Shown: positions 1 to 64,000 of the stretch, piece after piece | Layout: every line of letters starts with the position of its first letter | How positions within the stretch are numbered: the first letter of the stretch is position 1 | NCBI GenBank assembly: GCA_000092065.1 | Contig: CP000588.1 | Origin: Ostreococcus lucimarinus | Lineage: Eukaryota | Strand: one strand, 5' to 3' | Length of the DNA: 64,000 bases | Notes under the pieces: generated by a model | The model's database searches: none | What the model was told of the DNA's origin: nothing | What the model saw: only the letters and a program-made list of their open reading frames with translations | Program-made: the position numbers and the translations under genes

Positions 1-553
<553 letters not shown>

Positions 554-986
554 GCCCGCGGCGCCGTCGCACTGTCGCGCATGCACCGCTCGAGGCACTG
601 ACTCGCGGTGACGCGCCACCACTTTACGATGACTGCACGAACTTGTCATCACAATATGAACGTTTACTTTTCCCGCCCGATACGTCCGACCGTCGCGCCG
701 TCGCGTCGCCGGGGGCTCGGCGGGCGGCGCGCGAGCGGGTGATTGAACATCGTCGAGACGTATCGCGCCGCTCGCCCGCAACCCGTGTTACAGCATGATA
801 CGAAACACCGTCGGTTACGAAAAAGAAACGAGCACGACGGGCATGTACGCGATCCGCGCGCGTCGTTTTACGGTCCGGACACTATCATACGATCCTTTAC
901 ACACACTATCATACATTACAAGTGTTTTCGTCGCCCGCGGCGCGTTTTGTTCCCCGCGCGCCCGCGACGTGGACGCCGCCGCTCTG

Positions 987-2084
987 CTACAACTTTTCGC
1001 ACACGCGCAGCTTCGCGCTCCGACTTCGCACGTTGACGTCGATCTCGGCGCTCGTCGGCACTTTGGGCTTACGCGTGATCAATTTCACGATTTTCGGCGG
1101 CGCCTCGGGTTGAGGCATGTATCGATTCACCTCCTCGCTCGGCGGTTCCGCGCGTCCCGCGAAGTGGCGAAACCGCCTCTTCACGATGGAATCCTCCAAA
1201 CTGTGAAACGATATGATGGCTAAACGTCCGCCCGGTCGCAGCGCCTCGATCGCGGCCGGAATGACGTCTTCGACGGCGCCCAACTCATCGTTCACCGCGA
1301 TTCGTATGCCTTGAAACGTGCGCGTGGCGGGATGAATCGACCCCCACTTCCCCGGCACGTTGCCGATGGCGTCCACGAGCTCGCGCGTCGTCCTAATCTC
1401 CTTCTCCGCCCGTCTCTCGCATATCCGTCTCGCCAACAATCGCCAGTGTTTTTCCTCGCCGTATTCGCGCAAAATCCTACCGATCTCTTCCTCCGGCCAC
1501 GCGTTGACGATTTCCTCCGCCGTCGTCGTCGCGCTCTCCCCCATGCGCATGTCCAGCGGTCCATCGTTCATGAACGAAAACCCACGCTCGGCGCGATCGA
1601 GGTGCATCGAGCTCACCCCGAGATCTAACACGACGCTGTCCACCCCGTCGACGTCGAGCGCTCTGAGCGCCTCGCGCATCCGTCTAAAATTCGCCTCCAC
1701 CAGACTCAACCGCAGCGTCGTCGTCGCCTCGTCGCCTCGCGTCGCCGCCCTCGCCCGCTCCAGCCTCGGCCTCGCCAGCGCGTGCGCCGACGCGTCGACG
1801 TCGAACCCGACGAAGTGTTCCATCTCCTCGTGCGCCTCGATCATCGCTCGCGCGTGTCCACCCGCGCCCAGCGTCCCGTCCACGTGCGTTCGCGCGCGCA
1901 CGTCCCTGAACGCCTCCAGCACCTCGTCCATCATCACGCTCGCGTGCGGCGCCCCCTCGTCGCGCGTCGTCGTCGCGCGTCGTCGCGCCGTCGGTTTCGC
2001 CGCGCCGAAGCGGCGGCGCGCGAAATCATCGCGTCGCGCGGCGCGCGCCGACGCGCGCGCGACGCGCGCGCCGCGCGGAAGCAT
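987..2084 (-). CDS. RsmH/MraW-family 16S rRNA m4C methyltransferase, probably organelle-targeted
   Basis: The tail of the minus-strand ORF reads VDGTLGAGGHARAMIE..FVGFDVD..VLDLGVSSMHLD..RGFSFMNDGPLDMRM..LAIISFHSLEDSIVKRRF, which are RsmH signature blocks. An ATG at 2084-2082 gives an Arg/Ala-rich presequence of about 50 aa; an alternative ATG lies at 1934. The upstream ~700 codons of track ORF 987..4016 are Arg-rich antisense read-through of the WD40 gene and are not coding. Confidence 0.8.
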   Translation of the reverse strand: MLPRGARVARASARAARRDDFARRRFGAAKPTARRRATTTRDEGAPHASVMMDEVLEAFRDVRARTHVDGTLGAGGHARAMIEAHEEMEHFVGFDVDASAHALARPRLERARAATRGDEATTTLRLSLVEANFRRMREALRALDVDGVDSVVLDLGVSSMHLDRAERGFSFMNDGPLDMRMGESATTTAEEIVNAWPEEEIGRILREYGEEKHWRLLARRICERRAEKEIRTTRELVDAIGNVPGKWGSIHPATRTFQGIRIAVNDELGAVEDVIPAAIEALRPGGRLAIISFHSLEDSIVKRRFRHFAGRAEPPSEEVNRYMPQPEAPPKIVKLITRKPKVPTSAEIDVNVRSRSAKLRVCEKL

Positions 2085-2249
2085 CGAAATCGCGCGCGCG
2101 CGTCGTCCTCTCTCGACGCGTCCGCGACGCGTCGCCGCGATCGTCGCGTCGCGGTCGCGAGTGCGGCGTCGACGTCGACGGATGGCCGGCCGCCGCACTC
2201 CGCGTCGCCCGGCGACGCGCGACGATCGCGGCGACGCGTCGAACGAGCG

Positions 2250-3878
2250 ATGCCGAGACCGCGTCGCGACGCGGCGCGCGCGATCCTGCGCGACGTCGAC
2301 GCGAACGCGACGACGAGCGACGCGGCGAGGGACGATTCGAAAGCGCCGAGCGGCGACGCGATGAAGACCGAGGCGGTGACGCGCGACGACGACGACGCGC
2401 GCGCGAACGACGATGGATCGAACGATGGACTCACGGCGTTCGAACGCGCGCGAGAGGCGCACATCGCGCGGAATAAGGCGAGGATGGAGGCGTTGAACAT
2501 CAACGCGCTGAGCGCGGGCGTCGGCGCGGCGTCTCGCGGGAGCGCGGCGTCGTCGCGAGGGATCACGGGGAAGCGAAATCGGGATAAAGCGAGCGCGCCG
2601 AGCGTGCCGACGCGACGGTCGAGCCGGGCGAGGAAGATCGCGCCGGAGTTGGCGAGCGGGGTGGATCGAGAGCGGCGCGACGGGACGGTGGTGCTCGCGA
2701 ACGGGGCGACGTATCATCCGAGCGGCGAACTCACGGCGGCGCCGACGAGGACGCGACCGAGCGGTGAGGTGGCGATGCGGAGTGAAAACGGGAGCGAGAA
2801 GACGGACGCGGCGTTCATCGAGGAGTTGAAGACGAAGATGGGGGCGCACGTCGGCGAGACGAAGGAGGCGAAGGAGGCGACGGCGAGCGTGCGAGAGATG
2901 ATCAAGAATAAGCTCACGCTGCGCGACGTGGACGTCGCGAAGTGCGTGCCCAAGGGTGTGACGCACTTGGACTTTTCCCCCGACGAGTCCATGCTTCTCG
3001 TGGCGTCGGGAGATAAGGAGGGACACATCGGTTTGTGGCGCGTCGATAAGACGACGTCGGAGGAGGAGGACGAGGACGACGGGGTGTTGTACTATAAAGC
3101 CCACGGGTCGTACATCTCGCACTGCAAATGGGGCCGCGGCGCCTTGCGAGGGAAGCTCTTCACGTGCGCGTACGACGGCGCGGTTCGCGTCCTCGATCCG
3201 CAAACCGGTTCGTTTCAGGAAACCGTCTACTCCGAGGAGGACGAATTCTCGGCGTGCGACCAATTCGCCGACGGCAACACCGCATTGGTGTGCGATAACG
3301 TCGGTAACTTGCATCAACTGGATCTGCGCGTGGGTAAATTCACGTCCCCGAGCCTGTCGATTCACGAGAAGAAGATCAACACCGTGCACATCGATCCCGG
3401 CAACGAGCACCGATTCGCCACTTCCACGAATCAGCTCGTCAGCGTCTGGGACGCGCGAAAGTTGAAAAAGAACGCCAAGTCCACGCACGATCTGGTCCAT
3501 CGAAAATCGTCCCAAGCGGCGTATTGGTGTCCCGACGGCTCCGGCGCGCTCCTCACGACGTGTTACGACGACGCCCTCCGCGTCTGGCACCCCGACCGAT
3601 CCGCCGCCGCGCCCACCGCCACCATCAAGCACAACAATCAAACCGGTCGTTGGGTCCTTCCCTTCCGCGCCGTCTGGTCCGCCGCCGGCGACGGCGTCTT
3701 GTGCGGTTCCATGACGCGTCAAGTCGAAATTTTCAACCCCGCCACCGGCGCGTCGCTCGCGCGTTACGCCTCTCCCGACCACATGACCGCCATCGCCAGT
3801 CGTCTGGCGTGTCATCGCTCGCTCAATTACGTCGCCGCCGGCACCGCGAGCGGTCGCGTGCACGTGTACCGCGCGTGA
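2250..3878 (+). CDS. WD40-repeat protein (WDR76/CMR1-like candidate)
   Basis: The C-terminal 350 aa show WD-repeat signatures (VTHLDFSPDESMLLVASGDKEGHIGLWRV; CAYDGAVRVLD; QLVSVWDARK; DDALRVWHP; GRVHVYRA). An acidic/Arg-rich N-terminal region precedes them. In-frame ATG at 2250 (alternative 2361); stop at 3878. Confidence 0.65.
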   Translation: MPRPRRDAARAILRDVDANATTSDAARDDSKAPSGDAMKTEAVTRDDDDARANDDGSNDGLTAFERAREAHIARNKARMEALNINALSAGVGAASRGSAASSRGITGKRNRDKASAPSVPTRRSSRARKIAPELASGVDRERRDGTVVLANGATYHPSGELTAAPTRTRPSGEVAMRSENGSEKTDAAFIEELKTKMGAHVGETKEAKEATASVREMIKNKLTLRDVDVAKCVPKGVTHLDFSPDESMLLVASGDKEGHIGLWRVDKTTSEEEDEDDGVLYYKAHGSYISHCKWGRGALRGKLFTCAYDGAVRVLDPQTGSFQETVYSEEDEFSACDQFADGNTALVCDNVGNLHQLDLRVGKFTSPSLSIHEKKINTVHIDPGNEHRFATSTNQLVSVWDARKLKKNAKSTHDLVHRKSSQAAYWCPDGSGALLTTCYDDALRVWHPDRSAAAPTATIKHNNQTGRWVLPFRAVWSAAGDGVLCGSMTRQVEIFNPATGASLARYASPDHMTAIASRLACHRSLNYVAAGTASGRVHVYRA

Positions 3879-4027
3879 GCGACTCGACGCGCGCTTCGCG
3901 CCTTCATTTAATCCACCTTCGCACTGTTTGCCATAGAGGCCCCCGTCGCGCGCTTTTTTTCCATGCCAAACCTCCACGCCAAACCTCGCCGCGCCGCAGC
4001 GCGCGTCCCCGCACACGCGCGCGCGCG

Positions 4028-5188
4028 ATGCGCACCGCGCCGACGATCGCGTCCGCGTCCGCCGCCGTCGCGCCGACGCGCGCGGCGCGACGCGCGAGCG
4101 CGCGACGGGACGCGAACGCGCGCGCGACGGCGCGACGGCGCGACGCGACGAGTCGCGCGCGACGCGACGCGACGACGCGCGCGATGCCGCGCGCGCAGGG
4201 CCCGATGCGAGGGCAACACCCGGTCGCGCCGCACGGCCCGCGATTTCACGAGTACGGCGGGTTCGACATCGATCCCGAGCTGCAGCACAGTCGAGTGTCG
4301 TACCTGCGCGAACGCGTCGAGGCGGTGACGAAGGAGTTCCCGAACGCGATCGGCATGGACGATTTCCTGTTCCGAACGGAGGTGATGCTGCGACGATTCG
4401 GGTTCACGACGGATAATTCCATCGCGCTGACGAGCCTGTGTCGGGACGAGATCACGTTTCCGCTGAAGAACGCCATCGACGACATTTTCGGATATTCGAT
4501 GGATTTGGACGGGTTGGGAGGGATCATCTCCGCGGGGACCACGGGGTTGGGGGCGGGATTGAGTCACTCGCCCACCGATCACTTGACCGGGAAGGAGCGG
4601 TACGTGCTGTTCGCCATGCCGCACATCGCGATCGACGCGGAAGGGCGCGTGGGGAGCATCGTGCGCGCGGGGCGTCGGGGACAGTCGTGCGCGTGCGGGG
4701 CGCTCGTGAAGATGCAACCGATGTTCAAGCAGTACAAAGAGGGCACGCTGGAGATGGGTTTGGACGAGGGCGGACACGACCCGCTCGATCCGGAGTTCTC
4801 CATCCTCACCAGGCGCTTGATCACCGCGGTGAACAAGGATGAAATCCCTGACAAAGGCTTGCCCCTCTCCGACGTCACGCGTCTCGCCGACCGCGTCATC
4901 CGTCGCGATCTCGACAAGCTCATCGGCGAGACCGTGGACGTGACCAAATCTGATTACGCCGTCGTCACCGGGATCCAAATCCACAGCACCGCCGCGAACA
5001 ACCGCACGTGGCATCCAGCCTTAGAATTTATCTCGCCGACGTCGATGTACGTCGTCAAGGACGGCGTTCGTCACGACATGGACGTCCTCGCCATCGATCC
5101 ACCGACGCCGCGGCAGCTGTTCCACATCGCCGGCGGCGAAGAGATCGCGGAGCTTCCATCGCCGAGGCGCTCTTGGCCCGGGCTCTGA
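4028..5188 (+). CDS. LCIB/LCIC-like (beta-carbonic-anhydrase-fold) protein candidate with chloroplast-type presequence
   Basis: ATG at 4028 opens an Ala/Arg/Ser/Thr-rich presequence (MRTAPTIASASAAVAPTRAARR..). The mature part carries a Cys ..61 aa.. His ..22-24 aa.. Cys-x-Cys arrangement (SLCRDE ... FAMPHIAIDAEG ... GQSCACGAL). Its spacing resembles the Zn-ligand spacing reported for LCIB-family proteins. The family assignment is from memory only. Confidence 0.4.
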   Translation: MRTAPTIASASAAVAPTRAARRASARRDANARATARRRDATSRARRDATTRAMPRAQGPMRGQHPVAPHGPRFHEYGGFDIDPELQHSRVSYLRERVEAVTKEFPNAIGMDDFLFRTEVMLRRFGFTTDNSIALTSLCRDEITFPLKNAIDDIFGYSMDLDGLGGIISAGTTGLGAGLSHSPTDHLTGKERYVLFAMPHIAIDAEGRVGSIVRAGRRGQSCACGALVKMQPMFKQYKEGTLEMGLDEGGHDPLDPEFSILTRRLITAVNKDEIPDKGLPLSDVTRLADRVIRRDLDKLIGETVDVTKSDYAVVTGIQIHSTAANNRTWHPALEFISPTSMYVVKDGVRHDMDVLAIDPPTPRQLFHIAGGEEIAELPSPRRSWPGL

Positions 5189-5286
5189 CGCCGCGTTCGC
5201 CTTCGCGTCTCGCTCGTCCGCGTCGCGTCGTTTATCAATCCAATTCCTAACCGTAGCCTCTCCGCATCCGCACTCTCGCGCGCGCC

Positions 5287-5291
5287 ATGCG

Positions 5292-5325
<34 letters not shown>

Positions 5326-6630
5326 GCGTCGCCGTCGTCGTCGACGCCGACCGGCGCGAGCGCGCTGCACGAGCGCCACATCGGATCGACGCGAACGCTC
5401 GCGGCGAAGCGCTACGCCGGCATCGTCCCCGGCGGCGTCGCCACGCGCATCGGACGCGAGCGCGAGAGCGCGCGAGACCGCGCGCTGAACTCTCGCGCCG
5501 AGGCGCTGCGAAAAGCGCTGCGAAATCGGACGGAGACGGCGACCGAGGGCGGGGACGCGCGCGCGACGGCGCGGTTGTACGAATACGCGAGCGTGCTGCA
5601 GGAACAAGCCGAACGATGCGAGAACCGAGGCGACGACGGCGCGCTGCGCGAGGAATTAACGCTCCGGGCGTGCGAAGCGTACGGTAGGGCGGCGGAGATG
5701 GACGGAGAGCGACACGGGGTGCTGTATAACTGGGGCATCGCGTTGGGCGACCGCGCGGAGCGAGCGACGACGCGAGGCGACGGAGACGCGGCGAGGAAAC
5801 TGTGGGACGAGGCGATAGATAAGTACGAAAGAGCGTCGAGAACGACGGCGAGCGGGACGGTGTCGACGCAGCAGGCGACGCAAGGGTTGAATAATCTCGG
5901 TTTGGCGTATCAGAGTCGCGCGGCGTGCGTGGATTTCGAACGCGCGGCGAAGAGTTTGGAGGCGACGCAGAGGGCTCGAGAGGAGCGCGTGCGGTCGCTC
6001 AGCGCGGGTGTGCGCAAGTTTCGACGCGCGCTCAGACTCGATCCGAGTTTCGATCGCGCGGCGTATAATTTAGGCACCGCCGTGTACGCGCTGAGCGTCG
6101 AGTACGCGTCGATGGCGCGCTTGTACCCGCAAGACGCGTCGCTCGCACCGTTGTCCAAGGACTACGCCGTCGCCGCCGCCATTTACGTCGGCTTAGCGCT
6201 CGCCAACGAGCCGCACAACGACGTCTACGCCACCTCCCACGGCATCGTCAAGCACTTCGTCCCGTCGCCGCGCGTCTTCGACGAGCGCTTCCTCTTCGCC
6301 TCCGACGACGCCCCTCCCGACGACGTCCTCGACGTCCGTCTCGTCCTCGACGCCCACTCCCTCCGCGCGTATTCCGACGCCGATCCCTCCGTCCCCGTCC
6401 TGGACGTCCCCCTCGCCGCGATCGCGTCCTTCGAGCCCGTCGAGGACGCGTCGCTCGCGTCGGGCGTCGCCCGCGCCCTCCTCGGCGTCGTCGATCCCGA
6501 CGTCCCCCAGCGCCTCTTCGCGTGTCCCAATCCCCGCGTTCGCGACAGGGTCATCGACGCCGTCGTTCTCGCGCGAGATTTAGCGCGCCGCCGACGCGAG
6601 GCCGACGTTCGCGCCGCCTTCGCGTCGTGA
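5287..6630 (+). CDS. TPR-like repeat protein, function unknown
   Basis: ATG verified at 5287; starts with a (DA)n tract encoded by (gccgac)5. Repeated helical hairpin motifs YNWGIALGDRAE / LNNLGLAYQSRA / YNLGTAVYALS indicate TPR-like repeats. Confidence 0.5.
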
Positions 6631-6964
6631 GCCTTCGCGCGCCTGTCGGCGAGATCTTTCAATCGGTCAATCGTATGGCGTTTCAGTCTCGACTCGATTT
6701 TGTCGCAAAAAGTGCACTTTTTCGCCCATGCCATTCCGCGATCGTCGAGGACGCGTCCGTCGATCGTCGCGTCGTCACCGCGCGACGCGCGCTCGAGCGC
6801 GAGACGCGCGCGACCGAGCCCGCGCGCGCGCGACCGCGAGACCGCGAGGACGCGCGCGCGACGACGACGACGACGAGGGTCGGACGAGGGTCGCGCGGGG
6901 ACGCCGACGACGACGCGACGCGACGCGCGACGACGCACGCGACGCGACGGCGGACGCGCATACG

Positions 6965-7540
6965 ATGGTGTTTGGATTCGGGAAGCGCGCGAGCGCGCTG
7001 ACGGCGGCGATCGAGACGCGCGAGGCGAGCGCGAGCGCGAGGACGAGCGAGGACGGCGCGAGGGGGGGCGACGCGTCGGCGTCGGGACGCGCGAGGGACG
7101 CGTCGACGAGCGAGCGGTCCGGGAATTACGGAAGCTCGAGTCACGGCGGCCACGGACGGGAGATGATGTACGACGCCGACGAGGCGCGGACGTTCGGGCG
7201 ACAACACGGAAGCACGGAGGTTTTGAGCGCGCTGACGACGGAGGAGGCGCGGACGATTCCGGCGCGGGCGATCGCGGTGCACGCGGGGGAAAAGAGCGAG
7301 AGCTACGTGCGAGGCGAGGACGGGGAGCTTTACGAGATGATGGCGTGTGGGAGGACGCGGACGCGCGCGCACGCGCCGTCGTCGCCGAGAGCGGTGGTGA
7401 CGGTGCATAGCTCGGAGGTTAACGAAGACGCGGGGGCCATCGGCGCCGCGGGGCGGAGGTATCGAGGGTCGTTCAACTCTCTTCTCTTGCTCGAGGCGCA
7501 AGAGTTGAGCACCGGACGGGCATCCTCGGCGAGTGGGTGA
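6965..7540 (+). CDS. hypothetical protein (low-complexity N-terminus, more complex C-terminus)
   Basis: The most compositionally ordinary of five mutually overlapping ORFs in a GC-rich low-complexity stretch (6.2-7.5 kb). ATG verified at 6965 in the frame of track ORF 6728..7540. Confidence 0.25.
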   Translation: MVFGFGKRASALTAAIETREASASARTSEDGARGGDASASGRARDASTSERSGNYGSSSHGGHGREMMYDADEARTFGRQHGSTEVLSALTTEEARTIPARAIAVHAGEKSESYVRGEDGELYEMMACGRTRTRAHAPSSPRAVVTVHSSEVNEDAGAIGAAGRRYRGSFNSLLLLEAQELSTGRASSASG

Positions 7541-7766
7541 GCGGGTAATAACGCGTAATACATCGCGCGCGCGCGAGATCGGCGTCGACGCCGATTTCGC
7601 GCGGCGCGCACATTTTTGAACGAGTTGAGTATTCTTAGTATCCGCCTTTGGAATTTTTGTGATTCATGAAACGACGTGTATAACCATGACTAAAGGATCT
7701 TATGTGCGATCATTAACAACGTGTGCCAGCGCGATACGGGGGTGGCGTGCGATACGCGCGCGGCGC

Positions 7767-10700
7767 TCACTTGGCGACGAGCGCCTGCATTTGTTCGATG
7801 CGAGATCGAACGACGGCGAGTTGCTCTTGCAACTCGCTCAACTCCTTCTGCGCTTTTTCTACGACCGCCGCGGGGGCTTTGTCGACGAACGCGGGCGAGT
7901 TGACGCGATCAGCCAGCCCATCGATTTCCTTTTGCATCTTTGTCTCTTGCTTCGTGAGGCGGGCGATTTCTTTAACCGGATCCGCGAGACCCGCGAGCGG
8001 CAAGTACACCTCCAGGCTTTCGTTGACGATGATTTGAACGAAATTCTCCGGCGCGCTCGCGACTTCGGTGGGTGGCGCGCTCGCGACGGACGTTTGCTCG
8101 GCGTCTAAACGCGCGAGCGTGGCGATAAGATTCAACTCGGCGCTGTACGCCGCGTTCGCTTCGGCATCCGTCGCTACGATGACGGCGGGAATACGCTTCG
8201 CCGGCTCCACCGAGTACTCGGCGCGCGCGTTGCGAATACGCGTGACGATCGATTGTAAGTTTTCAAACGTCGACACTGCGGATTTGTCCACGTAAGCTTC
8301 AAGCGCGGGCCAGTCTTGGCCTATCAACGCCTCGCCGCGATGCGGAAGCGCTTGCCAAACTTCCTCCGTCACGTACGGCACGAATGGGTGGAGCAATCGA
8401 AGCGTTTGATCCAAAACGTACAGCGTCACCGCTTTGGTGACTCGCGCGGCGTCGGCATCGTCTCCGTACGTGCGACTTTTAGCGCCTTCAATGAACCAAT
8501 CGGCAAAGGAGTCGTAGAAGAACGTGTACGTCGATCTACCAGCCTCACCAAAGTCGTACTTGTCTTGCGCGGCGGTGACGTGATCCACCGTCGCGTTCAA
8601 TTTGCTCACGATCCAACGCTCGGCGAGCGGAAGCTCGGCAATTGACGCTTCATCGGCGCAAAGCGCAGCACCTTCGTCGACGAGCGCCATGCGCTCATCG
8701 TCTGTCATGTCCTCCATACTATACAGCACAAACTTACCGGCGTTCCAAATCTTGTTGGTGAAGTTTCTGTTCGACGCCAAACGTTCGAGGTTCAAGTTCA
8801 AGTCTTGACCGGGCGTGGTGCCGGTGGCGAGCGTGAATCGTAAAGCGTCGCAGCCTTGCTCAGCGATGACGCCTAACGGATCCACGACGTTACCAAGCGA
8901 TTTGCTCATTTTGCGACCTTGCGAATCGCGGACGAGGCCGTGGAGAAAGACAGTGTGGAAGGGTAATTTCCCCGTCATCCCGTACGACATCATGATCATA
9001 CGCGCCACCCAAAAGAATAAAATATCGTGCCCAGTCTCAAGCACGCTCGCCGGAAAGAAATTTTTCATGTCAGGAGCTTCTTCGTTGGGCCACCCACACG
9101 TGCTGAACGGCCACAGACCAGAAGAAAACCAAGTGTCGAGCACGTCTTCTTCACGGTACAACACGACGTTTTCGCCGTATTGCGCCTTCGCTTTTTCTGC
9201 GGCGTCGGCGTCATTTCGCGCCACTACGTATCGCTTATTCGTGCCTTTACCTTCCCCCTCTCTCGCACGCGCGAGATCTTCTTCAGAATCGTGCACGTAC
9301 CACACTGGGATTTGATGACCCCACCACAGCTGTCTCGAGATGCACCAATCTCGGATATCCGTCAACCAAGACTTGTAAATTTTCTCAAAACGCTGCGGGA
9401 TGATGGTGAGTTCGCCAGTCTCCACAGCCTTCAGCGAGGGCTCCGCCATGGTTTCCATCTTACAGAACCATTGCTCAGAAACAATTGGTTCGATGATTTC
9501 GCCACCCCGCTGCGAGCGAGGCACGCGGTTCGTATACGGCTCCGCCTTGATTGCTAAACCTTCCGCCTCCATATCCGCCCAGAGTTGCTTTCGGCAATCC
9601 GCGCGATCGATGCCGGCATACTTGCCGCAGTTAGAGTTCATGGAACCATCTTTGTTCATAATATTGATCAAATCCAAGCCCACACGCTTGCCGATTTCGT
9701 AATCATTCGGGTCGTGTCCCGGCGTGATCTTCAACGCCCCCGTGCCGAATTCCATGTCCACGTACGAGTCGCCGATGATGGGCACGGTGCGACCGTTGGT
9801 GAAGGGCACGACGCATCTCTTCCCGATCATGTGCTTGAAGCGATCGTCTTCTGGGTTGACCGCGACTGCAGTGTCACCAAGAATCGTTTCCGGACGCGTC
9901 GTTGCCACCGGAAGGTAGTCGTCCGCGCCGCCGCCCTCGACCGGGTACTTGAAAAAGTACAACGTCCCCGGCTCTTCGGTGTACTCGACCTCCAAGTCAC
10001 TCACCGCGGTTTGCAACTTCGGCGCCCAGTTCACCATGTAGGTTCCTTTATAAATGAGACCGCGATCGTGCAGCGTGATGAATGCCTCGAGCACGCTCTC
10101 AGATAACCCCTCGTCGAGCGTAAATCTCTCGCGAGACCAATCGCAAGACGCCCCCAACCTCTTAATCTGCTGCTGAATCCGTCCCCCATACTCGGCCTTC
10201 CACTCCCACACTCGCTCCACGAACTCATCGCGCGTCATATCCGTTCGTTTCACTCCCTCGCTCTCTAACTTTCTCTCCACGACCAATTGCGTGGCGATGC
10301 CCGCGTGGTCCGTCCCCGGCAGCCACAGCGTCTTGCGACCACGCATTCGCGCGCTTCGAGTCATCACGTCCTGCAGCGTCACGAACATCGCGTGTCCCAT
10401 GTGCAGCGCTCCCGTGACATTCGGTGGCGGCATCGGGATCACGAACGGCGGTCCCGTGGCCGTCTCATCGTTCGGGGCAAAGTATCCGCGCGACTCCCAC
10501 CACTCGTACAGGTTTTCCTCCACGTTTTGGTGCTCAAAGTTCTTCGGCAGGTCTCCGTGTCGTTTTCCGGGCTTGGGCATAGTTTTCATCGTCGCGCACG
10601 ACGGATACGACGTCGTCGCGCGCGTTCGCACCGCGATTCGCGCCCCGCACGTCCGCGCAGACGGTATCGTCGGCGCATTTCTGTCCGTCACTGGGGTGGC

Positions 10701-10817
10701 CAGTGCGAGCTTTCTATTCGACGCCGCGCTCGCGAGCACGCGTCCGTACGCGTGAGGACACGCGCGTGGGTGCCTTGCGAGCGTGACGCGCGCGAGCGTG
10801 CGAAGGCCGCTCGCCAT
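7767..10817 (-). CDS. valyl-tRNA synthetase, bacterial/organellar type with N-terminal presequence
   Basis: Class-I aaRS HIGH motif as HMGH (PNVTGALHMGHAMF), KMSKS motif (GRKMSKSLGNVVDP) and ValRS editing/anticodon blocks. C-terminal coiled coil (..LSELQEQLAVVRSRIEQMQALVAK) is typical of bacterial-type ValRS. ATG verified at 10817 gives a ~75-aa presequence (MASGLRTLARVTLARHPRA..); alternative start MKTMPKPGK at 10589. Confidence 0.9.
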   Translation of the reverse strand: MASGLRTLARVTLARHPRACPHAYGRVLASAASNRKLALATPVTDRNAPTIPSARTCGARIAVRTRATTSYPSCATMKTMPKPGKRHGDLPKNFEHQNVEENLYEWWESRGYFAPNDETATGPPFVIPMPPPNVTGALHMGHAMFVTLQDVMTRSARMRGRKTLWLPGTDHAGIATQLVVERKLESEGVKRTDMTRDEFVERVWEWKAEYGGRIQQQIKRLGASCDWSRERFTLDEGLSESVLEAFITLHDRGLIYKGTYMVNWAPKLQTAVSDLEVEYTEEPGTLYFFKYPVEGGGADDYLPVATTRPETILGDTAVAVNPEDDRFKHMIGKRCVVPFTNGRTVPIIGDSYVDMEFGTGALKITPGHDPNDYEIGKRVGLDLINIMNKDGSMNSNCGKYAGIDRADCRKQLWADMEAEGLAIKAEPYTNRVPRSQRGGEIIEPIVSEQWFCKMETMAEPSLKAVETGELTIIPQRFEKIYKSWLTDIRDWCISRQLWWGHQIPVWYVHDSEEDLARAREGEGKGTNKRYVVARNDADAAEKAKAQYGENVVLYREEDVLDTWFSSGLWPFSTCGWPNEEAPDMKNFFPASVLETGHDILFFWVARMIMMSYGMTGKLPFHTVFLHGLVRDSQGRKMSKSLGNVVDPLGVIAEQGCDALRFTLATGTTPGQDLNLNLERLASNRNFTNKIWNAGKFVLYSMEDMTDDERMALVDEGAALCADEASIAELPLAERWIVSKLNATVDHVTAAQDKYDFGEAGRSTYTFFYDSFADWFIEGAKSRTYGDDADAARVTKAVTLYVLDQTLRLLHPFVPYVTEEVWQALPHRGEALIGQDWPALEAYVDKSAVSTFENLQSIVTRIRNARAEYSVEPAKRIPAVIVATDAEANAAYSAELNLIATLARLDAEQTSVASAPPTEVASAPENFVQIIVNESLEVYLPLAGLADPVKEIARLTKQETKMQKEIDGLADRVNSPAFVDKAPAAVVEKAQKELSELQEQLAVVRSRIEQMQALVAK

Positions 10818-10952
10818 GACGACGAGGACGCGCGCCGGTGTGTGGGGGACGCCGACGCGGGCGGGACTGAGGTTTTCGGAGCGTTCGGCGAGCGTCTGAT
10901 GAAATGTCGGTGAATGAATCATCGCAAAGGGTAAAAGTACTCGGTGACTCTT

Positions 10953-11867
10953 TTAATCGTCGTCTTCGTATTCGTACGCCGCTTCGGTCCACGCCGACGG
11001 GACGGATTCGATGTCGACGGCGCCGACGGCGTCGACTGGGTCGTCGGAAGACTGAATCGAGGTCTTCTCTTCGGCGGTGAGCGGCGGTTGGCCGTATCGC
11101 TTGCGAAGCGCGTCCGTGGCCGAGATCAATGCTGATACCTGTTCGCCGTCGAACTCGTCGTCGCCGTCGAACGGGAGCAAGACGTGATCGATCGAGTGCA
11201 AAATGGCCCCGCACGCGCGAATATCCGCTTCGACGATTCGCGCGTCGGACCCGAGTCCTGAGATTACCACACCGTTCGCCTTCTGTTCGACCACGTACAG
11301 CGGCATGACGTTGTTGAGATAATCTTCGAGAAAGCGATCGTCGCCACGAAGTTGTTCGAGCTGTGACATCGTGTACGTGGCGTTTGGCACGGCGTGGTAC
11401 GCCAAAAGGTAGGCTCTCATCAATCGCGTGGAGCCAAACGCGTCCACGAGATCGCGCCGCGCAGCTTCCCAATCTTCCCAAGCTCGCAGCTTCTCGATCG
11501 CATCGTTCGTCGGACAGAACAAGGTGAAAACTCTCGTGGGGTCTTGCAGCTTGTCCTTGATTCTCGGCAGCGTGTCTATGACTTGTTTCAATTCCGACAG
11601 TTCAGGTCGACGCGCGATTTGATCGTACGCGACGACGCAGTGACCATCTTCACGCAACACGGGCGCAACCTCTGTCGCGTCGTTACTGTCGTAACTTTCG
11701 AGTAACTTTCGACCGATACCAACGCGATCGGCGGCGCGAGGTCCGATCCCACGTCCAGAGATTCGGCGTCCACCGACGGCGCGTCCTCGGTACCGCGCGT
11801 CGACGCGCAGCGCCAGGAGAGAAAACAAAGCGACGAGGAAGCCGCGCAGATGAGACGCGCGCGTCAT
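10953..11867 (-). CDS. secreted fasciclin (FAS1)-domain protein
   Basis: Signal-peptide-like N-terminus MTRASHLRGFLVALFSLLALRVDA from ATG 11867. FAS1 hallmarks TLFCPTNDAIEKL and NGVVISGLGSDARIVEADIRACGAILHSIDHVLLP; acidic C-terminal tail. Confidence 0.6.
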   Translation of the reverse strand: MTRASHLRGFLVALFSLLALRVDARYRGRAVGGRRISGRGIGPRAADRVGIGRKLLESYDSNDATEVAPVLREDGHCVVAYDQIARRPELSELKQVIDTLPRIKDKLQDPTRVFTLFCPTNDAIEKLRAWEDWEAARRDLVDAFGSTRLMRAYLLAYHAVPNATYTMSQLEQLRGDDRFLEDYLNNVMPLYVVEQKANGVVISGLGSDARIVEADIRACGAILHSIDHVLLPFDGDDEFDGEQVSALISATDALRKRYGQPPLTAEEKTSIQSSDDPVDAVGAVDIESVPSAWTEAAYEYEDDD

Positions 11868-11904
11868 GAGTGCGTGAGAGTGCGTGAGAGTGCGTGAGAG
11901 TGCG
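11868..11904. repeat. 10-bp tandem repeat (gagtgcgtga) x3.7 immediately upstream of the fasciclin gene ATG
   Basis: Direct reading of 11868-11904: gagtgcgtga gagtgcgtga gagtgcgtga gagtgcg. Confidence 0.8.
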
Positions 11905-12148
11905 AAAACGTCACTTTCGTGTGGTTCGATCGTTGTCACGAACGTCGTCGCGCGCGCGAGTGTGGTCCCCAGCGAGTTCCTCGTTCTCGTTCTCGTTCTC
12001 GGTCTCTGTCTCGGCGCGATGATGGTTGGTTGGCAGCGCAAAAGAATTTATTGAACAAAAGTGATCCTAAGAATCGCTTGATGACGTGTTGCGAAGAAGG
12101 AGAAGTCGTTAAATACTTGTATACAGCAGCAGCAGCGGCAGCTCATGA

Positions 12149-13225
12149 TCACGAGAACGAAGTGAACAACGTTCCGTCATCCGGACCGCCAAACTCGCTC
12201 GAATTCATCAACACGTAGTCGAGAGCATCCATATCGTCGCCGTTACCGGTGCTCATCGATCGATCAGACAACGTACTTGGGTACGTGCCTTCGTCGTAGT
12301 TTACCTGCGTCGCCGCTCGCAACGCGTTCGAGTCCACCACACACTCGAGCTGATTGAGATTTTTTGTGAAACTGTCCGTGTAGTTGAGTCGCAATCCAAG
12401 CGGGAGTTCCCGCATGTCAGGCATGCTCAACGCGCGATTCATAGTATTGCCGTGGAAGAACTGTAACTCGTCTGGTGACGTGCCCAGCATTTGGTCGAAA
12501 GCGCGTTGGTACGCGACCGCGGTCGCTCCCGTCTGCTTCTTCGCGGCCGCGGCGGGCGCGCGCTTGAGCTTTGCGCTCTTCGTTTTCAACTTTGACGCCG
12601 CGTTCATCGACGTTTCGCGCACCTTACGCGTCTCTGTCTCGGCTAGTAGCATCGCTTGACGTGCGTTCATCGCATCCAGACTCATCGGTGGCGTCGGCGA
12701 ACGCAACTGCGCCTCACCGTACGCCACGGCGTCGAGCACGTTCATGCCGCGGCAAAACGGCTTCGTAAAGTTGTGCACATTCGTCGCGCTCGACGATCGC
12801 TTCAGCGTCTCTAAAACCTCGGGGTCGTCCTTCTCCTTGATCATCTTCCGAACCGTATGCTGCCACAAATTGGCCGTATTCTGCTTCACGAGCGGATATC
12901 GAATCACGTCCACCACCCCCATCGAAATCGCCTGGACGATAAACTCCCGCTCCGCCGCGTCGCTATCATCCGTCTGCAACACAACGATCGCCACCTTCTT
13001 CGCCACGATCGGAAACATCCGCGCGCACCTCGAGTGCGGATTTTCCAGGCACGATCGCAGCATCTTCGCCTCCACCAGCATCACGTCTCGTCTCGGCGCC
13101 GGCTCTCGCGTCAGCGACTGCGCCGCCTCCTCCATCCCTCGCATCGTCGTCACCCTATACGACGCCCCCTCGAGCATCTTCACCGCCGCTTCCAGATGCG
13201 CGCCCGCTTCGCTCACCACCACCAC
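12149..13225 (-). CDS. pseudo-receiver (REC-like) domain protein; 5-prime exon probably missing
   Basis: N-terminal fold matches response-regulator receivers (VVVVSEAG..YRVTTMRGMEEA..DVMLVEAKM..VAIVVLQTDD..VIRYPL). The acidic pair is SE and the phospho-acceptor Asp is replaced by Glu (LVEAKM), as in clock pseudo-response regulators. There is no CCT motif. The ORF starts with GTG and has no in-frame ATG before the domain, so an upstream exon is likely. Confidence 0.45.
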   Translation of the reverse strand: MVVVSEAGAHLEAAVKMLEGASYRVTTMRGMEEAAQSLTREPAPRRDVMLVEAKMLRSCLENPHSRCARMFPIVAKKVAIVVLQTDDSDAAEREFIVQAISMGVVDVIRYPLVKQNTANLWQHTVRKMIKEKDDPEVLETLKRSSSATNVHNFTKPFCRGMNVLDAVAYGEAQLRSPTPPMSLDAMNARQAMLLAETETRKVRETSMNAASKLKTKSAKLKRAPAAAAKKQTGATAVAYQRAFDQMLGTSPDELQFFHGNTMNRALSMPDMRELPLGLRLNYTDSFTKNLNQLECVVDSNALRAATQVNYDEGTYPSTLSDRSMSTGNGDDMDALDYVLMNSSEFGGPDDGTLFTSFS

Positions 13226-13717
13226 CTGTTCGTTCGTTCGCGCGTCGTTCGCGCGTCGTCAGTCATCGCGGCTCGCGTTCGAATCGTTTCGATTCGATTA
13301 ATCTTTCGGATAGCGTCCGCGTCGTCGCGCGTCTCGCCTCGCGCGCGCGCGGCGTCGCACCTCGAGCCCGCTCGGGAACCCCGGGCGCGTGTGTCGAAGG
13401 TAATCCATCGCCGACGCCGAGTTTCCCCGGTTTCGAGCGCTCGCGGACGGCATCGCGCGCGTCGCGTCGCGCCGCGTCGCGCTCTCGCGCGCGTCGCGCC
13501 GCGCGCGCGCGCCGTCGCGGTTTTTTATCGTCTCCATCGCCGCATTCAGGGCGCTCGGTGCCCCATCGAGGACGATGCAAACATCGGACATACGGGTATG
13601 CGTTATGTGTGAGACGGAATCTTCGATCGAGACGTGCCGACAGACGTGCCGACAGACGGTTGCGGCGTTCGGCGACGCGTTCGGCGTCGACGCGACGCGG
13701 TCGACGCGGCGTCGCGC

Positions 13718-14917
13718 ATGGACCGCCGACGGGAGCGTCGATCGATCGACCGCGCGTCGTCGCGCGATCGCGAGGCGCTCGAACTGAAGCGCAAGCTCGA
13801 GGCGTCGGCGGCGAATTTGGCGCGACTCGTCCGACGCAAGGAGGCGCTCGCGCGCGCGGTCGCGACGCCGTCGACGCCGGACGCGGGCGGGGTCTCGAGC
13901 GCGTCGATGACGAATGACGAGACGCGCGAGGTGACGCCGGACGACGAGGACGTGGACGCGGTCGAGCGAGGGGAGGGATTTCTGTCCAAGACGATGCAAA
14001 AGTTTTTGCAGAGGCAGTGCGTGCCGGCGGCGAAGAAGATGGCGATTTCGCCGGCGAAGGCGGCGAAGGCGGCGAAGGCGGCGAAGGCGAAGGCTGGACG
14101 AGGACGATTGCCCGTCCGGGAGTACGCGCCGAAAGTGGCGACGATGGCGAAGAGACTCGGGGATGAGGTCGGGAAGAAGTCGGCGGCGAGGGAGAAGAAG
14201 CGCAAGCTGAACGACGAGCAACTCGCGGAGTGCTACACCGTCATGCACGCGGCGGTCGATGCGGGTGATCTCGAGCGATGCGAAGAGTTGCGCAAATACT
14301 TCGTGAGACACGAGGGAAAGTTCTCCAACCCGTACAAATGGGATCACGAGCTCGTCGCGTGCTGCTCGCGAGACGGACGCCGACCGATCGCAACGCTCGC
14401 GTGGGCCTTCAGCAAAGGCGCGCGACGCGACGCCAAAGCCGCATTTTTCGCGTGCGAACGCGTCGATCACGAGTTACGTCGAGATGAAGACGGCAACTAC
14501 ACCGATTCTTTGACCGTTTTACAGTTCTTACACGAGCACGGCGTGCGCATCGATTACGACACCATGTACTGCGCGTGCGAGTTCGGCAATCTCGCCTGCC
14601 TCGAGTGGATGCACCAAAACATTCGCGGGCTCAGATTCGCCGATTGGCCCACGTCCAAAAATCCTCAAGGTCAAGACAACGATTTGATGCTCATCGCCGC
14701 CAAAAACGGCCACTTACCCGTGCTCCAGTACCTCTACGACAACGACTGCGATTTCACCGACGCCGACGCGCGAGACGCGATCGAACAAGTCATGAACCGC
14801 GAACCGTCCTCGCCTTTGGGCTGGCACGCCGTCGTGCGATGGATACAGAACACCGACGAATACAAAGCGTACCGCTCGGTCGACGAAGACGACCCGCTCG
14901 CCGCGCGCGCGAACTAG
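13718..14917 (+). CDS. ankyrin-repeat-like protein with N-terminal coiled coil and (AAK)n tract
   Basis: The track ORF 13634 starts at GTG; first in-frame ATG at 13718 (MDRRRERR..). C-terminal half has ankyrin-like hairpins (LMLIAAKNGHLPVLQYLYDN; LQFLHEHGVRIDYDTMYCACEFGNLACLEWM). Confidence 0.45.
   Translation: MDRRRERRSIDRASSRDREALELKRKLEASAANLARLVRRKEALARAVATPSTPDAGGVSSASMTNDETREVTPDDEDVDAVERGEGFLSKTMQKFLQRQCVPAAKKMAISPAKAAKAAKAAKAKAGRGRLPVREYAPKVATMAKRLGDEVGKKSAAREKKRKLNDEQLAECYTVMHAAVDAGDLERCEELRKYFVRHEGKFSNPYKWDHELVACCSRDGRRPIATLAWAFSKGARRDAKAAFFACERVDHELRRDEDGNYTDSLTVLQFLHEHGVRIDYDTMYCACEFGNLACLEWMHQNIRGLRFADWPTSKNPQGQDNDLMLIAAKNGHLPVLQYLYDNDCDFTDADARDAIEQVMNREPSSPLGWHAVVRWIQNTDEYKAYRSVDEDDPLAARAN
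14051..14095 (+). repeat. 12-bp coding tandem repeat (gcggcgaaggcg)n encoding (AAK)n
   Basis: ggcgaaggcggcgaaggcggcgaaggcggcgaaggcgaaggc read directly; lies inside the ankyrin-like CDS. Confidence 0.7.
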
Positions 14918-15077
14918 CCGATTAGCCAAACTTCAACGCTCGACGCCTTCGTCGGTTCGCCGCCATATCCACCGTCGCCGCGAAAGATATCTTTGTCGCT
15001 CCCATCGCCTCGTCGTCACTCGTCGGCGCGCTCTCGCGCCCGCCCGCTCGCCGGCGCGCGCGCGACGGACGACGACG

Positions 15078-15953
15078 ATGCGCGCGACGGCGTCGACGAC
15101 GACGCGCGCGCACGGCGCGAGTCATCGTCCGCGTCGTCGCCGCGCGCTCGAGCGCGCGGCGACGACGCGAACGCTCCGAGCGCTCCGCGAGCCCGACGTG
15201 AACGACGCGGTGGACGAGATCGCGAGCGACGACGCGAACGACGACGCGAACGAGCGATTGGACGCGTTTCTGCGACGAAAGGGGCGACACGCGTCGTTCA
15301 GCGCGACGAAGATTGCGTCGCGGCGCGTGCATCAGGCGCCCGAGGCGCGAGCGGTTCGAGCGTACATGTCGCTGCCGGCGTCGCAGTACAGCACGCTGGA
15401 CGGAGAGTCGGTCGAACGCGTGAGCGATGATACGTTCAAGGTGGAACTGAGCGAGTTGGCGTTTTTGGGGTTGTCGTTACGGCCGAGATTGAAGGCGAAG
15501 GTGCGAGTGCGAGACGACGGGAGCGGGTGCGAGGTGCGCGTGGAGGATATGGAGTTGACGGGGAGCGGAGTAGTGGAATACGCGAGCGATGCGTTTGAGA
15601 TTGTGAGTGTGAACAACGTCACGTGGTGCGACGTCGAAAGCGAGGCGTTGAGCGCGGAGGAACGCGCGGTGGTGGAGTCGCGGGGCGGGGAGTATAAGGA
15701 GTTGACGAGCGAGACGAGCGTGCGGGTGTACATCATCGTACCGGGGTGGTTTCCGTTCACGATCAAGTCCACCGAGCGCACGGGGCGGTTCGTGGTGAAC
15801 CAGGTCGTCGCGCAGGTGGTGCCGAGATTTTTAAATCAGCTCGCGGAGGATTACGGGACGTGGTCGCGCGGCGACGATTCGCGAACGGCGAGCGCGAAAG
15901 GGATGTTTGATTGCGACGTCGACGACTCCGCGCAGGAGTGCGAGGCGGTGTAA
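15078..15953 (+). CDS. hypothetical protein with organelle-type presequence (conserved-looking C-terminal domain, family not recognised)
   Basis: ATG verified at 15078; Thr/Arg/Ala-rich N-terminus then a non-repetitive domain (..VRVYIIVPGWFPFTIKSTERTGRFVVNQVVAQVVPRFLNQLAEDYGTW..). Stop at 15953 followed by TGTAA at 15971. Confidence 0.45.
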   Translation: MRATASTTTRAHGASHRPRRRRALERAATTRTLRALREPDVNDAVDEIASDDANDDANERLDAFLRRKGRHASFSATKIASRRVHQAPEARAVRAYMSLPASQYSTLDGESVERVSDDTFKVELSELAFLGLSLRPRLKAKVRVRDDGSGCEVRVEDMELTGSGVVEYASDAFEIVSVNNVTWCDVESEALSAEERAVVESRGGEYKELTSETSVRVYIIVPGWFPFTIKSTERTGRFVVNQVVAQVVPRFLNQLAEDYGTWSRGDDSRTASAKGMFDCDVDDSAQECEAV

Positions 15954-15970
15954 GTAAAGGTTGGTGATGA

Positions 15971-15975
15971 TGTAA
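15971..15975 (+). promoter_or_regulatory. TGTAA poly(A)-signal-like motif 18 nt after the stop of the 15078..15953 gene
   Basis: gatgTGTAAtacg read directly; TGTAA is the usual chlorophyte poly(A) signal. Confidence 0.4.
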
Positions 15976-16006
15976 TACGACTAATATCGAGTGCGCGCGA
16001 TTGTGT

Positions 16007-16546
16007 CTAAACTTCCTCTTTTCTCATCGCCGCGTGGACGAGGATGTAGGATTCGGCAAGTCGCGTGAAGACTAGCGAGGCGACGTACGTGATGTACCCG
16101 AAGACTGCGATAACGGCGGTCGTTGCCCATCTCAAATGCGAGCACTCGAGCTCACCGAGCGCTTCAGTCGGCATCTTACACGCATCATATGTGGAGTACA
16201 TGATCGCAAAGCCCTTTGAGATTGTGAGCGACATGAACATCGCCATAGCGTTCCGCATATGAGAGGCGTAACCGAGCGAGCGGCCGCGCGGTAAGAAGCT
16301 CGCTTGCCTGCAGATGATGGTGGTTAAAATTGCTAAACCTGCACTTCCTACGAATTCGGCGTTGCCCTCGACGCACATGACGACTATGAAGTATATCGCC
16401 GCCGCCAACGGACCGAACGAGAGGCTGTACAAGCGCTTGAGCGCCAGCGCGCACTCAGGCGGGACCTGATTCTCCGCCAAGCAAAGAGCGAATCGATCAT
16501 CCTCCGGCCTGAAGTATGACTCGAACGCATCGAGAAAGTTTGTCAT
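16007..16546 (-). CDS. small multi-pass membrane protein, hypothetical
   Basis: ATG verified at 16546; 179 aa with four hydrophobic helices (PLAAAIYFIVVMCV, AGLAILTTIIC, AMAMFMSLTISKGFAIM, TTAVIAVFGYITYVASLVF). GC is somewhat lower than in neighbouring genes. Confidence 0.35.
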   Translation of the reverse strand: MTNFLDAFESYFRPEDDRFALCLAENQVPPECALALKRLYSLSFGPLAAAIYFIVVMCVEGNAEFVGSAGLAILTTIICRQASFLPRGRSLGYASHMRNAMAMFMSLTISKGFAIMYSTYDACKMPTEALGELECSHLRWATTAVIAVFGYITYVASLVFTRLAESYILVHAAMRKEEV

Positions 16547-16705
16547 CGCTGAACAACCGCGTGCGTCGACGAGTGAGCGTTTTTATTTTTGTTCGCCGTC
16601 GCATCGATATTGTCAAGCCATAGCCCGCGAAGTCTCGTCGTTGGATGGTGCACCATCTAAAATCTCATCTTTCATCATCGTATCGTGGCGTTCGTATCGG
16701 GTTGA

Positions 16706-17698
16706 CTAAACAAAGTATCCGTAAGTTCCTGCGTCGTGCCAGCACCGCGCGAGATCGATTTCGACGGATCGAGCGGCGCGTTCGGCCCGATCGTTTCTCG
16801 CCATCAACGCGGAGAAGCATTTACGCGCGACGATAAACGCGATTCCGGACGCGGTGACGACGACGATGACGTCTGTGAGCGATGATGCTTCTTTTTGTAG
16901 ATCGAATTTGCGCCGCGCCATCCGTCTCGTGCAGCGCACAAAGCGATCCCACAAATCTCGACTCAACGGTGCGATGGCTTCGGCGCCTTCTCGCGCGACT
17001 CGATAGATTCGCTTCTCGAGCTCACGGTACGCTTCGATCGCTTTCAAACGCAATCGATCGAATGCGTTATCTCGTATGTCGACATCTGATTTCGAGATCA
17101 CCTCGACCGCGTCGTCGTCCTCCGCGTCGTCGTCCTCCGCGTCGCTCTCCTCGCCGAATTCCGTTTGGGACGACGAATCCTCGGATTCGTCGTCGTCGTC
17201 GTCGTCGTCGTCGTTCGCCGACACCGCCTCGTCCTCCCGCACCGCCGCGCGCCGCGCTAGCCGTGCCCGATCAAGCTCCATTCTGACTTGAAACTGCGCG
17301 TAATATTCCGCGACCAGGGCAGCGTCCTCCCCCGGGAGCGGCGGAATCGTTCTCGCCGTCTCGGCGTCCGCCGTCTCGGCCATCGCATCCATCGCATCCA
17401 TCTCCCTCTTCCCGCGCGCGTCCGCGCCCTCGTCCTCATCCATCGTCTCGACGTTGACATCGCCGTCGCCGTCGCCGTCGCCGTCTTCCGCCTCGTCGTC
17501 CGCGACCTCGCTCGAGACCTCTCCGTCGTCGTCGTCGCGCCGCGCCGGCGCGCGCACCACGACCCAATCATCATCGTCGTCGTCCTCGCCCTCGACGCCC
17601 GCGTCGCGCGTTCGCGCGGCGCCCGAGAGAGACACCTCCGTCGCGACGGCGCGCGCGTCGAGACGCGTCCATCGCGCGCCCGCGCCGCGCGTTTCCAT
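16706..17698 (-). CDS. acidic coiled-coil protein with C-terminal transmembrane anchor (tail-anchored type), hypothetical
   Basis: ATG verified at 17698; long poly-D/E tracts, a helical region (..LRLKAIEAYRELEKRIYRVAREGAEAIAPLSRDLWDRF..) and a C-terminal hydrophobic segment DVIVVVTASGIAFIVARK. Confidence 0.4.
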   Translation of the reverse strand: METRGAGARWTRLDARAVATEVSLSGAARTRDAGVEGEDDDDDDWVVVRAPARRDDDDGEVSSEVADDEAEDGDGDGDGDVNVETMDEDEGADARGKREMDAMDAMAETADAETARTIPPLPGEDAALVAEYYAQFQVRMELDRARLARRAAVREDEAVSANDDDDDDDDESEDSSSQTEFGEESDAEDDDAEDDDAVEVISKSDVDIRDNAFDRLRLKAIEAYRELEKRIYRVAREGAEAIAPLSRDLWDRFVRCTRRMARRKFDLQKEASSLTDVIVVVTASGIAFIVARKCFSALMARNDRAERAARSVEIDLARCWHDAGTYGYFV

Positions 17699-17775
17699 TC
17701 GTTTCCGCGCGCGTCGCAGTGGCGCGAGGGAAGCCGAATCGTCATTCCGCGCCGCGCGCGCCGACGATCGTCGCC

Positions 17776-18585
17776 ATGCCCGCGCGCGCGATCCTCCGCG
17801 TCGCGCGCGACGCGCTGCGAGCCTCGACGGCGCCGCGCGTCGACGCGCGCGTCGTCGCGCGCGCGACGTACGCCCGGGCGTCGCTCAAGGGCGTGACGCC
17901 GCCCGCGCAGACGGCGTCGATGCGCGGCGGCGGCGTGCGCGTCGCGCAGACGAGCTCGAACCTGATCGCCGAACCGTACGCCGGCCCGCCGCGACGACCG
18001 ACGCTCGCGGAGTGGGCGACGACGAGCAAGGGATGGCGGTACGCGTACGAGGCGGCGACGAGCCGAGCGAAGGACGCGTACGCGCTGTCGAAATGCGCGA
18101 AAGAAGTGCGTGGATTCACGCTCGAGGGATTCAAACAGGAGGCGAAACAAATGTATAAGATGATAAACGCGTCGAGCGCGAACGTGGGGCACGGGAAGAC
18201 GCTGGAACACGAGACGCGACACGCGACGACGGATAAGACGCAGAGCGATTTGAAAAGGGAACGGAAAAGCCGCGAGCGGGGGGGGTGGGCGCGAGTGGAT
18301 TGGAATTTGGAATCGATCGATGAGTGTCAGGTGGTGCGAGGACGGTTGATCATGGCGAACGCGAACGATAGTAATGGACCGGGGTTCGCGCAGTTGACGA
18401 CGCGGTTTCGAGGGAAGCAAAGATTCGCGGCGTACGACGCGCGGGGACGATTAGTGGCGGGTGATCCCGATGAGATTTTGGATGTGGAAGACTTCTGGGT
18501 GTTCGAACACGGGCTGAAAATTCCCAACGCGCGGTGGCGACTCGCTGGTCGGTTGCACATGCCGACGCCGCGTGCGCCGGTTTGA
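17776..18585 (+). CDS. Tim44-like domain protein (mitochondrial ribosomal protein mL45/Mba1-like candidate)
   Basis: The track ORF starts at GTG 17719; first ATG at 17776 (MPARAILRVARDALRAST.. mito-type presequence). C-terminal block ..RGRLVAGDPDEILDVEDFWVFEHGLKIPNARWRLAGRL resembles the Tim44-like fold of mL45. Confidence 0.45.
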   Translation: MPARAILRVARDALRASTAPRVDARVVARATYARASLKGVTPPAQTASMRGGGVRVAQTSSNLIAEPYAGPPRRPTLAEWATTSKGWRYAYEAATSRAKDAYALSKCAKEVRGFTLEGFKQEAKQMYKMINASSANVGHGKTLEHETRHATTDKTQSDLKRERKSRERGGWARVDWNLESIDECQVVRGRLIMANANDSNGPGFAQLTTRFRGKQRFAAYDARGRLVAGDPDEILDVEDFWVFEHGLKIPNARWRLAGRLHMPTPRAPV

Positions 18586-18624
18586 CTTTTGACTTTGACT
18601 TTGTGATGCGACTACACGCGTTGA

Positions 18625-19560
18625 CTACTCTAGATTTAATCGATAGCGAGATAATAAGTGCGGGATGCTCGCGATTTCCGCGCCGTACTTTCCCGGGTTC
18701 CCGTACAGCTCGAACAACGGCACCGCGAGGAGCTTTAAGTTCTTCGGCACGGCGAAGTAGCACTTCTCCGGCAAGTGCGCGACGAACATTCTGTACTCCT
18801 CCTTCGGTTTCGTGATGTGCGCGGGCAAGTACGGATACATTTGCGGTTCATACGACGTGCGATACCACGTCGCGACCTGATCACCGATATCGAACTCGTA
18901 CTGCTCCAACCCGTCGTCGCGTTCGGGTTGCAGCTTGTTTCGCATCTTTCGCGCCAGCCCCTCGACGTCGCCCTCGCCCGCGCGCAACCGTCCCCCCGGC
19001 AGCTTAAAACTCGTCGGCGTGATCTGCAACAGCAACACGTGCGGCGTCCTGTGTTGGCTCACCATGCATATCGCCCCCACACTCCGCCGTTTCCCTTCCT
19101 TTTCGTATTGCGCGCGCATTCGCAACAGTCGCTCCGCCGCCGTCGCGTCCTTCTCTCCTCGCGCCCGTTTCGTCCCAAACGTATAATTCGACAGCGAGTA
19201 CACGTCCACCACCCCTCTCGACCCGACGCCGAGCGCATCCATCGCCTCGCCCTCGTCTTCCTCCCCGTCCGCCGCTTCCTCGTCCTTCGTCGCCGCCGCC
19301 GCCGCCGCCGCCTCGGCGCGCGCCTCCGCCGCCTCCTTCTCCTTCTCCTCCCGCTCCGCCTCCGCGCGCTCGTGCTCGGCGACGACGTCGATGTCCTCGC
19401 GAAGTTCGATCTCGATGTCGTCCGAGTCGCTCTCGTCGTCGCGCGACGCGTCGTCGTCGTCGTCGCCCGCCGACGTCGCCGACGGTGGATCGCTCGCGGG
19501 CGCATCTTCGCTCACCGGCGCCGTCGCCGGCGCCTTTCGCGCGCGTCGCGTCGCCGGCAT
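18625..19560 (-). CDS. cleavage and polyadenylation factor CFIm25 (CPSF5/NUDT21) homolog
   Basis: Strong match to CFIm25 blocks: YTFGTKRARGEKDATAAERLLRMRAQYEKEGKRRSVGAICMVSQHRTPHVLLLQI..FKLPGG..YPYLPAHITKPKEEYRMFVAHLPEKCYFAVPKNLKLLAVPLFELYGN. The track ORF 19674 starts at GTG; in-frame ATG at 19560 precedes an acidic low-complexity N-terminus. Confidence 0.8.
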   Translation of the reverse strand: MPATRRARKAPATAPVSEDAPASDPPSATSAGDDDDDASRDDESDSDDIEIELREDIDVVAEHERAEAEREEKEKEAAEARAEAAAAAAATKDEEAADGEEDEGEAMDALGVGSRGVVDVYSLSNYTFGTKRARGEKDATAAERLLRMRAQYEKEGKRRSVGAICMVSQHRTPHVLLLQITPTSFKLPGGRLRAGEGDVEGLARKMRNKLQPERDDGLEQYEFDIGDQVATWYRTSYEPQMYPYLPAHITKPKEEYRMFVAHLPEKCYFAVPKNLKLLAVPLFELYGNPGKYGAEIASIPHLLSRYRLNLE

Positions 19561-19685
19561 CGCGCGCGTTCGAACCGCCGTCGTTTCGCGCGCGCGCGCG
19601 GTCCCGCGCGCGCGCGCGGCGTCGACGTGTGACGATTTGAAGATTGAATCGTTCATTCGAATCGTAATCCGCACTCAGACGCGCG

Positions 19686-22298
19686 ATGGCGCGCGCGACG
19701 GCGCGCGCGACGCGCGCGACGGCGTCCCGCGATGTCGCGCCGAGCGCCGAGCGCGCGCGCGCGCGATCGCGGACGCGCGGACGCGCGCGAGGACGCGAAG
19801 AGGGAATCGAAGCGGTCGTTGAAATGCGCGGCACGCACGCTTCGCGACGCGTTCGCGGCGTCGCGCGACGCGCGATGCGGCGCGCGGACGACGCGGACGA
19901 CGCGGACGCGTTTCTCGCGCTCGACGCGCTCGCGTCGAGCGCTTCACGGGACGAGGATGAAGACGCGAAGGGAAAGAAGATGCGCGCGGCGACGGCGGCG
20001 AGCGCGTGGGCGTTCGAAGACGACGACGACGGCGCGTTGGATTTCGATGACGACGACGTCAGCGATGGAGAGATGTCCGTGATGTCTCTCACGGCGTGGT
20101 TGACGGTGGTTGAACGGTTGAGCACGCTCGGGGCGGTGTCGAGCGGGTTGGCGTCGGTGGCGCTGCGGGAGGCGGCGCTGGGCGCGCTCGCGGGGACGCT
20201 GCCGCTGGTGGGAGCGCTGGCGCGGAGAACGAGGGAGCGACGGGTGAGGAAACGGCGAGCGGCGCTGGCGCTGGTGAGGAGAGATGAGATGCTGGCGTTG
20301 CGAGCGAAGGCGAGCCGGAACGTGACGATACGGGAGGCGACGGCGCAGGCGGCGCCGCTGGCGGCGGCGGCGGTGCGAAGAGACGTGACGCCCGCGCTCG
20401 AGGCGCTCGCGAATCGATTATCGAGCGTGGAACGAGCGCAAGTTGAAGCGGCGAAGACGGCGGCGGCGACAGCGCGAGATAGTGGAGCGGTGGCGGGGAT
20501 GTTGGCGAGAGACTTGGCCGCCGCGCGCGTGGACGCTCGGGAGGGAATCGCGAGCGTTCGCGACGAGTTTAGATCCACGGCGCAGAGCGCCACGGGGGAG
20601 TTGAAGAAGGAGATGACGATGCTGTGGGAACTCGTGGAAAACGTGGAAAAGGACACCGCAGGATTACGCGAACCCATGGAATCGCTTGCTGGGGAGATAC
20701 GTGACGTCGTCGAGGGAGTCGTGCGAGATTCTGACGCGACGAGCGCGGCGACGGCGACGCTGTCGAGCGAACAACTCGCCGAGCTGCGCACCGCCGTCGC
20801 CGATAGCACAAGCGCCAAAGTGCGCGAAGCGGTGGAGCAGTTGTTGGGATCTATCAATGCTGTGACGGCAGAGGATACTATAGTGCAGAGTCTGGCGTCT
20901 AAGCTCGATGAAAGTCAGTGGGAGGCGATGATTGGTCGTTTAGACGCCATCGACGCGGGCGTGAACGCGTCCGACCGCGTCGTCGAGGACGACTTGGAAG
21001 ACTTGCGAGTCGAGATACGCCAAGAAATTTCGCGGGACATTCAGGGCATCGTGGACAGTGTCGCCGATCTGAAAATGGCGCTGGAGACGTCGCAGCGACG
21101 AGACGAATCGTCCTCTGGTCGAGGCGCGGGCGGCGCCGAAGCGGCGGCGGCGGTGAAGCAGTGGGCGGAGGACAAGTTGAAAGCTGCCGAGCCCTCGTCC
21201 GAGGTGGAGGAACAGATGCAATGGCAGGCGGCCATCGTGTCCGACGAGGCGGCAGAGGAAGAATTGGTGTGGGTCGGTGAAAAGTCGACGCCCACTCGAG
21301 ATTCACCCAAGAAAAAGGCGATGAATGCCAACGTATCGCGAGAGGAGGCGTTTGCCAACATGCAAGCCTTGTTGAACTCAAAACCACCGCCTCCACCGAG
21401 TGAAGACGGGGAAGTTTCTTCTTCTGCTACCATCGATCCCGACGAAGAGGTTTGGGATCCCTTCGTCGGTGCTGCAGACGCAGAAAACGTGGCCAAGTAC
21501 GAAGCAGAACTGAAGGAGAAGATAGAATCCTCGGATACGCCCAACGAAATCGCGGAGAATTCTGAAAAGGGATTGACGGCTTTGCGCGCGGGGAGAGACG
21601 TGGCGCGACGCGCTGGAAACGACGTGGATATGCTCGAAGAAGGCGATGAGCTGTTTGCGGAATCGATTCAATTTTTAGAGCTCGCAGTGAGTGGAGACTC
21701 GTCGTCGCGCGCCGTCGGGAATTTAGGAAATGCGCACCTCGCACGAGGGCGCGTCCAAGCCGTGCTCGCCGAGCTCGCTTTACGCGAAGCGGCAAGCGCG
21801 CGCGATGCGCGCGTGAATGTCGGTTTGGATGGCACGGCGGAAATGTACTTGGAACTTGCAGAGGAAAATTTGGTCCAAGCAGGTCGATATTTTCGGGCGG
21901 CAATAGTCTCAGCAGAGGCGGAATCCGAGGAGATGAAGGTTTCTCCAGACGGCGTCGCGAGCGATACGAGCGGAATCAAAGCTAAAGCCCTCACGGGATG
22001 GGGCACCGCGTTGTCGCTCAGGAGCGAGTTGGTGCTCAGTAGTGAAGGCGCGACAATGGATGCTGAATCTCTCGCCGTTGCCGCGGCGGAAAAGTTCAAA
22101 GCCGCGGCGGCGATCGATCGCGATTCGCCAAAGATTTACGTCTCTTGGGGAGACGCGTTACGCCTGAGCGCGTCTCTCGGTGAAGTGAACGATGAAGAGG
22201 AGCGTTTACAACAAGCGAAAGGGTGTTACGGTGAGGCGTTACGTTTATCGCCAGACTACGCCCTGGCGCTCGAAGCTCTGCGCGATTTCGACCTTTAG
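19686..22298 (+). CDS. large coiled-coil protein with C-terminal TPR-like repeats, function unknown
   Basis: ATG verified at 19686; 870 aa. Arg-rich N-terminus, long Ala/Glu-rich helical region, C-terminal hairpin motifs VGNLGNAHLARG / TGWGTALSLRSE / YVSWGDALRLSA similar to those in the 5287..6630 gene. Stop at 22296-22298. Confidence 0.55.
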   Translation: MARATARATRATASRDVAPSAERARARSRTRGRARGREEGIEAVVEMRGTHASRRVRGVARRAMRRADDADDADAFLALDALASSASRDEDEDAKGKKMRAATAASAWAFEDDDDGALDFDDDDVSDGEMSVMSLTAWLTVVERLSTLGAVSSGLASVALREAALGALAGTLPLVGALARRTRERRVRKRRAALALVRRDEMLALRAKASRNVTIREATAQAAPLAAAAVRRDVTPALEALANRLSSVERAQVEAAKTAAATARDSGAVAGMLARDLAAARVDAREGIASVRDEFRSTAQSATGELKKEMTMLWELVENVEKDTAGLREPMESLAGEIRDVVEGVVRDSDATSAATATLSSEQLAELRTAVADSTSAKVREAVEQLLGSINAVTAEDTIVQSLASKLDESQWEAMIGRLDAIDAGVNASDRVVEDDLEDLRVEIRQEISRDIQGIVDSVADLKMALETSQRRDESSSGRGAGGAEAAAAVKQWAEDKLKAAEPSSEVEEQMQWQAAIVSDEAAEEELVWVGEKSTPTRDSPKKKAMNANVSREEAFANMQALLNSKPPPPPSEDGEVSSSATIDPDEEVWDPFVGAADAENVAKYEAELKEKIESSDTPNEIAENSEKGLTALRAGRDVARRAGNDVDMLEEGDELFAESIQFLELAVSGDSSSRAVGNLGNAHLARGRVQAVLAELALREAASARDARVNVGLDGTAEMYLELAEENLVQAGRYFRAAIVSAEAESEEMKVSPDGVASDTSGIKAKALTGWGTALSLRSELVLSSEGATMDAESLAVAAAEKFKAAAAIDRDSPKIYVSWGDALRLSASLGEVNDEEERLQQAKGCYGEALRLSPDYALALEALRDFDL

Positions 22299-22302
22299 GG
22301 TC

Positions 22303-22307
22303 TGTAA
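22303..22307 (+). promoter_or_regulatory. TGTAA poly(A)-signal-like motif 5 nt after the stop of the 19686..22298 gene
   Basis: tagggtcTGTAAttaaaactctg read directly. Confidence 0.4.
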
Positions 22308-22332
22308 TTAAAACTCTGAAATTAAAGCGCTC

Positions 22333-25300
22333 TCAACCGACGATCGTCGGAACGCCCGAAAAGTGATCGGGTTTAATTACCGGCGCACCGACGAGTGGGA
22401 TGAGCATGTACGACACGAACACATCCGGCCCGTATGTGTCCCAAGCGCGAAGTTCCAAATCCGCAGCCATAAAGGTGATGGTGTTCGCGGTTCCGGCTTG
22501 ACATTCGACAGCGATGGAGCGAGTGGGGTCCTTGTCGGTGTCGATTCGAACCGTCGCAAGGCATTGATAGTCGAGCCTGTTCAAGTTGTGCTCGAGCGTC
22601 ACGTTTGAAAACGTCTTTTTGCCGATCGGGAGAGGCTTCGGAAGTTGAATCTCGCCGGCGGCGAGAATGTCATTCGTCAACGACGGGGCGTTTGGCTTGA
22701 ACGCCGCGTACACGACGCGAATGTCGTTATCGCCCCAACCATGACCGTGGCTATCCGCGCGTCCGACGCGCACTCTGAACGTCCCACCTTTCGTGCTGAG
22801 TTTGAACACGTTGCACACAAACGTATCCGGCCAGTTGTTGGGCGTGTAAGTGTTGATCAAAATGACGGGATGCGCTCCAGTCGCCAAGCCTTTTTTGCTG
22901 TACGACTGCGTCGCGGGCAGCGTCTTCATCGAACTGCCCGAGTACCATGGTAGACTATGGAGCCTGGTATTGTGGTCGCCCATACCCACTACGATTCCTT
23001 GGCCGACGAGCTCGCTCAAGGTGAAGAGATACGCAACGTTCGCGTTTTGTAGCCATGGTTGACTTTTGCTCCTGTCCCACTGAGAGTGGACGTTCAGGCT
23101 GCGAGATGCCGCCCTCCACGCGTACCACGACACTTGACGAACGTCTTGTTTGATTTCGGCGCCGTACGCCGTTGCGATGAGGGAAAACTCTCCAACTGGG
23201 GCGCCCGGGTCGCCGGGGATCGACATCGTCACCTTGCCACTCCCGGATTTCGAAAGCGGCGCGGTGTACGTGTCCTGCGCCGATTCCGGCGTCACTTTGG
23301 TGGCGGTGGCGGGAATAGGATCGCCGCACACAGTATCATCACCGCTCGCATCCGCACCACCGAGAGCTTCTCGGCCGGACGCACACGGCGTGCACACGTG
23401 CGAAGAGACGTACTCGTGTGCGCCACACAAAACGGCGTCGCACGTCGTGTCCTCGCCGGTGTAATAGTCGCCGGGGCGATTGGTGGTTCCCGGGGGGCAG
23501 GGGACGCACGCGCCGTCCACGACGTGCTGATTCGTTTGGCACGCCGCGTTCTTGTCGAGCTGACACGTCGTATCATCACCCGAGGCGTCGCCGCCCGGAG
23601 CGACGGTGAAGCCCGGATCGCACGATACGCACGCGTGATCTTGCACGCGCTGATTGGCGAGGCACTGAATAGCTTTGCACGTTGTCGGCGCGCCGCTGGC
23701 GTCGGCGCCGGAGGCGCTGGTCATCCCCGGGTCGCACGGTACACACGCGTGATTCTCGTCGACGCGTTCGTTTGTCGCGCAAAGCGTCGCCGCACACGTC
23801 GTGTCGTCGCCGTTCGCGAGAGAGCCCGGCGGCGCCGTCGTTCCCGCAGCGCACGACGCGCACGTATTTTCCGTCACGTATTGATTCGCGATGCACACGA
23901 CGGGGTCGCATGTGGTATCATCGCCGCTTGCATCGTCTTGAGCGTCGTTCGTCGTCCCAGCTTCGCACGATACGCATTCATTGCCTGAGACTTTTTGGTT
24001 GACGCCGCAAAGGATCGCTTCGCACGTGGTGTCCGCGCCGAGCATGTAGTCACCGGCTTCATTCGACTCACCCGGCTCGCACGGCACGCACGCACCGCCA
24101 GACACGCGATGGTTTTCTTCGCAGAGCACGATGTCACATGTCGTGTCTTTCCCGCTCGCGTCATCGCCCGCAGCGTTTTCCATGCCAGCGTCGCACGGCA
24201 CGCACGCGTTGTCTTGAACTCGCATGTGGACGGGACAAAGCACCGGATCGCACGTCGTATCACCACCGCTCACCGGATCGTTATTGGCGTTCACCGTCCC
24301 GGGTGGGCACGCCTCGCACGCACCACTGAGAACTTTCATGTTAACGTGGCAGTAGAGGTCATCGCACGAGGTATCGCCTCCGGTCGGGGAATCTCCAGCT
24401 TCGTGAGATGCGTCGTCGGGACACTTATGACACACGGCTGACTCCACGGCTTCATTCGTGCCGCACATTTGGACGTCGCAATCCGTGTTGCCTAAAGCGG
24501 CGTTATCGCCGGCTTCGTTCGCAGAGCCGTCAAGGCACGCGACGCACGCGTGAGATATGACGTGCTGATTCAACCCGCAAATGATGGGATCGCACTCGGT
24601 ATCGCTGCCCGAAGCGTCGTCGCCGGCGTCGTTCGTCGTTCCAAGCGGACAACCCACGCATTGGTTGCCTAAGACTCTTTGATTGACGCCGCAGAGGATT
24701 GCGGGGCAGGTTGTGTCGGCGCTCGTCGTGATATCGCCAGCGGTTCGATGCGTCCCCGGCGCACAGTCGGTGCAGACGTGATTTTTGATATGCTGATTTT
24801 CTTCGCATATACCGTAATCACACGTAGTGTCATCACCCGTTGCGTCATCACCCGCGGCGTTCTCCGAGCCAGCCGGGCAAGGCACGCACGCGTTACCAAC
24901 CACTCGCATGTGTTCGGTGCAGAGCGTCGGCGTGCACGCAGTGTTGCCACCGGCGGCGTTTGCGCCAGAGGGCGATGTTGAACCGGCCGGACACGCGACG
25001 CACAAGTGGTTCTGAACCCGTTCGTTACTTCCGCACATGATCGCTTCACAATAAGTGTTTTGCCCGGAGGCGTCGTCGCCCGCAGCGTTCTCCGTCCCAG
25101 CCGCGCAGGCGCGACAGACGTGGTACGAGACTCGTTCGTGTTCGCCACAATACGTCGGGATACACGTCGTGTCTTCCGCCGACGCGATGTCTCCCATCGG
25201 TCGAGTTGTTCCCGCTGGACAGTTTCGGCAGATGTTGTTTCTGACGTACTGGTTGGACCCACAAACGATGTCGGTGCACTCAGTGTCGTCGCCGAACGCG

Positions 25301-26463
25301 TCGTCGCCCGCGGCGTTTTCTTTGCCAGGTTCGCATGGGACGCACACGTGGTTGGAAACTTTTTGATGGATTCCACACAACGTGTGATCGCAGGAACTAT
25401 CGGCTTCCATACAGCTGTCGCCTTGATCGTTCGTCGTGCCGGGCGGGCACGCCGCGCACTCGTGATTTTTCACGAGTTCGTTCGGACCGCATCGAATGGG
25501 AGCGCACTGTGAGTCCGGGCCCGCGGGTTGCGCTCCAGCGTAGTGCGTCGAACCGGGCGGACACGGCGTACACCTGTGTCCTTGCACGAACTCGTTGATC
25601 GCGCACACCGGACATTGCGGCGGCTGGTAGTCGGCGCACGCGTTCCCGCACGACCCCCACACGAAAGTGGTCTGACGCCCGTCGTAAATACGATTGAAAA
25701 ACGTCTCGTGCCCAGGATCGGGTTCGTCGTAATACACATCGAATCGCCGCACGCAATTCCCATCGTTGGTACCGGTGCCCACCAACGCGAGAGGCGCGGG
25801 CGAGAACTTTGGACTGCAACGATCCCAGTTGGGATCGCCGCCGCCTCCTTTGCCTTCGTCGCGGCATCCCGAGTCGCTCTGCGCGAATTCAAACTGTTCA
25901 TCGTACACCAACGTTTCGTTCGCATCGTTCTTGATCGGATACAGCCAGAAGTTCATCTGCACACCCGCGCGCAATCGTACCGTACCGGTGTACGTCCCGC
26001 ACCTGAGCGGATCTTCGCGCAAGTGGTGCGCCATCCTAAACGCCATCTCGTTATCGTGATCCTTCGTCGTCACCTTCGCCCCGACTCTGTGATGCCACGT
26101 CCCTGGATTCATTCGAATCATATCGTGCGGCGAACACGCCGTCAAGAGCGTGATTTTCACATCGCGTCCCGGTCGCCCGGCGCCCTCGCGAGCCTCCGCG
26201 CTCGACGGCGCCGCGAAGCCCGCCAACCACGACGACAGCGACGTCGACGACCCGCTCGCGCCGTTGCGGGACGTCGTCAGGCCACCGATGAGCGCGCCGA
26301 CGGCGACGAGCGTCGCGCCTATCGCGAGCTTCGTCGTCCACGCCTTCGAGCGATGATTCGGCCGGATCATCGCGGGGTGTTGGGCGCCTCCTTCGACGTC
26401 GTCGGCGGCGGCGCGCGACGCGCCCGCGAGCAGTGGCGCGCGTTCGGCACCGCGCGATGCCAT
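22333..26463 (-). CDS. giant type-II membrane protein with ~19 tandem four-cysteine repeats (GCC2/GCC3 ephrin-receptor-like) and a distinct C-terminal domain
   Basis: Single 1376-codon ORF; ATG verified at 26463. Short cytosolic tail, then a TM helix (LAIGATLVAVGALIGGL) and a ~230-aa Cys-containing domain. About 19 regular 38-aa units follow, of type C-x4-C-x-N/H-x2-V-x4-C-x2-C-P-x-G-[ST]-x-N-x-A-G-D-D-A-x-G-x-D-T-T, ending in a ~370-aa C-terminal domain (..WGDNDIRVVYAAFKPN..). Confidence 0.7.
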   Translation of the reverse strand: MASRGAERAPLLAGASRAAADDVEGGAQHPAMIRPNHRSKAWTTKLAIGATLVAVGALIGGLTTSRNGASGSSTSLSSWLAGFAAPSSAEAREGAGRPGRDVKITLLTACSPHDMIRMNPGTWHHRVGAKVTTKDHDNEMAFRMAHHLREDPLRCGTYTGTVRLRAGVQMNFWLYPIKNDANETLVYDEQFEFAQSDSGCRDEGKGGGGDPNWDRCSPKFSPAPLALVGTGTNDGNCVRRFDVYYDEPDPGHETFFNRIYDGRQTTFVWGSCGNACADYQPPQCPVCAINEFVQGHRCTPCPPGSTHYAGAQPAGPDSQCAPIRCGPNELVKNHECAACPPGTTNDQGDSCMEADSSCDHTLCGIHQKVSNHVCVPCEPGKENAAGDDAFGDDTECTDIVCGSNQYVRNNICRNCPAGTTRPMGDIASAEDTTCIPTYCGEHERVSYHVCRACAAGTENAAGDDASGQNTYCEAIMCGSNERVQNHLCVACPAGSTSPSGANAAGGNTACTPTLCTEHMRVVGNACVPCPAGSENAAGDDATGDDTTCDYGICEENQHIKNHVCTDCAPGTHRTAGDITTSADTTCPAILCGVNQRVLGNQCVGCPLGTTNDAGDDASGSDTECDPIICGLNQHVISHACVACLDGSANEAGDNAALGNTDCDVQMCGTNEAVESAVCHKCPDDASHEAGDSPTGGDTSCDDLYCHVNMKVLSGACEACPPGTVNANNDPVSGGDTTCDPVLCPVHMRVQDNACVPCDAGMENAAGDDASGKDTTCDIVLCEENHRVSGGACVPCEPGESNEAGDYMLGADTTCEAILCGVNQKVSGNECVSCEAGTTNDAQDDASGDDTTCDPVVCIANQYVTENTCASCAAGTTAPPGSLANGDDTTCAATLCATNERVDENHACVPCDPGMTSASGADASGAPTTCKAIQCLANQRVQDHACVSCDPGFTVAPGGDASGDDTTCQLDKNAACQTNQHVVDGACVPCPPGTTNRPGDYYTGEDTTCDAVLCGAHEYVSSHVCTPCASGREALGGADASGDDTVCGDPIPATATKVTPESAQDTYTAPLSKSGSGKVTMSIPGDPGAPVGEFSLIATAYGAEIKQDVRQVSWYAWRAASRSLNVHSQWDRSKSQPWLQNANVAYLFTLSELVGQGIVVGMGDHNTRLHSLPWYSGSSMKTLPATQSYSKKGLATGAHPVILINTYTPNNWPDTFVCNVFKLSTKGGTFRVRVGRADSHGHGWGDNDIRVVYAAFKPNAPSLTNDILAAGEIQLPKPLPIGKKTFSNVTLEHNLNRLDYQCLATVRIDTDKDPTRSIAVECQAGTANTITFMAADLELRAWDTYGPDVFVSYMLIPLVGAPVIKPDHFSGVPTIVG
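23430..25600 (-). repeat. in-frame coding tandem repeat, unit ~114 bp (38 aa), ~19 diverged copies
   Basis: Repeat units read from the translation (CDHTLCGIHQKVSNHVCVPCEPGKENAAGDDAFGDDTE; CTPTLCTEHMRVVGNACVPCPAGSENAAGDDATGDDTT; CDPVLCPVHMRVQDNACVPCDAGMENAAGDDASGKDTT ...). Boundaries are approximate (+/-60 bp). Confidence 0.7.
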
Positions 26464-26644
26464 CCTTAACTTTCTGACTTTTTTTGACGACGAGCGCGGT
26501 GTCGTCGCGCGCGCTTCGTTGTGAGGAAGGAAATTCTTTAGTGTTACACCGACAGCCTAAACCCCGTCGCGCCCGGGTGACGCTGAATTGCGACGGCGGT
26601 GCTGGTGAGAAAACGCGACTCGTTTGTCGATTATAATTCATCGA

Positions 26645-29497
26645 TTATAAAAAGCCTAACACGATGCGGTCGACAGGATCCATGGCGCGGAGACGACGTT
26701 TCGGAGGTACGCCGCCTTTTTCCATGGCGACGTCTCGAAGGCGAGCGGCGGCGCGGAGCGCGAATTTGCCGGCGGATTTGCGGACGAAGGCGGCGGGCCA
26801 ACCCATGGGAGTGTCAACAGTGATCCACGACCCTCGGCCACCTTCGTCAGAGCCGATGAGGTCGGGCTGCACGGGCGCTCTTTGCGTCGTCCAGGCGTCG
26901 ACCCACACGTCGCCGGGCGGAAGATAAACGTGCACGTGCGTGGCGCCTTTGTCCAACACGGGGGCGACGAGAATGTCTCGTCCGAGGAGGAATTGCGTGG
27001 CGATATTGGCGGCGTTGGTGTCGTATGGGTAGTGAATGATCATCGAACGAGTCATGGGGAGCCCCACGGCTTGGGCCTCTCGCATGAGCTCGACTTTGTA
27101 CGGCTTGAGCGCGACGTGAATATCCACGCAAAACTTCAAATGTTCCACCAACTCTGGCGTGTTCCATGGCTGTGCGTTGTGATGCGGGCGATTACCTTGG
27201 TGTGTGCGAAAAATCGCGTCGGCGAATGCGTTCAGCTCCATCCATCGCATCAGGAGTTCTTCCGAACGATGCTTGAGCGGGTGGGCGGTGTACCCTCCGA
27301 CGTCGCTGTGCGTCAACGTAAGACCGGACAATCCGCCTGATAATCCGCCGAGCACGGCTGTTTTGATGCCGTCGTACGCGTCCCATGAGACCATTTGATC
27401 GCCAAGCCAGAAAAGCGCGGAATGTTTCGGGGACTTCGTACTCGCACTGCGGCTCCAGAAGAAACCTGTGCCCTCGAGACCGGCTCGCCGCATCGCTCGT
27501 CGATTCACCTCTGCCCAATCCTCAGGATAACGATTATGCACTTCGATGGGCAACTCCCCTGAGTGCAAAACCGCGTCGAAAGGGAGATATTCACCAAAGT
27601 CCGCCATCCAGCCCATCGCGCCCGTCGTTTCCAGCATGTCGACAATGATATCCTCTATCCACGCCACGCACTCGGGATTGGACAAGTCGAGTAAACCGAA
27701 TGTCACGCCCGGTTCCGAGCCGAGTCTATATACTTCACCCTTGACATCGCGTACCATGTAGTTTTTCTCCTTCGCCTCTCTATAAAGTAATCCTTTGTCG
27801 GAATTCGCATCCATCAAGAAGGTATTGACGTATGTCAGAAGGTGCGTGCCGTTTGGTTTGATTTCCTCTCGCAGCGCGTCCCAATCCGTGTAGTGCGTCT
27901 CGTCGAGACGCCAATTCCACCACACGCGTTCAATCCCGATAGACGTGTTGCGCACGCCACCCCAGTCTTGGAGCCACAATCCAGCCACTTTCACACCGCC
28001 TTCGCCCAATGTTTTGTACACTTGACGTACTTTCTGTGGACCACCCGTCATGCCGAGAATGACGCCGTTCATCGCCCATTCCGGAAGCGACGTCATGCGT
28101 CCGGCATAATCAGTGTACGCCCGTAAAACGTCAGGAATGCTAGACCCACCGATTATTTGTCCGGTGATCAATCCACTCGGAGCCGCGGCGCGAATAACGA
28201 CACTTTCTTCCTCGGTGAAATCAAACTCGCTGTAGGTGTAATTCGTCAGAAACACCGATCGCGCCTTGTGCGTGATGTAATGCGGAATCGCCGTGTATGT
28301 CGTGTGCCAGGACCCAGCCGACCCTGGAAAGACGGAATTAAACATGAATGATAAAGGTTGCACTCCGCGACCCATGCCTTGTTCGCCCGTAATCACGGGC
28401 ACTCGACGCCCGCGATGATTGTACGAAGAAAATTGCTCGCCCAGCCCGTACACGCGCTCGTCTGGGTCCATGGCGTAGACGAAATCAAGCTGATTCAACC
28501 CGACCGTTCTTCGACGGCGACCGGCGCGAACGACGCCGGGAACTTCGTCGTCCCAATCGATCGCGAACGCCAATCGATCCTCCCCATCGCACTCTAACGT
28601 AAACTCGTACGAAGCTACGAGTTTACTCTGCGCGACGTACGCCTGCCTCTTCACCGTGCGCTCGCGTAAATGTGCGCTCAAATCCCCCAATTTCGTCAAC
28701 CATCGATCGAGTCTCGCGTCTTCTTTCACGAGTTTTCCTCGCATCACCAGCTTATTCGCCTGTGCGTCGTGCTCAATCTCATCTATCGTCTGTATGCTCG
28801 TCTTCAGAATAGCCTTCATGGTAATCTTAAAGTGCCCCGAGATTAACTGATGCACGCGGATCGGTCCATTCGCCACGCGCACGAAAGGTTTCCCCGGCAC
28901 TGTGCTCCACGCATCCCACGTCTTCTGTCCTTCGCACCCTTCACCTCGTCCTATTCGCATCATGCACCACACCGAATTCCGTTCTCGTCTCTCCGCGCCC
29001 CCCGCGTACGACGCTCGCAACGCGCGCGCCTCTCGATCCCACGACACCTTAAACCGCGTCCCCATCTCCCACGTCTCGCTCGCGACATCACTCACGATCG
29101 TCCCTTCCGTTCGCACCATGTGATACGCCCTACCGAACGCTGGAACGAGCACCGCGTACGCGAGCAGCACGAACGCGCTGCTAAAAATTGGCAACTTTGG
29201 CGCGTACACCGCGACGAATCGCGGCAACGCGCGCTGCACGCGCTTCACGGCGCGTTTCAGCGGCGAGGGCGGAGGCGACCGCGATTTCAGCCCCCCGCGC
29301 GCGCGCGTTTCCGACGTCGGCGGCCTTCGCGCGGTCGTTTTCGGTGCCGGAGACACCAAATTACCGGTTAGTTGCGAACGGTCATCCTCCGAGCGTTCGC
29401 GCGCGTCACCGCGCGCGCGAGGCTCGGACGGCGACGGGCCCGGCGTCGCGACGCGCGTTCTCGCGCGTTCTCGCGCGCGACCGCGACTCGGCGGCAT
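26645..29497 (-). CDS. glycoside hydrolase family 31 (alpha-glucosidase / YihQ-like) with N-terminal signal-anchor
   Basis: GH31 catalytic-region blocks (GVKVAGLWLQDWGG.., WMADFGEYLPFDAVLHSG, FFWSRSASTKSPKHSALFWLGDQMVSWD, HSDVGGYT). The track ORF starts at GTG 29686; in-frame ATG verified at 29497. A basic Pro/Arg-rich tail then a hydrophobic segment (LPIFSSAFVLLAYAVLVPAF) suggests a type-II membrane topology. Confidence 0.8.
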   Translation of the reverse strand: MPPSRGRARERARTRVATPGPSPSEPRARGDARERSEDDRSQLTGNLVSPAPKTTARRPPTSETRARGGLKSRSPPPSPLKRAVKRVQRALPRFVAVYAPKLPIFSSAFVLLAYAVLVPAFGRAYHMVRTEGTIVSDVASETWEMGTRFKVSWDREARALRASYAGGAERRERNSVWCMMRIGRGEGCEGQKTWDAWSTVPGKPFVRVANGPIRVHQLISGHFKITMKAILKTSIQTIDEIEHDAQANKLVMRGKLVKEDARLDRWLTKLGDLSAHLRERTVKRQAYVAQSKLVASYEFTLECDGEDRLAFAIDWDDEVPGVVRAGRRRRTVGLNQLDFVYAMDPDERVYGLGEQFSSYNHRGRRVPVITGEQGMGRGVQPLSFMFNSVFPGSAGSWHTTYTAIPHYITHKARSVFLTNYTYSEFDFTEEESVVIRAAAPSGLITGQIIGGSSIPDVLRAYTDYAGRMTSLPEWAMNGVILGMTGGPQKVRQVYKTLGEGGVKVAGLWLQDWGGVRNTSIGIERVWWNWRLDETHYTDWDALREEIKPNGTHLLTYVNTFLMDANSDKGLLYREAKEKNYMVRDVKGEVYRLGSEPGVTFGLLDLSNPECVAWIEDIIVDMLETTGAMGWMADFGEYLPFDAVLHSGELPIEVHNRYPEDWAEVNRRAMRRAGLEGTGFFWSRSASTKSPKHSALFWLGDQMVSWDAYDGIKTAVLGGLSGGLSGLTLTHSDVGGYTAHPLKHRSEELLMRWMELNAFADAIFRTHQGNRPHHNAQPWNTPELVEHLKFCVDIHVALKPYKVELMREAQAVGLPMTRSMIIHYPYDTNAANIATQFLLGRDILVAPVLDKGATHVHVYLPPGDVWVDAWTTQRAPVQPDLIGSDEGGRGSWITVDTPMGWPAAFVRKSAGKFALRAAARLRDVAMEKGGVPPKRRLRAMDPVDRIVLGFL

Positions 29498-29698
29498 CGC
29501 GCGCGTTCGCGCGCGCGTGTGACGCGCGAGGGGTCGGTCGGGCGGGCGGGCGGGCGGGCGGCGACGGCGCGAGGCGCGGCGAACGCGAAGAACGCGCGAC
29601 GATGCGCGCGTGACGACGCGACGACGCGCGCGCGCGGCGAGCGCGAAGAATAGTCGTATGCTTCTACGCGCGAGTGAATGAATCACACGGATGTGGAC

Positions 29699-30757
29699 CT
29701 ACGACGCGACGCGTCTGGAGGCGCGGATGTTGCGCAAACGAGCCGAGCCGAATAAGGCGTCGACGCGAACGACGTCGAACGCGCCTTTGGACTTTAACAC
29801 TTCGACCGCGCGATCGAAATTTGAGTCGTGACACTCGAGATGCACGCGTTGGATTTTGCCCCAGTCGGTCTCGTCGACGCCGTTCAAGACGTCGAGCTCG
29901 GCGCGCTCGACGTCGATCTTTAACAAATCGACCGAATCGAGCCCGTGCGCTTCGATGAGATCAGAGACCGTGACGACGGGTCGTTTCACCACGCGCGCGC
30001 CTGACAGCATGTACGCCGCGACGCACCGCACGGCGACGCGCAAAACGAAGCTCGCGATGACGCTCGCGAGACGTCGAAGCGGCGTCGCGTCGTCGTCGTC
30101 GTCCGCGACGCGCGCTCTCAACCAACGTCCCGCGCCGACGACGACGTTACTCTCCAACCCATCGTCCCCACCACCGTCGCCCCTCAGCGCGTCCAAGACG
30201 TACGCGATCAAATTCTCCGTCGTCTCCGCGTCGTCTCTCGCGTTCTCGCGCGTCGCCCATCCCGCCGCGCGCGGAAACTCGACGAAATCCGCCGCGTCCC
30301 GCCTCTCCCCCCCCACGCCGACGTCGTGCGCGTACACCGTCGCCATCCCGCGCCCATCGCGCGCCGCGCCTTTTATCTCCACCCCTCGCACGCCGCACGT
30401 CGTCGCCGCGTCCCTCGTCGTCGTCTCGCCTCCCCTGTTTTCCCGCGCGCCGACGTTTTCCACCAACGCCGCGAACGTCCTCGGGATCGGTTCGCACGCG
30501 ATCACCGCGTCGCTCCTCGCCGCGAACCACAGCGCGCTCAATCCAACGTTCGCGCCGACGTCGATCACGACGCCCGTCCTTTTCGCCCCGTCCGCGATCG
30601 CGTCGAACCCGTAACACTCGCGCTCGAAGATTTCATCGTGCATGAATTTCACATCCGCGCGACTGACGTACCTGAGACGCACGCCGCGCCCCACGGCGAC
30701 GCGATTCCGCGCGTCGTGCGTCCACGCGCTCGCGGGCGTCGCGCGCGCGCGCGCCAT
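29699..30757 (-). CDS. FkbM-family SAM-dependent methyltransferase
   Basis: ATG verified at 30757. Motif I VVIDVGANVGLSALWFA and C-terminal VDLLKIDVERAELDVLNGV are FkbM-domain hallmarks; a Gly/Asp-rich insert lies between them. The stop at 29699 is 13 bp upstream of the GH31 track-ORF start 29686 (about 200 bp upstream of its ATG 29497), same strand. Confidence 0.65.
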   Translation of the reverse strand: MARARATPASAWTHDARNRVAVGRGVRLRYVSRADVKFMHDEIFERECYGFDAIADGAKRTGVVIDVGANVGLSALWFAARSDAVIACEPIPRTFAALVENVGARENRGGETTTRDAATTCGVRGVEIKGAARDGRGMATVYAHDVGVGGERRDAADFVEFPRAAGWATRENARDDAETTENLIAYVLDALRGDGGGDDGLESNVVVGAGRWLRARVADDDDDATPLRRLASVIASFVLRVAVRCVAAYMLSGARVVKRPVVTVSDLIEAHGLDSVDLLKIDVERAELDVLNGVDETDWGKIQRVHLECHDSNFDRAVEVLKSKGAFDVVRVDALFGSARLRNIRASRRVAS

Positions 30758-31026
30758 CGCGCGAGACGTCGACGTGTCGATCGGTCAACGATTCGATGCG
30801 CGCGCACAGCGCGACGCGACGTCGAATGCCGACGGCGACGCGCGCGCGCGAGCGCGACATCGTCGGCTGGGCGCGCGTCGCGCCGCGCGGCGCGCGATCG
30901 GCGCTCGCGCGCGCGGGAGGCGTCGCGTGGCACGACGCGCGCGAGAACGTCGTCGCGTGCGCGGGAGGGCGCGGCGCGCGCGACGCGGCGTCGGTGACGA
31001 TCGGTGCGACGACGCGCGACGACCCG

Positions 31027-31068
31027 CGAACGAACGCGCGAACGAACGAACGAACGCACGAACGAACG
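31027..31068 (+). repeat. (cgaa)-type microsatellite in the 5-prime region of the Kelch gene
   Basis: gaacgaacgcgcgaacgaacgaacgaacgcacgaacgaacg read directly; about 160 nt upstream of ATG 31229. Confidence 0.6.
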
Positions 31069-31228
31069 CGGATCGGGACTGACGCCGAGCGCGCGACGCG
31101 ACGGACCGATAGGGACGTGGGACGCGAGGACGCTGACGACGAGCGGCGACGCGCCGACGGCGAGCGAAGGCGCGGCGTACGCGCACGACGATGGAACGAC
31201 GGAACGAACGCTCGGGAGGAAAAGGGCG

Positions 31229-34039
31229 ATGACGTACGCGTTCGGTGGCGCGGATGACGGCGGGAGGATGCACGGGGAGACGCGGGCGATGGATCGAGAG
31301 ACGAGGAAATGGACGCGGTTGGCGACGAAGGGACGAGGACCGACGAAACGCGCGGGCGCGGCGGCGACGGTGACGGCGAGAGGGCGGTTGTTCGTGCACG
31401 GGGGGGTGGGAGAGGATGGGAAGTATCTCGCCGACGCGTACGAGTTGAATTTAGATTCGTTGATTTGGAGAGAGGTGAAGATGAACGGGTCGGCGCCGAC
31501 GGCGCGAGCGTTTCACACCGTGAGCGCGCTGAGTACGATGTTGGTGTGTTTCGGTGGCGATAATGGGACGGAGTTTTTGAGGGAGACGTACTACATGCCC
31601 TACGACGACGAGGTTTGGCGCGAACCCGACGCGGCGGCGTACGTCGGCGAAGACAGCGAAAACGTGTGTTGGCCGTGCGAGCGCGCGTGTCACACGGCGA
31701 CGCCGCTGAGCGACGGCGATACGATGATCGTGTTCGGTGGGTTAAGCAAGAATAGCGTGTCGTTGAGCGACACCTGGGCGTGGTCCGCCACGGAGCTGTG
31801 CTGGAGCCCGGTGGAGCCGCCATCGCAAGAGCCGGACGCGCGCTTCATGCACACCGCCACCGTCGTCGGCGACGGTTTAGTCGTCCTCGGAGGGATGACG
31901 CTGAACTTGAAAGGAGTGGACAGCGGCAAGTCGCACCGCGTGTTCGATCACATGTACATTTTAACGGGTTTGCAGCTCCTGACGCACCCGGCGAGAAAAG
32001 CGACGCAGGGCAAACCGAACGACTCGCCGCCGCAGCGCTCGACTCGAAAATCCTTTTCACAAGAACACCCAGAGGGGTTACCGCCAAAGAAGAAGCACTC
32101 AGCAGCGGTGAAAGAGATGCAGCGTAAGAGTTCGCGTCAGTCGATGGAGATCGTCGCGGCGGCGGTAGACGTCGCGGCGGCGGCGGAGCCCGAGGCGAGA
32201 CGGAAAGCAAAGGCGGCGGAACCGAAGCCTTCGGAGCCCGCACCGTCGGCGCAAAAGACTCTTTCAAAAGGACCATCGACGCCTAATTTCTTCTCGAAAG
32301 AAGCGACGGCGGAGTTCGAGCGCGGAGTCAGGACGCGCGGAACCGAGATGAGAGTCGTCGCCGCGCCTCTCGCGAAAAAGCCGAAGACGCGCGCGCCGAA
32401 TCCTAAGAAGAACGTCGCCAAGCCGGCTTCAAAGTCGAGTCCCCCGCCGAAGCGTGCAGTGAAAGGCCCAGTGCATGCGCACCAAACATCGTCTCCACCG
32501 GCGCCCGCAACGATAGACGTCGAAAAACGCTCATCGGTGCAAGTAGTTAAAGAGTCCGCGAACGTCGCGCCGCCGCGCGCGGATACGCGCGACATTCCCG
32601 TGCCAGGCGTGAAGCTCGCACCGCCGGACGACGTGGACGAAGACGAAATCGACTTGTTCTCAGGACCCGTAAACGTATCCGATCGTGTCAACGACGAGCA
32701 AACACGACAGGAGGCGGAAAATACACCCACGCCGGAGGCGCCGGCGCCTAAGAAAGTCGCCGCGACGGCTGCGTCGATTCCGGGGGTGAAGTTGGCACCG
32801 CCGGACGACGACGAGGAGGTAGGCGCCGTGGAAAAGTCGACGCCGAGCCCACAGCCAGTCGTTGCGTCGCCCACGAAGAAGTCAACGACGCGAGAGGTGG
32901 CGGTCGCGGCGAAAGAGTTCCCCATCCCAGGCGTTCGATTGGCCCCAGTAGACGACGACGAGTGGGAAGACATGGACCCGGAGGAGCGCATGCCGTCGTT
33001 CCAAACGAGTTCGGATCAAGAGGCGCCCACGATCGCTGGAAGTGATTCGCCCGAGAGTGTCGAGGTGCCGTACGAATGGATCGCGAGTGACGACCAAAAG
33101 TTTTCAATTTTGAAGGAAAAGGCGACGGGGAAGGAAATTAGAAGAATCCCCTTGCCGGAGAGTTTGCGAGACGAAGAGTATCGAGAACGACGAGAACGAA
33201 AACAACCGGCATCTAAAGTGCAGCTAGTACCGGCGCCAGTCGAAGCGAAGGAGCCACAGCCGTCCTCGACGAAAGTCGCCAAACCTCTGAGCGTAGACGT
33301 CGACGTTGCGTTCAAGGTTTACGCGACGTTCCAGTTGACCAAATCTGCAAAGCTTTACGAGGGCATGGGACACGACGAGTGCACAAAGGCGCTCCAAGCC
33401 GCTTGGCGTAATCTGACGAAGGAAGAGCACGATGAGTGGTTGGAGATGGCTCAAGGTCCACCTTCCGCACGCAAACGCAAAGATCGCGAGGGGGAACATC
33501 CTGACAAAGAAGACGCCAAACCGTCGACATCTTCCAAAGACAATCTCGAAGTGACGCGTCTTCGCCGTGTCGCCGCCGCGCATTTGAACATGCAATTTCG
33601 CGCCGATGTCGAGCACGCCGCGGGCGCTGGTGACTTTCGCGGTGGTGATCTCGCCATGCTCGGTGAATACGTCACCGGCGTCGTCACTGGCGGCTTCGAC
33701 GCCGGATACTTTGCCACCATGAGCGTGCAAACCGACGACGGTCCTCGCAACTACCGCGCCGTGTTATTCTCCCCCGTTCTGTGCTCGCAGCGCCTCCTTC
33801 CATCCGGCACCGATGACGGCGACAAACGTCCCACGCTCGTCTTACCCAGCTACTGCGTCCCCGGCACGTCCAACTCCGTCGCTCGCAACATCGTCTTCAC
33901 CCGCGAAGACGCGAGCGACGGCGCCATCCGCGCGGACGCCGTCTGGGGCCATCCCCTCCCCGACGTCCCATCCAAGCCGATCGTCGCCCTCGTCGACGAA
34001 GACGTCGATCGCAAACTCCCCGAAGATCGCGCGCTTTAG
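31229..34039 (+). CDS. Kelch-repeat protein with long Lys/Pro/Ala-rich disordered region and conserved C-terminal domain
   Basis: The track ORF starts at GTG 31004; first ATG at 31229 (MTYAFGGADDGG..). Five to six Kelch blades (YAFGG, LFVHGG, LVCFGG, MIVFGG, LVVLGG with WxxV motifs). The tripeptide-level motif IPGVKLAPPDD/IPGVRLAPVDD occurs three times. C-terminal region ..GEYVTGVVTGGFDAGYFATMSVQTDDGPRNYRAVLFSP.. is not assigned to a family. Confidence 0.6.
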   Translation: MTYAFGGADDGGRMHGETRAMDRETRKWTRLATKGRGPTKRAGAAATVTARGRLFVHGGVGEDGKYLADAYELNLDSLIWREVKMNGSAPTARAFHTVSALSTMLVCFGGDNGTEFLRETYYMPYDDEVWREPDAAAYVGEDSENVCWPCERACHTATPLSDGDTMIVFGGLSKNSVSLSDTWAWSATELCWSPVEPPSQEPDARFMHTATVVGDGLVVLGGMTLNLKGVDSGKSHRVFDHMYILTGLQLLTHPARKATQGKPNDSPPQRSTRKSFSQEHPEGLPPKKKHSAAVKEMQRKSSRQSMEIVAAAVDVAAAAEPEARRKAKAAEPKPSEPAPSAQKTLSKGPSTPNFFSKEATAEFERGVRTRGTEMRVVAAPLAKKPKTRAPNPKKNVAKPASKSSPPPKRAVKGPVHAHQTSSPPAPATIDVEKRSSVQVVKESANVAPPRADTRDIPVPGVKLAPPDDVDEDEIDLFSGPVNVSDRVNDEQTRQEAENTPTPEAPAPKKVAATAASIPGVKLAPPDDDEEVGAVEKSTPSPQPVVASPTKKSTTREVAVAAKEFPIPGVRLAPVDDDEWEDMDPEERMPSFQTSSDQEAPTIAGSDSPESVEVPYEWIASDDQKFSILKEKATGKEIRRIPLPESLRDEEYRERRERKQPASKVQLVPAPVEAKEPQPSSTKVAKPLSVDVDVAFKVYATFQLTKSAKLYEGMGHDECTKALQAAWRNLTKEEHDEWLEMAQGPPSARKRKDREGEHPDKEDAKPSTSSKDNLEVTRLRRVAAAHLNMQFRADVEHAAGAGDFRGGDLAMLGEYVTGVVTGGFDAGYFATMSVQTDDGPRNYRAVLFSPVLCSQRLLPSGTDDGDKRPTLVLPSYCVPGTSNSVARNIVFTREDASDGAIRADAVWGHPLPDVPSKPIVALVDEDVDRKLPEDRAL

Positions 34040-34184
34040 AGTTCGCCGCGGTGACAATCACAATTCACAGTTTACGATTCAACAAATCGCGCGTCTTCGT
34101 CGCGCCGCGCCGAGAGCCAAAAAAAGCCACCGAGGTCGGCGCGAGCTCGGCACCCCGACGCATTTCTTCGCGCCTCGTGCGACG

Positions 34185-34592
34185 ATGTGCCGACGCGTGC
34201 AGTGCTCGAAGTGCGATAAACCCACGTGGGCGGGTACGCGCGATGCGATCGACGCCTCGACGCGCGCGCGCGCGCGCGACGACGACGACGCCGCGCGCGA
34301 CGAATGCTCGACCGAACGACTGACCGCGGACGCGATTCGCTCAGGATGCGGCATGCACATCGAATCCGCGCTCGCGGGCGTCGCGGTGGAAGACAGGTGC
34401 GCGTGTGAGCGCGGGAGCGTGTTCGGGAGCTTGTTCGGGGGGAAGAAGACGTCGAACAAGGAGGAAGTAGACGCGCGGCTTTCGTCGCCCGCGAGCGAGC
34501 GTCGTAAGAAAGGCGAACGGATTATGATTACGATCACGGTTTACGCGACGAGTCGAGCGAGGATTCGAATTCGGCGGCGAGCTCGCGCTTGA
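34185..34592 (+). CDS. small Cys-rich ORF (MCRRVQCSKCDKPTWAG..), possible short protein; overlaps kinesin 3-prime end
   Basis: ATG verified at 34185; 135 aa with C-x2-C-x2-C-x4-W and later CG.H / C-x-C clusters. Its last ~58 nt overlap the convergent kinesin stop region, so the reality of the C-terminus is uncertain. Confidence 0.25.
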   Translation: MCRRVQCSKCDKPTWAGTRDAIDASTRARARDDDDAARDECSTERLTADAIRSGCGMHIESALAGVAVEDRCACERGSVFGSLFGGKKTSNKEEVDARLSSPASERRKKGERIMITITVYATSRARIRIRRRARA

Positions 34593-36420
34593 GGTTAGAG
34601 ATGGTGGTTTTGGCGTCTCGCGCGGAGTCGCGGAGACGCTCGAGGCGTCGGCGCGCCGAGGCGTGCTCGCGAAAACCGTCGTCGATGGAAACCTCGAGGT
34701 CGAGCTCGCGTGCGGATGGCGTGGCTGAAACGTCGATGATGCGGGCGATTTTGAGAGCGTCCAGGGCACCGCGATCGGTGTTGATTTTGGTTTTGAGCTC
34801 GTTCATGCGTCGCGCGAGAGTTCGCGCCTCGGCGGCGAGCGCCTTGGACTCATCCGTTTTACGTCGAAGCATCGGCGCCACGCGCGAGATGTCGCGACAA
34901 AATTTCGTAAATATCTCTTCGTTCGGGTCTTCATGAACGGCATCAGCGGCGTCGGCGGTGCCTTGATCTATCGCCGAAGGTTCCATTGGCGGTGACGCGG
35001 CGCCCGTCACCGCGCCGGCGCGTTCGGCGCTCCGACACATGTCGCGCAGTATTTGCTGCACGGCTCTAATTTTTGCCACGCTTGATCCACACTCGAGCAC
35101 GTAATCATCTTCATCCACGTACATACGCACGTTTGCTCGCAAAATCTCGAGCACGTCGGCGCTTAGCTCGAGCTCAAGCGCGTCGTTTTCGCTCGATTCC
35201 ACTCGCCGAAGCAATGCGAGTTCCACGCGTAGGCGTTTATTTTCTTCCTTCAAACGCGCGATGAGCATGTCCACGTCGAGTTCTTCATTCATGAAGACTT
35301 CGTTCGATATCTTACGCACGCGCTGGGCGAATCGACACGTGCTAACGCTCTCATCGAACGCGCCGTCGTCCGCGCTCGCTGTGGCAATCATAACGGTTTG
35401 ACAATTCCCACCGAGACTGTCTCGTAGCATCGTCGTCATCAAACTATTTCTGTACGGCACGTGAATGTTTTCGTTACCATCGGCGCGCTCCTGTAATGCC
35501 ACGATGACTTGCTCCAGGAAGTGCAACGAGACATTGATGTACTTGGCCTCTTGCAGCGTCGCGCCGTCGACGCGGCTTTTGTTCACCCGTTCGCTCCCTG
35601 CCAAATCCACTAGATTCAATTTCGCCCGACGCAACGTGTCCGCCCCGCGCGATCGCCGCGTGATGGTGATGGTAAATATGCAATGCGATCGACTGGACGC
35701 CATATTCAGCGGCGTCTCCGCCACCGCTCGGTTACTATCGCCAACGAAGAGCAAATCGAGCGCCTCGGCTTCGCTCGACACGACGCGCGTCGTCAGATCC
35801 ATCGTGTGCATGCACCCGTGTTCGTCCTCCATCAATCGAACCTTTGGTAATGGGATTTCTGACGCTCGCGCGTATCCTCGCGCCGCGCTCTGTCGCTCGT
35901 CCAACGTCGTCGCGAGTAAATCGTACCCTTGTTCCATGTAAATCTCCGCGTAACTCACCTCCACAGTGAACTTCGCATCCTCGTCCGCTCCGATCTTTGC
36001 GATGCGTTCGAAAATCAACGACAGCGCCCTGGGGACGATGCCTCGATCCTCGTACCGCGCCGGTCCTCCCGTCAGCGTGTACGTCTTCCCGCTCCCCGTC
36101 TGCCCGTACGCGAACAGCGTGGCGTTGTACCCGCCCAGCGCCGCCTCCACGACGTCGCGACCGACGGCATCGAACACCATCGCCTGACTCGCGTCTTCAT
36201 CGAACACATCATCGAACGCAAACACGTGTCTCGCATCCTTCGCTCCCGCGCGTCGTTCAGACGCCGCGCGCGCGCACTCAACCACCCGCGCGCGAGTCGA
36301 TTCGTCTTCCTCTTCGTCGCGCTCGAGCGCGCGTATCGACGCCTCCGCGCGCGCCGACCGCGACGCGCGACGCGGTCGCAGGCGTAAAAACGTCCGTATT
36401 CGCGTCGTCGACGCCGCCAT
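34534..36420 (-). CDS. kinesin motor protein (N-terminal motor domain, C-terminal coiled coil)
   Basis: ATG verified at 36420. P-loop FAYGQTGSGKTYT, switch I NMASSRSHCIF, switch II LVDLAGSER, plus neck and coiled coil (..ARLKEENKRLRVELALL..). Confidence 0.85.
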   Translation of the reverse strand: MAASTTRIRTFLRLRPRRASRSARAEASIRALERDEEEDESTRARVVECARAASERRAGAKDARHVFAFDDVFDEDASQAMVFDAVGRDVVEAALGGYNATLFAYGQTGSGKTYTLTGGPARYEDRGIVPRALSLIFERIAKIGADEDAKFTVEVSYAEIYMEQGYDLLATTLDERQSAARGYARASEIPLPKVRLMEDEHGCMHTMDLTTRVVSSEAEALDLLFVGDSNRAVAETPLNMASSRSHCIFTITITRRSRGADTLRRAKLNLVDLAGSERVNKSRVDGATLQEAKYINVSLHFLEQVIVALQERADGNENIHVPYRNSLMTTMLRDSLGGNCQTVMIATASADDGAFDESVSTCRFAQRVRKISNEVFMNEELDVDMLIARLKEENKRLRVELALLRRVESSENDALELELSADVLEILRANVRMYVDEDDYVLECGSSVAKIRAVQQILRDMCRSAERAGAVTGAASPPMEPSAIDQGTADAADAVHEDPNEEIFTKFCRDISRVAPMLRRKTDESKALAAEARTLARRMNELKTKINTDRGALDALKIARIIDVSATPSARELDLEVSIDDGFREHASARRRLERLRDSARDAKTTISNLKRELAAEFESSLDSSRKP

Positions 36421-36559
36421 CGCCCGCGGTCCGTCCAGGCGTCACCGGACGCGCGTCGTTGTACCGGTCGGGTTTGTACCGGTCAGTACCGGTCAACCGT
36501 CGCGCCGCGCGAACCGTCACACGAGCGCGCGTCGCGCGTCGCGCCGCGCCGCGTCGACG

Positions 36560-38566
36560 ATGCAGGCGCTGGCGACGTCGTCTGACGCGCCCGCACCGCG
36601 CGAGGCGCGCGACGCCGCGCGCGAGACGCCGGTCGGTCCCACGAGGTCGAGGTCAAACGCGACGCGCGACGACGTCGACAGCGCCGCGGAGGACGCCGGC
36701 GACGCCACGGCGTCGACGTCGTCGCGCGCGTGCGTCGTGCTGTCGCTCGGACGCGCGGTCGTCGGCGACGCGCGGTACGCGAACGGCGCGCGCGCGTTCT
36801 GCGACGGCTACCGCGCGCGCCGGGACGCGGCGGCGAACGGAAGCCTCGGAACGACGACGGCGAGCATCGAGGCGACGAGTTTCGGACCTTTGTTTCGAGT
36901 CGTGCTGCACGATTACGACGATGAAGCGTTCGTGGCGCATCATCCCGGGACGGCGACGCGAGAGGCGAAGCGTTTCGTCGACCGGGCCACGGGACGTCGT
37001 ACGACGTGTCCGTCGTACGACGACGTATTTGGGTTCAGCGATCCGAGCATAGAGCAAAGGTTGAGCGCGCTGCCGAACATGGATAAAGTCGTGGGATACG
37101 TGCGACCGACGGTGCGAAATAGGTATCGGATGAGCGAGGCTGAGGTGGTCGAACGGCGCCGGCGTGAGGCCATCGAAAACGCCGGCGCCGACGAGACGCC
37201 GAGCATCTTCAGGACGCCCAGCGTCGAAAAGTGCGATGTGTGTGATTCTGTTCGAGAGTTTGACCAAGATGTGCTCGTGCAGTGCGATGAGTGCATGATT
37301 TTGGTTCACATGGGTTGCTACGGCGTCACGACTGCGCCGACGGGCGGGCGTTGGCTGTGTCGAGCGTGCGAACTCGGCTTGCGCACGCCGCCGCGGTGCG
37401 CGCTGTGTCCGAACGTGGGTGGTGCGATGAAACCAACGTTGTGTGGGAGGTGGTGCCACGTCGTATGCGCGTTGTGGGCGGAATGCACGTTCGCGCATCC
37501 TGATGGCGTCGCGGAGCCCATCGAAGGCGTCAACATGGTTCCAGCGGAGAGTTTGAAAGCAACGTGCGCGGTGTGCGAGCAAAGTTACGGCGCGTGCGCG
37601 CAGTGCATGGGTACGAAAAAGTGTCAAAAAGCGTTTCACGTGTACTGCGCGAGAGACGCGGAGTGTGGATACATCGCGCACTCGCGCACGGTGGCGCAGC
37701 TGAAACAGGCGGGCATTCGCAAATTCATCGTGGGTTACGAACAGCCTCTGCGAAACACCGACACACTTTTGTTTCCGAGTTGTCCCGCGTGCGCAAACTG
37801 GCGAGGTCGCAAGCGCAAACGGCGCGCGTCGACACCGAAGAAGCGAACTCAGACACCGAAGACAAGGCCAACTGTGGATTCGCGCGAAGTCGAAGACAAA
37901 GACGAAGACGCGAAACCACTCCAGTGCGCCAAGTTTGACCCTTTAGGCGCGTACGCTCGCGCGTTGACGGTGTCGCCAAAGGATTCGATACCATATCTCG
38001 TCACGGGCGCGCGAACGAGTCGCTTGGAATCGTTCAGTCTTCGAGCCGTCGCACTTGCCGATCCGCCGCGAAATCTGAACGAGCGTTTCGAGCGCATGAA
38101 GGCGACGATTTCAGATCGCTTGACGCTGGGGAAATCGTATATTCACGGCTATGGTTTATTCGCAAAACGCGCGCACGCGCGAGGCGAGATGATCATCGAT
38201 TACGTCGGCGAAATCGTGCGTCCAGTCGTTGCCGATATTCGCGAGCGCGACGTGTACGACACCTGTTTCGGCAACGGGACGTACATCTTCGCGCTAGGCG
38301 GCGACGATCAACCCGTGCGCTTAGACGCCACGTGTGCAGGAAATCTCGCAAACTTGGCCAACCATTCGTGCGCACCGAACGCGCATTCGAGACAAGTGTA
38401 CGCCGCGAACGACAACCACATTTGCTTATTCGCGTCGCGAAACATCCAGCCCGGCGAGGAAATTTTGTACGAGTATAGACTCGGCGCCGATCAGACGTTA
38501 CGATGCAACTGCGGCGCCGCAAACTGTCGCGGCGTCGTCAACTTTACCGCCGAGCACCCGGCGTAG
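36560..38566 (+). CDS. PHD-finger + SET-domain histone-lysine N-methyltransferase (trithorax/ATX-like)
   Basis: ATG verified at 36560. PHD/extended-PHD Cys-His clusters (CDVCDS..CDECMILVHMGCYG..WLCRACE; CALCPNVGGAMKPT..WCHVVCALWA). SET domain GKSYIHGYGLFAKR..IDYVGEIVR..NHSCAPNAHSRQVY..EEILYEY and post-SET CNCGAANCRG. Confidence 0.8.
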   Translation: MQALATSSDAPAPREARDAARETPVGPTRSRSNATRDDVDSAAEDAGDATASTSSRACVVLSLGRAVVGDARYANGARAFCDGYRARRDAAANGSLGTTTASIEATSFGPLFRVVLHDYDDEAFVAHHPGTATREAKRFVDRATGRRTTCPSYDDVFGFSDPSIEQRLSALPNMDKVVGYVRPTVRNRYRMSEAEVVERRRREAIENAGADETPSIFRTPSVEKCDVCDSVREFDQDVLVQCDECMILVHMGCYGVTTAPTGGRWLCRACELGLRTPPRCALCPNVGGAMKPTLCGRWCHVVCALWAECTFAHPDGVAEPIEGVNMVPAESLKATCAVCEQSYGACAQCMGTKKCQKAFHVYCARDAECGYIAHSRTVAQLKQAGIRKFIVGYEQPLRNTDTLLFPSCPACANWRGRKRKRRASTPKKRTQTPKTRPTVDSREVEDKDEDAKPLQCAKFDPLGAYARALTVSPKDSIPYLVTGARTSRLESFSLRAVALADPPRNLNERFERMKATISDRLTLGKSYIHGYGLFAKRAHARGEMIIDYVGEIVRPVVADIRERDVYDTCFGNGTYIFALGGDDQPVRLDATCAGNLANLANHSCAPNAHSRQVYAANDNHICLFASRNIQPGEEILYEYRLGADQTLRCNCGAANCRGVVNFTAEHPA

Positions 38567-38672
38567 AAATTAGACGAGTTTTAGTAGTTGAGTCCAGCGT
38601 CGCCGTCGACGACGCGCCTTCTCTCACCCATTCCTCCCATATTATTACACTACGCGACACCCACGACGACGA

Positions 38673-39122
38673 TCAATCCTCCTTCGCCGCCTCCGCAAAA
38701 TACGGATTCTCCTTCGGCTCTTCGATGATTTCAATCTCGTGATCAAAATCCCACGGCTTCCACGCGCGCATCTTCGGGATCAGCGCCAACTCGTCCTTCG
38801 CCGCCTCGTACATCTCCTCGATTTGCCCCTCCCCGATCGCGTCCTCGATCTCCCTCACGCTCCCTCCCGCCCTCACCTTGGCCAACCGTTCGGCGTACAG
38901 CTTCGTCACCGCCTCGCGATACCCCGCATCGCTCGGGATCCCGACCTCGACCTCGCGCAAAACCTCCTCGCAGATCGCCTCGTACGTCGCCTTCGCGTCG
39001 TCGAGCACGTCGAGCCCGACGATGCCCGTGGTCTGTTTCTCCGATCGCGACGCGCTCGCGACGTACGCGCGCGACGCCGCGCGGCGCGTCAGAAGCGCGC
39101 GCGCGACGCGACGCAGGTGCAT
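38673..39122 (-). CDS. NADH dehydrogenase (ubiquinone) 1 alpha subcomplex subunit 5 (NDUFA5/B13)-like, mitochondrial
   Basis: TTGIVGLDVLDDAKATYEAICEEVLREVEVGIPSDAGYREAVTKLYAERL..LIPKMRAWKPWDF matches the B13 family pattern. ATG at 39122-39120 gives a basic presequence MHLRRVARALLTRRAASRAYV; the track ORF extends further upstream only through Arg-rich read-through. Confidence 0.7.
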   Translation of the reverse strand: MHLRRVARALLTRRAASRAYVASASRSEKQTTGIVGLDVLDDAKATYEAICEEVLREVEVGIPSDAGYREAVTKLYAERLAKVRAGGSVREIEDAIGEGQIEEMYEAAKDELALIPKMRAWKPWDFDHEIEIIEEPKENPYFAEAAKED

Positions 39123-39383
39123 CCTCCGTCGTCCGTCCGTCCGTCCGTCGCGACGACGTGTGCGGCGCCGGCGCGTCGATCGCGCGGCGCGCGCGTCGTA
39201 GGGTTTATCTCGCGCACCTTTTTCGACGCGCACCTTTTACTACATGGAGAACTTTTGCGCTCGAACGCGCGCTTTTTCGAATAAATCACGAGCCGTAGAG
39301 CGAGGGACGCGCGCCCCATCACCGCGCGCGCGACCGCGCAGGGTCGCCGCGGCGTCGCCGGGCCGACCGCGGACGACGACGCG

Positions 39384-39393
39384 ATGCGGTCGA

Positions 39394-39424
<31 letters not shown>

Positions 39425-39654
39425 AGAAGAAGACGAAGGAGACGAATCATACGAGGCGCGCGATGGCGACGACGACGACGACGACGTCGTCGTGACGCAA
39501 CGGGACGTGAAAGCGGCGAACATCGCGTCGCTCGTGAACGGGACGTTGGAGACGTGCGCGCGACCGTACGTGCGGGGACTGACGGTGGAGGACCCGGCGG
39601 TGACGCTGAAACGGGCGTTTAAATCGCCGTTTCCGAACGCGCCGAATCGGAGCG
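39384..39654 (+). CDS. RAD54: RAD54 exon 1 (acidic N-terminus and conserved FKSPFPN motif)
   Basis: ATG verified at 39384. Poly-D/E tract (gac)n, then ..VTLKRAFKSPFPNAPNRS in frame 0, matching the FKVPIPN motif of the RAD54 N-terminal domain. The rest of RAD54 is in frame 2, which requires a splice. Confidence 0.5.
39396..39421 (+). repeat. (gac)n trinucleotide repeat encoding poly-Asp in RAD54 exon 1
   Basis: gacgacgacgacgacgacgacgacga read directly. Confidence 0.7.
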
Positions 39655-39824
39655 GTGCGGGACGAGCGATGCGATGCGACGGCGATGCGAATGGGATGGA
39701 GGCGCGCGAGACGCGTTTGAATCTTCGCGTCGGCGAGGGAAACCGGGCACCCGAGGGAAGAAGGCGGCGCGCGAAGACTGACGATGAAACGCGCGCGTCG
39801 AACGATCGCGATTCGTGCGAACAG
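39655..39824 (+). other. RAD54: inferred spliceosomal intron of RAD54 (170 bp, GTGCGG...CAG)
   Basis: Donor AGCG|gtgcgg at 39655 (phase 1) and acceptor gaacag| at 39824 restore the frame. The joined peptide ..FKSPFPNAPNRS-A-ELERRLASRRVFVPWGSKASDVARALPKP.. is in register with the RAD54 N-terminus. Alternative acceptors were not excluded. Confidence 0.4.
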
Positions 39825-42505
39825 CGGAATTGGAGCGACGGTTGGCGAGTCGACGGGTGTTCGTGCCGTGGGGGTCGAAGGCGAGCGACGTCGCGAGGGC
39901 GTTGCCGAAGCCGACGCAGTGCGCGGCGACGGAGGAGGCGATCGTATTGCCGGAAGGGATCGAGGATTTAGTGCTTTGGGAGCCGGATCGCGAGGGTGAT
40001 GGTGGAGAGACGAGCGCGACGGCCGGTGGGGCGAGCGCGAAACCGATCGTGGTCGATCGCATGCTCACGAGATGGTTGCGACCGCACCAACGCGAGGGGG
40101 TCAAGTTTATGTTTGAGTGCGTCATGGGTTTGCGCGATTTCGAAGGCCAAGGGTGCATTCTCGCGGATGACATGGGTTTAGGTAAGACATTACAAGGGAT
40201 CACGCTGCTCTGGACGCTCTTGAAGCAAGGTATCGATGGTACGCCCGCGGTGAAGCGCGCGTTAATCGTCTGTCCGACGTCGCTGGTGTCCAACTGGGAC
40301 GACGAGTGCAACAAGTGGTTGAATGGGCGCGTGAAAACGTTGCCCATTTGCGACTCCACTCGCGCTGAAGTCGTGAGCTCGGTGAAGCAATTTCTCGCCC
40401 CGCGACATCTCGCGCAAGTCATGATTGTGAGCTACGAAACGTTTAGGATCCACTCGGACCGTTTCAACTTTGACGGCGCGGTGGATTTGATCATGTGCGA
40501 CGAAGCGCATCGCCTGAAAAACGGCGAGACGCTGACGAACAAGGCGTTGTGTTCGGTACCGTGCTTGCGAAGAGTGATGCTGAGCGGGACACCCATGCAA
40601 AATCACTTGGATGAGTTTTACTCGATGGTTGGCTTTTGCAATCCCGGCTTGCTCGGCACCCCTCCCGAGTTCGCGAAGAAGTTTGAGCGACCCATCTTGG
40701 CTGGACGCGAACCAGACGCGACGGAAAAGGAACTCGAACGCGCGCAAGAGGCGAATAGCGAGCTCTCTGATCTCGTCAACAAGTTTATCTTGCGTCGCAC
40801 GAACACGATTTTGAGTAAGCACCTTCCGCCGAAAGTCGTGGAAGTCGTGTGCTGTAAGCTTTCGCCGCTTCAGCAGGCGCTGTACGAGCACTTTCTCACG
40901 TCAAAGGCGGCGAATCAGGCGTTGACTGGAAAGGCGACGGCCGTGTTACCCGCAATCACGGCGTTAAAGAAGTTGTGCAATCACCCGAAATTGATTTACG
41001 ACATGATTAATGGCGCAAAGAACACTGGTCAAGCGGCGAGCGGATTCAGCACGTGCGCGGAATTTTTTACTCCCGGAATGTACGACGGCGGCGGGGGGCG
41101 GAGTGGTCGCGGTGGCGGTGGCATGATGCACGGCTGGGAAGAGCACAGTGGAAAGTTTGCTGTACTCGCGCGTCTTCTCGCTAATTTGCGCGCCGAGACT
41201 AAGGACCGTATCGTCATCATTTCCAATTACACGCAAACTCTCGACTTGGTGGGCAACATGTGCCGCGAGCGAAACTACCCGTTCGTGCGCCTCGACGGCT
41301 CGACGTCTATCGGAAAGCGTCAAAAGCTCGTCAAACAGTTCAATGATCCCACGAGTAATTCTTTTGTGTTTCTCTTGTCTTCCAAGGCTGGCGGATGCGG
41401 TATCAACCTCATCGGAGGTAATCGTCTCGTGTTATTCGATCCCGACTGGAATCCCGCCAACGACAAGCAAGCCGCCGCGCGGTGCTGGCGCGACGGTCAA
41501 AAGAAGAAGTGCTACTTGTATCGCTTTTTGGCCGCGGGCACGATCGAGGAGAAAGTTTTCCAGCGTCAACTGTCCAAGGAAAGCTTGCAAAACGTCGTCA
41601 ACGGTTCGGGGGAACTCGAACAATCCGTCATGTCCAAGGACGAGTTGCGAAAGTTGTTTTCGTTGGACTGCACGACGTACTCGGATACGCACGACACGTG
41701 CGGTTGCAAGCGATGCCCCGCGCGGAACGGTGACGACCTCGGGTGCGACCCGGACGCGGAATACAAGGAATGGGAGGAACAAATCGACGACGCAGACGAA
41801 CAAAAGCTCGACGAGTGGGCGCACCATCACCGCATGGACAAAGTTCCCGACGATATGATGAAAAAGTCGGCGGGCGAGGACGTATCCTTCGTGTTTTCGC
41901 TCAAAGTTGAGGGCGCGGCTATTGATGAATCGAAGAAAGCTCCAGCACCCGAAAAGAAGTCGGAGGAAGCGTCTGAGAAGAAGCCGACGCCGACGATGCC
42001 GTCGCACTCGACGCGCCCACCGACCAGATTCGTGCCGCCGGCGCGACGTCCGCTCGCGCCGCGAGTTGCGCCGCAGGCGACGGCGATGCCGGCGTATCAA
42101 CGACCGAGTACTCTGATCGCTGCGAAGCCATCGGAAGGTCGCGTGCCGCCCATGCGCGCAGCTGTGAAACCTGCCGCGAAAGCGCCCAAGAAGAAGAAGA
42201 AACTTGAGAGCGAATCCGAAGACGAAGACACCGAGGAAGAATCCGAACAGGAAGAATCTGAAGCCGAGGAAGAATCTGAAGAAGATGAGCCAGTCGCTGA
42301 TACGGAAGGGGACGACGATGATGAAGTACCAGATTCTGAAGATGAAGACGTCGCCGACACCTCTGCGCCGCGTCAAAAGCGATCATCACCGGACGCGGAT
42401 GAAAGCGCGACGCGATACAAGGCGGCGCGCCTGTCGTCCTTAACGTCAGATCGAGGCTTTGCGGTGCCGCCGCGCTCGCCCAGCGACGAATCCGACGGAT
42501 ACTAG
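39825..42505 (+). CDS. RAD54: RAD54 exon 2 (SNF2 ATPase/helicase core and acidic/Lys-rich C-terminus)
   Basis: LRPHQREGVKFMFECV, ILADDMGLGKTLQ, DEAHRLKN, LSGTPMQN (N lobe); LDGSTSIGKRQKLVKQFN, LLSSKAGGCGINLIGGNRLVLFDPDWNPANDKQAAARCWRDGQKK (C lobe); DTHDTCGCKRCP zinc-knuckle-like tail. Stop at 42505. Confidence 0.85.
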
Positions 42506-42630
42506 AAAGAAAAAGTTGTTGTTTCATTTTATTAAAAAGCTTCGATTGGCATCGCGTAATAGTGCGCTGCGTCCGCCTCCGCCCGCGCCTCTCTCCCCGG
42601 CCAACTGTCGATTCCCATCAAAACGGTTTA

Positions 42631-43193
42631 TTAGTACCCCATCTGCGCCTCGGCGGCTTCCGCGAGGATCGGGAATCGGATGTATTGACCGCTCATGCAA
42701 CCCACCGCGGCGAACGCGAAGGCGGCGAGAGTGACGACAAAGATGGCGTTGTGCATGATCATGGTCACGATTCCCGGTAAACCGATGCCCAAAATACCCG
42801 GTCCGAACAACGCCTCGAGGAGAGACGGGAAAATCAACGCGATGTCGAGCAAAATCGCTTGCATACCGTTGAAGCGGCAAAAGCGCGACAAGTTTTGATT
42901 CTTCGCGATCCCAAGATATATGGCGAAAAACATTATGAGATTCCCCATCGGCAACATCGCCACCCCGCGCAAAATCGGCATCAACGGCTTCAACAGCACC
43001 ACCGCGGCTGGAAACTGGCCGAAGAAGAAGCGCCCGTACCGCAACGCGCTCAACAACGGCAACAAGTACGGCACCAACGCCACGACGCGATCGGGCACGG
43101 GAACGATGTTAAATCCACCCCCGGCGTACCCTCGCGCGACGACCGTCGTCGTCCCTCGCGCGCGCGTCGCGCTTCTCTCCCTCGCCGCGACCG

Positions 43194-43225
<32 letters not shown>

Positions 43226-43353
43226 CCCGCGCGCGCCGTTCGCCGTCCCGTCGTCCGCGTCTCCCCCATCCCGACCGCGCGCGCCGCCACCCTTCGCCCC
43301 ATCGCCCGCGTCTGTCGCCTCGCCCGCGCCGTCGTCGTTCGCACCGCCGCCCG

Positions 43354-43384
<31 letters not shown>

Positions 43385-43389
43385 ATCAT
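42631..43389 (-). CDS. Tic20-family chloroplast inner-envelope translocon protein
   Basis: ATG ATG verified at 43389-43384. Thr/Ala/Arg-rich presequence with a (T)9 run, then four predicted TM helices and the Tic20-like block ..ALVPYLLPLLSALRYG..AIYLGIAKNQNLSRFCRFNGMQAILLDIALIFPSLLE. Confidence 0.6.
43196..43226 (-). repeat. (acg)n trinucleotide repeat encoding poly-Thr in the Tic20 presequence
   Basis: Plus strand reads gtcgtcgtcgtcgtcgtcgtcgtcgtcgtc at this position. Confidence 0.7.
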
Positions 43390-43709
43390 CCCTCGATTCG
43401 CGCTTTACCACGATTCACCGTCCACCGCCTCGCTTTCGCGCCGCGCCGCTCGCGTCGCGTCCGCGCGACGGGTTTTCCGCGCGTTTCGACGCGACGCGAC
43501 GTCGCGTCGCTCGATGCCGCGCGCCGTCGCCGTCGTCGTCGTCGTCGATTCGATGCGATCCCGCGCGGGTCGTTACGCGAACCCATAACATTAAAATCCC
43601 GTACGTAGACGCGCACTCGACCGATCGATCGACCGACCGCGTGACGTCGACGTCGACGAATGCGAGTGCATGATTGCGCGCGTCGCGACACACCGCGACG
43701 CCGACGACC

Positions 43710-44078
43710 ATGCGCGCCGTGAACCGAATCGCCGACGGACGCGCGATCGTCGCGCGCGCGCGACGCGTCGAACGACGACGCGCGACGCGCTCGACGCGGG
43801 CGGAAAAAGAGGGCGAACAGATGAATCAAGAGATGGCCGGCGGCGAGATCGGGCTCGGCGGACTGGAGGACATGATGGACAAGGCGGACGGTGGGGCGAC
43901 GCCGGATTTCGTGAAATCGCTCGGCGTGAAGGAGTTGGACGATGTGTTCGCGATCCTCGGGTCGCAGACGAAGGGCGCGGAGCTCGGGCAGTTGGTGCTG
44001 AGCGAAAAGTTTGGGGAGACGCTGTACCGCGAGAGCGGGTTCACGAGCTTGGCGGAGACGATCAACGGTCGATGCGCG
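43710..44078 (+). CDS. LHC-like three-helix protein (ELIP/LIL type) exon 1
   Basis: The track ORF 43674 starts at TTG; first ATG at 43710 (MRAVNRIADGRAIVARARRV.. presequence). Exon 1 ends ..ESGFTSLAETINGRCA, i.e. inside the first LHC motif E-x-x-N-G-R. Confidence 0.7.
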
Positions 44079-44311
44079 GTGCGTTGGCGAGTCGCGCGAG
44101 TCGCGTCGTTCGATGGGGATTATGCGTCGAGAATCGCGATGGGGGGACGCGGACGCGCGCGCGCGGTGGCGAGCGCGAGACGGGGCGCGAGACGGGACGC
44201 GAGACGCGCGCTCGAGACGCCAGCGCTGGAAATATCTCGTCGCGCGCGCGCGAACGCGCGCGACGCGGCTGACGCGAAGACTGACTGACGAATATGTTTA
44301 CGCCAACGCAG
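44079..44311 (+). other. spliceosomal intron (233 bp, GTGCGT...CAG) of the LHC-like gene
   Basis: Donor GCG|gtgcgt at 44079 and acceptor cgcag| at 44311 join frame 0 to frame 2. This creates the contiguous LHC helix-1 motif AETINGRCAMVGFVLAV (compare ETINGRLAMIGF of ELIPs); phase 0. Confidence 0.75.
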
Positions 44312-44602
44312 ATGGTTGGTTTCGTTCTCGCCGTCATGAACACCTTCAACGGTGACTTGCTCACGATGATGGCCAAGGTTCCCCTCGCCGTCGTCTTCGT
44401 CATCGCCACCATCAGCGCGGCGAGCGTCGTGCAAAAGGTGAACCCGACGGGCTACATCCCGGACAACGTCAACGGTGCCGCCATGAACGCGTACTCCGGC
44501 GCTAAGTTGGACGAAGTGTTCACTTACAAGGCGGAACTGGTGAACGGTCGCATGGCTATGCTCGCCATGCTCTTCTTCGTCGCCACCGCGTCGATCTTTT
44601 AA
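44312..44602 (+). CDS. LHC-like three-helix protein (ELIP/LIL type) exon 2
   Basis: Encodes the rest of helix 1, a central hydrophobic helix (KVPLAVVFVIATISAASVV) and the helix-3 LHC motif ELVNGRMAMLAMLFFV; stop at 44602. Confidence 0.75.
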   Translation: MVGFVLAVMNTFNGDLLTMMAKVPLAVVFVIATISAASVVQKVNPTGYIPDNVNGAAMNAYSGAKLDEVFTYKAELVNGRMAMLAMLFFVATASIF

Positions 44603-44836
44603 GCGCTCGATCGACGTCGATCGAAGCGGCGCGATTCGTCGCGACGTCATTTTTTGTTCAATTCGCGCGATCGCCGCGCGCTCGGTGTGATGAAGGACGA
44701 GAGTTGATTCAATATCACTTCCCGTCGTTACCGCACTCGCGCGTCGTCGCATGTTCGTTGTAACATCCGCTAAGCAACACTACTATTCGCATCCGTCTCG
44801 ACTCCGTCGTCGCGGCGCGTCCGCACTTCTCGCCGC

Positions 44837-45634
44837 ATGCGTCTCACCAAAGCTCAAAAAGAACGCGATGCGCTCCTACTCGCGCGATTTCGTGTCTACC
44901 GCGAGTGGTGTCTACCGCGCGAGGTGCGGCAATGCATAGAGATTCGAACTCGCACGGCCAATCAACAACTCTACGAGGACTGTAAACATCTCGCGCAGAC
45001 GTCGAGAGGGCGAAAGCGAGACCTCGGCCGCGCGCTCGAACGCGTCGGGTGCGCCGAACGACACGCGCACGCGCTCTGTCAATCGTTCATAAGAGGGTCC
45101 GCGCACGTATCGTGGACGGCACGCGGAGTTGCGCATGAAATGGCGCGGCAAAAGTACTTGCTCGAGCACTCCGGTGCGTTCAAACGCGAGATCGGCGCGA
45201 TGGCGGCGAAGATCAACAAACGCCTTCACGAGTTGGTGATGGCGCGCGGACGTGTCGAAAGCGTCAGAGATGACTCAATAGTGTATGAACGAATTCGTTC
45301 GGAGGCGACGCGGGATGTGACTGGAGCGGAGACCTTCGCGGCGGCGGCGGCGAGCGTCGCGAGACACTGGCGAGATTTCCCTGTGGGGGGTTGGCCGTGG
45401 CCTACGGCGCCGCCGCCCGCTCCACTCACGAAAGGAGAAAAAGCGGTGTTATTCTTGAAGAAACTGAAATGTCACGGAGCACGCGAGCACGACAAGTTCG
45501 TGAACATCATGAACATGCACAAATATAATTTTCTGAGCGTGCGAGACGTCGATCGAGAAGTCGCCGCGTTGCTGCCGCGTCATCCGCTGCTGCGCGAGTT
45601 CAGAGAGACGTTCTTGCGCCCCGCGAGCGCGTGA
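44837..45634 (+). CDS. hypothetical protein, paralog A of a tandem pair (family unknown)
   Basis: ATG verified at 44837; MRLTKAQKERDALLLARFRVYREW..IEIRTRTANQQL..KHLAQTSRGRKRDLGRALERVGCAERH..SFIRGS..WTARGVAHEMARQKYLLEHSGAFKREIG.. The conserved N-terminal ~110 aa are shared with paralog B. Confidence 0.5.
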   Translation: MRLTKAQKERDALLLARFRVYREWCLPREVRQCIEIRTRTANQQLYEDCKHLAQTSRGRKRDLGRALERVGCAERHAHALCQSFIRGSAHVSWTARGVAHEMARQKYLLEHSGAFKREIGAMAAKINKRLHELVMARGRVESVRDDSIVYERIRSEATRDVTGAETFAAAAASVARHWRDFPVGGWPWPTAPPPAPLTKGEKAVLFLKKLKCHGAREHDKFVNIMNMHKYNFLSVRDVDREVAALLPRHPLLREFRETFLRPASA

Positions 45635-45694
45635 GCGGTCGCATTGATGCGTGCTAACGCGACCATTATTCGACGATACTGTATGACATGATTG

Positions 45695-45699
45695 TGTAA
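45695..45699 (+). promoter_or_regulatory. TGTAA poly(A)-signal-like motif downstream of paralog A
   Basis: gattgTGTAAtatgactg read directly, about 60 nt after stop 45634. Confidence 0.3.
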
Positions 45700-45715
45700 T
45701 ATGACTGTATGACTT

Positions 45716-45780
45716 CCAGACGAGTGACGACGTCGCGACGCCGCCAGACGAGTGACGACGTCGCGACGTCGCGACGCCGC
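45716..45780. repeat. 28-bp tandem duplication (ccagacgagtgacgacgtcgcgacgccg x2 with an 8-bp insertion) between the two paralogs
   Basis: Read directly: ccagacgagtgacgacgtcgcgacgccg ccagacgagtgacgacgtcgcgacg tcgcgacg ccgcg. Confidence 0.75.
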
Positions 45781-45815
45781 GCGCGCGCTCCTTCACAACG
45801 CGCCTCTTCGACGCA

Positions 45816-46397
45816 ATGGTTCGACTGACCAAGATCGAGAAGAACCGAAGAAAGCTCATCAGCTGTAGATTGCTCGTCTATAAGCTCCACGCGCTACCTG
45901 TCGAATCGTGGCGAATCATCGAGCGTCATACGCGCGCGTTAAATCTGGAACTCTGGCACAAGACGAAACACTTGCAGCAAACTGCGAAGCAGCGCAGGGC
46001 TGATGTGAAGGCGGCTCTCCAGACTCATGGGTGCGAAGATCGCATCGACGAATACCCAATAAGCAAGCGATTTATCGCCGGGAAACTCAAAAGTTGGACG
46101 GCGATACGCGTCGCGGAGCACGTTGCAAAACTCAGATATCTCCTAGACGGACACTCTCGGGAGTTTGAACGAGAAATGGCTGAGCTCGAAGGCGCAATCG
46201 ATGATGAGGTTGAAGAAATCGCCGAGATCGCGGGCATGGAACGAGGCAGAGGGCCGATTTATTTCGGTGGTATTCGTCGTGAGGCGCTGCGCAACGTGCA
46301 CGGTGCTGAAAGCTACGACGAAGCCCGGATATGCATGGCCGAGAGCTTCACCGGTGACATGCCGCGGGTCTGGCCTTGGCTCGAGCGCCGGGTCTGA
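45816..46397 (+). CDS. hypothetical protein, paralog B of the tandem pair (family unknown)
   Basis: ATG verified at 45816; MVRLTKIEKNRRKLISCRLLVYKL..IERHTRALNLEL..KHLQQTAKQRRADVKAALQTHGCEDR..RFIAGK..WTAIRVAEHVAKLRYLLDGHSREFEREMA.. aligns position-for-position with paralog A (roughly 30% identity) and ends with a shared WPW motif. Confidence 0.5.
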   Translation: MVRLTKIEKNRRKLISCRLLVYKLHALPVESWRIIERHTRALNLELWHKTKHLQQTAKQRRADVKAALQTHGCEDRIDEYPISKRFIAGKLKSWTAIRVAEHVAKLRYLLDGHSREFEREMAELEGAIDDEVEEIAEIAGMERGRGPIYFGGIRREALRNVHGAESYDEARICMAESFTGDMPRVWPWLERRV

Positions 46398-46460
46398 GCG
46401 ACGATGTCAATAGTTATCGATGTGACTTACAATGCTCGATTGCATACAAAACGTACTCGT

Positions 46461-49400
46461 TCACACGACGAGATTTGCACGCTCGGCGCGCCCCTCTGGC
46501 GTGCGGCGCTCGCGACGCTCACGAGCGAAGTCGAGAATCGAGCGCGATTTAAACACCGCTAAGACGATGACGCACACGAAAGCGAATGGAGCCGCGAACG
46601 CGACGAACGAACCAAATGGACGCTCAAAATCGCGCACATCGCCGAGGGAAGCGTGTTTACCTTGTACGTCGTCGACGGCGTCACCACGCGCTTTTTCGTG
46701 GTGCTCATCTTTGACTCCGACATCTTTCACGCCGAGCTCTTTCACGCCGAGCGCGACGGTAGCCGCCGCTGCTCTTCGCACGAGCTCGTGAGCGGTGATT
46801 ACGTTTTTCTCTGCGGCGCCGAGTCCTGCATCATTCGCTTCAATCAGCCTATCTCGCAGATGCCCTTTACTTAAACCAATAGGAGCAACGATCTGGTCTT
46901 CTGGCACCGAACCAAGAATCGCAGAGCACTGTCCTGCACACGTTCCGAAGACGAAATTTTGCGACGCGAGATTCGGGGTGTGGTACTGCACTCGATTTCT
47001 CCACTTTCCCGCCTGCACGTCCGTACAGTCGGACGTGAACGCCGGAGACGCAGTCTCTCCGTAGTAGGCTTGCCACATTTCGTGACCGAAAATGTGTCCC
47101 GAATCGTAGACGTGATTGCCTTCGGCGTCCGCCAGCGCGAACCCGTAAGCGACGGAACCAGACCAACCACTTAGTGTGGCGCCGTAAGTGCATGTATGAT
47201 AGTAATCATTTCCATCGCGCCCGGTTATCGGAGTCATGGCGATACCTCTGCTGTACGGCCACCTCATGCGGTTACCAAGAGGTGGTCTCTGTGATACGAG
47301 CTTGACTTGCGTCAAATCATCGACTGCCAGCGGGACGTGAAGATAACGCTCGTCTACGCCTTCCTCGGCTTCTCGCGTAGACGTGTTGTTCAGTGTGTAC
47401 TCTATTACGCTTTGTGGAATGCACTCCGTACTGACGTAGTAGCACGGCGGAGGAACGACCATGCATGGATCAGCAGCCGGACAACTCGGATGTTTGTGAT
47501 CTGAAGCTGAGAGCGCCTCAAGAATGCCTTCCAACTCGCTCGTATCGTTGTCTTGAGGGCAAACCAAGTCATCGGAATCGCAGTTCCAGAGCGCGCCGAC
47601 AGGACCTTGAACGTCGAGTTGCGTTCGAGACCCGGCGCACGTAGCCTTGCAGTTTCTGCCGTATCTGAAATGCCATTGAGCTCCATAGGTGCTGAGACTA
47701 TTGCGATGATACTTCGACAGATACGCCGGCATCGTAATGTCGTCAGCCACATCATCAACAATACTCGCCAATGGAACTGGGAGAATGGGAATGTGTGTGT
47801 GATTGTTACGGTGCCCATACACCGGAACGACGTATGGGTTAGCGACAAACACGACGAAAGGTTCCATTTCGAACGATTCGTGCTCGTCGTATTCCGGAAC
47901 ACTCGCGAGCGGCACGAATGGCGCAAAGTGGGGCGGTGGTGGCGGGCTCGGAGGCGGGCTCGGAGGCGGGCTCGGAGGCGGGCTCGGAGGCGGGCTCGGA
48001 GGCGGGCTCGGAGGCGGGCTCGGAGGCGGGCTCGGAGGCGGGCTCGGAGGCGGGCTCGGAGGCGGGCTCGGAGGCGGGCTCGGAGGCGGGCTCGGCGGGC
48101 TCGGAGGAGGGCTCGGAGGAGGGCTCGGAGGAGGGCTCGGAGGAGGGCTCGGAGGAGGGCTCGGAGGAGGGCTCGGAGGCGGGCTCGGAGGCGGGCTCGG
48201 AGGCGGGCTCGGAGGCGGACTCGGTGTTGGCGTCGGCGTCGGCGTCGGCGTCGGTGCGGCAGCCAGGGCGGCGGCGGCATTAGGTGCCAGCACTGCGTTG
48301 TGATATTCGAGATACCTCTCTTCTGCTTCCAAGTTAAAAGTCGCCAAGTCGTCTTGCGCGAGCTGCGCATCCAAATCAGTCAAGAATGAATAACTATTCG
48401 TCGTTTTCCAGGCCTCGATTGTGTCTACAACGTGTTGTTGGTACACTTCATCGGCAGATATATTGACATTTTGGTTGAACGACCAAACATCTGCAGCCGC
48501 AGCTTCTGAATCTAGTGAAAGATCACAGAGGTACGTGTTTATTGTGCACTGCGAAGACTGCCATTCGTCCACCTTCGTCGTAATGTAGCGTTCTTTCACT
48601 GCAGCGTTCGTACTGGTCACGTCGTCGTTGGATTGCAATCTTGCTTCTGGAGTGGTCACGCTGTACGAGTGCGTAGACGCCCACGTCGAAACACGAGAAC
48701 TCTCCGTATTCCAGTAATGGGCGTCGTAGGCCGACTCGAGCGCTGCGTTGTATCCCTCCAGATCGTTGACCACGTCACGGATCGGCCAACCCGATGGCGC
48801 ATACCCAGTCGCGGCGTTTGAAAGCAAGAAATCGTCCAAGGCGGCTTGTTCGTCGATTTGGAGCTCGAGGTGCTTGTCACCGGAAAGTTGTTCAAATCGA
48901 TCCATCCATTTCTTCGTCGAAGCGCTGATCGACAAACCTTTGCGGTAAAACTTGCCTAATTTCGACACATCCCCCGCGCGATAGTAAAGACGGAAAAACT
49001 CGAATAGATAGTCTTTAGTATCACTGGCGATATCGGCATCGCTGATCGCATGTCTCGTCAGCCAAGCTTGCAAATCCCGTTGCACGCGCGCGTTTATCAT
49101 CAAAAACGCCGCGTAACGCATGTCCATCACGAACGTAGTCGTATCGCTCGGATCACCGTATCCGGAAGCCGGTCTCAGCACTGATTCAGTCATCCAAGGA
49201 CACGTGTAAGTGAGTCGAAGACTACCGAAGTAATCTGGGCTGTACGTTTTCCACACCTCGTTCCGATTGCCGTCGTCATCCGCGCCCGTGATGACGCACG
49301 CGTCATAATCGGCGTCTCCAGCGTAATGCTCGCTCACATACGCCGTGAGCGCACTCTGAAACTTGGGCAAGTTAAAAGGTTGCATTATTTGCGTGTCGTA

Positions 49401-49790
49401 GTTCGCGTATCGCGGGTTTTCGCGCATCATGATCCCGGGACATCTATCGAAGCGGTCCGTCACGCCGCGATGGCTGTACCTCATGCATCCCGGGTGCGGC
49501 ACTCTGGGGTCATCCACGTGCGTGTACGCCCCGAGCGTCCCCACCGCGGCGATCGACACCGTCACGCACGCGAGCGCGACGGCGAGCGCGCGCCCGATCG
49601 TCACCACCGCGCGCACATTTCGTCGAGTGTGCGGTCGGGTGTTCCGCGTCGTCGTCATCGTTCTCGGCCGTGGACGCACATTCGATAGGGTGTTACGCGT
49701 CGTCGTCATCGTTCTCGCCTTTCCCGTCTCGCCGGCGACGATCACGCCGGTGCGCGGGAGAGAAGCATCGCGACGCTGTTTCGATGGCAT
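46461..49790 (-). CDS. extensin-like hydroxyproline-rich-glycoprotein-type membrane protein with (SPPP)n module
   Basis: ATG verified at 49790; 1109 aa. N-terminal signal-anchor ([26 protein letters not shown]), a large Cys-containing globular region, then (TP)5 + (SPPP)~25 and a second Cys-rich globular region. C-terminal hydrophobic segment ([22 protein letters not shown]) and basic tail. GC is lower than in flanking genes. Confidence 0.6.
47941..48251 (-). repeat. near-perfect 12-bp coding microsatellite (ggaggcgggctc)n ~23 copies plus (ggcgtc)5, encoding (SPPP)n(TP)n
   Basis: Read directly on plus strand 47941-48221: ggcgggctcgga repeated, with five central ggagggctcgga variants, followed by ggcgtcggcgtcggcgtcggcgtc. 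Confidence 0.9.
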
Positions 49791-50047
49791 CCTTCGCGTC
49801 GACGCGCGCGGTGATGTCGGCGTGCGCAGAGGCGCGACGCGAAGTGTCCATCGCTGGTCGGATCTTGTTAAATATGTAACATCGTTTGGGTCCGCTTTAG
49901 TAGTGTTTGGATCCGTTATAGTGCTATCTTGGGTCCGCCCTCAGTATTTTTTCCGTCCAGAGCTAAGTAAGCCCTGGACCGCGTCTCTTGAAATTTCGTC
50001 TAAGAAACTTTCGATGTGACTACAAATGTGTGACTGTGTGTGTACGA

Positions 50048-50686
50048 CTAATCCAATCTCAGCGGCATCTCTTCCTTGCGCACGCCGTCGGCGTTCATGA
50101 TCCACAGCTCCACGCGGTCGCCCGTGTAAATGTCGCGCTCCGCCGCCGTCGCGAAGCAATCCTTGATCAGCTCGATCGCCGCCGCCTCGCTCAACGGCGT
50201 CGCGCTCGACACCGCGGGCAGCACCAAAGGCGAAACCGTCTTGAGCTGATTATCCAACACCGGCATGATCAACGCCTGTCCCGAACCTTGACAGGAATAA
50301 TTCGTCCGTTCGTACGAGCCCACGGCGTCGTACGTAAACACCGCCCCTTTCCCTTCCGCGTCCAACCCCGCGACGATGTTAAACGCGTAATACGGAAAAA
50401 ACCTTCGGTAGTACAGCGTATTACTCAGCATTTGAGCGAACGACACGCATCCGATAGGCTTCTTATTTTGAAACTCGTACTGCTTGCATCGCGCCTTGAG
50501 CGTCTTCTTCAGCGTCTGCGCGTCCGCCATGAACCCCGCGCTCGCCATGAGCGTCTTCGGGCTCATCTGATCCACCTTTTCGTAATTTCTCGTCAAGATG
50601 CTGTATCCCGTGCTCATCCGCGTGTCGCTCGCGCATATCACATAATTTTCGCCCGCCACCGCGAGCACCGTCCCGCCGTTGTTGTC
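50048..50686 (-). CDS. proteasome subunit beta type-6-like (PBF1/PSMB1 homolog) exon 2
   Basis: DNNGGTVLAVAGENYVICASDTRMSTGYSILTRNYEKV..SNTLYYRRFFPYYAFNIVAGLDAEGKGAVFTYDAVGSYER..TAAERDIYTGDRVELWIM closely matches plant PBF1. An in-frame TAG immediately 5-prime of the DNNGG codons shows the ORF begins at an acceptor. Confidence 0.85.
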   Translation of the reverse strand, partial: DNNGGTVLAVAGENYVICASDTRMSTGYSILTRNYEKVDQMSPKTLMASAGFMADAQTLKKTLKARCKQYEFQNKKPIGCVSFAQMLSNTLYYRRFFPYYAFNIVAGLDAEGKGAVFTYDAVGSYERTNYSCQGSGQALIMPVLDNQLKTVSPLVLPAVSSATPLSEAAAIELIKDCFATAAERDIYTGDRVELWIMNADGVRKEEMPLRLD

Positions 50687-50926
50687 CTATCGAGCGCGTC
50701 GTCGAGCGCGTCGTCAGTCATCGCGATCCTTCCTTCGTCGCCGTCGATGCGATCGGACGATCGCATCGACGTCATCGCGTCTTCGTTCATTCATCGCCTC
50801 GCGCGCGCGCGTCCCGTCGCGACGTAAACCGCATCGACGCGTCATCAACCGCGATTGCGTCCGCGCGCGTCGTCGCGTCTCACGCCTCGCGCGCGCGCGC
50901 GCGCGCGTCGCTCGCGTCGCGCACGC
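50687..50926 (-). other. spliceosomal intron (240 bp, GTGCGT...TAG) of the proteasome beta gene
   Basis: On the minus strand the exon-1 codon TAC is followed by gtgcgt (plus 50926-50921). The acceptor ..ctcgatag| precedes GACAACAAC at 50686; phase 0. Confidence 0.75.
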
Positions 50927-50971
50927 ACGTATGGCGACCAATTCGCGTGTTGTCTCGCGCCTTCGGGCGCC
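50927..50971 (-). CDS. proteasome beta subunit exon 1 (45-nt micro-exon MAPEGARQHANWSPY)
   Basis: Minus-strand ATG at 50971-50969; encodes MAPEGARQHANWSPY. The QHANWSPY block matches the N-terminus of Arabidopsis PBF1 (MTKQHANWSPYDNNGGT) and joins exon 2 to give ..NWSPYDNNGGT. Confidence 0.75.
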
Positions 50972-51093
50972 ATCGCGCTCGGATCGGCCGCGCGCGCGCG
51001 CGAAAGTGACGCGGGATCGACGCTCGGAGGGACTTTCAGCCGTTGACCTCAATTCGCGTCGCGCGATTCGCTCGCCCGTCGCGCGCGCGCGCG

Positions 51094-53793
51094 ATGGAGC
51101 TGTTTCGGAGCGAGCGAATGTCGCTCGCGCGCGTCATCGTGCCCGAGGAAGCCGCGCGGGACACGATCGAACGCGTGGGCGAGCTCGGGGTGATGCAGTT
51201 TCAAGATCTGAACTCGGACACGCCGGCGTTTAAGCGCGCGTACTCGACGCAGATACGACGCGCGGACGAACTGCTGCGACGGTTGCGGTACTTTCGAGAC
51301 GAAGCGCGACGAGCGACGATCGCGGTGGCGCGATCGAGACGGAGAAACGCGACGGGACGCGGGAGCGGGGCGACGACGACGACGACGGACGAACTGGACC
51401 ACGTCACGGAGGAGCTCGAACGCGATCTCGCGCAAGCGCTGAAGAATTACGAGAGGCTGATGAGGACGCACAGCGAGTTGATGGAGCTGCAGTTGGTGCT
51501 GGAGAAGGCGGGGGGGATATTTGAGGAGAGTCGAGCGGACGGAGGAGGGCGCGGCGGCGGCGACGTGGATTTTCGCGGGACGCGGTCGTACGACGACGTC
51601 GAGGGGGGGGGCGAAAGCTTGCTGCCTGTCGCGAGTGTCGGCATGGGCGCGGCGACGGAGCGGCGCGGTGAGATGGGATCGAGGTCGGGGTCGTATTTAG
51701 AGATGGCGGAATTGGACGCCGCGGGCTCGAGCGGGCGAAGCGGCGACGGCGCGTCCGCGTCGTCCAACAGCGCCGCGGGCGCGTCGGCGGTGCGACTCGG
51801 ATTCATCACTGGAGTTATCCTCACGAATAAGGTGATCTCGTTCGAGCGGATTTTGTTTCGCGCGACGCGAGGGAACATGTTTTTGAAGCAGTCGCAAATC
51901 CTGGGCACCGTCGTCGACCCCACGACGGGCGAAAAGTGCGAAAAGACCGTGTGCGTGGTGTTTTTCGCGGGTGAGCGAGCGAGAGAGAAAATCATCAAAA
52001 TCTGTGAGGCGTTCAACGTGAATCGGTATCCGTTCCCTGAGGATTACACACGTCAGCGACAAATGTACGCCGAGTGCACGGCGCGTCTCGTCGAGTTGCA
52101 GTCAACGCTCGACGCTTCCACGCAGCATCGCGACGATGTTTTGCGTAAAGTGGGCGACAGTCTGGAAGATTGGATTCAAATAGTTCTGCGCGAGAAGGCT
52201 ATTTATCACACGATGAGCATGTGCTCGGTCGACGTCACACGAAAGGTGCTCGTGGCTCAAGCTTGGATTCCTGACTACGCGCTGTCCTCCGTGCAGACCG
52301 CCTTGACGGATGCGAATCATTCCTCGCTCGCTTCCGTTGGGACGATTTTTCAGCAAATAGAAACCAAGGAATCCCCGCCGACGCACTTTCAGACGAACAA
52401 AGTCACCTCAGTCTTCCAAGGCATCGTCGACGCGTACGGCGTCGCGAGCTATCGCGAGGTGAATCCCACGGTGTTCACCATCGTGACTTTCCCATTCCTA
52501 TTCGCCGTCATGTTCGGTGATTTTGGCCATGGATTTCTCATGCTCTTCGCCGCGCTATATTTGGTGATGAACGAAAAGAAGCTCGCGGCGTCGGGACTGA
52601 ACGAAATCATCCAGATGGCGTTCGACGGTCGATACGCCATCCTACTCATGTCCATTTTTAGTATTTACACTGGTTTACTCTACAACGAATGTTTCTCTGT
52701 ACCAATGAATTGGTTCGGTGCGAGTAAGTATGTGTGCGATCCAAATGACCCGACGGCGTCTACGACGTGCGATTCGGCGTATAAGACCGGCCTGGTGAAT
52801 AACGGCGACGGCGCGTACGCCTTTGGCGTCGACCCCATCTGGCACGGTTCGCGTTCGGAATTGCCGTTTTTGAACTCGCTGAAGATGAAAATGTCTATTT
52901 TGATGGGTGTGACGCAGATGATGCTCGGAATCTTCATGTCATTCCTAAATCAGGTGTACACAAACGACAAGCTCTCGATGTATTGCGAGTTTTTCCCGCA
53001 AGTCATCTTCCTCGGCGCGCTCTTCGGATACCTGTCGTTGCTGATCCTCATCAAGTGGTGCACGCCTGGTTCGACTGCCGATTTGTATCACGTTATGATA
53101 TACATGTTCCTTTCCCCGGGCAACGTCGATTGCGCCGGCGAAGGCGAAAACGGCGGTCCCGGTTGCCCCGAAAACGTCTTGTTCCCAGGGCAAGCGGGCT
53201 TTCAAAATTTTTTGTTGTTTCTCGCCTTTGTGGCGGTGCCGGTGATGCTGTTTCCGAAACCGTACATTTTGAAGAAGCGACACGAAGCGTCCCGAGGCGG
53301 GGTTCGGCGAGGCGGCGTGCGATACGCGCGGCTTGATGCAGAAGATGACGACGACGAGGCGTTTTTGCAAGCGTCAGATGCGGAGAACAGCTCACCGTCG
53401 GCTGAAGAGGAAGAAGAATTTGATTTCGGCGAAATCATGGTGCATCAAGGGATCCATACCATTGAATTCGTTCTCGGCGCTGTGTCAAATACCGCGTCTT
53501 ATCTTCGTCTTTGGGCGCTGTCACTAGCGCATGCGCAACTCTCAGCCGTGTTTTGGGATCGCGTCTTCATGGGCGCCGTGGCGAGCGGAAACGTCGTCGC
53601 CATCGTGATGGGTTTCGCCGTGTGGGCGTTCGCCACGATTGGGGTGCTCATGCTCATGGAATCTCTGTCCGCGTTTTTACACGCGTTGCGCTTGCACTGG
53701 GTCGAGTTCAACAACAAGTTCTTCAAAGGAGCCGGCTATGCCTTCGTCCCGTTCACCTTCGTCGGTCTCAGCGACAAGTCCGACGACGCGTGA
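51094..53793 (+). CDS. V-type H+-ATPase V0 subunit a (VHA-a, 100-116 kDa subunit)
   Basis: ATG verified at 51094 (MELFRSERMSLARVIVPEEAARDTIERVGELGVMQFQDLN..). The family-typical C-terminal membrane region (..LSLAHAQLS..) is present. A Gly/Ser-rich insertion includes a G9 homopolymer at 51601-51609. Stop at 53793. Confidence 0.9.
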   Translation: MELFRSERMSLARVIVPEEAARDTIERVGELGVMQFQDLNSDTPAFKRAYSTQIRRADELLRRLRYFRDEARRATIAVARSRRRNATGRGSGATTTTTDELDHVTEELERDLAQALKNYERLMRTHSELMELQLVLEKAGGIFEESRADGGGRGGGDVDFRGTRSYDDVEGGGESLLPVASVGMGAATERRGEMGSRSGSYLEMAELDAAGSSGRSGDGASASSNSAAGASAVRLGFITGVILTNKVISFERILFRATRGNMFLKQSQILGTVVDPTTGEKCEKTVCVVFFAGERAREKIIKICEAFNVNRYPFPEDYTRQRQMYAECTARLVELQSTLDASTQHRDDVLRKVGDSLEDWIQIVLREKAIYHTMSMCSVDVTRKVLVAQAWIPDYALSSVQTALTDANHSSLASVGTIFQQIETKESPPTHFQTNKVTSVFQGIVDAYGVASYREVNPTVFTIVTFPFLFAVMFGDFGHGFLMLFAALYLVMNEKKLAASGLNEIIQMAFDGRYAILLMSIFSIYTGLLYNECFSVPMNWFGASKYVCDPNDPTASTTCDSAYKTGLVNNGDGAYAFGVDPIWHGSRSELPFLNSLKMKMSILMGVTQMMLGIFMSFLNQVYTNDKLSMYCEFFPQVIFLGALFGYLSLLILIKWCTPGSTADLYHVMIYMFLSPGNVDCAGEGENGGPGCPENVLFPGQAGFQNFLLFLAFVAVPVMLFPKPYILKKRHEASRGGVRRGGVRYARLDAEDDDDEAFLQASDAENSSPSAEEEEEFDFGEIMVHQGIHTIEFVLGAVSNTASYLRLWALSLAHAQLSAVFWDRVFMGAVASGNVVAIVMGFAVWAFATIGVLMLMESLSAFLHALRLHWVEFNNKFFKGAGYAFVPFTFVGLSDKSDDA

Positions 53794-53836
53794 ACAGAAC
53801 GGCAAATTAGCATCATGATATGATACGAATTGATTG

Positions 53837-53841
53837 TGTAA
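53837..53841 (+). promoter_or_regulatory. TGTAA poly(A)-signal-like motif 44 nt after the V-ATPase subunit a stop
   Basis: attgattgTGTAAtgataaacg read directly; AT-rich 3-prime UTR. Confidence 0.4.
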
Positions 53842-53884
53842 TGATAAACGTTACAACATTTAGCAAAATGATAGTGTATACAGT

Positions 53885-56080
53885 TCACGACGACGAGCGC
53901 GTTCGTCTGAGCCACGGTCTTGAGTCGCCCGTTTGCGTTTCGACGGTGTGCGTTCGGCGCGCGTCAAAAAGCGAGTCGCGATTTGTGAGGTCTATGAAGA
54001 CCTCCACAGCCTGAAGACCAATGAATGCAAGAGCGCCTCGTCTTGATGTTTCGCTTTGGTCGAGCGCTGATAATCCGACCGCGATGCCGACGACGGCGCA
54101 CAGGGAACTCCACGCGTGCTGTACACCGCGAATTTTTCGGCGGCGGCGATTGTCCGCGCAAAGCGCCGCGAGTAAGTTTTTGAAAGTATCCCAGTATAGA
54201 TATTGACACCTTGACACGCGTATTTGCCGCGCACCTTGTGATACGCGCGCGACGAAATGTGCCAGTCGCACGTGATCGTTTTCGCATTGGCGATTGAGAC
54301 GCGAGGCGAGGCGATTGAAATCAACGCTCCATGCGATGAAGACGGTAAAGGCGAAAGCCACCGCCGCGTCCGCCGCGCTCGTCATCGTGAAGCCCGCGGC
54401 AAGTGCGACGTAGATTACTCGCGCGAACGCGTGTGCGGTCCTCGAATACTGCAGCGAATGCGCGACAATGCGTTGCATCGCAATGGATGCCACAAACGTT
54501 CCGATGGCAGCGTATAAGAGCGCGTTGGAAGGATTCCACATTCGTCGCTTGCCGTCGAGCCATCTTTCAAAAGCGTGCAGTGATATAGCTGGAGTGATAC
54601 CGACGCATGCAAAGATACTGACGATCAACGAAACTGATTGAAAGTTCCAACCTTTCATGGACGCGGCAACGTTCTTCGTTGGGGCAGCGAGAAATTCTCG
54701 CGGCGACGGATGAATAACCCTTGACTTGTCAATCGGCGCAGTCTGTCGCCGCGACGACGACGACGACAGCGCTCGATGAATTGTGTGCGCGTCGCAACCC
54801 TCCAGCATAGAGCTCCATTTACCGATGAACACGACGCTGTTGCCTTCGGTGATGACGATACGATGGCACAAAGGAAGTACGGCGATATCAGTCGTGGTGA
54901 ACACGCAGGACCGACGCCGGTTTGTTAGGCGATTCATTGCTCGCAATCGCGCGCGTTCATCGTATATTTCATAGAATGGGTCTTGTGCCAGCATGATACG
55001 AGCGTGCGCGCACCTTGCACGCTCCAAACCGATTTCACACGCACCACCATCGCTCGTGCTACACGCGATGACGTCGTCCGCGGTTTCCTTTGGTCGCTTG
55101 CGAAGCGCACATTCCAGGTAGCGATCTGATGAGCATAACGCCGCTTCTAACGACTCTATCAGGCGCGATCGTTTCAGAGCATCTACGCGTGATGAAGCAG
55201 ATCCCAACACCAGCGCGTTGACACGCCTATCGACGGGTTCGGGCACGCGCCATTCCTTGCTCGGCGAAAGCAGTACGTCAACTTCGTCCGCATGTTCGAC
55301 GCCTCGAATAAGTCGATTAAATAAGTCGTATCGTCCATCGCCGACGATGGCGACGAGCTCTCCGCCGTTTTCAACGAGCGCCGATGTTGACACAGAGGGC
55401 CCTCTGTGAGAGCTCCGTTCGTTGTCGGTCACGAGAGCTACAAATTCGACGCGTCGTGCCGAGTCAATTTTCGCTCGCCGAGCGCTCACGAGCGCTCGAA
55501 CGCATGCTCGAGTCAAAATCAGCGCTGAAAATGCATCTGCTTCGTCGATGTATCGTACATACGCGGAATGTGCGAAGCAAGCGGTAATCAACACCGCGTA
55601 AGCGACCGCATCCACGTAGTTCTGTCTCGATCCAGAAACTGCCAAAGCAGCCTCGCTTTGCGCAAACAGTCGCCATTCATGCGCAATTCGTTCCGCGCAC
55701 AGTGAACGGTTTGATGCCAGCAATAAAGTATCATAAACTGCTCGCTCGTATTTCTCCGTCACGCGCAAACGCGTTAATCGCGAAACTGTGTCGACGACGC
55801 CGAGCGCGGCGAAAGATGGCAAAATCCAACCGAGCTCGCCGCGAGAGACCAATCGGCGAACGCCGAACGCACAAAACACCGTCGAGGTGAATATCAAGAT
55901 ATTGAGAAAACGACACGCAAAAATCAATCCATCGACGTGCGAGAATCTCGATGCGTTTTCGTGTTTCGTATCCCCAATGTGAAAGAGTTCCTCGCGGCTC
56001 CAACGCGCGAGAAGACCAAACCATCGCGACGTCGGTGCGGGCGCAAACGCGCTCGCGGCGTGACGCGCGCGTGAAAGCAT
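53885..56080 (-). CDS. multi-pass membrane protein with central soluble domain carrying degenerate ABC-NBD-like motifs; hypothetical
   Basis: Continuous 786-codon ORF to ATG 56245; that start overlaps the CCD stop by 35 bp, so internal ATG 56080-56078 (MLSRARH..) is preferred. Hydrophobic helices occur at both ends (LIFACRFLNILIFTSTVFCAF; SLIVSIFACVGITPAISL; VIYVALAAGFTMTSA; AWSSLCAVVGIAVGLSAL). The middle segment has Walker-A-like VAIVGDGRYDLFNRL and H-loop/D-loop-like TTTDIAVLPLCHRIVITEGNSVVFIG. Lower GC than the surroundings. Confidence 0.4.
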   Translation of the reverse strand: MLSRARHAASAFAPAPTSRWFGLLARWSREELFHIGDTKHENASRFSHVDGLIFACRFLNILIFTSTVFCAFGVRRLVSRGELGWILPSFAALGVVDTVSRLTRLRVTEKYERAVYDTLLLASNRSLCAERIAHEWRLFAQSEAALAVSGSRQNYVDAVAYAVLITACFAHSAYVRYIDEADAFSALILTRACVRALVSARRAKIDSARRVEFVALVTDNERSSHRGPSVSTSALVENGGELVAIVGDGRYDLFNRLIRGVEHADEVDVLLSPSKEWRVPEPVDRRVNALVLGSASSRVDALKRSRLIESLEAALCSSDRYLECALRKRPKETADDVIACSTSDGGACEIGLERARCAHARIMLAQDPFYEIYDERARLRAMNRLTNRRRSCVFTTTDIAVLPLCHRIVITEGNSVVFIGKWSSMLEGCDAHTIHRALSSSSSRRQTAPIDKSRVIHPSPREFLAAPTKNVAASMKGWNFQSVSLIVSIFACVGITPAISLHAFERWLDGKRRMWNPSNALLYAAIGTFVASIAMQRIVAHSLQYSRTAHAFARVIYVALAAGFTMTSAADAAVAFAFTVFIAWSVDFNRLASRLNRQCENDHVRLAHFVARVSQGARQIRVSRCQYLYWDTFKNLLAALCADNRRRRKIRGVQHAWSSLCAVVGIAVGLSALDQSETSRRGALAFIGLQAVEVFIDLTNRDSLFDARRTHTVETQTGDSRPWLRRTRSSS

Positions 56081-56210
56081 GTGTCTTATGCGGGTTTTTG
56101 GAACTACACGCGAAATCGAAGTCGTAGAATGTTGCGAGTTGCGTTCTGCAGCTGCAGCTGCCTCGGGACGCGCGAAACGACAACGAATACAACATGTTAC
56201 AAGATAGATA

Positions 56211-57920
56211 CTACAGCGGCCAGTCTGGAAGTGGTCCGGGTACATATTCGCAATGAAATCCGTACGGTACGCGCATTGGAATATGCACGACGCACTGCGT
56301 CGTGAGTTCGTCGCCCGAGGCGTCTAAAATTAATAACTCTGCTCGAGGCTCTTCACCGTCGACGTCGAGGTGTGTCAACACGAGCAAATAACCGTCGTCT
56401 TCGCGCGCGGCATCTTTCGAAGGAACGAAAATAATGTCACCACACGTGACACCTTCACCTAATTCGTATCGAGTCGTCACTCCTGACTGTAGGTCGTGCT
56501 TGAGTACGGCGTCGAACAGAGGAATGTCCATGCGCGACTTTGGTTCGGTGCCCAATTTGTACGCCACCGAGTACGCGAAGCGGTACTTTAAGCCAGTGTA
56601 CTTGCGGTTAATACACGGAAAGTCGGAAGTCTGTTCGCATAGGCGCTTGCTCGATATTATCGCGTTAGCGTCGGTGTCGATTTGCCATCTCCACAACGCC
56701 GCAACGTCGCGACCGGCGTTCACTGGATTCTTCGCCGGCGTTGAACGCGGCACGTTCGACTCTTGGCACATCCCCAACGCGTTCGTTTCGTCGGCTTTGC
56801 ACACATCCAACGTCAGAATATTTCCTTCTTCGTACGCGTTCACGACGTGATACGCAAAGCACGTCTCGCCAGTGTCAATCCAAAACGGCCCTTCCTCACC
56901 TCTTCGTGGGAGATATCCGATACGCAACGTGCATTCTCTTTCAAAGCTAAACGGCAGTCCGCCTTCGATGACGCGCGGCAAGTTGAAGATCAACGGCCCA
57001 TCGATCAGCACCGTCTTTGTCGGCGTGATGGCGACGTCGTGTTGCATCGAGGGTCGAGGCACTTTAAATTGCCGCCGGTGCGTGCGTTTCCCCGTCTCGC
57101 CGTCGATCACGCCAACCGTGATCGTCGTCTGCCCATCCTGCTCGCCGCTCAGCGCCACGAGATTGTACCCGATGTAAATTAACTCGTCCGTCATCGGGCA
57201 CGTCTTCGAATGCGCGGTGAAATTGTCCAGCCAATAATCCATCGTGCCAAACGTCTGATTGAAATCGCACAGCCCTTTCGTGCGCAGCGTCGGCTCTAAC
57301 GCGATCTCGTACGGCGAACCGCTCTCGTACGTCGCTAACAATCGCCCCGCATGATGCGTCAATCCGTTACTACTCGTATTCTTGGACTGAATGACGAAGA
57401 ACGCCGAATCCGGCTGCCGAACGTCCAAGGTCATCTTTTCCAACAACCTCGGCAGCAAGTACCGCCAAATCGGATTTATATCCCGGAGCCCCGTGTACAG
57501 CGCCGCGTTCGCCTTTTCTTCTCGCTCGAAACCGCGCGTGCGCACGTACCGCCTTGTATACTCCGCTCGTTCGCCCTCGCCGCGCAAACGAATCGCGTGC
57601 ACCATGCCGTCGCCGTCGAACCAGTGATACCGATTCGTCCCGAGCGCCGGTCGAAATCGCGCGTTCGGGCCGTTCCGCAGGTACAACCCGTCCAAATCGT
57701 CCGGCAACCGCCCGCGCGCGACGACGCACGCGACGGGCGTCTCGAGCTCGCCCTCCACCGGCGCGAAGTTCCCAGATAACGCCGGGTTCGTCGTCGCGTC
57801 GTCGTCGAGCCACCGCGGCGCGCGCGAGATCGCGCGCGCGCGCGTCCCGGACGCATCGCTCGACCGCTCGCGCCGCGCGTCGACGCCCGCGGCGGCGCGC
57901 GAGACGCACAGCGCGCGCAT
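56211..57920 (-). CDS. carotenoid cleavage dioxygenase (CCD/NCED/RPE65 family)
   Basis: Family blocks: PDDLDGLYLRNGPNARF..HWFDGDGMVHAIRL; HHAGRLLATYESGSPYEI; His ligands in ..TAHSKTCPMTDELIYIGY.. and FAYHVVNAYEEGNILTLDVC; C-terminal ..PYGFHCEYVPG. ATG 57920 gives a ~45-aa presequence. The track ORF continues to 58514 through a Ser/Ala-rich low-complexity stretch that is antisense to CWC15. Confidence 0.75.
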   Translation of the reverse strand: MRALCVSRAAAGVDARRERSSDASGTRARAISRAPRWLDDDATTNPALSGNFAPVEGELETPVACVVARGRLPDDLDGLYLRNGPNARFRPALGTNRYHWFDGDGMVHAIRLRGEGERAEYTRRYVRTRGFEREEKANAALYTGLRDINPIWRYLLPRLLEKMTLDVRQPDSAFFVIQSKNTSSNGLTHHAGRLLATYESGSPYEIALEPTLRTKGLCDFNQTFGTMDYWLDNFTAHSKTCPMTDELIYIGYNLVALSGEQDGQTTITVGVIDGETGKRTHRRQFKVPRPSMQHDVAITPTKTVLIDGPLIFNLPRVIEGGLPFSFERECTLRIGYLPRRGEEGPFWIDTGETCFAYHVVNAYEEGNILTLDVCKADETNALGMCQESNVPRSTPAKNPVNAGRDVAALWRWQIDTDANAIISSKRLCEQTSDFPCINRKYTGLKYRFAYSVAYKLGTEPKSRMDIPLFDAVLKHDLQSGVTTRYELGEGVTCGDIIFVPSKDAAREDDGYLLVLTHLDVDGEEPRAELLILDASGDELTTQCVVHIPMRVPYGFHCEYVPGPLPDWPL

Positions 57921-57969
57921 CGCGAACGCGAGGACGAATTCGACGCTCGACGCGTCACTCACTGACGCG
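57921..57969. promoter_or_regulatory. 49-bp divergent (head-to-head) intergenic region between CCD and CWC15 start codons
   Basis: CCD ATG at 57920 (minus) and CWC15 ATG at 57970 (plus), both verified in the sequence. A shared promoter region is an inference. Confidence 0.3.
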
Positions 57970-58354
57970 ATGACGACCGCGCACCGACCGACGTGGGCGC
58001 CGGCGAAGGGAAAGGAACACCAAGGCGGCGCGCGCCTGTTCGGACCGAGCGCCAAGCACAGCAAACTCGACGCGAATGGATTCATGACGCTGAAGACGAG
58101 ACACGAATCGCAATCGGGCGCGGACGCGCTGCTCGCGCGGGATTTGCGCGCTGAGCTCGAGGAAAAGGAACGACGGGCGAAAGGAAAGGGCGCGATCGCG
58201 GGCGCGGACGTGAAGGAGACGATCGCGGCGCTGGGGAGCGGGGCGAGCGATGATGGTGGACGGTTTCGAACGCGAGCGGAGGACGCGGACGACGACGCGA
58301 GCGCGAGCGGGAGCGACGACGAGAGCGATTCGGGGAGCGATGATGAGAGCGATG
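57970..58354 (+). CDS. CWC15: spliceosome-associated protein CWC15 (AD002) exon 1
   Basis: ATG verified at 57970; MTTAHRPTWAPAKGKEHQGG.. (compare metazoan MTTAARPTFEPARGG..), ..RDLRAELEEKERRA.., acidic Ser/Asp tract ending SDDESD-G. Confidence 0.8.
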
Positions 58355-58496
58355 GTGCGTGTGCGATGTTTTCGTCTCTCGCGAACGATGGCGCGGCGCG
58401 CGATGCGATGCGAGACGCGAGACGCGAGACGCGAGACGCGAGACCCGACGACGCGAGGCGACGGCTGACTAACCCTACCACGCTCTCGATTCGCAG
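58355..58496 (+). other. CWC15: spliceosomal intron (142 bp, GTGCGT...CAG) of CWC15
   Basis: Donor GATG|gtgcgt at 58355 (phase 1) and acceptor ttcgcag| at 58496. The joined peptide ..[21 protein letters not shown].. matches the conserved CWC15 block ..[18 protein letters not shown]. Confidence 0.8.
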
Positions 58497-58822
58497 ACGA
58501 CGACACGGCCGCACTCTTGGCCGAGCTCGAGCGCATCAAGAGCGAACGCGCGGAAGAAGCGCGTTTGAAAGCCGAGGCCGAGGCGTCGGAGGCTTTCGAG
58601 CGACAAAAAGACGAATTAGCGACGGGGAACCCGTTATTGGACCTCGCGACTGGCGGCGCCGGCGCGAGCGCGGGCGGCGACTTTAGGACGAAACGGCGCT
58701 GGGACGACGACGTCGTGTTCCGCAACCAAGCGCGCGACGAGCCCAAGGTTGGGAAGCGTTTCATCAACGACACCATTCGAAGCGATTTCCACAAGAGGTT
58801 TTTGAACAAGTACATCAAGTAG
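58497..58822 (+). CDS. CWC15: CWC15 exon 2
   Basis: ..[75 protein letters not shown] matches the CWC15 C-terminus almost motif for motif; stop at 58822. Confidence 0.85.
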
Positions 58823-58977
58823 CCCGCCGCGAAAAATGATTTTTATCTCACGACGACGATGACGACGATGACGTGAAGATGACGTGAAGGTCGACGCCGT
58901 GCGCGCCGCACTCCGCGACTCGCTCGCGCGGACGACGATCGACCGACCCACGCGCACGCGCACACGTCTTAAAAACC

Positions 58978-60045
58978 ATGCGAACCGCGATGATGCACGC
59001 CGTGCGCGCGTACGCCCGCCCCGCGTCCGCGAGCCGCCGACCAACCCTCGGTCGCCAATCCATCGCCGCGCCGCGTCGTGGTTTCACCGTCTCCGCGCGC
59101 GCTTCGGATAAGACGGTGGAGAAGGGCGATGCCGTCGCGATTCACTACGTCGGCACGCTCGAGGACGGCACGACGTTCGACAGCTCGAGAGAACGAAACG
59201 AACCGATTAAATTCACCGTCGGCAGCGGGATGATGATCCCTGGGTTCGACAAGGGCGTCCTCGGATTGGCTGTCGGTCAAAGCAAGACGATCAAATGCGC
59301 GCCCGCGGATGCGTACGGGGAGGTGCGACCGGAAAATATCCTCAGAGTGCCGAAGAAGGACGTCGTGGACGCGGTGGGTGAAGATTTCGTCAAAGTTGGC
59401 GAAAAGCTGATGGTCGGACAAGGCATGCCGGCGGAGATCATCGAGGTGACGGACAGTGAGGTGGCGCTGGACGCCAATCACCCGTTGGCCGGGAAGACGT
59501 TGAACTTTGATATCGAGCTCATGAGCTTGGACCGACTCGAGGTGAAGCACCGAGATAAGTTCAAGTGCTATTTTGACATCACCATCGGCGGCGAAGCCGC
59601 GGGGCGAGTCACTATGGAGATTCGCGGCGACGTCACGCCCAAGTGCGGGGAGAACTTCAGGCAGTTGTGCACCGGTGAGGCTGGATTCGGATACAAGGGT
59701 TCTCCGTTTCATCGCGTGATCCCGGGTTTCATGTGCCAAGGTGGGGATTTCACCAACCGCAACGGCACGGGCGGCAAGTCCATCTTCGGCAACAAGTTTG
59801 AAGACGAAAACTTCACCTTGAAGCACACGGGACCGGGGATTTTGTCCATGGCGAACGCCGGACCGAACACGAACGGCTCGCAGTTTTTCTTGTGCACGGC
59901 TGAAACCGCTTGGTTGGACGGTAAGCACACCGTCTTCGGCTCCGTCATCGACGGCATGGACGTCGTTAAGAAGGTTGAAGCCGTTGGCTCGCAATCCGGC
60001 GCCACGTCCGCGGAAGTTCTCATCGCCGATTGCGGCGAGCTTTAG
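58978..60045 (+). CDS. dual-family immunophilin: SlyD-type FKBP (with insert-in-flap domain) fused to cyclophilin-type PPIase, with N-terminal presequence
   Basis: ATG verified at 58978; presequence [21 protein letters not shown]... FKBP core [56 protein letters not shown], then an IF-like segment [60 protein letters not shown] full cyclophilin domain follows ([102 protein letters not shown]). Confidence 0.85.
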
Positions 60046-60060
60046 GTTTTCGAGACACAG

Positions 60061-60065
60061 TTACA
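60061..60065 (-). promoter_or_regulatory. TGTAA poly(A)-signal-like motif (minus strand) ~95 nt downstream of the NHX stop
   Basis: Plus strand reads ttaca at 60061-60065 within the AT-rich convergent 3-prime UTR region 60046-60159. Confidence 0.3.
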
Positions 60066-60159
60066 CATTTCGCCCCCATTATTCCAACCCTTAATACCGA
60101 TTATTGCATTAATTGGCCTTGGCACAGTTTTAAATTAAAATCCAACACAACTACAAGTT

Positions 60160-61920
60160 TTACGCGTCGTCGCTCGACGGCCCAGCCGCGCGCAAGTTTT
60201 CTAAATCTTTCTCGTCATCATCGCCGATGGGGGTCAACTCCACATCCCTATACTCTTCGCCGTTCGCTGGCGTCGTCTCGTGAGCATCCGCGCTCCCTCC
60301 GGCGTCGCTCGTGTTGACGGGCGACCACGCTCCGTGCGCAGGCGCGCCGCCGAACGTCGGTATCATAAAATTGTTCTCTAAATCGTCCCACCACTCGAAC
60401 AATCTTGCCTTGACGCGAAAAGCTATGGAAAGGTACCAAATCGGGTGACCATCTGCGAGTGCCCGCGCGCGCACGGCACGAGCGCGCGGCGATGGGTTGA
60501 TGAAACCCAAGCCATCGTGCGCGGTCGCGCTCATCGCCGAGCTCACCATGCCCTCTCTGTCGCTCGGGTCGTGCAAGCCGAGATGTTTCATCAACGGTAG
60601 CGTGGCGCCGCCGAGAACTAGGGTAGAAACTAAGCAAATCACCAACGTCCCGGTCTCGACCGCGCGCGATCCTTGCTCGCCTGGTCGCGTCGACGGCATG
60701 TTTACGGCCAAGGCGTATGCGACGGCGCCTCGCAAACCGCACGCCGCGTGCATGACTTGAACGTTCCGGGGAATAGGCGTCTCTCGCAGTGTGTTCGCCA
60801 AACGACTGAGTGGAAATATATTCACAGCTCGAGCCGCCATGGCGAGAGGGATGCCCGTGAGCAAAATCCCAAAATCCCACAAATGATCAAACGTCGCGAC
60901 TTGCATGCCGAGATAGGCAAACACAAAGGTTTCGGATAAAAACGCCGCCGCCTCGAACGATTTAAACACAGCAATTTGGGCCTCTTCGCCGACGTTATGG
61001 TACGAGTAATGCGCGTTGCCGATACCCGTGAAAAATATGCTCATAATTCCGCTCATGCCCACGTTTTCCGCCAAGACGTACGAAAAGTACCCCGAGATGA
61101 GCAACAGCGCAAACGTGTACGCCGTGCCGTTGTACGACGCCGCCACGTTCGGCGGCGCTTCCGCCAATCCCAAAGTCTTCAGCAACAGCGCCGTACCGAG
61201 CGCGATCGCGATCCCGATGAGCAACGATCCGATGGAAACGAGTATGAATTGCCCTATGACGGTCCAAAACGTCGAAACCGTAAACTCTTGCTCGTAAAAC
61301 TCCGCCAACGTGCGAAACAAGACCACGGCGACGGCGTCGTTCAAAACGCTTTCACCAAAAACTAAATTATACAACAAAGGCGGCGCCGAGACGTCCGCAA
61401 AAACGCTCAGCGTCGCCACGGGATCGGTGGACGAAATCAACGTCCCGTACAACAGACACTCCAACAACGGATTCGACCCGAGATGTTTCCTCGCAATCAC
61501 GCCAATCTCCACCAGCACGAACGTGCTCAGCCCGAACACGAAGCTCGAGATCACCGTCCCCACGAACGCGAACAGCGCGATGGTGAAAAAATCCGCGAAG
61601 AAATCCCGTCGCTTCAGGTTCAATCCCGCGCTGTAGATGATGATCGGCAACAACCCATAAAAGAACGCCTGCGGCGAAAATTGAAACGCCGCCACGTCCG
61701 CGCCTCGCGCCGTCTTCGCGCGCGCGACGGCGCCGAACGCGACGCCCACGATCAGCGCCGCCCCGCTCGGCTGCACCGCGCGCACGTTATACCGCTGTAT
61801 GACGTAGCTCACGACGACGCACACCATGAGCAACAGCGTCGGGACGAGCGCGCTGTACCGATCGAGCGCCTCCGCGTCGCCGTGGCTCGGCATCGGCGGC
61901 GCTCCGGGCGTCGTCGACAT
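60160..61920 (-). CDS. Na+/H+ exchanger (CPA1/NHX-type antiporter)
   Basis: ATG at 61920-61918 (MSTTPGAPPMPSHGD..). About 10-12 TM helices with NHX motifs FFYGLLPIIIYSAGLNL, LISSTDPVATLSVF, VFGESVLNDAVAVVLF, TETFVFAYLGM. Hydrophilic C-terminal tail; stop at 60160. The track ORF upstream extension to 62769 is Arg-rich read-through. Confidence 0.85.
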   Translation of the reverse strand: MSTTPGAPPMPSHGDAEALDRYSALVPTLLLMVCVVVSYVIQRYNVRAVQPSGAALIVGVAFGAVARAKTARGADVAAFQFSPQAFFYGLLPIIIYSAGLNLKRRDFFADFFTIALFAFVGTVISSFVFGLSTFVLVEIGVIARKHLGSNPLLECLLYGTLISSTDPVATLSVFADVSAPPLLYNLVFGESVLNDAVAVVLFRTLAEFYEQEFTVSTFWTVIGQFILVSIGSLLIGIAIALGTALLLKTLGLAEAPPNVAASYNGTAYTFALLLISGYFSYVLAENVGMSGIMSIFFTGIGNAHYSYHNVGEEAQIAVFKSFEAAAFLSETFVFAYLGMQVATFDHLWDFGILLTGIPLAMAARAVNIFPLSRLANTLRETPIPRNVQVMHAACGLRGAVAYALAVNMPSTRPGEQGSRAVETGTLVICLVSTLVLGGATLPLMKHLGLHDPSDREGMVSSAMSATAHDGLGFINPSPRARAVRARALADGHPIWYLSIAFRVKARLFEWWDDLENNFMIPTFGGAPAHGAWSPVNTSDAGGSADAHETTPANGEEYRDVELTPIGDDDEKDLENLRAAGPSSDDA

Positions 61921-62205
61921 CGACGGTCGACGAATCACGAATCCGTCTTCCCCGTCGGCGCGCGTCGCGTCGCGCGTCGCGCGATGTCGACTCGAAATCG
62001 ACGAATTCACGACGCTTCGACGGACGCGAGAAAGATTCAAACCGAACCGCAGTCTTGGGCGCGCGTCGACGCGACGCCGACGCCGATGACGACGACGGCG
62101 CGCGACGACGCGCGGTGCGACGACGACGCGCGACGCGCGCGCGCGTACGTCTCGCGATGGGCCGCGCGCGACGCCGCGAGCGCGCGAGGGACGACGCCGA
62201 AAGCG
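61921..62205. promoter_or_regulatory. 285-bp divergent intergenic region between NHX and POLD3-like start codons
   Basis: NHX ATG at 61920 (minus) and POLD3-like ATG at 62206 (plus). Confidence 0.3.
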
Positions 62206-63474
62206 ATGCGCATGGCGCTCGGCGCCGTCGACGACGCGGTGTCGCACCGCGCGTTCGTCGACGCGGTGAAGACGCTGGCGCGCGAAGACGCGAAAGAAGC
62301 AAAGGATGGAACTCGCGTGCGATTGGTGTGCGAACGGACGACGACGGAGGCGAACGGGATGGGGAGGAGGGTGACGCGGCGAGTCGCGCGCGAGGCGGAG
62401 GCGGACGAACGCGTCGCGGGCGCGGTGAAGACGACGGCGAGCGGGGGGGACGAAGCGTGCGCGATGGTGTACGAAGACGAACAGAGGATAAAACGCGAGA
62501 TGTATGACGCGCCGAACGAGGAGATGAACGCGTTTCGGGAGAATAAGTACGGGACGGTGACGTGCGAGACGGCGACGAGAAACGCCGAACGCGGACGACG
62601 AGGCGCGAGCGACGCGCGAGCGGCGAACGGGACGGCGGTGAAGACGAACGGGGCGTCCAAGGCGAGCGTCGCGGGGACGCCTGCGGTGGCGACGCCGAAG
62701 GAGGGTGGGGCGACCGCCGCGGGCAGGTCGGCGGCGAAGCAAAAGGACGCGGGCGCGAAGAAGAACCATTCGTTGATGTCGATGTTCGCCAACGCGCCGA
62801 AGCCCAAGGCGAAGGCGGCGACGACGAGCGAAGCGCCGAAGCGCGCCGCGGTGGCGGAGGTGAAGAAAGAAAAGGCGCCGACGCCGAAGAAGAAGGCGCC
62901 AGCGAGCGCGGAGGCGGCGATTTTAGCCGCCGAAGAGGATGAGAGCGACGACGACGATTCGGACGACGAAATCGGCGGCGCGAAGCGCAAGCCGCGTAAA
63001 AAGCGCGCGATTACGATCGAGTCCGAAGACGAGGAGGAAGACGAGGAGGAAGACATGGAAATTGTCGACGATGAACCCGAACCCGAACCGACGCCAAAAT
63101 CGACGCCCAAGAAGACGCCCAAGTCGACGCCCAAGAAGAAGACGCCCAAGTCGACGCCCAAGAAGACGCCGCCGTCTTCCAAGCGCAAGACGCCGTCGAC
63201 GCCGATCAACGACGAAAACGACGAGAACGCGTCAGATGTCGCTCCAAGCGAACCGAACTCGCGCCCGCAATCGGCGTCGAAGAAGCACAAGAAGGAAAAG
63301 CCGCTCTCGAAAAAGGCGTTACTGGCGCGACGAATCAAGAAAACCGTCGAGGAGATGGACGAAGAGACGGGCGAGGAAATCATGAGGACGTTTTTCGTCG
63401 ACGAGTTCGACAACGAGCTCAACGAAGACGGCACTTACAAAGATCCTGATAACGTGAAGACGGCCACGGCGTGA
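62206..63474 (+). CDS. DNA polymerase delta subunit 3 (POLD3/Cdc27/Pol32)-like protein
   Basis: ATG ..CGC ATG at 62206/62212. N-terminal globular part, then Lys/Ala/Pro-rich disordered region with blocks resembling POLD3: NHSLMSMFANAPK (compare IMGMFASKAAAK), RKKRAITIESEDEEEDEEED (compare GKRVALSDDE), C-terminal KKALLARRIKKTVEEMDEETGEEIMRTFFVDEFDNE (compare RKRVLKSKTYLDGEGCIVTEKVYESE). Confidence 0.5.
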   Translation: MRMALGAVDDAVSHRAFVDAVKTLAREDAKEAKDGTRVRLVCERTTTEANGMGRRVTRRVAREAEADERVAGAVKTTASGGDEACAMVYEDEQRIKREMYDAPNEEMNAFRENKYGTVTCETATRNAERGRRGASDARAANGTAVKTNGASKASVAGTPAVATPKEGGATAAGRSAAKQKDAGAKKNHSLMSMFANAPKPKAKAATTSEAPKRAAVAEVKKEKAPTPKKKAPASAEAAILAAEEDESDDDDSDDEIGGAKRKPRKKRAITIESEDEEEDEEEDMEIVDDEPEPEPTPKSTPKKTPKSTPKKKTPKSTPKKTPPSSKRKTPSTPINDENDENASDVAPSEPNSRPQSASKKHKKEKPLSKKALLARRIKKTVEEMDEETGEEIMRTFFVDEFDNELNEDGTYKDPDNVKTATA

Positions 63475-63626
63475 GCGCCGTCGACGCGAAGTAGACCGAT
63501 GAAAACACAGCGTTAAAGATTGATTCGTCTCTCGACCGTCGCGCGCACCGTTCGCGCCGAGACCGCGACCGAGCCGCGAACGGCGACATAAAGCGACGCC
63601 CGCGCGCGCGCGCGCGCGACGACGCG

Positions 63627-64000
63627 ATGGCGTCGTCGACACCGACGCCCGCGGCGCGCGCGGCGCCGCCGAAGAGCGCGTACTTTGAGAACGACGTCGA
63701 ATTCGCCGTCGACGACGCGCCCGAGACCCCGCGCGCGATGCTCGAACGACGTCCCGAGGGCGTGTACACGGTCGGGATCGCGCGTCGCGCGCGCTCGGAG
63801 CGCGACGATGGCGATGACGCTCGCGGTGCGCCCGACGTCGCCCGCGCGTTCGCGCTCGAGGACGAGGACGGGCATTACGCGCGGTTGGCGAGCGCGGCGG
63901 CGCGCGCGAGCGCGAGCGCGGCGTTGCGGCGCGTGGGGGGAGATCCACGGTGGATGGACGTGCAGACGTGCGTGGTGACGATTCTAGCGCATCGTGAACG
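63627..64000 (+). CDS. hypothetical protein, 5-prime part (runs off the window end)
   Basis: ATG verified at 63627 in frame 0 (not in the ORF track because no stop occurs before the window end). MASSTPTPAARAAPPKSAYFENDVEFAVDDAPETPRAMLERRPEGVYTVGIARRARSERDDG.. is non-repetitive; no family assigned. Confidence 0.3.
   Translation, partial: MASSTPTPAARAAPPKSAYFENDVEFAVDDAPETPRAMLERRPEGVYTVGIARRARSERDDGDDARGAPDVARAFALEDEDGHYARLASAAARASASAALRRVGGDPRWMDVQTCVVTILAHRE

Follow-up and report, generated by a model that had tools for sequence, protein, structure and literature searches.

The single-exon gene at positions 4028-5188 (+ strand) of the window, that is, of the whole 64,000-nucleotide stretch of Ostreococcus lucimarinus DNA analyzed here, was found to encode a member of the LCIB family, and this family assignment is secure. 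We consider it likely (a probability of roughly 0.8) that this is a nuclear gene for an LCIB-family (theta-class, beta-CA-fold) carbonic anhydrase (CA) with a CO2-trapping role in the stroma. The coding sequence and its domain are located as follows.

4028..5188, + strand: LCIB-family coding sequence, single exon, complete, 386 codons plus TGA (ORF translation, Pfam and PDB matches)
4346..5059, + strand: LCIB_C_CA (beta-carbonic-anhydrase-like) domain, residues 107-344 (full Pfam profile, pLDDT mostly above 85, Foldseek)

First, the family assignment rests on both profile and structure-database searches. Pfam hmmscan returned one family only, PF18599 (LCIB_C_CA; full name in Pfam, 'Limiting CO2-inducible proteins B/C beta carbonic anhydrases'), with E=1.3e-70 and 237.6 bits at a gathering cut-off of 25 bits, and the match extended over residues 107-344 and profile positions 1-223 of 223. 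The same family was found in every one of the 97 homologues (97/97). An earlier note, made from the letters of this DNA, had named an LCIB-family protein as a candidate and suggested a comparison with Chlamydomonas LCIB/LCIC and the Phaeodactylum LCIB-like structures; in a phmmer search against all PDB chains, Chlamydomonas LCIC (5b5x, E=2.1e-72) and LCIB (5k5w, E=1.1e-69) came first and second, with Phaeodactylum PtLCIB4 and further structures that contain an LCIB_C_CA domain next (E about 1e-17), which bears the proposal out. With scores of this order (E=1.3e-70 for Pfam and E=2e-72 for the PDB search), the Cys/His arrangement is not a chance motif. Second, an AlphaFold2 model was built from an alignment of 40 homologues (mean pLDDT 75.9, core mostly above 85). 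Foldseek against the PDB placed CrLCIB (5k5w_B) best, with E=4.8e-25, a target-normalised TM of 0.89 and an rmsd of 2.6 A, the superposed region being modelled residues ~85-375; CrLCIC, PtLCIB4 and 6kfs came after it, and classical beta-CAs (2w3n, 1ekj, 2a5v, CcaA) next, at E about 1e-3 and TM about 0.4. This ranking agrees with the beta-CA fold proposed previously, and the computed model shows that the mature domain (about residues 85-375) is predicted to have the LCIB fold.

A classical beta-carbonic anhydrase was ruled out, as the likeness of fold was only distant, the Pfam search gave no PF00484 match at E<=1 and the H-x-x-C part of the classical C-x-D-x-R ... H-x-x-C motif was absent; from the structural matches, we assign the protein to the LCIB-type members of the beta-CA fold. 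The classical enzymes (PF00484; pea 1ekj, Cryptococcus Can2 2w3n, M. tuberculosis Rv3588c 2a5v) have a distantly similar fold (Foldseek probability 0.97-1.0) and share the Cys/His/Cys zinc coordination and an Asp at the second position past the first Cys, whereas their H-x-x-C motif has a spacing of 3 and the second and third ligands of the Ostreococcus protein are 24 apart. Reviews place the LCIB family as beta-type or theta-type CAs (PMC5876011, PMC7215798).

The putative zinc site and the other active-site residues map to the following codons.

4439..4447, + strand: C138 (zinc ligand 1 by homology), R139 and D140 (putative catalytic Asp, C-x-D motif), as in LCRDE of CrLCIB/LCIC and C46-(S47R)-D48 of PtLCIB4
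4502..4573, + strand: Gly-rich loop and SHSP motif, residues 159-182, including H180 (equivalent to CrLCIB His162 and PtLCIB4 His88), located by invariant residues
4622..4624, + strand: H199 (zinc ligand 2 by homology), in PHIA of CrLCIB/LCIC and at H102 of PtLCIB4, 40/40
4664..4666, + strand: R213 (equivalent to CrLCIB Arg194), 40/40
4688..4696, + strand: C221-A222-C223, with C223 as zinc ligand 3 by homology (H199+24; 40/40) and C221 conserved, not invariant (38/40)

The protein contains three cysteines only (C138, C221 and C223). H199 lies 61 residues after C138 and is followed by C221 and C223 at distances of 22 and 24, which are the spacings (61 and 22-24 residues) from which a Cys...His...Cys-x-Cys arrangement had been read. 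The Gly-rich loop recognized at the same time was also recovered, at residues 159-177 (DLDGLGGIISAGTTGLGAG; 8 Gly in 19 residues), and G173, A176, G177, S179, H180 and P182 in this region are invariant in the family. The 40 aligned homologues ranged from Mamiellophyceae to Chlamydomonadales and Trebouxiophyceae and included one Pavlova sequence. H199, C223, H180 and R213 were each kept in 40/40 of them, and C138, R139, D140 and E141 in 38/38 sequences spanning that region, the remaining two being visibly truncated gene models. The Cys/His triad (C138, H199, C223) was thus present in every complete homologue, and it aligned with the zinc-site motifs LCRDE, PHIA and CaCG of 5k5w, 5b5x and 5b60. 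The checks suggested in the earlier note all speak for LCIB. The Cys-x-Cys pair does exist, but only its second member is invariant: C221 is kept in 38/40, the other two having Ala or Thr there, which identifies C223 as the ligand of the pair.

The residue-level correspondence could be followed in both groups of structures. In the phmmer alignment, SLCRDEIT, MPHIAID and SCACGAL of the query stand opposite NLCRDEVT, FPHIAIN and SCACGAL of Chlamydomonas LCIB/LCIC. For PtLCIB4, a chain-to-residue offset of 13 was fixed by the names of the deposited mutants, S47R and H88A. With this offset, C138/H199/C223 of the query correspond to C46/H102/C126, which we take to be the zinc ligands of PtLCIB4 (Jin et al. 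2016), consistent with the offset given by S47R/H88A; H180 corresponds to H88, and C223 faces the second Cys (C126) of the PtLCIB4 'CC'. In the LCIB of C. incerta (448 aa, the length of CrLCIB), H180 and R213 of the query align with residues 162 and 194, and His162 and Arg194 have been named as important active-site residues of CrLCIB (PMC5876011); both have conserved equivalents in the Ostreococcus protein (H180, R213). By computation, then, the mature domain is shown to carry what would be the full set of zinc-site and active-site residues, C138, H199, C223, D140, H180 and R213.

Comparison with characterized members showed the closest likeness to Chlamydomonas reinhardtii LCIB/LCIC (5k5w, 5b5x; PF18599), which belong to the same family, are about 40-45% identical over about 280 residues, have the same predicted fold (TM 0.89-0.90), have identical zinc-site motifs (LCRDE, PHIAI, SCACGAL) and likewise carry an N-terminal presequence. 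Unlike the chlorophycean and trebouxiophycean LCIBs, the Ostreococcus protein is without the C-terminal tail of ~100 residues, which diatom members also lack; it ends 23 residues past a conserved P-R-Q, as do all Mamiellophyceae orthologues, and its terminal W-P may correspond to the W-P-x-W-Q of longer LCIBs. A C-terminal extension is not a defining feature of the PF18599 family. A further difference from Chlamydomonas LCIB is a 3-residue insertion following the CxC motif. The Phaeodactylum proteins PtLCIB3/PtLCIB4 and theta-CA Pt43233 (5b5y, 5b5z, 5b60, 6kfs) share the predicted fold and the same Cys-His-Cys site with a His to Cys spacing of 24, at about 22-24% identity in structural alignment; PtLCIB4 has C-S-D-E and 'CC', whereas the Ostreococcus protein has C-R-D-E and 'CxC'. 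PtLCIB3/PtLCIB4 were reported to be constitutively active CAs (PMC9614477).

The Chlamydomonas proteins raise the question of whether such a site need be catalytic. Recombinant CrLCIB/LCIC had no measurable CA activity in vitro, and a role as a structural barrier has been proposed (PMC5876011, PMC9614477); PMC10473226 cites a later paper, Kasili et al., in this connection. The Ostreococcus protein could in the same way be a genuine LCIB homologue with a non-catalytic, structural or regulatory function, for example as a CO2-leak barrier or scaffold. Like CrLCIB/LCIC, it has Arg after the first zinc Cys (C-R-D-E), whereas the active PtLCIB4 has Ser there, a residue probed by the authors of its structure in the deposited S47R mutant (5b60). 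However, the strict conservation of all zinc ligands and active-site residues, together with a dN/dS of 0.10, is hard to explain without catalysis, and Ostreococcus is generally described as having no pyrenoid that could be walled off. Current models of the CO2-concentrating mechanism (CCM) also take LCIB as a stromal CA (PMC9614477, PMC10473226). We regard a non-catalytic role as unlikely and favor an active, stromal enzyme.

The following features were recorded in the N-terminal part and in the 5' region.

4028..4207, + strand: presequence, residues 1-~60, putative organellar (chloroplast) transit peptide (composition, pLDDT, dN/dS, orthologues)
4073..4147, + strand: 25-codon segment, residues 16-40, PTRAARRASARRDANARATARRRDA, missing from the 361-aa allele (TRF arrays; both alleles on metagenome contigs)
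4232..4288, + strand: clade-specific conserved motif HGPRFHEYGGFDIDPELQH, residues 69-87, between presequence and catalytic domain
3879..4027, + strand: intergenic/5' region, 149 nt (TRF, sister-species upstream alignment, allele survey)

The first 60 residues consist of 32% Ala, 25% Arg, 12% Thr and 7% Ser, with three Asp, no Glu and a net charge of +12, and the net charge of the protein outside them is -10. Residues 1-80 are predicted to be disordered (AlphaFold2 pLDDT below 50), and dN/dS for residues 1-69 was 0.73-0.83 (Nei-Gojobori, two orthologues), which is nearly neutral. Every Mamiellophyceae orthologue has a non-conserved N-terminal extension of 60-80 aa. In its composition, disorder, relaxed constraint and occurrence in each orthologue, the segment of residues 1-~60 fits an organellar transit peptide, and the chloroplast-type presequence named in the earlier note is consistent with this; an Ala/Arg-rich composition of this kind cannot separate chloroplast from mitochondrial targeting. 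The motif HGPRFHEYGGFDIDPELQH, which stands ahead of the domain and distinguishes the Ostreococcus protein from Chlamydomonas LCIB, was kept in 8/8 Ostreococcus-, Bathycoccus- and Micromonas-like sequences, and core chlorophyte LCIBs do not have it; within its region, residues 69-80 have pLDDT below 50 and the model shows its first helix from residue 83 onward.

Length variation was found in and before the presequence. A CG-rich tandem-repeat tract at 4074-4196 (TRF) contains a 75-nt in-frame indel, which corresponds to the 25-codon segment; the repeats leave the precise limits of this segment ambiguous. Many metagenome contigs carry the 361-aa or the 386-aa allele, each as an ORF without interruption; the window has the 386-aa allele with T34, where P34 is found in the allele most frequent in metagenomes. 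NCBI lists a 361-aa protein (P0098) whose mature part is identical, and the window allele has 25 additional presequence residues. In the 5' region, we found a 13-nt direct repeat at 3960-3987 (TRF), an out-of-frame upstream ATG at 3963, an element CCGCACACGCGCGCGCG that starts 23 nt upstream of the LCIB start codon in the window, and a 7-nt out-of-frame indel that segregates about 60 nt upstream of ATG 4028. Since the presequence indel keeps the frame (75 nt) and the upstream one is of 7 nt, this pattern speaks weakly for translation beginning at 4028. No meaningful signal came from a scan for bacterial-type promoters and terminators, which is what one would expect of a nuclear gene in a eukaryote.

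An active LCIB-type CA might also work in another compartment, namely the mitochondrion, the cytosol (by translation from M53 or M60) or, like Pt43233, the thylakoid lumen. Ala/Arg-rich green-algal presequences resemble mitochondrial ones, in-frame Met53 and Met60 precede the conserved part, and the theta-CA Pt43233 of Phaeodactylum has been reported from the thylakoid lumen instead of the stroma (PMC7215798). However, the closest characterized relatives, CrLCIB/LCIC (about 40-45% identity), are stromal (PMC9614477, PMC10473226), and no hydrophobic lumen-targeting segment was present after the basic region of the presequence. In addition, an N-terminal extension of 60-80 aa is kept in all orthologues, and the only presequence indel seen is in frame (75 nt), in contrast to the 7-nt indel upstream of the ATG. 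Placement outside the stroma thus appears very improbable, and the stromal assignment is preferred.

With regard to the gene itself, the LCIB-family ORF extends on the + strand from ATG 4028 to the stop at 5186-5188 (386 aa), is intron-free and has no interruption. The nearest in-frame stop recorded upstream lies at 3335, no in-frame ATG was found between it and 4028, and the upstream WD40 gene has its stop at 3878. GC at codon positions 1/2/3 is 0.64/0.50/0.84 (window GC 0.612). The antisense ORF at 3908-5014 (-) has the mirror pattern (0.82 at position 1, 0.64 at position 3), from which we conclude that it is a shadow ORF of the GC-rich gene; by codon-position GC, the antisense ORF at 987-4016 (-) was likewise rejected as a shadow ORF of this GC-rich region, and real genes are present on the other strand or frame where these two lie. 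Near-identical proteins (a single T34P difference), labeled 'hypothetical protein' or 'predicted protein' in the database, were found on dozens of marine metagenome contigs. Within the species, the last 347 codons differed by 1-3 synonymous and 0-1 non-synonymous codons among 14 contigs, and dN/dS for residues 70-386 was 0.10 (Nei-Gojobori, versus two sister-species orthologues), and the mature domain is under strong purifying selection. Although long spurious ORFs are common in GC-rich genomes and several ORFs overlap the locus (987-4016 and 3908-5014, both on the - strand), the idea that the Cys/His pattern arose by chance in a spurious ORF of high GC, or that the locus is a pseudogene, is already refuted by the E-values of 1e-70 (Pfam, PDB sequence search), the full-length domain match without frameshift or stop, the GC3 of 0.84 in the LCIB frame only, the low dN/dS and the near-identical metagenome copies.

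The neighboring genes code for an RsmH/MraW methyltransferase and for WD40, weakly TPR-like, organellar-type valyl-tRNA synthetase (ValRS), fasciclin, ankyrin and DUF1997 proteins. No CCM-related gene was observed among them, and gene adjacency in a eukaryote carries no functional weight. The gene order (ERGIC/thioredoxin protein, tubulin, RsmH, WD40, LCIB, TPR-like, ValRS, fasciclin) is conserved in the sister species, whose orthologues have 79-81% overall identity and the same order. As to copy number, tblastn over the 64-kb window gave only low-complexity, presequence-like matches (E>0.4) as candidates for a second LCIB copy and no LCIC-like partner, and no clearly paralogous Ostreococcus cluster was apparent among the matches to LCIB homologues. 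Because the window has one copy and the long C-terminal tail is absent, the protein probably forms a homo-oligomer rather than an LCIB/LCIC hetero-complex. The short C-terminus, the lack of a paralogue in the window and the 75-nt in-frame presequence indel are minor points of the gene.

Based on what is known of the family, the following mode of action is proposed. The N-terminal ~60 residues would direct import into the chloroplast. By homology, C138, H199 and C223 would hold a zinc ion that activates water, with D140, H180 and R213 completing the active site. In the stroma, which is alkaline in the light, the zinc-bound hydroxide would hydrate CO2 to HCO3-. Inward-diffusing CO2, and CO2 lost from the site of fixation, would be trapped in this way as poorly permeant bicarbonate, and such trapping would be the passive CO2-uptake/recapture limb of the algal CCM, as in Chlamydomonas LCIB/LCIC. 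The latter are stromal, and the high pH driven by light drives CO2 to HCO3-, for which the envelope is hard to pass (PMC10473226, PMC9614477).

One element of the Chlamydomonas model should be treated differently here. A literature search for a statement on Ostreococcus without a pyrenoid returned only descriptions of Micromonas and Mantoniella, both of which have pyrenoids. Ostreococcus is generally described as lacking one, and the peri-pyrenoid recapture of the Chlamydomonas model can therefore not apply literally. It is conceivable, although we hold it to be rather doubtful, that the gene represents a 'minimal' LCIB, i.e., a constitutively active stromal CA, encoded by a single copy, homo-oligomeric and without the tail, that serves passive CO2 uptake without a pyrenoid, and whose chloroplast dose is tuned by the alleles with and without 25 transit-peptide residues and by the upstream out-of-frame ATG. 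If true, it would be a compact and regulation-free LCIB useful for CCM engineering, and would be evidence that LCIB function needs no pyrenoid.

The gene belongs to a family already published, of which it is an ordinary member, and does not represent a new kind of system. The finding is already known, considering that structures (PDB, 2016) and a Pfam family exist and that an O. lucimarinus LCIB is present in a published phylogeny (Li et al. 2020, Nat Plants, Fig. 5; PMC8075897). The gene in the window is most probably that homologue, as the organism was assigned from the neighboring valyl-tRNA synthetase gene (7767-10922, - strand), which shares 99% identity with a predicted protein of O. lucimarinus CCE9901; together with the window GC of 0.612, this points to O. 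lucimarinus or a clade-A strain very near to it. The value of the analysis for annotation is that a 'hypothetical protein' may now be named as an LCIB-family (theta/beta-like) carbonic anhydrase whose catalytic residues, as judged from the alignment, all appear intact. For the biology of the organism, it means that a globally abundant, pyrenoid-less picoalga keeps a stromal CO2-capture component in a shortened and apparently single-copy form, which bears on the minimal form of a biophysical CCM and on which LCIB variants to choose for engineering into crops.

The LCIB gene (plus strand, start codon at 4028) varies naturally in length: an in-frame polymorphism of 75 nt was found in the region encoding the presequence, a putative organellar transit peptide (residues 1 to about 60). 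The polymorphic segment occupies window positions 4073-4147, inside a tandem-repeat tract at 4074-4196. The window holds the 386-aa allele, whereas the form recorded at NCBI is a 361-aa allele that lacks residues 16-40, and intact ORFs for both alleles were present on many marine metagenome contigs. The only difference between the window protein and the database protein P0001, the commonest metagenome allele, was Thr34 versus Pro34 (codon 34; 4127-4129).

Upstream of the ATG, a 13-nt direct repeat, TCCACGCCAAACC (2.2 copies; 3955-3990), contained a second polymorphism, a 7-nt indel (CATGCCA). In the window, the inserted bases introduce an ATG at 3963, upstream of the LCIB start codon and out of frame with it, and the 121-codon ORF that begins there overlaps the start of LCIB. 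No upstream ATG at all was observed in 7 of the 14 same-species contigs. Because the 75-nt and 7-nt indels occurred in all four combinations, recombination is suggested.

At the other end of the protein, LCIBs of Chlamydomonas and Chlorella have a C-terminal tail of approximately 100 aa, whereas those of Mamiellophyceae lack it. The window protein ends in PRRSWPGL (5162-5185), and a conserved Trp(-Pro) is still found at the end of Mamiellophyceae LCIBs, where MAFFT aligned it to the W-P-x-W-Q motif that the long-tailed proteins carry close to their end. This Trp could be a conserved contact residue at the terminus, or the match could be an artefact of the alignment.

The genes surrounding LCIB, including two real genes lying under a spurious ORF, were as follows:

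987-2084, minus strand, RsmH/MraW methyltransferase (under spurious ORF)
about 2250-3878, plus strand, WD40 protein (under spurious ORF)
5287-6630, plus strand, 447-aa protein with a marginal TPR_11 match only (downstream)
7767-10922, minus strand, valyl-tRNA synthetase (downstream)
10953-12041, minus strand, fasciclin-domain protein (downstream)
13634-14917, plus strand, ankyrin-repeat protein (downstream)
15078-15953, plus strand, DUF1997 protein (downstream)

None of the five downstream neighbours (5287-15953) had an obvious relation to the CCM, and their order was retained in the sister species. Among the valyl-tRNA synthetase matches, land-plant homologues were annotated as 'chloroplastic/mitochondrial'. 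Two very long ORFs that cross several real genes were rejected as spurious: 987-4016 (minus strand, 1009 aa) and 3524-5188 (plus strand), which extends the LCIB ORF in frame back to a TTG start. Such very long spurious ORFs are typical for a genome of 61-68% GC. A tubulin gene, located on metagenome contigs upstream of the region that the window covers, was called there as two pieces of 66-69 and 415-417 aa (L001 953-2499 and L018 680-2213), indicating that a short intron lies close to its 5' end; in contrast, the LCIB gene is intron-free.

Finally, a CCGCACACGCGCGCGCG-like element was observed at 4005-4021 and also 5' of the start codon in the sister-species upstream regions (contigs L015 and L018). 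It was kept in three Ostreococcus-like species, and the remaining intergenic region had diverged. This element may function in the core promoter, in the 5'-UTR or in the initiation of translation.

Follow-up and report, generated by a model that had tools for sequence, protein, structure and literature searches.

Four conserved proteins encoded in a 64,000-nucleotide stretch of the Ostreococcus lucimarinus genome (contig CP000588.1, hereafter the window) are each interrupted and resume in another reading frame, which raises the question of whether the interruptions are introns and whether the donor hexamer that they share can be used to predict others. We find that the four interruptions are genuine spliceosomal introns of the green picoalga O. 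lucimarinus CCE9901. The window has a GC content of 0.53-0.68 in 2-kb bins (~0.61 overall), and we counted ~7 introns in its ~38 genes. In the best explanation, of which we are nearly certain, all four belong to the canonical U2-type (GT-AG) class, and their setting is probably the intron-poor, GC-rich bulk of this strain's genome.

Four introns that split conserved proteins across frames

The coordinates of the four introns were taken by direct sequence reading, which also confirmed the donors given in the initial annotation, GTGCGT in 3/4 introns and GTGCGG in 1/4 (RAD54), and the YAG 3′ end in all four. The lengths are 170, 233, 242, and 142 nt (RAD54, ELIP-like, proteasome, and CWC15); none is a multiple of 3, and each intron therefore shifts the reading frame. 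Excision from the pre-mRNA would join two ORFs in different frames into one conserved protein, and the four spliced products are residue-for-residue the annotated proteins XP_001419229.1, XP_001419230.1, XP_001419449.1, and XP_001419234.1, respectively.

The RAD54 coding region (39384..42505, plus strand, two exons) contains an intron at 39655..39824 that starts with GTGCGG (39655-39660) and ends with CAG at 39824, in the context gcg/GTGCGGGA ... AAGACTGACGAT (43 nt before the 3′ end) ... GAACAG/c, where a slash marks the splice junction. The spliced product is identical to its annotated protein at 983/983 residues, and the junction NRS/AEL lies in a gap-free alignment with 11 homologues, MMETSP transcript-derived proteins among them, in which S90, L93, and L97 are invariant. 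The ELIP/LHC-like coding region (43710..44602, plus strand, two exons) is divided at 44079..44311 by an intron with GTGCGT at 44079-44084 and a CAG end at 44311 (gcg/GTGCGTTG ... GACTGACTGACGAA, 23 nt before the 3′ end, ... ACGCAG/a), which interrupts the motif ETINGRCA/MVGF. Its spliced product, exactly the annotated 219 aa, matches Pfam Chloroa_b-bind.

The proteasome beta-6 coding region (50048..50973, minus strand, two exons) carries an intron at 50687..50928 with a GTGCGT donor and a TAG end (tac/GTGCGTGC ... GATGACTGACGAC, 27 nt before the 3′ end, ... CGATAG/g). With the last codons of the exon (TCG CCA TAC) finishing at 50929, the frame is restored by no donor other than the one beginning at 50928; use of another GTGCG, at 50924, would put the product out of frame. 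The donor end had been placed at 50926, which is inside the hexamer, and the longest intron had accordingly been put at 240 bp instead of 242 nt; the earlier coordinates of the RAD54, LHC-like, and CWC15 introns stand, as does the lower length limit of 142 bp. The spliced product (227 aa, exactly the annotated protein) covers the Pfam Proteasome profile nearly end to end and aligns continuously with spinach beta-6 (7qve) across HANWSPY/DNNGGT. Finally, the CWC15 coding region (57970..58822, plus strand, two exons) has its intron at 58355..58496, with GTGCGT at 58355-58360 and a CAG end at 58496 (atg/GTGCGTGT ... ACGGCTGACTAA, 28 nt before the 3′ end, ... TCGCAG/a). Its 236-aa spliced product, again exactly as annotated, matches Pfam Cwf_Cwc_15 over profile positions 1-244 of 244 and aligns to PDB 8xi2 with no gap at the junction.

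Public sequencing runs provide an independent view of three of the four junctions. Using Logan contigs from four runs (ERR9850624, SRR28369097, SRR28369150, and DRR699210), we found five contigs (L003-L007) that are 99.5-100% identical to the window and lack exactly the predicted GT...AG intervals, with matching 60-mer junctions for the ELIP-like, proteasome, and CWC15 introns (3/4). The exact ELIP-like junction is in L003 (ERR9850624), the proteasome junction in L004 (SRR28369097), and the CWC15 junction in three contigs from three runs, L005-L007, which exclude an in-frame alternative CWC15 donor at 58361. These intron-less contigs are probably of cDNA origin and, if they are RNA-derived, the three introns are excised from mature mRNA. 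For RAD54, no spliced or transcript contig was recovered from public sequencing runs; annotation and homology suggest that this intron too is removed from the mRNA. Two further candidates for spliced sequence were rejected. The 88-aa protein P0407, considered as a transcript across the junction of a Kelch-repeat gene, is exon 1 reading through into the unspliced intron and is thus no evidence for splicing, and contig L008, considered as a spliced transcript of a small Cys-rich gene, is genomic and retains the intron.

Could the introns instead be gene-model artefacts, that is, frameshifted pseudogenes or separate ORFs, with the intron-less contigs being genomic alleles that have lost a segment? 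In metagenome gene calls the exon ORFs do appear as separate entries, and the sample type of the Logan runs (RNA or DNA) is unconfirmed. However, under this reading a GT...AG segment must have been deleted precisely on three independent occasions, in sequences that match the window at 99.5-100% identity. Joining the exons brings back, in each case, an alignment to a conserved protein that runs across the junction with no gap, and between lineages it is the splice signals that are conserved, not the intron interiors. We consider an artefact barely credible.

Further introns and the predictive value of the splice signals

The initial annotation proposed that further introns could be predicted by scanning for gtgcgt or acgcac, and it named three genes with apparently truncated 5′ ends as likely places. 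Two of these do have a 5′ intron. The CheY-like gene (12149-13225) has an intron at 13226..13360 on the minus strand (135 nt, read directly; gag/GTGCGACG ... GATGACTGACGAC, 33 nt before the 3′ end, ... GAACAG/g), and the spliced product from the ATG at 13408, 374 aa, is exactly the annotated XP_001419438.1. For the Kelch-repeat gene (31004-34039) we predict an intron at 31004..31112 on the plus strand (109 nt; tcg/GTGCGACG ... GGGACTGACGCC, 30 nt before the 3′ end, ... CGATAG/g), so that the apparent GTG start of this ORF is the intron donor and exon 1 starts at ATG 30796 or 30826. Exact protein look-up found neither spliced model, so that no database protein confirms this predicted intron; its position is shared with two sister lineages (L009 and L010), which have a phase-1 intron at the corresponding Gly codon, the one preceding TWD/TFD, and there the donors are GTGCGTG and the branch sites contain CTGAC. 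The region upstream of the third gene, an ankyrin gene at 13634-14917, shows neither a donor nor a branch signal, and an in-frame ATG is present at 13718.

We found one more intron in a gene that had not been named, a small Cys-rich gene (CDS 34185-34592, plus strand). This intron, at 34234..34344 (111 nt; cgg/GTACGCGC ... ACGACTGACCGC, 21 nt before the 3′ end, ... GCTCAG/g), contains no stop codon and has a length divisible by 3, and gene calls on DNA contigs also include the 135-aa ORF that results without splicing. Its 98-aa spliced product is exactly the annotated XP_001419227.1, and the spliced motif TWAGCGMH is kept in L009 and L010 despite differing intron sequences, with the L010 junction 6 nt off. 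A Pfam search with the exon-1 peptides of the CheY-like, Kelch, and small Cys-rich genes yielded no supporting match.

The donors of these additional introns are GTGCGA (CheY-like and Kelch) and GTACGC (small Cys-rich), and thus the GTGCG[T/G] pattern put forward as a predictor misses all three. Across the seven introns, donor position +6 is T in 3, A in 2, G in 1, and C in 1, and 6/7 start with GTGCG (P ~4e-8). The proposed scan fares poorly as well: GTGCGT occurs 69 times in the window against 61-72 expected, showing no enrichment, and together with GTGCGG there are 123 sites among 7,913 GT-initiated hexamers on both strands, only 4 of which are the donors of the four introns. That four independently defined junctions all carry GTGCG[TG] has a probability of ~6e-8 by chance. 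As a whole, the earlier interpretation is partly supported; its core was right and its predictive part was overstated.

A second signal, which the initial annotation did not mention, lies near the 3′ end. We observe [A/G]CTGAC at 23-43 nt before the 3′ end in 4/4 of the original introns, and in 7/7 introns an RCTGAC lies no more than 45 nt from that end (P ~1e-14); the putative branch motif, ACTGAC in 6/7 and GCTGAC in CWC15, is located 21-43 nt before the end of the intron. The octamer GACTGACG is present in 5/7 introns, and 5 of its 8 copies in the window fall within the 0.9% of sequence that is intronic (P ~3e-9). The branch-site octamer discriminates introns far better than the donor does. 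A loose composite motif had 9 matches against 7.0 +/- 2.8 in Markov-2 simulations and is not enriched; since these counts are within chance, the case rests on signals that coincide with independently defined junctions. CTGAC appeared depleted under low-order models only and is as frequent as expected under a third-order model.

Scanning the window also yielded candidates that were rejected. An interval at 49042-49299 (minus strand) with GTGCGT, GCTGAC, CAG, and a 3n length lies within a repeat-protein gene that aligns contiguously with its homologue there, 39055-39217/39233 (minus strand), with the full signal set, is the NDUFA5 presequence, and the CTGAC at 45824 is coding sequence. The coding-like ORF at 17742-18326 (minus strand) is no gene of its own but the antisense shadow of one on the plus strand. 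The introns do not appear to host snoRNAs: Rfam gave no hits, all seven lack a C box, and none of the host genes in the O. tauri snoRNA supplement matches. A tRNA scan was likewise negative.

Recognition of the introns

Each intron carries a strict set of signals typical of the lineage: a 5′ splice site G/GTGCGT(G), more generally GTRCGN, a YAG acceptor, and, 21-43 nt before that acceptor, a branch site of the form (G)ACTGAC(G). From general knowledge of the spliceosome, the donor would be recognized by U1 and U6, and with a standard U1 5′ end the donor +3G would wobble-pair and +4C would be a mismatch. U2 would pair with ACUGAC, leaving the branch adenosine bulged, and splicing would occur at a nearby downstream YAG; in 5/7 introns we find no other AG between the branch site and the acceptor.

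The unusual +4C could in principle reflect a co-evolved, complementary 5′ end of the lineage's U1 snRNA. Irimia & Roy 2008 (PMC2483917) raised U1 co-evolution as a possibility, and an analogous case has been reported in Mastigamoeba, with GUGCGC donors and a modified U1. However, in five Mamiellales genomes including O. lucimarinus, all U1 candidates have the standard pairing region (Roy & Bowser 2022, bioRxiv 10.1101/2022.06.08.495308), and the canonical ACUUACCU U1 5′ end was already reported in O. lucimarinus, making a compensating U1 very improbable. No snRNA genes are present in the window.

The window introns have no polypyrimidine tract; T makes up 11% and G 38% of their sense strand, and GC-rich modules recur in them (GCGAGAC repeats, GATGCGAT, and (CG)n). 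Polypyrimidine recognition might have been replaced by the strict branch octamer together with G/A-rich intronic elements, or the T-poor composition might reflect lineage-specific GC homogenisation of introns; we regard this proposal as speculative and rather unlikely. Even if true, either version would refine a known system only modestly and would add no new kind of element.

Conservation and relation to known intron classes

We compared 14 orthologous introns across three lineages (the window, L009, and L010) and found the same position, a GTRCGN donor, and a YAG end, with donor +4C and +5G invariant and an ACTRAC branch site 21-43 nt from the YAG. The lengths differ at most ~two-fold and GC varies from 0.50 to 0.73, being 0.50-0.63 in the two sister lineages versus 0.65-0.73 in the window. 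The introns compared are those of the Kelch, small Cys-rich, RAD54, ELIP, and proteasome genes, whose positions are shared by L009 and L010 apart from one junction displaced by 6 nt. The homologues P0001 and P0002 are on non-syntenic contigs and were of no help for the intron comparison, and exact look-up gave no contig-index record for P0130 or the 1109-aa ORF at 46461-49790 (minus strand).

This conservation bears on whether the introns could have arisen as copies within a mobile family of introner elements like that of Micromonas pusilla, in which case the shared donor would come from transposon descent and not from selection on splice signals. The CheY-like and proteasome introns do have a GC-rich stretch of 34 nt in common (91% identity), and around the branch site a further stretch of 20 nt is identical in the two; GCGAGAC or (CG)n runs recur in several introns. 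Among the Micromonas families IE-A to IE-D, IE-A1/A2 have GYGCGT donors and IE-C contains GACTGACG (PMC3879977). Introner elements, however, are multi-copy, sequence-similar, and lineage-specific, and the literature consulted describes them in Micromonas only (PMC3879977). All-against-all blastn of the seven window introns gave no full-length similarity, the matches being low-complexity sequence or extended branch-site consensus, and the five compared introns keep their positions in two sister lineages with different length and base composition, indicating that at least these five are old. Descent from introner elements is accordingly exceedingly improbable.

The closest match to the spliceosomal introns described here is the set of EST-confirmed O. 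lucimarinus introns outside chromosome 2, for which Irimia & Roy 2008 (PMC2483917) reported a GTGCGTG consensus, ACTGAC in 87%, and GACTGACG in 66.5%. Organism, donor, ACTGAC/GACTGACG branch site, and intron-poor context are the same and nothing substantive differs, apart from a looser +6 and one +3A donor (GTACGC) here. The canonical introns of Micromonas RCC299 and CCMP1545 are also similar: Verhelst et al. 2013 (PMC3879977) described an AG/GTGCGT donor and an NCTGAC branch motif in Micromonas, a class said to be present in all Mamiellophyceae. In Micromonas, however, the branch-to-acceptor distance is 43-52 nt (PMC3879977) versus 21-43 nt here, and in place of its AG exon end we observe G at -1 in 6/7 introns with no consistent A at -2. 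The introns of the Ostreococcus chromosome 2 low-GC region, in the same genome, are 40-65 bp with a weak GTRNGT donor and no clear branch motif, whereas those in the window are longer (109-242 nt) and have strong signals. Hemiascomycete yeast introns (GTATGT, TACTAAC) are a convergent parallel in an intron-poor genome, with near-invariant donor and branch motifs, and at +4 the donor is not complementary to U1, which has not changed to compensate; they differ in motif (here GTGCGT/ACTGAC), in belonging to an unrelated lineage, and in that the introns here are GC-rich and T-poor. Neither the U12-type donor [A/G]TATCCTT nor the U12-type branch site TCCTTAAC was found in any of the seven introns.

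The analysis demonstrates the junctions, the identity with annotated proteins, the conservation of position and signals in sister lineages, and, if the intron-less contigs are cDNA, the excision of three of the four introns. The four introns are real, ordinary, and previously known: they are in the public O. lucimarinus gene models, and a 2008 publication on this genome described the GTGCGT start and ACTGAC branch signals. The finding is thus correct and not new. Scientific novelty is nil, as the motifs, the link to intron-poor genomes, and the absence of U1 compensation have all been published. The practical meaning lies in annotation. ORF-only gene callers split these genes, as seen in metagenome gene calls; gene finding in the Mamiellophyceae must model the lineage-specific GTRCGN donor, and modelling the GACTGACG branch site is more useful still.

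Boundaries and splicing of four introns

The window is gene-dense and eukaryotic (tubulin, ValRS, kinesin, SET-domain protein, V-ATPase subunit a, RPE65, cyclophilin/FKBP, Na/H exchanger), with a GC content of ~61% overall and 0.53-0.68 in 2-kb bins. By direct reading of the sequence we confirmed four introns with GTGCG[T/G] donors and YAG ends, as the initial annotation had mapped them by hand. The RAD54 (39655-39824, +, 170 nt; donor GTGCGG at 39655), ELIP-like (44079-44311, +, 233 nt; donor GTGCGT) and CWC15 introns (58355-58496, +, 142 nt; donor GTGCGT), all with a CAG acceptor, lie exactly where they had been placed. The proteasome beta donor, previously set at 50926, required a 2-nt correction: because the upstream exon finishes with the codons ...TCG CCA TAC, whose last base is 50929, the intron spans 50687-50928 (-, 242 nt), with donor GTGCGT from 50928 and acceptor TAG. 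None of the four lengths is a multiple of three, so that every intron shifts the frame and splits the ORFs as originally described. All four also carry [A/G]CTGAC 23-43 nt upstream of the 3′ end, a signal absent from the initial annotation.

The spliced products equal annotated O. lucimarinus proteins: RAD54 matches XP_001419229.1 (O. lucimarinus CCE9901; 701,771-bp record) with 983/983 identity, and exact matches were found for the ELIP-like protein (219 aa; XP_001419230.1, "possible early light inducible protein"), proteasome beta (227 aa; XP_001419449.1) and CWC15 (236 aa; XP_001419234.1, Cwf15/Cwc15). All four introns are therefore present in public gene models. At the protein level, the RAD54 junction NRS|AEL shows no gap against 11 homologues, MMETSP transcript-derived proteins among them, with S90, L93 and L97 invariant; the ELIP junction lies within the conserved helix motif ETINGRCA|MVGF; the proteasome junction HANWSPY|DNNGGT aligns gap-free with spinach beta-6 (7qve); and spliced CWC15 matches Pfam Cwf_Cwc_15 over 1-244 of 244 and also aligns with PDB 8xi2.

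Intron-less Logan contigs from public sequencing runs encode the exact spliced protein in an uninterrupted ORF for ELIP (L003, ERR9850624), the proteasome subunit (L004, SRR28369097) and CWC15 (L005, SRR28369097; L006, DRR699210; L007, SRR28369150). They match the window at 99.5-100% identity with precisely the predicted introns missing, and the 60-mer junction sequences of the three genes are found in them verbatim. An in-frame alternative CWC15 donor at 58361 is ruled out by the exact junction. A cDNA origin of L003-L007 best accounts for three exact GT...AG deletions in sequence that is otherwise nearly the same. Unspliced continuity or different junctions had been named as grounds for refutation; for three of the four introns the presumed cDNA contigs carry the predicted junctions, and no spliced RAD54 contig was found. 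L004 (window 50046-53973) and L005 (window 54970-59875) each cover several neighbouring genes, which lie on both strands; some form head-to-head pairs separated by ~120 bp. If RNA-derived, they would imply overlapping transcription units or transcribed intergenic regions in a very compact genome. In L003, positions 1-20 and 730-915 are affected by foreign sequence: both ends of the contig are Nextera transposase adapter, and ~170 nt lying just before the 3′ adapter do not match the window; the public assembly therefore took in adapter contamination or a chimera.

Two other genes appear to be truncated in the reference annotation, since complete ORFs for both are repeatedly called in metagenomes: kinesin (XP_001419445.1, partial, 418 aa; window ORF 34537-36420, -, 628 aa) and NDUFA5 (XP_001419446.1, partial, 97 aa; window ORF 38676-39122, -, 149 aa). 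Opposite the plus-strand gene at 17719-18585, whose C-terminus looks Tim44/MRPL45-like by eye, an antisense shadow ORF (17742-18326, -) has a coding appearance, with a very high GC3 of 0.85. Such ORFs are a pitfall when reading ORF tracks of GC-rich genomes.

Donor and branch-site signals in the window

Of the 7,913 GT-initiated hexamers in the window, 123 are GTGCG[TG], giving P ~6e-8 for all four independently defined junctions to carry it. Across both strands, however, GTGCGT occurs 69 times against 61-72 expected (GTGCGG, 54 times). The donor is thus beyond chance at junctions but at chance level window-wide, and a donor-only scan consequently has a precision of ~3%. A loose composite of GTGCG, RCTGAC and YAG in succession showed no excess over second-order Markov simulations (9 matches versus 7.0 +/- 2.8), and introns in the GC-rich sequence of the window cannot be proved from motif counts alone. 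The sharp signal is the branch-site octamer GACTGACG, found 8 times against 2.7-4.6 expected; five of the eight fall in introns, which make up 1,142 nt or 0.9% of the both-strand sequence (P ~3e-9).

Three further introns emerged when the window was searched for donor, branch and acceptor signals and the results were inspected. One, in a CheY-like gene (13226-13360, -; donor GTGCGA), adjoins the "truncated" ORF 12149-13225 on its upstream side, and the gene spliced from the ATG at 13408 equals XP_001419438.1. A second is predicted in a Kelch-repeat gene (31004-31112, +; donor GTGCGA), where the apparent "GTG start" of ORF 31004-34039 is the intron donor; neither of two spliced models was found in an exact protein look-up, but in two sister lineages the same Gly codon, which precedes TWD/TFD, is interrupted by a phase-1 intron. 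The third, in a small Cys-rich gene (34234-34344, +; donor GTACGC), is stop-free and a multiple of three in length, and its spliced product equals XP_001419227.1. Some window sites with the full signal set were false positives inside coding sequence.

Introns had been anticipated at three truncated-looking 5′ ends, and this held in substance for 12149-13225 and 31004-34039; the ankyrin-repeat gene at 13634-14917 has an in-frame ATG at 13718, and nothing resembling a donor or branch site lies upstream. The proposed scan for gtgcgt matches none of the three new donors. The initial annotation is right about the introns but over-optimistic on how well the donor hexamer predicts them.

In the small Cys-rich gene (34185-34592, +; MCRRVQCSKCDKPTWAGCGMH...), retention of the in-frame, stop-free 111-nt intron would add 37 residues, and 98-aa and 135-aa forms are both in databases. 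Its C-terminal tail lacks conservation and shares ~58 nt with the 3′ end of the kinesin gene, which runs towards it; in a strain contig that retains the intron (L008), the stop comes earlier.

Conservation, composition and recognition

We compared the window with syntenic contigs of two related Ostreococcus-like lineages, L009 and L010 (RAD54 identity 89% and 83%). Introns of the Kelch, small Cys-rich, RAD54, ELIP and proteasome genes sit at the same positions. In L010 (6337-6456; GTGCGT donor, CTAAC branch site) the junction of the small Cys-rich gene is shifted downstream by 6 nt while the product is still TWAGCGMH, possibly reflecting intron sliding. Among 14 orthologous introns with defined boundaries, donors follow GTRCGN (GTGCGT 8, GTACGT 3, GTGCGG 1, GTGCGA 1, GTACGC 1) with +4C and +5G invariant, and the branch motif, which lies 21-43 nt from a YAG, reads ACTGAC in 12 introns and ACTAAC in the other 2. 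Lengths vary by up to ~two-fold from lineage to lineage, with GC contents of 0.50-0.73. Old introns in which selection acts on the splice signals alone would be expected to show this pattern. A recent introner-element origin is argued against by positions and splice signals being kept while length and GC vary, and by comparing all seven window introns with one another, which gave only low-complexity matches and matches at the branch site. The ELIP-to-proteasome interval in L009 and L010 contains a synteny break, lacking two small genes (44837-46397) and the gene at 46461-49790 (-); the latter encodes a 1109-aa protein whose proline-rich (SPPP)n/PPSPPPS run of ~130 residues is much longer than in two homologues (P0001, P0002; 55-57% identical).

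The sense strand of the seven window introns contains 38% G and just 11% T, without a polypyrimidine tract. Their GC (0.64-0.73) is higher than the window mean, and that of the L009/L010 orthologues is lower (0.50-0.63). GC-rich modules recur, including GCGAGAC five times in the CWC15 intron, (CG)n runs, and GATGCGAT in four of the seven. The CheY-like (13226-13360, -) and proteasome (50687-50928, -) introns carry the same 20-mer, CGCGATGACTGACGACGCGC, around the branch site, and towards their 5′ ends a 34-nt stretch is 91% identical. The similarity exceeds the published 8-nt branch consensus; either an extended consensus or distant common ancestry could account for it.

The donor and branch phenomenon has been published before, as these specific introns have been annotated before. 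For 319 O. lucimarinus introns with EST confirmation, all located outside chromosome 2, an "atypical consensus GTGCGTG" was described, with ACTGAC in 87% and GACTGACG in 66.5%; by contrast, the intron-rich part of chromosome 2 has weak signals (Irimia & Roy 2008, PMC2483917). AG|GTGCGT with NCTGAC has been described as the canonical class across all Mamiellophyceae (Verhelst et al. 2013, PMC3879977). An unusual donor might arise through a co-evolved U1, and Mamiellales do prefer GYGCGY; the U1 pairing regions found in them are nevertheless standard (Roy & Bowser 2022, bioRxiv 10.1101/2022.06.08.495308), and a co-evolved U1 is therefore not supported. From general knowledge, GUGCGU would be recognised by U1 and U6, with +3G forming a wobble pair and +4C a mismatch to standard U1; ACUGAC would pair with U2, bulging the branch adenosine, and splicing would then occur at a nearby downstream YAG. 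The spliced YAG is the first AG past the branch site in five of the seven introns. Altogether, the introns belong to the ordinary U2-type spliceosomal class and show the strict signals that are typical of genomes with few introns.

Follow-up and report, generated by a model that had tools for sequence, protein, structure and literature searches.

Two neighbouring genes of Ostreococcus lucimarinus CCE9901, hereafter A and B, raise three related questions: what kind of protein they encode, how the pair arose, and whether the DNA within and between them is in any way unusual. The host is among the most abundant eukaryotic phytoplankters. The original prediction described two same-strand open reading frames (ORFs) of 265 and 193 aa in a stretch of 64 kb (hereafter the window), and we confirmed both at the given coordinates on the plus strand (Table 1). 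We favor, with a probability of around 60% for the reading as a whole, that A and B are maintained tandem duplicates of an undescribed protein family, putatively nuclear adaptors, with an ordinary spacer between them and a hotspot of variation in a short patch of A.

Table 1. Features of the A/B locus, with positions in the window
Feature	Position	Strand	Description	Basis
Gene A	44837-45634	+	265 aa; family domain, Pro-rich linker and PAH-like domain	ORF
Shared all-alpha domain of A	44837-45400	+	aa 1-188, ending in W-RD-FP-VGG-WPW	BLASTP against B, profile search, phmmer
(GCG)5 run	45338-45352	+	Left arm of an imperfect inverted repeat (I15, I18); right arm at 45405-45417	TRF
Hypervariable patch of A	45371-45391	+	Codons 179-185, x positions of W-xx-FP-xx-WPW; 18-27 nt depending on the allele	
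Pro-rich linker of A	45401-45424	+	PTAPPPAP, aa 189-196; predicted non-helical	Translation
PAH-like domain of A	45425-45631	+	Four helices, C-terminal, aa 197-265; absent from B	Pfam, model, BLASTP
Spacer	45635-45815	+	3' region of A, then upstream region of B	Sequence
28-bp tandem duplication	45716-45771	+	Copies at 45716-45743 and 45744-45771, 27/28 identical	
Gene B	45816-46397	+	193 aa; family domain only, C-terminus PRVWPWLERRV	ORF

B exactly matches a record of the same strain that is described as a "predicted protein" (XP_001419232.1, A4S1Y8). No NCBI or UniProt record was found for the exact product of A, which therefore appears to be an unannotated gene of this reference picoalgal genome; the same product is present on 26 environmental contigs. 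Both proteins are basic, with computed isoelectric points of 10.2 (A) and 9.3 (B). They are 36% identical over 194 aligned positions (BLASTP, E 3e-29). The homology, described for some 110 N-terminal residues, is real but spans more, namely residues 1-188 of A and all of B, with identities of 45%, 39%, 31%, and 42% across four successive segments. Similarly, the WPW motif described as C-terminal is present in both proteins, but it is internal in A (aa 186-188) because 77 further residues follow. The lower GC content reported for B was also found, both overall (55.3% against 59.5% in A; 61.2% in the whole window) and at third codon positions (62% against 66%). Searches with phmmer against the family members agree with the proposed local duplication: each protein has the other as its best match, with about 90 bits, and the score drops to 70 bits (A) and 52 bits (B) for the next-best match. 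The two genes, which are both intact and probably maintained by selection, would have arisen by tandem duplication in the O. lucimarinus lineage. There is no third copy in the window (tblastn). A duplication unit of about 1092 nt, delimited by short direct repeats (D1, D9), was considered and rejected, as these repeats are by our estimate within chance expectation.

Which family do these proteins belong to? A profile of A and B searched against a representative library matched 45 cluster representatives at E <= 1e-3, including 18 at E <= 1e-10, and each of the two proteins matched 33-36 family members with phmmer. The family profile has the core R..DL..EL..LG-x-..R.DS.LC..F..G / TA..VA..MA.MKY / Y.GI..DA..EV.G, which A and B match significantly. 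Judged by their sequences, they are divergent members of this family. The original prediction had left the family unrecognised, and so it proved: none of 37 members had a Pfam match in the shared domain, and the PDB holds neither a sequence match nor a fold match for it. Structure prediction, suggested as a check, gave a confident all-alpha model of the domain with no solved fold neighbour. This is the AlphaFold2 model of B made with the family alignment (pLDDT 92.4, pTM 0.80); the single-sequence model of A is poor for residues 1-192 (pLDDT < 50), and only its C-terminal helices were used. The core of the domain is about 135 aa long, preceded by a two-helix N-terminal extension in Mamiellales-like members (those of compact green-algal contigs). 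The gene had been described as lineage-specific, which does not hold for the domain: the 45 representatives include sequences from the diatoms Thalassiosira profunda and Cyclotella atomus and from a genome like that of Ostreococcus mediterraneus. Populations of the O. lucimarinus type appear to be the only ones that have the A/B pair itself. Word-indexed homologue searches (queries A, B, and P0053) returned near-identical environmental alleles only. Two sequences that looked like homologues, P0006 (69% identical to A) and P0038, were discarded: both are assemblies of the same genes with C converted to T, as after bisulfite treatment. Pfam lacks the marine-algal domain that these results define in prasinophyte green algae, diatoms, and others. 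The family fits no known kind, and this is the new part of our results.

The domain closes with the motif W-xx-F-P-xx-W-P-W. Across an alignment of 32 sequences, P183, W186, P187, and W188 of this motif (numbered as in B) do not vary, and the motif is nearly invariant in six sister clusters of the family. It reads HW-RD-FP-VGG-WPW in A and F-TGDM-P-RV-WPW in B, where the F before P is missing. Four cysteines (LGC, LC, EYC, DAC) are common in the family; A retains two and B one. Given this loss, A and B may not work like canonical members. Since the cysteines are not universal across the family, their loss weakens the case for a shared way of working, not the case for homology.

We compared the domain with known systems. 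The hydrophobic spacing of R..DL..EL..LGC..R.DS.LC..F..G in the family resembles by eye that of SAP/HeH domains, and the model of B has a helix-loop-helix at residues 57-87. However, hhalign against SAP (PF02037) resulted in a probability of 1% over 15 columns, using a small and approximate SAP alignment, and none of the 37 members had a Pfam SAP match even at E <= 10. A SAP-like DNA-binding motif was thus rejected on profile-level evidence (hhalign, Pfam). Algal linker-histone (H15) proteins have a homologous C-terminal domain terminated by WPW, which the A/B profile matches at E 3.8e-13 in P0042 and at E 9.3e-8 in P0058 (KAL9186227.1 of T. profunda), whereas A and B lack H15 and are only 21-31% identical to these proteins. 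Only one structural neighbour scores high in Foldseek (probability 0.99), namely FirrV-1-B19 of Feldmannia irregularis virus a (Q6XM17), with a target TM-score of 0.59 over 138 aligned columns. Yet, the E value is 0.18, the identity 17%, and the query TM-score 0.40, and the fold resemblance is a weak one.

A differs from B by its C-terminal domain, which resembles the PAH domain, although only below the Pfam threshold: PF02671 aligns with residues 219-260 over profile positions 4-45 of 45 with E 0.007 and 16.5 bits, for a gathering score of 21.3. Transcription factors dock on PAH modules through short helical peptides. Residues 197-265 follow the pattern A..FL..K ... F..IM ... V...V..L..HP.L...F..FL.P of the Sin3 PAH, with the end RHPLLREFRETFLRP (PAH-type HP.L...F..FLP), and the single-sequence model of A shows four helices there (pLDDT 70-79) without the use of an alignment. 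A BLASTP alignment with an approximate PAH1 sequence of mouse Sin3A spans the whole domain (28% identity, 68 positions, E 4e-6). The single-sequence phmmer search of the PDB did not find a Sin3 chain. Unlike Sin3, a large scaffold with several PAH copies and an HDAC-interaction region, A has one copy on 265 aa. PAH-like ligand binding by A is putative.

What might such proteins do? Chromatin-type modules are fused to the domain in a few relatives: Linker_histone in P0042 (E 7.6e-14) and P0058 (E 0.014), and XPA_C in P0066 (E 6.8e-5). Long acidic tails are found in P0040, P0047, P0053, and P0056. From the fusions to H15, an XPA-type zinc finger, and acidic tails, from the strongly basic character of A and B, and from the gain by A of a Sin3-type PAH-like domain, we infer that the family may act as a nuclear adaptor, in chromatin or in transcription. 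A would then bridge a PAH ligand to the partner of the WPW domain, and B would be the stand-alone version. The repeated fusions to chromatin modules provide a functional lead.

The pair could instead derive from a mobile element or from an endogenised giant-virus gene. The GC content at third codon positions (GC3) of A (0.66) and B (0.62) is low for the window, where neighbouring genes mostly have 0.70-0.84, but other clearly cellular ORFs of the window have values as low (0.617 and 0.565). The family is also patchily spread over distant algal groups, and there is the weak fold resemblance to the phaeovirus protein mentioned above; still, three scans of IMG/VR viral contigs revealed nothing related. 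Nor do the surroundings look like those of an element: we found no terminal inverted repeats or target-site duplications around 44600-46460, where the longest inverted pair has 29 nt with 72% complementarity and one arm within gene A, no transposase, integrase, or reverse-transcriptase domain (Pfam), and no other copies in the 64 kb. Finally, the gene neighbourhood is the same in all 25 haplotypes examined, with the pair fixed between an LHC-like gene and a 1109-aa ORF in every one of them. The suggestion of a domesticated mobile-element gene is thus not upheld, and we regard an origin from an element or a virus as quite improbable.

The comparison of haplotypes revealed that the variation of A is concentrated in the x positions of its closing motif. 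No other 30-nt stretch of the 5.3 kb compared varies as much: the patch has 14 haplotypes in 25 sequences and the runner-up 8, whereas no more than two haplotypes occur in 975 of 1066 sliding windows. Its flanks are 99.1-99.9% identical. We found at least 19 in-frame protein alleles in ocean metagenomes (with flanks 99.7-100% identical) and 15 distinct DNA alleles (counting that of contig L027), although many loci were picked for their differing protein allele, which inflates the count of alleles per sequence and hides out-of-frame ones. A further version, with a 1-nt deletion, was found on a single contig. Nearest-neighbour alleles are 2-8 edits apart within 18-27 nt. Every indel allele changes the length of the patch by a multiple of 3, and this is also the case of the three indel alleles among the loci chosen by flanking DNA alone. 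Variation affects the x positions and the length of the loop, but spares the W, FP, and WPW anchors. Contig L027 is interrupted at the patch, and we asked whether a mobile element had inserted there; the contig continues into a GBP-like gene in antisense, which fits a chimera or a rearrangement better than a transposon end.

One could argue that such variation merely reflects a lack of constraint, with one or both ORFs being decaying, non-functional remnants. A lacks an exact database record and appears unannotated, it has the version with a 1-nt deletion, and both proteins lost cysteines conserved in the family. There is also a rare B allele whose C-terminus is changed after PRV (P0007 on 1 contig, P0035 on 6), and variants outside the patch are non-synonymous about as often as synonymous (6 vs 5 in A, 3 vs 2 in B). 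However, unconstrained DNA would vary throughout, not across 20 nt alone, and A is almost invariant outside the patch. No full-length haplotype has either ORF interrupted: A is open in 14 distinct DNA haplotypes (25 sequences) and B in 4 (18 sequences), and the patch indels in the full-length haplotypes are all multiples of 3. The GC content by codon position follows the pattern of coding sequences (GC3 > GC1 > GC2), and the model of the B domain made with the family alignment reaches pLDDT 92. The original prediction would have been undone by a pseudogene in the pair; with both ORFs intact in every full-length haplotype, decay seems very improbable indeed.

If both genes are maintained, what makes the patch so variable? 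Several alleles carry traces of local copying. L001 and L009 have tandem duplications of 10-11 nt in the patch, the segment 45328-45343 was copied in inverted orientation in L015 (12 nt) and L011 (10 nt), and L023 has a direct copy of 10-11 nt of 45222-45232. In a shuffle test restricted to L011 and L023, 2 and 4 of 500 shuffles were equal or better. The L020 allele corresponds to that of L012 with one T more in one T-run and one T less in the next, and the patch contains slippage-prone runs (T3-4, C3-7, G6). The patch lies at the apex of an inverted repeat, as it is bracketed by its (GCG)5 and CGGCGCCGCCGCC arms; the corresponding hairpin or cruciform, a candidate cause of the hotspot, is no stabler than shuffled sequence (z of -0.94 for DNA and -0.87 for RNA). 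Putative gene-conversion donors elsewhere in the window amount to 11-13-mers at chance level. We favor a local mutation hotspot, in which slippage and template switching would rewrite the codons of a solvent loop of the closing motif, and selection would preserve both the frame and the anchors W, F-P, and W-P-W.

An explanation without any special mutation process is that A is a target or sensor in an antagonistic interaction, with prasinoviruses or others, and that negative frequency-dependent selection acts on the exposed loop; the same arms race would also include the tandem duplication and the fast divergence of the two genes. Many protein alleles of the patch do have appreciable frequencies (four of them with 105, 52, 26, and 21 contigs), the anchors are preserved while x positions and loop length vary, and A and B are far more diverged from the family consensus than other members. 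The weak and sole structural neighbour is from an algal giant virus, and quick evolution of virus resistance in Ostreococcus populations, as described in two studies (PMC5498103, PMC13390643), also speaks for antagonism. On the other hand, selection alone leaves unexplained why linked diversity is not elevated in the flanks up to the very edges of the patch, and why synonymous positions of the patch vary too (e.g., CCT/CCG/CCC for a conserved Pro). Template-switch and slippage origins are clear for several alleles, no relatives were found in viral contigs, and A is not in an outlier-type low-GC region (local GC of 56-60% for 61% in the window). Hence, we consider diversifying selection by itself a rather unlikely explanation.

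Both processes may of course be combined. The patch might be a natural "contingency locus", hypermutable and filtered by selection, where recurrent local breakage or fork stalling, followed by template-switch repair, would continually produce in-frame loop variants of a chromatin-associated domain, and antagonism, e.g., with prasinoviruses, would keep them. We put this forward tentatively, and rather doubt it. The tandem duplications and the direct and inverted copies from 30-150 nt away are like the products of Pol-theta (alternative end-joining) or of quasi-palindrome template switches. Earlier works describe for Pol-theta repair an extension on templates both in cis (snap-back) and in trans (PMC4912351, PMC5068794, PMC2943611). 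Yet, Pol-theta scars are one-off products of induced breaks, whereas the patch has many independent products at one natural site, which wild populations retain in frame. A short coding stretch that varies far more than its surroundings is also found in bacterial contingency loci and diversity-generating retroelements, but these are functional analogues only. A is a eukaryotic nuclear gene whose patch alleles are mostly in frame and do not switch it ON or OFF, in contrast to contingency loci. Differently from the retroelements, the changes affect all bases, include indels, and are not adenine-specific; no template repeat, i.e., a second copy of the patch or its flanks, was found in the 64 kb beyond chance 11-13-mers. 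An in-frame patch of this kind is a rare natural eukaryotic case of either a hotspot or very strong diversifying selection that can be read from public metagenomes. If its mutation rate is truly raised, it would provide a system to study template-switch mutagenesis and its evolutionary use.

Outside the patch, the arrangement, tandem duplicates with a small minisatellite between them, is ordinary. Of 21 haplotypes, 19 have the same spacer. It begins with the 3' region of A and passes into the upstream region of B, which contains the 28-bp repeat. Green algae usually have TGTAA as their polyadenylation signal; this sequence is found at 45695-45699 and would serve A. The sequence TGTATGAC is present twice, at 45680 and 45706, with ATATGAC in between. 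The 28-bp direct repeat described as exact is indeed a tandem duplication, but its copies match at 27 of 28 positions and the longest exact run common to both has 25 nt. Its copies are head to tail and their number varies between haplotypes, from one in L011 (45745-45772 absent) to two in the window, which is what defines a minisatellite (VNTR), here presumably a young one. The spacer of L017 looks extra-long owing to an assembly gap of Ns at this spot, not to added repeat copies. TRF reports the repeat with period 28, 2.0 copies, and 96% matches, and a nested period of 8 nt with 3.2 copies, corresponding to CGACGTCG at 45756-45781.

Two tandem paralogous genes, A and B, follow each other in the window (see table). 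As the original prediction held, they are homologous: residues 1-188 of A align with residues 2-188 of B at 36% identity (BLASTP, E 3e-29). The shared part had been set at the N-terminal 110 residues or so, but identity is present along the entire domain (45, 39, 31, and 42% in four consecutive segments), so the homology extends further. B is indeed lower in GC (55.3%, vs 59.5% for A and 61.2% for the window). We found no third copy in the 64 kb window using tblastn. A and B are mutual best matches (about 90 bits). The next closest proteins to A are Mamiellales-like members of the family from compact green-algal contigs (70 bits), with which it has two N-terminal helices in common, and those closest to B are members of a "YY.GI" subgroup (52 bits). 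These relationships fit a tandem duplication followed by rapid divergence, and the suggestion that an unrecognised gene was duplicated locally long ago is right.

Coordinates of the features discussed, as positions in the window
Feature	Position	Strand	Length or detail
ORF A	44837-45634	+	265 aa
ORF B	45816-46397	+	193 aa
Hypervariable patch of A	45371-45391
Second most variable spot	43650-43680		8 haplotypes
Third most variable spot	43541-43551		6 haplotypes
Source of inverted copies	45328-45343
Source of direct copy	45222-45232		10-11 nt copied
TGTAA in spacer	45695
28-bp tandem repeat	45716-45772		2.0 copies
CGTCGCGACG(T/C)C motif	44637-44648, 45731-45742, 45759-45770, 45767-45778		palindromic
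Chlorophyll a/b-binding-like ORF	44294-44602		directly 5' of A
ORF without family assignment	43674-44288
Deletion in L012	44087-44095		9 nt, in frame
Large lineage-specific ORF	46461-49790	-	1109 aa
PPSPPPS-repeat part	~47975-48187	-

Both genes behave as coding sequences. Full-length A has 14 DNA haplotypes among 25 sequences and full-length B has 4 among 18, all of them open. Their codon-position GC follows a coding pattern, and their GC3 values (A 0.66, B 0.62) are among the lower ones in the window, though other ORFs equal them. Leaving aside the variable patch (see below), variation in A amounts to 5 synonymous and 6 non-synonymous changes, carried mostly by two divergent haplotypes. For B the counts are 2 and 3, and a rare allele of B has an altered C-terminus following PRV. 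The exact B protein is annotated in Ostreococcus lucimarinus CCE9901 as "predicted protein" (XP_001419232.1 / A4S1Y8). The exact A protein is encoded by 26 environmental contigs and has no NCBI or UniProt record, so the reference annotation appears to lack A. Environmental (prokaryote-style) metagenome gene callers often take Met102 as its start, which explains the 162-166-aa database "proteins" of A.

The environmental alleles of A are near-identical apart from codons 179-185, the x positions in W-xx-FP-xx-WPW. This patch has 15 DNA versions of 18-27 nt, plus one with a 1-nt deletion, and at least 19 in-frame protein versions in ocean metagenomes. The alleles recur across independent projects and samples and are carried by many contigs (105, 52, 26, and 21), hence they do not originate in assembly noise. 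When 5.3 kb were scanned in 30-nt sliding windows, 975 of the 1066 windows had at most 2 haplotypes; the patch had 14 among 25 sequences, a count that is biased because protein allele was the criterion for picking many of the loci. A less biased set still gave 7 patch alleles in 8 haplotypes; it consisted of the window, a single representative for the eight contigs that all have the allele of protein P0004, and six loci found by flanking DNA only. The next two most variable spots include small indels; both are in a GC-rich intergenic stretch that separates TIC20 from the following plus-strand ORF. The nearest patch alleles are 2-8 edits apart, with flanks 99.1-99.9% identical. W, F-P, and W-P-W are kept in all in-frame alleles except P0021 (LPW), and the same motif is near-invariant in six sister clusters of the family. 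The closing motif of B is ordinary. The patch in copy A is remarkable and merits read-level and experimental follow-up.

The differences between alleles bear the marks of slippage and template switching. Among the environmental haplotypes (L handles), L001 and L009 have 10-11-nt tandem duplications of CCCGTCGATT(T), and L020 differs from L012 by an extra T in one T-run and a missing T in the following one, so that the frameshift is compensated and SI becomes VD. L015 and L011 contain inverted copies (12 and 10 nt) of a nearby segment, and L023 a direct copy of another; shuffled patches matched as well in 2/500 cases for L011 and 4/500 for L023, the two alleles tested. Such marks are described for polymerase-theta end joining (PMC4912351, PMC5068794, PMC2943611), the likeness lying in the tandem, inverted, and direct templated copies. 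Linked diversity does not rise beside the patch, and synonymous positions within it vary too. Rather than ancient balanced alleles, we therefore favour a local mutation hotspot, which would generate the variants while selection keeps the frame and the anchor residues; diversifying selection may be an additional force. An inverted repeat, a (GCG)5 run and CGGCGCCGCCGCC, flanks the patch on both sides, and the predicted stability of a hairpin formed by these arms is no better than that of shuffles.

Two contigs carry a disrupted A. At L028:2230-2255, on one 681-kb JGI contig, the window allele has a 1-nt deletion (CCCTGTG to CCCGTG) that would truncate A ahead of WPW and remove its PAH-like domain; it may be a genuine OFF allele or else an artefact of assembly at a G-run. 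At L027:1600-1817, also a single contig, A ends exactly past the patch (allele PVVDFPSI) and is followed by the antisense of a guanylate-binding-protein-like gene (..FPSFLWVVRDFTLRLE). This is probably a chimeric assembly, the alternative being a real rearrangement at the hotspot.

A and B belong to a protein family fitting no described kind. The shared domain matches no Pfam model, whether in A, in B, or in 35 relatives, PDB sequence and profile searches gave no match, and word-indexed homologue searches returned only near-identical alleles. An exhaustive HMMER search with an A/B profile identified 45 cluster representatives at E <= 1e-3, 18 of them at E <= 1e-10, with the consensus R(R/K)DL..EL..LGC..R.DS.LC..F..G ... 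(W)TA..VA..MAEMKY..EYC..F ... YY.GI..DAC.EV.G ... W..FP..WPW. Most members end at WPW or run on as an acidic tail only. Contrary to what had been supposed, the domain is not lineage-specific: the members with a species name are diatom proteins, from Thalassiosira profunda and Cyclotella atomus, and a further cluster is encoded on compact contigs of 60% GC where the adjoining gene clusters with an Ostreococcus mediterraneus protein, at a locus without synteny to the window. P0006 and P0038, from Logan assemblies, seemed to be homologues of A and B at 69% identity. In fact they are A and B themselves, altered by systematic C-to-T changes (e.g., L to F, H to Y, A to V, R to C), i.e. assemblies of bisulfite-like converted reads and not relatives. 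A domesticated mobile element had been the other suggested origin. We found no terminal repeats around the pair, no transposase-like domain in either protein, and no viral relatives in three IMG/VR scans; the position of the pair is fixed, all of which speaks against this origin.

Some relatives carry additional domains. A linker-histone H15 domain is clear in P0042 (E 7.6e-14) and weak in P0058; P0066 has an XPA-type zinc finger slightly under threshold, and several relatives have CxxC knuckles or long D/E tails. Both A and B are basic (pI 10.2 and 9.3). Together, fusions and composition hint at a role as nuclear chromatin or transcription adaptors. Most of the cysteines that family members commonly have are absent from A and B. 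Only A extends past the shared domain, with a PTAPPPAP linker and then about 69 residues, predicted to form four helices. These match the Pfam PAH model below threshold (E 0.007) and align end to end with Sin3A PAH1 (E 4e-6); single-sequence phmmer did not retrieve Sin3 from the PDB. Tests of the first helix-loop-helix as a SAP-like motif gave no support.

The 181-nt spacer is identical in 19/21 haplotypes; L023 has one base change and L011 a single 28-bp unit. The tandem repeat described there is real (TRF, 96% identity, with a nested 8-nt period), although it is not exact, one base differing between the copies. The duplication is therefore young and its copy number differs among haplotypes. 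TGTAA is the usual green-algal poly(A) signal, and since it occurs in the AT-richer part of the spacer, this part is best read as the 3' end of A. The part with the repeat is GC-rich and is located 45-100 nt before the ATG of B. The CGTCGCGACG motif is part of the 28-bp repeat and is found about 200 nt upstream of the ATG of A and about 40-85 nt upstream of that of B; it may represent a regulatory element common to the two genes, or else a leftover from the duplication.

The neighbours of the pair are ordinary nuclear genes, encoding an SNF2/Rad54-like helicase, TIC20, a small chlorophyll a/b-binding-like protein, a proteasome subunit, and V-ATPase subunit a, and the gene order is unchanged on all environmental contigs fetched. 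The chlorophyll a/b-binding-like ORF is identical in DNA in 23/23 haplotypes and so contrasts usefully with the variable patch, which is 800 nt away. Haplotype L012 has a small deletion inside the ORF without family assignment. In the large minus-strand ORF, the alignment is broken at the PPSPPPS repeat in most haplotypes reaching it, which indicates that repeat length differs within the population.

Follow-up and report, generated by a model that had tools for sequence, protein, structure and literature searches.

A length-variable SPn spacer between two conserved domains in a chimeric extensin of Ostreococcus lucimarinus

Described Systems with a Similar Layout

Volvocine pherophorins have two globular domains and a hydroxyproline-rich rod of variable length. 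The protein described here is encoded in a 64,000-nucleotide stretch of Ostreococcus lucimarinus DNA (contig CP000588.1; hereafter, the window) and resembles the pherophorins in its dumbbell layout and in having a polyproline spacer that differs in length from one family member to another. Unlike the pherophorins, it is membrane-anchored with a cytoplasmic tail, gives no match to the Pfam pherophorin domain, and its family is found only on marine picoalgal contigs. The Chlamydomonas proteins SAG1 and SAD1 and the wall protein GP1 have polyproline-II shafts with globular ends; SAG1 and SAD1 are sexual agglutinins, and Ferris et al. (2001) is the work cited in this connection in PMC3797821. The likeness to these proteins is an SPn-based polyproline-II shaft between globular parts, while the rod of the window protein is much shorter and a transmembrane anchor is present.

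The fungal adhesins FLO and ALS contain intragenic tandem repeats whose copy number varies between strains by slippage or recombination. They share with the window protein a coding tandem array of varying copy number in a surface protein, but their sequences are unrelated, their anchoring is GPI or wall-linked, and an effect of length in the window protein would be an analogy. Plant PERKs and class I formins are likewise single-pass membrane proteins whose ectodomain includes an extensin-like SPn stretch. In those proteins the stretch adjoins the membrane, whereas in the window protein it lies between two ectodomains, no kinase or FH2 domain is present (no Pfam match), and the tail has only ~28 residues.

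The closest described class is that of the chimeric extensins (Showalter 2010; Liu et al. 2016), which have at least two SP3–5 motifs plus domains that are not hydroxyproline-rich, and the window protein falls within it. The class is defined by motif and not by homology, and Liu et al. (2016) gave no function, family, or comparison for the non-repeat domains of the O. lucimarinus member, gene model 24979.

The Gene and Its Published Model

The gene is a single uninterrupted reading frame of 1109 amino acids when the window is translated, and its neighbours in the window are ordinary housekeeping genes.

46461..49790, minus strand: whole open reading frame, 1109 codons from the first ATG (open reading frame list and translation)

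From Met45 (window position 49658) onwards, the protein is identical to model 24979, which has been classified as "Chimeric EXT" with 22 SP3 and 1 SP5 motifs in 1065 residues (Liu et al. 2016, PMC4769139). The S1 Table entry of that study reads "22/0/1/0" and gives a YXY count of 0. By this match, the gene is one already known since 2016 as a chimeric extensin in the O. lucimarinus catalogue, so the initial annotation, which read it as an extensin-like (SPPP)n membrane glycoprotein, was right and not new. What is new, judging from the comparisons below, is that the SPn run changes fast and varies in length, and that it separates two conserved domains that occur in close relatives only. Exact look-ups with Met1, Met28, or Met45 as the first residue gave no match in a collection of 15 billion proteins, and a literature search for OSTLU_24979 gave none either.

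The possibilities that the frame is an artefact of assembly, or that it does not code or is decaying and is left open by high GC, are refuted by the evidence below and retain practically no probability. High-GC DNA yields many long spurious reading frames, several long frames overlap the 46461..49790 region in the window's list, and contigs built from short metagenome reads are broken at the array. On the other hand, a frame with the same architecture occurs on many independent contigs at 54–99% identity and under purifying selection. The possible assembly error in the microsatellite that had been raised at the outset is also unlikely, as the published model has the same 22 SP3 and 1 SP5 units, and an independent contig, L001, whose name suggests a long-read assembly, has 23 units in the same place.

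The Repeat Array

Tandem Repeats Finder places a period-12 repeat at 47941..48224 (23.9 copies, 96% matches, score 498) and a period-6 repeat at 48221..48254 (5.7 copies). No other array in the window comes near the period-12 repeat in strength. On the coding strand, the region reads as (PT)5 and then 24 Ser-Pro(n) units.

48222..48254, minus strand: (PT)5P module, four exact CCGACG copies and one CCAACA variant (Tandem Repeats Finder and coding-strand reading)
47931..48221, minus strand: SPn array of 24 units (22 SPPP, 1 SPP, 1 SPPPPP), a 12-bp coding microsatellite and presumed hydroxyproline-glycosylated polyproline-II rod (repeat finding and orthologue comparison)

At the DNA level, 15 units are AGCCCGCCTCCG (the CCG-CCT type) and six are AGCCCTCCTCCG (the CCT-CCT type); the others are an AGT variant, a 9-bp SPP, and the terminal SPPPPP. 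The five central variants of the initial annotation are in fact six, and its (ggcgtc)5 consists of four exact copies and one variant. The 22 SPPP, 1 SPP, and 1 SPPPPP units place the run within the extensin module of Showalter and Liu (repeated SP3–5, at least two SPPP). The spacer has no tyrosine, and the YXY motif that lies among the SPn units of classical cross-linking extensins is absent.

Segments Flanking the Array

Hydropathy analysis gives hydrophobic stretches at residues 58–90 and 1057–1089. Upstream of the first lies an Arg/Thr-rich region with a short duplication, each copy of which contains an ATG; the L001 orthologue has a single copy.

49614..49715, minus strand: imperfect tandem duplication with a 51-bp unit, Arg/Thr-rich N-terminal part (residues 26–42 and 43–59, RTMTTTRNT...; translation and L001 comparison)
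49527..49610, minus strand: N-terminal hydrophobic segment (about residues 61–88), ending ...VGTLGA before the conserved YTHVDD (hydropathy and orthologue signal peptides)

The N-terminal hydrophobic segment is probably a signal sequence, either cleaved or anchoring, since the orthologues P0061 and P0062 and the homologues P0040 and P0041 have short classical signal peptides ending exactly where homology starts. The alternative is a doubly anchored loop protein, in which both hydrophobic segments sit in the membrane, both termini are cytosolic, and the rod lies along the membrane and spaces the two domains. The hydrophobic core is long (~21–28 residues) and follows an Arg-rich stretch, and SignalP returned "No" for model 24979 (Liu et al. 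2016, PMC4769139), so the segment may be a second anchor. However, the signal peptides of the distant homologues, of the cleavable type with 15–19 hydrophobic residues and small residues at −1 and −3, end at the same conserved boundary, and we regard the double anchor as rather unlikely. Thus, of the hydrophobic anchors proposed for both ends, the C-terminal one stands, and the N-terminal one is better read as a signal sequence.

49526 down to 48258 (48258..49526), minus strand: N-domain, residues 89–511, six Cys, no known family (database scans and alignments)
46791..47930, minus strand: C-domain, residues 621–1000, 12 largely conserved Cys, no known family (alignments, PDB and Pfam scans)
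46617..46790, minus strand: charged juxtamembrane stretch, residues 1001–1058, poorly conserved (alignment)
46548..46616, minus strand: C-terminal transmembrane helix, about residues 1059–1081 (hydropathy maximum 2.8; in all full-length homologues)
46464..46547, minus strand: short basic cytoplasmic tail, residues 1082–1109, ending in ERANLV (46467..46484)

The ~420-residue N-domain has six Cys and the C-domain 12, and the label Cys-rich that was first given to the two regions overstates this. The second half of the N-domain shows weak internal repeats of ~50 residues (self-comparison E 0.0016, probability 16%), which are expanded in the homologue P0043, and this expansion is the one clear sign in their favour. 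In the C-domain, an NN[TS] sequon is kept in most members, and the motifs include EMWQ..GE. The juxtamembrane stretch holds a 15-bp coding tandem repeat (46708..46752, GVKE/GVKD). As a separate observation, P0043 has a 33-bit match to Pfam DUF7307.

Of 27 distinct family tails, 24 contain [DE]xxxL[LIVM]. The acidic dileucine consensus, through which cytosolic tails bind AP adaptor complexes, is [DE]xxxL[LI], and the last residue in the window protein is V, not L or I; by this resemblance, the motif is a putative sorting signal. Classical cross-linking extensins are secreted by way of a cleavable signal peptide and lack a membrane anchor, and here the C-terminal transmembrane helix and tail are family-wide.

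A Picoalgal Family

An exhaustive HMMER search of 1.84 billion representative proteins recovered 24 relatives of the flanking domains, all on marine picoalgal metagenome contigs. The library has no taxon labels, and within that limit none of the 24 was recognised as coming from a Chlamydomonas or Volvox proteome. A word-indexed homology search returned a single N-domain relative; one cause of this low yield is that the gene caller skipped the N-domain reading frame in L001 and called an opposite-strand frame instead.

Alignments and HMMER matches define a two-domain family consisting of the window protein, P0039, P0060–62, P0100–103, P0040/41, and P0043. Its members share the N-domain (HPGC...) followed by the C-domain, the transmembrane helix, and the [DE]xxxL[LIVM] tail. 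The C-domain signature motifs are C.ATC.GS, CD.DD..CP, PPPC.YVS.EC.P, NHVYD.GH, EMWQ..GE, and WRNR. An assignment of the distant homologues to Micromonas was rejected, as its sole basis was a contig GC of 65–68%.

A Pfam-A hmmscan of the whole protein (E up to 1) found no families, with none for the orthologues either, and the globular domains, which the initial annotation proposed to search against pherophorins among other families, show no relation to pherophorin. An NCBIfam scan of the whole protein gave no match, the PDB sequence search matched within the Pro-rich run only, and the C-domain profile found nothing in the PDB at E up to 10. AlphaFold2 models of the C-domain reached a pLDDT of 29.0 with nine aligned sequences and 36.6 with 22, and neither is usable. 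Foldseek with the second model gave no PDB match at E ≤ 0.001 (none < 0.1; TM ≤ 0.15), a result treated as meaningless. These searches assign neither a fold nor an activity.

Spacer Variation and Domain Conservation

Across the Ostreococcus-like orthologues, the spacer occupies one fixed position between the two domains. Its unit count ranges from 1 to 24, although the assembly of short metagenome reads may have collapsed some of the short arrays, and its units are of the SP3, SP4, or PSPPQ type. Even orthologues that cluster at ≥90% identity differ in the spacer, and this range agrees with the length polymorphism that had been expected. P0100 and P0103 have only 1–2 units, so a long rod is not essential. 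The more distant P0040 and P0041 (32–35% identity, contigs of 65–68% GC) have no SPn array; they align from N-domain into C-domain as a single stretch, with an aromatic/Pro-rich segment at the spacer site.

The syntenic L001 orthologue is ~90% identical overall and has a similar array composed of different synonymous variants: 13 CCT-CCT and 8 CCG-CCG, versus 15 CCG-CCT and 6 CCT-CCT in the window. Because another variant dominates in L001, and the variants differ block-wise, the array has the signature of concerted evolution, as the initial annotation had proposed for this near-perfect repeat. The flanking domains have dN/dS values of 0.25–0.38 and ~90% amino-acid identity, versus 99–100% for the housekeeping neighbours, and their dN is ~10 times that of those neighbours. 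By these values, the domains are functional and under purifying selection. The two domains appear to be the old conserved part, and the SPn array a young lineage-specific insertion at a fixed point.

These comparisons bear on a structural role, in which the protein would be a secreted, cross-linked extensin-type matrix or wall protein, for example of a cyst or zygote wall in a cryptic sexual or resting stage. GC3 is linked to expression in Ostreococcus, and the low GC3 of the gene fits one that vegetative cells do not express strongly. Also, the 22 SP3 units qualify as an extensin module by bioinformatic criteria, and the "wall-less" status of prasinophytes has been argued to merit a closer look (PMC3797821). 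On the other hand, the YXY cross-link motif count is 0, the transmembrane helix and cytoplasmic tail motif are conserved in homologues, and the SPn module is near-absent in some orthologues and missing in distant homologues; the function therefore cannot have this module at its core. We consider this role distinctly unlikely. Ostreococcus is naked, and together with the transmembrane anchor and the lack of YXY this makes the "cell-wall protein" of the initial annotation the wrong frame.

A recognition or adhesion receptor at the cell surface has also been considered, acting in gamete or cell-cell contact or in prasinovirus attachment, with rod length setting reach and variation driven by an arms race or mating-type divergence. 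The spacer is hypervariable in length and in type of unit, also between sequences of ≥90% identity, the domains diverge faster than their neighbours in dN, and the head, polyproline shaft, and base recall the Chlamydomonas sexual agglutinins. In yeast adhesins, variation in repeat number alters function. However, a dN/dS of 0.25–0.38 gives no overall positive selection, the gene sits among ordinary housekeeping genes, and repeat variation can equally be neutral. Such a receptor is therefore doubtful. A more specific form, in which a glycosylated rod whose length varies between co-occurring strains would tune the accessibility of the distal N-domain, is more speculative still. If true, rod length could change prasinovirus susceptibility or set gamete compatibility, a repeat-number "dial" comparable to that of the yeast adhesins.

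Proposed Explanation

The reading that we consider probable is that of a secretory-pathway membrane glycoprotein, in which a variable polyproline rod separates two old domains and the array slips and homogenises. Its secretory and extracellular character is supported by the largely conserved Cys and the sequon of the C-domain, by the signal peptides of P0061, P0062, P0040, and P0041, and by the family's transmembrane helix and tail motif. From the N-terminus, the protein would comprise a signal sequence, the ~420-residue N-domain partly made of helical repeats, the (TP)5(SPPP)24 spacer, a C-domain of ~380 residues with disulfide bonds and N-glycans, one transmembrane helix, and a tail of ~28 residues with an acidic-dileucine-like motif. 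If the analogy with the hydroxyproline-rich glycoproteins of plants and green algae holds, the spacer prolines would be hydroxylated and O-arabinosylated in the Golgi, and the protein is presumed to be a hydroxyproline-rich glycoprotein in the biochemical sense, a class marked by arabinosides on Hyp and Gal on Ser. The result would be a stiff polyproline-II rod of ~34 nm (~109 residues × ~0.31 nm) that separates the N-domain from the C-domain near the membrane. In every green alga analysed, prasinophytes included, homologues of RRA and XEG113, two arabinosyltransferases of family GT77, have been reported (PMC3797821), while no Hyp-Araf4 was found in O. tauri (PMC5371791), so the type of glycan is uncertain.

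The comparisons suggest that the array grows, shrinks, and homogenises through slippage or unequal exchange, and lineages would consequently differ in its length and unit type while the flanks stay under purifying selection. The gene would offer a concrete, genetically tractable case for the role of hydroxyproline-rich-glycoprotein modules in a wall-less alga, and the array a natural strain-level length marker for Ostreococcus populations.

Base Composition

The GC content of the gene without the repeat is 0.553, versus 0.612 for the window as a whole. Among 26 long reading frames, most with a GC3 of 0.66–0.84, only 53885..56245 (0.565) has a lower GC3 than the gene (0.617). The initial annotation described the gene and the 52–56 kb region as less GC-rich than the rest of the window. 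At third codon positions the gene and the frame 53885..56245 are the two lowest, but several other 1-kb stretches are as low in total GC, so the dip at the gene is real and not unique.

The extensin gene and its repeat array

The gene is an uninterrupted reading frame in which the arrays, on the coding strand, specify (PT)5 and then 24 Ser-Pro(n) units.

46461..49790 (-), chimeric extensin ORF, uninterrupted, 1109 codons
47941..48224, 12-bp array, period 12, 23.9 copies, 96% matches, score 498 (Tandem Repeats Finder)
48221..48254, 6-bp array, period 6 (Tandem Repeats Finder)
49614..49715 (-), imperfect 51-bp tandem duplication, 5' end of the ORF
46708..46752 (-), small coding tandem repeat, period 15, 3 copies, juxtamembrane

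The 12-bp array is the strongest tandem array that Tandem Repeats Finder detects in the 64-kb window. Fifteen of its units are AGCCCGCCTCCG and the central block consists of six copies of AGCCCTCCTCCG; one AGT variant, one 9-bp SPP unit and a terminal SPPPPP are also present. The initial annotation interpreted this extensin-like (SPPP)n gene correctly, but the central variants number six rather than five and GGCGTC is found in four exact copies rather than five.

This exact gene is already in the literature as a chimeric extensin. O. lucimarinus gene 24979 is listed as a 'Chimeric EXT' of 1065 aa with SP3/SP4/SP5/YXY counts of 22/0/1/0 (Liu et al. 2016, PLoS One 11:e0150177, PMC4769139, S1 Table). 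Its sequence in S1 Fig, which includes YTHVDDPRV, is, barring text-extraction drop-outs, the window protein starting at Met45 and running to its C-terminus (PMC4769139); the length (1109 - 44 = 1065 aa) agrees, as do the counts of SP3 and SP5. This match identifies the window as nuclear DNA of O. lucimarinus. New, and of moderate, specialist interest, are the very small family confined to picoalgae, the hypervariable and lineage-specific nature of the spacer, the probable presence of a signal peptide and the conserved tail motif.

Both copies of the 51-bp duplication (aa 26-42 and 43-59, RTMTTTRNT...) contain an ATG, and the published model begins at that of the second copy (49658). The orthologue on L001, a syntenic contig, has a single copy. 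The period-15 repeat encodes GVKE/GVKD-like units in a region poorly conserved among orthologues.

A reduced GC content had also been noted for the gene and for the 52-56 kb region. The gene without its repeat has a GC of 0.553 vs 0.612 for the whole window. With a GC3 of 0.617 it ranks second from the bottom among 26 long ORFs, after the ORF at 53885..56245. However, total GC is equally low in other 1-kb stretches of the window, so that the reduction is only partly distinctive.

Flanking domains and family

The spacer separates an N-domain (aa 89-511) from a C-domain (aa 621-1000). Two such globular regions were recognized from the outset, but their description as Cys-rich was overstated, as they hold 6 and 12 Cys, respectively. 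The protein has five N-X-S/T sequons. Pfam and NCBIfam scans returned no match, including none for the globular domains to the Pfam pherophorin/HRGP families that had been suggested. A PDB sequence search matched the proline run only, and a C-domain profile had no match in the PDB. Two AlphaFold2 runs (pLDDT 29.0 and 36.6) gave no usable fold and Foldseek no meaningful match.

An exhaustive HMMER search with the joined N- and C-domains, repeat removed, against 1.84 billion representative proteins recovered only 24 relatives. The members of the twelve 90% clusters examined all come from marine metagenome or environmental assemblies, none from NCBI or UniRef. The full-length orthologues P0039, P0060, P0061, P0062 and P0100-P0103 share the whole architecture at 50-58% identity and lie on contigs of 56-60% GC. 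Three further-removed lineages lie on contigs of 65-68% GC, which appear Micromonas-like by composition only: P0040 and P0041 (875 aa, 32-35% identity) and P0043 (1571 aa), whose expanded N-domain contains many helical repeats of ~45-50 aa. All three keep the N-domain, C-domain, transmembrane helix and short tail. In the C-domain alignment, 12 Cys are largely conserved together with several strongly conserved motifs, and an NN[TS] sequon is conserved in most members.

One N-domain repeat stretch of P0043 (locus L010, 4821..9536) matches Pfam DUF7307 (33 bits, E 6e-8), 'Pam3 gp33-like', a cyanophage protein family.

Variability of the Ser-Pro spacer

In every Ostreococcus-like orthologue, the spacer is flanked by ...YL.HHNAV., where the N-domain ends, and by PH[YF].PFV. 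The copy-number comparison proposed in the initial annotation shows that its length varies from 1 to 24 units.

Spacers of the window protein and its orthologues
Window: (TP)5(SPPP)24
L001: (TP)n(SPPP)23
P0039: (PSPPQ)7
P0060: 9 SPPPP
P0061, P0083: 7, 11 units
P0062, P0091, P0092: 5, 4, 8 units
P0063: 11 mixed units
P0070: 24 mixed units
P0100, P0103, P0102: 1, 2, 8 units

These counts are to be read with the caveat that such arrays interrupt short-read assemblies and may be collapsed in them; many contigs stop exactly at the repeat. Several of the compared orthologue pairs differ in spacer content within single clusters of at least 90% identity. The array is absent from the distant homologues P0040, P0041 and P0043, which have just an aromatic/Pro-rich segment. 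As judged from these sequences, the spacer is a young, hypervariable element at a fixed position. Since some orthologues have one or two units and the distant homologues none, the rod would modulate the function rather than constitute it.

In P0004, from a 2173-bp metagenome contig, an EGF-like fragment (CVCVELWSGRNCD) is directly joined to a Ser-Pro run and C-domain. Short reads were probably mis-joined here through Ser-Pro repeats that another gene shares, which calls for caution with metagenome contigs that span repeats.

Concerted evolution and selection

The name of the 111-kb contig L001 points to a long-read assembly. The extensin protein encoded there is ~90% identical to that of the window, whereas V-ATPase a, the proteasome subunit and SNF2 are 99.4-100% identical. 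The arrays are nearly equal in length (23 vs 24 units) but differ in their predominant blocks of synonymous variants: 13 CCT-CCT, 8 CCG-CCG and 1 CCG-CCT in L001, against 15 CCG-CCT and 6 CCT-CCT in the window. This is the signature of homogenization by slippage or unequal exchange, and bears out the concerted evolution proposed earlier.

The flanking domains have a dN/dS of 0.25-0.38 at a dS of 0.09-0.16, compared with 0.03 for SNF2 and 0.08 for RPE65. These ratios indicate a functional, fast-evolving protein without gene-wide positive selection.

Over 39000..59000, the two Ostreococcus genomes, that of the window and that of L001, diverge in a mosaic manner. On the RPE65-to-proteasome side, 7.6 kb are 97.6% identical in nucleotides, against 92.9-93.9% from the extensin gene onward, and the dS of V-ATPase a is 0.005 vs 0.04-0.24 for its neighbours. 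This pattern may stem from recombination or introgression between populations.

Topology, tail motif and proposed working

By hydropathy, aa 58-90 and 1057-1089 are hydrophobic segments. They correspond to the membrane anchors initially placed at both termini, but the N-terminal one is better read as a signal sequence. P0061 and P0062 begin with MRNESARAYALTALVVALTAVGALGA, followed by YTHVDD, and P0040 with MRAPFVPALAFALAGSASA, followed by RYVH; the N-terminal segment of the window protein stops at this common conserved boundary. It is therefore probably a signal peptide, in which case the mature protein would be type I. A double-anchor topology is the less likely alternative; it fits the published SignalP call of 'No' for model 24979 (PMC4769139, S1 Table). 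The same table lists no GPI anchor. The C-terminal tail ends in ERANLV, and the pattern [DE]xxxL[LIVM] is conserved in 24 of the 27 distinct tails of the family. The acidic-dileucine consensus is an adaptor-dependent sorting signal, and the resemblance suggests such sorting here.

The 4076-aa 'long chimeric extensin' 25682 of O. lucimarinus also has a C-terminal transmembrane helix, followed by ...SERTSLVATT..., and shares the ExxxL[LV] pattern (Liu et al. 2016 S1 Fig, PMC4769139).

We propose that the protein passes through the ER and Golgi, where the prolines of the spacer would be hydroxylated and O-arabinosylated. Prasinophytes are reported to have homologues of RRA and XEG113, enzymes of family GT77 (PMC3797821); Hyp-Araf4 has not been detected in O. 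tauri (PMC5371791). The resulting polyproline-II rod, roughly 34 nm long, would separate a distal N-domain from a membrane-proximal C-domain.

Comparison with known systems

The gene belongs to the chimeric extensins by their motif-based definition. Unlike classical cross-linking extensins, its product has no YXY motif and is membrane-anchored; the cell-wall framing of the initial annotation is not apt, and a wall-building role in vegetative cells is unlikely because Ostreococcus is regarded as naked (PMC3797821). The resemblance to pherophorins, whose Pfam domain is absent, and to Chlamydomonas agglutinins or GP1 is one of layout only, and the kinase and FH2 domains of PERKs and formins are lacking. 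No Chlamydomonas or Volvox relatives were recognized among the exhaustive-search matches, in a library without taxon labels.

Neighbouring genes

The surrounding genes are of ordinary nuclear type for a plastid-bearing eukaryote and encode a proteasome beta subunit, V-ATPase subunit a, an RPE65-type carotenoid oxygenase, TIC20, an SNF2 helicase, an FKBP-cyclophilin fusion and a Na/H exchanger.

44837..45634 (+) and 45816..46397 (+), adjacent paralogous ORFs, 265 and 193 aa
50048..50800 (-), proteasome beta-subunit ORF
53885..56245 (-), 786-aa ORF, GC3 0.565
58978..60045 (+), prolyl isomerase ORF

The ORF at 53885..56245 has no Pfam match and shares 91.6% identity with L001 along most of its length, vs 99-100% for housekeeping neighbours; it is another fast-evolving, lineage-restricted gene. 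The paralogous pair (~40% mutual identity), also without a Pfam match, is conserved in L001 at 85% and 94%. The proteasome ORF lacks an ATG and N-terminus and has stop codons just upstream; a short 5' intron is likely. The ORF at 58978..60045 combines FKBP-type and cyclophilin-type prolyl isomerase domains in a single frame.
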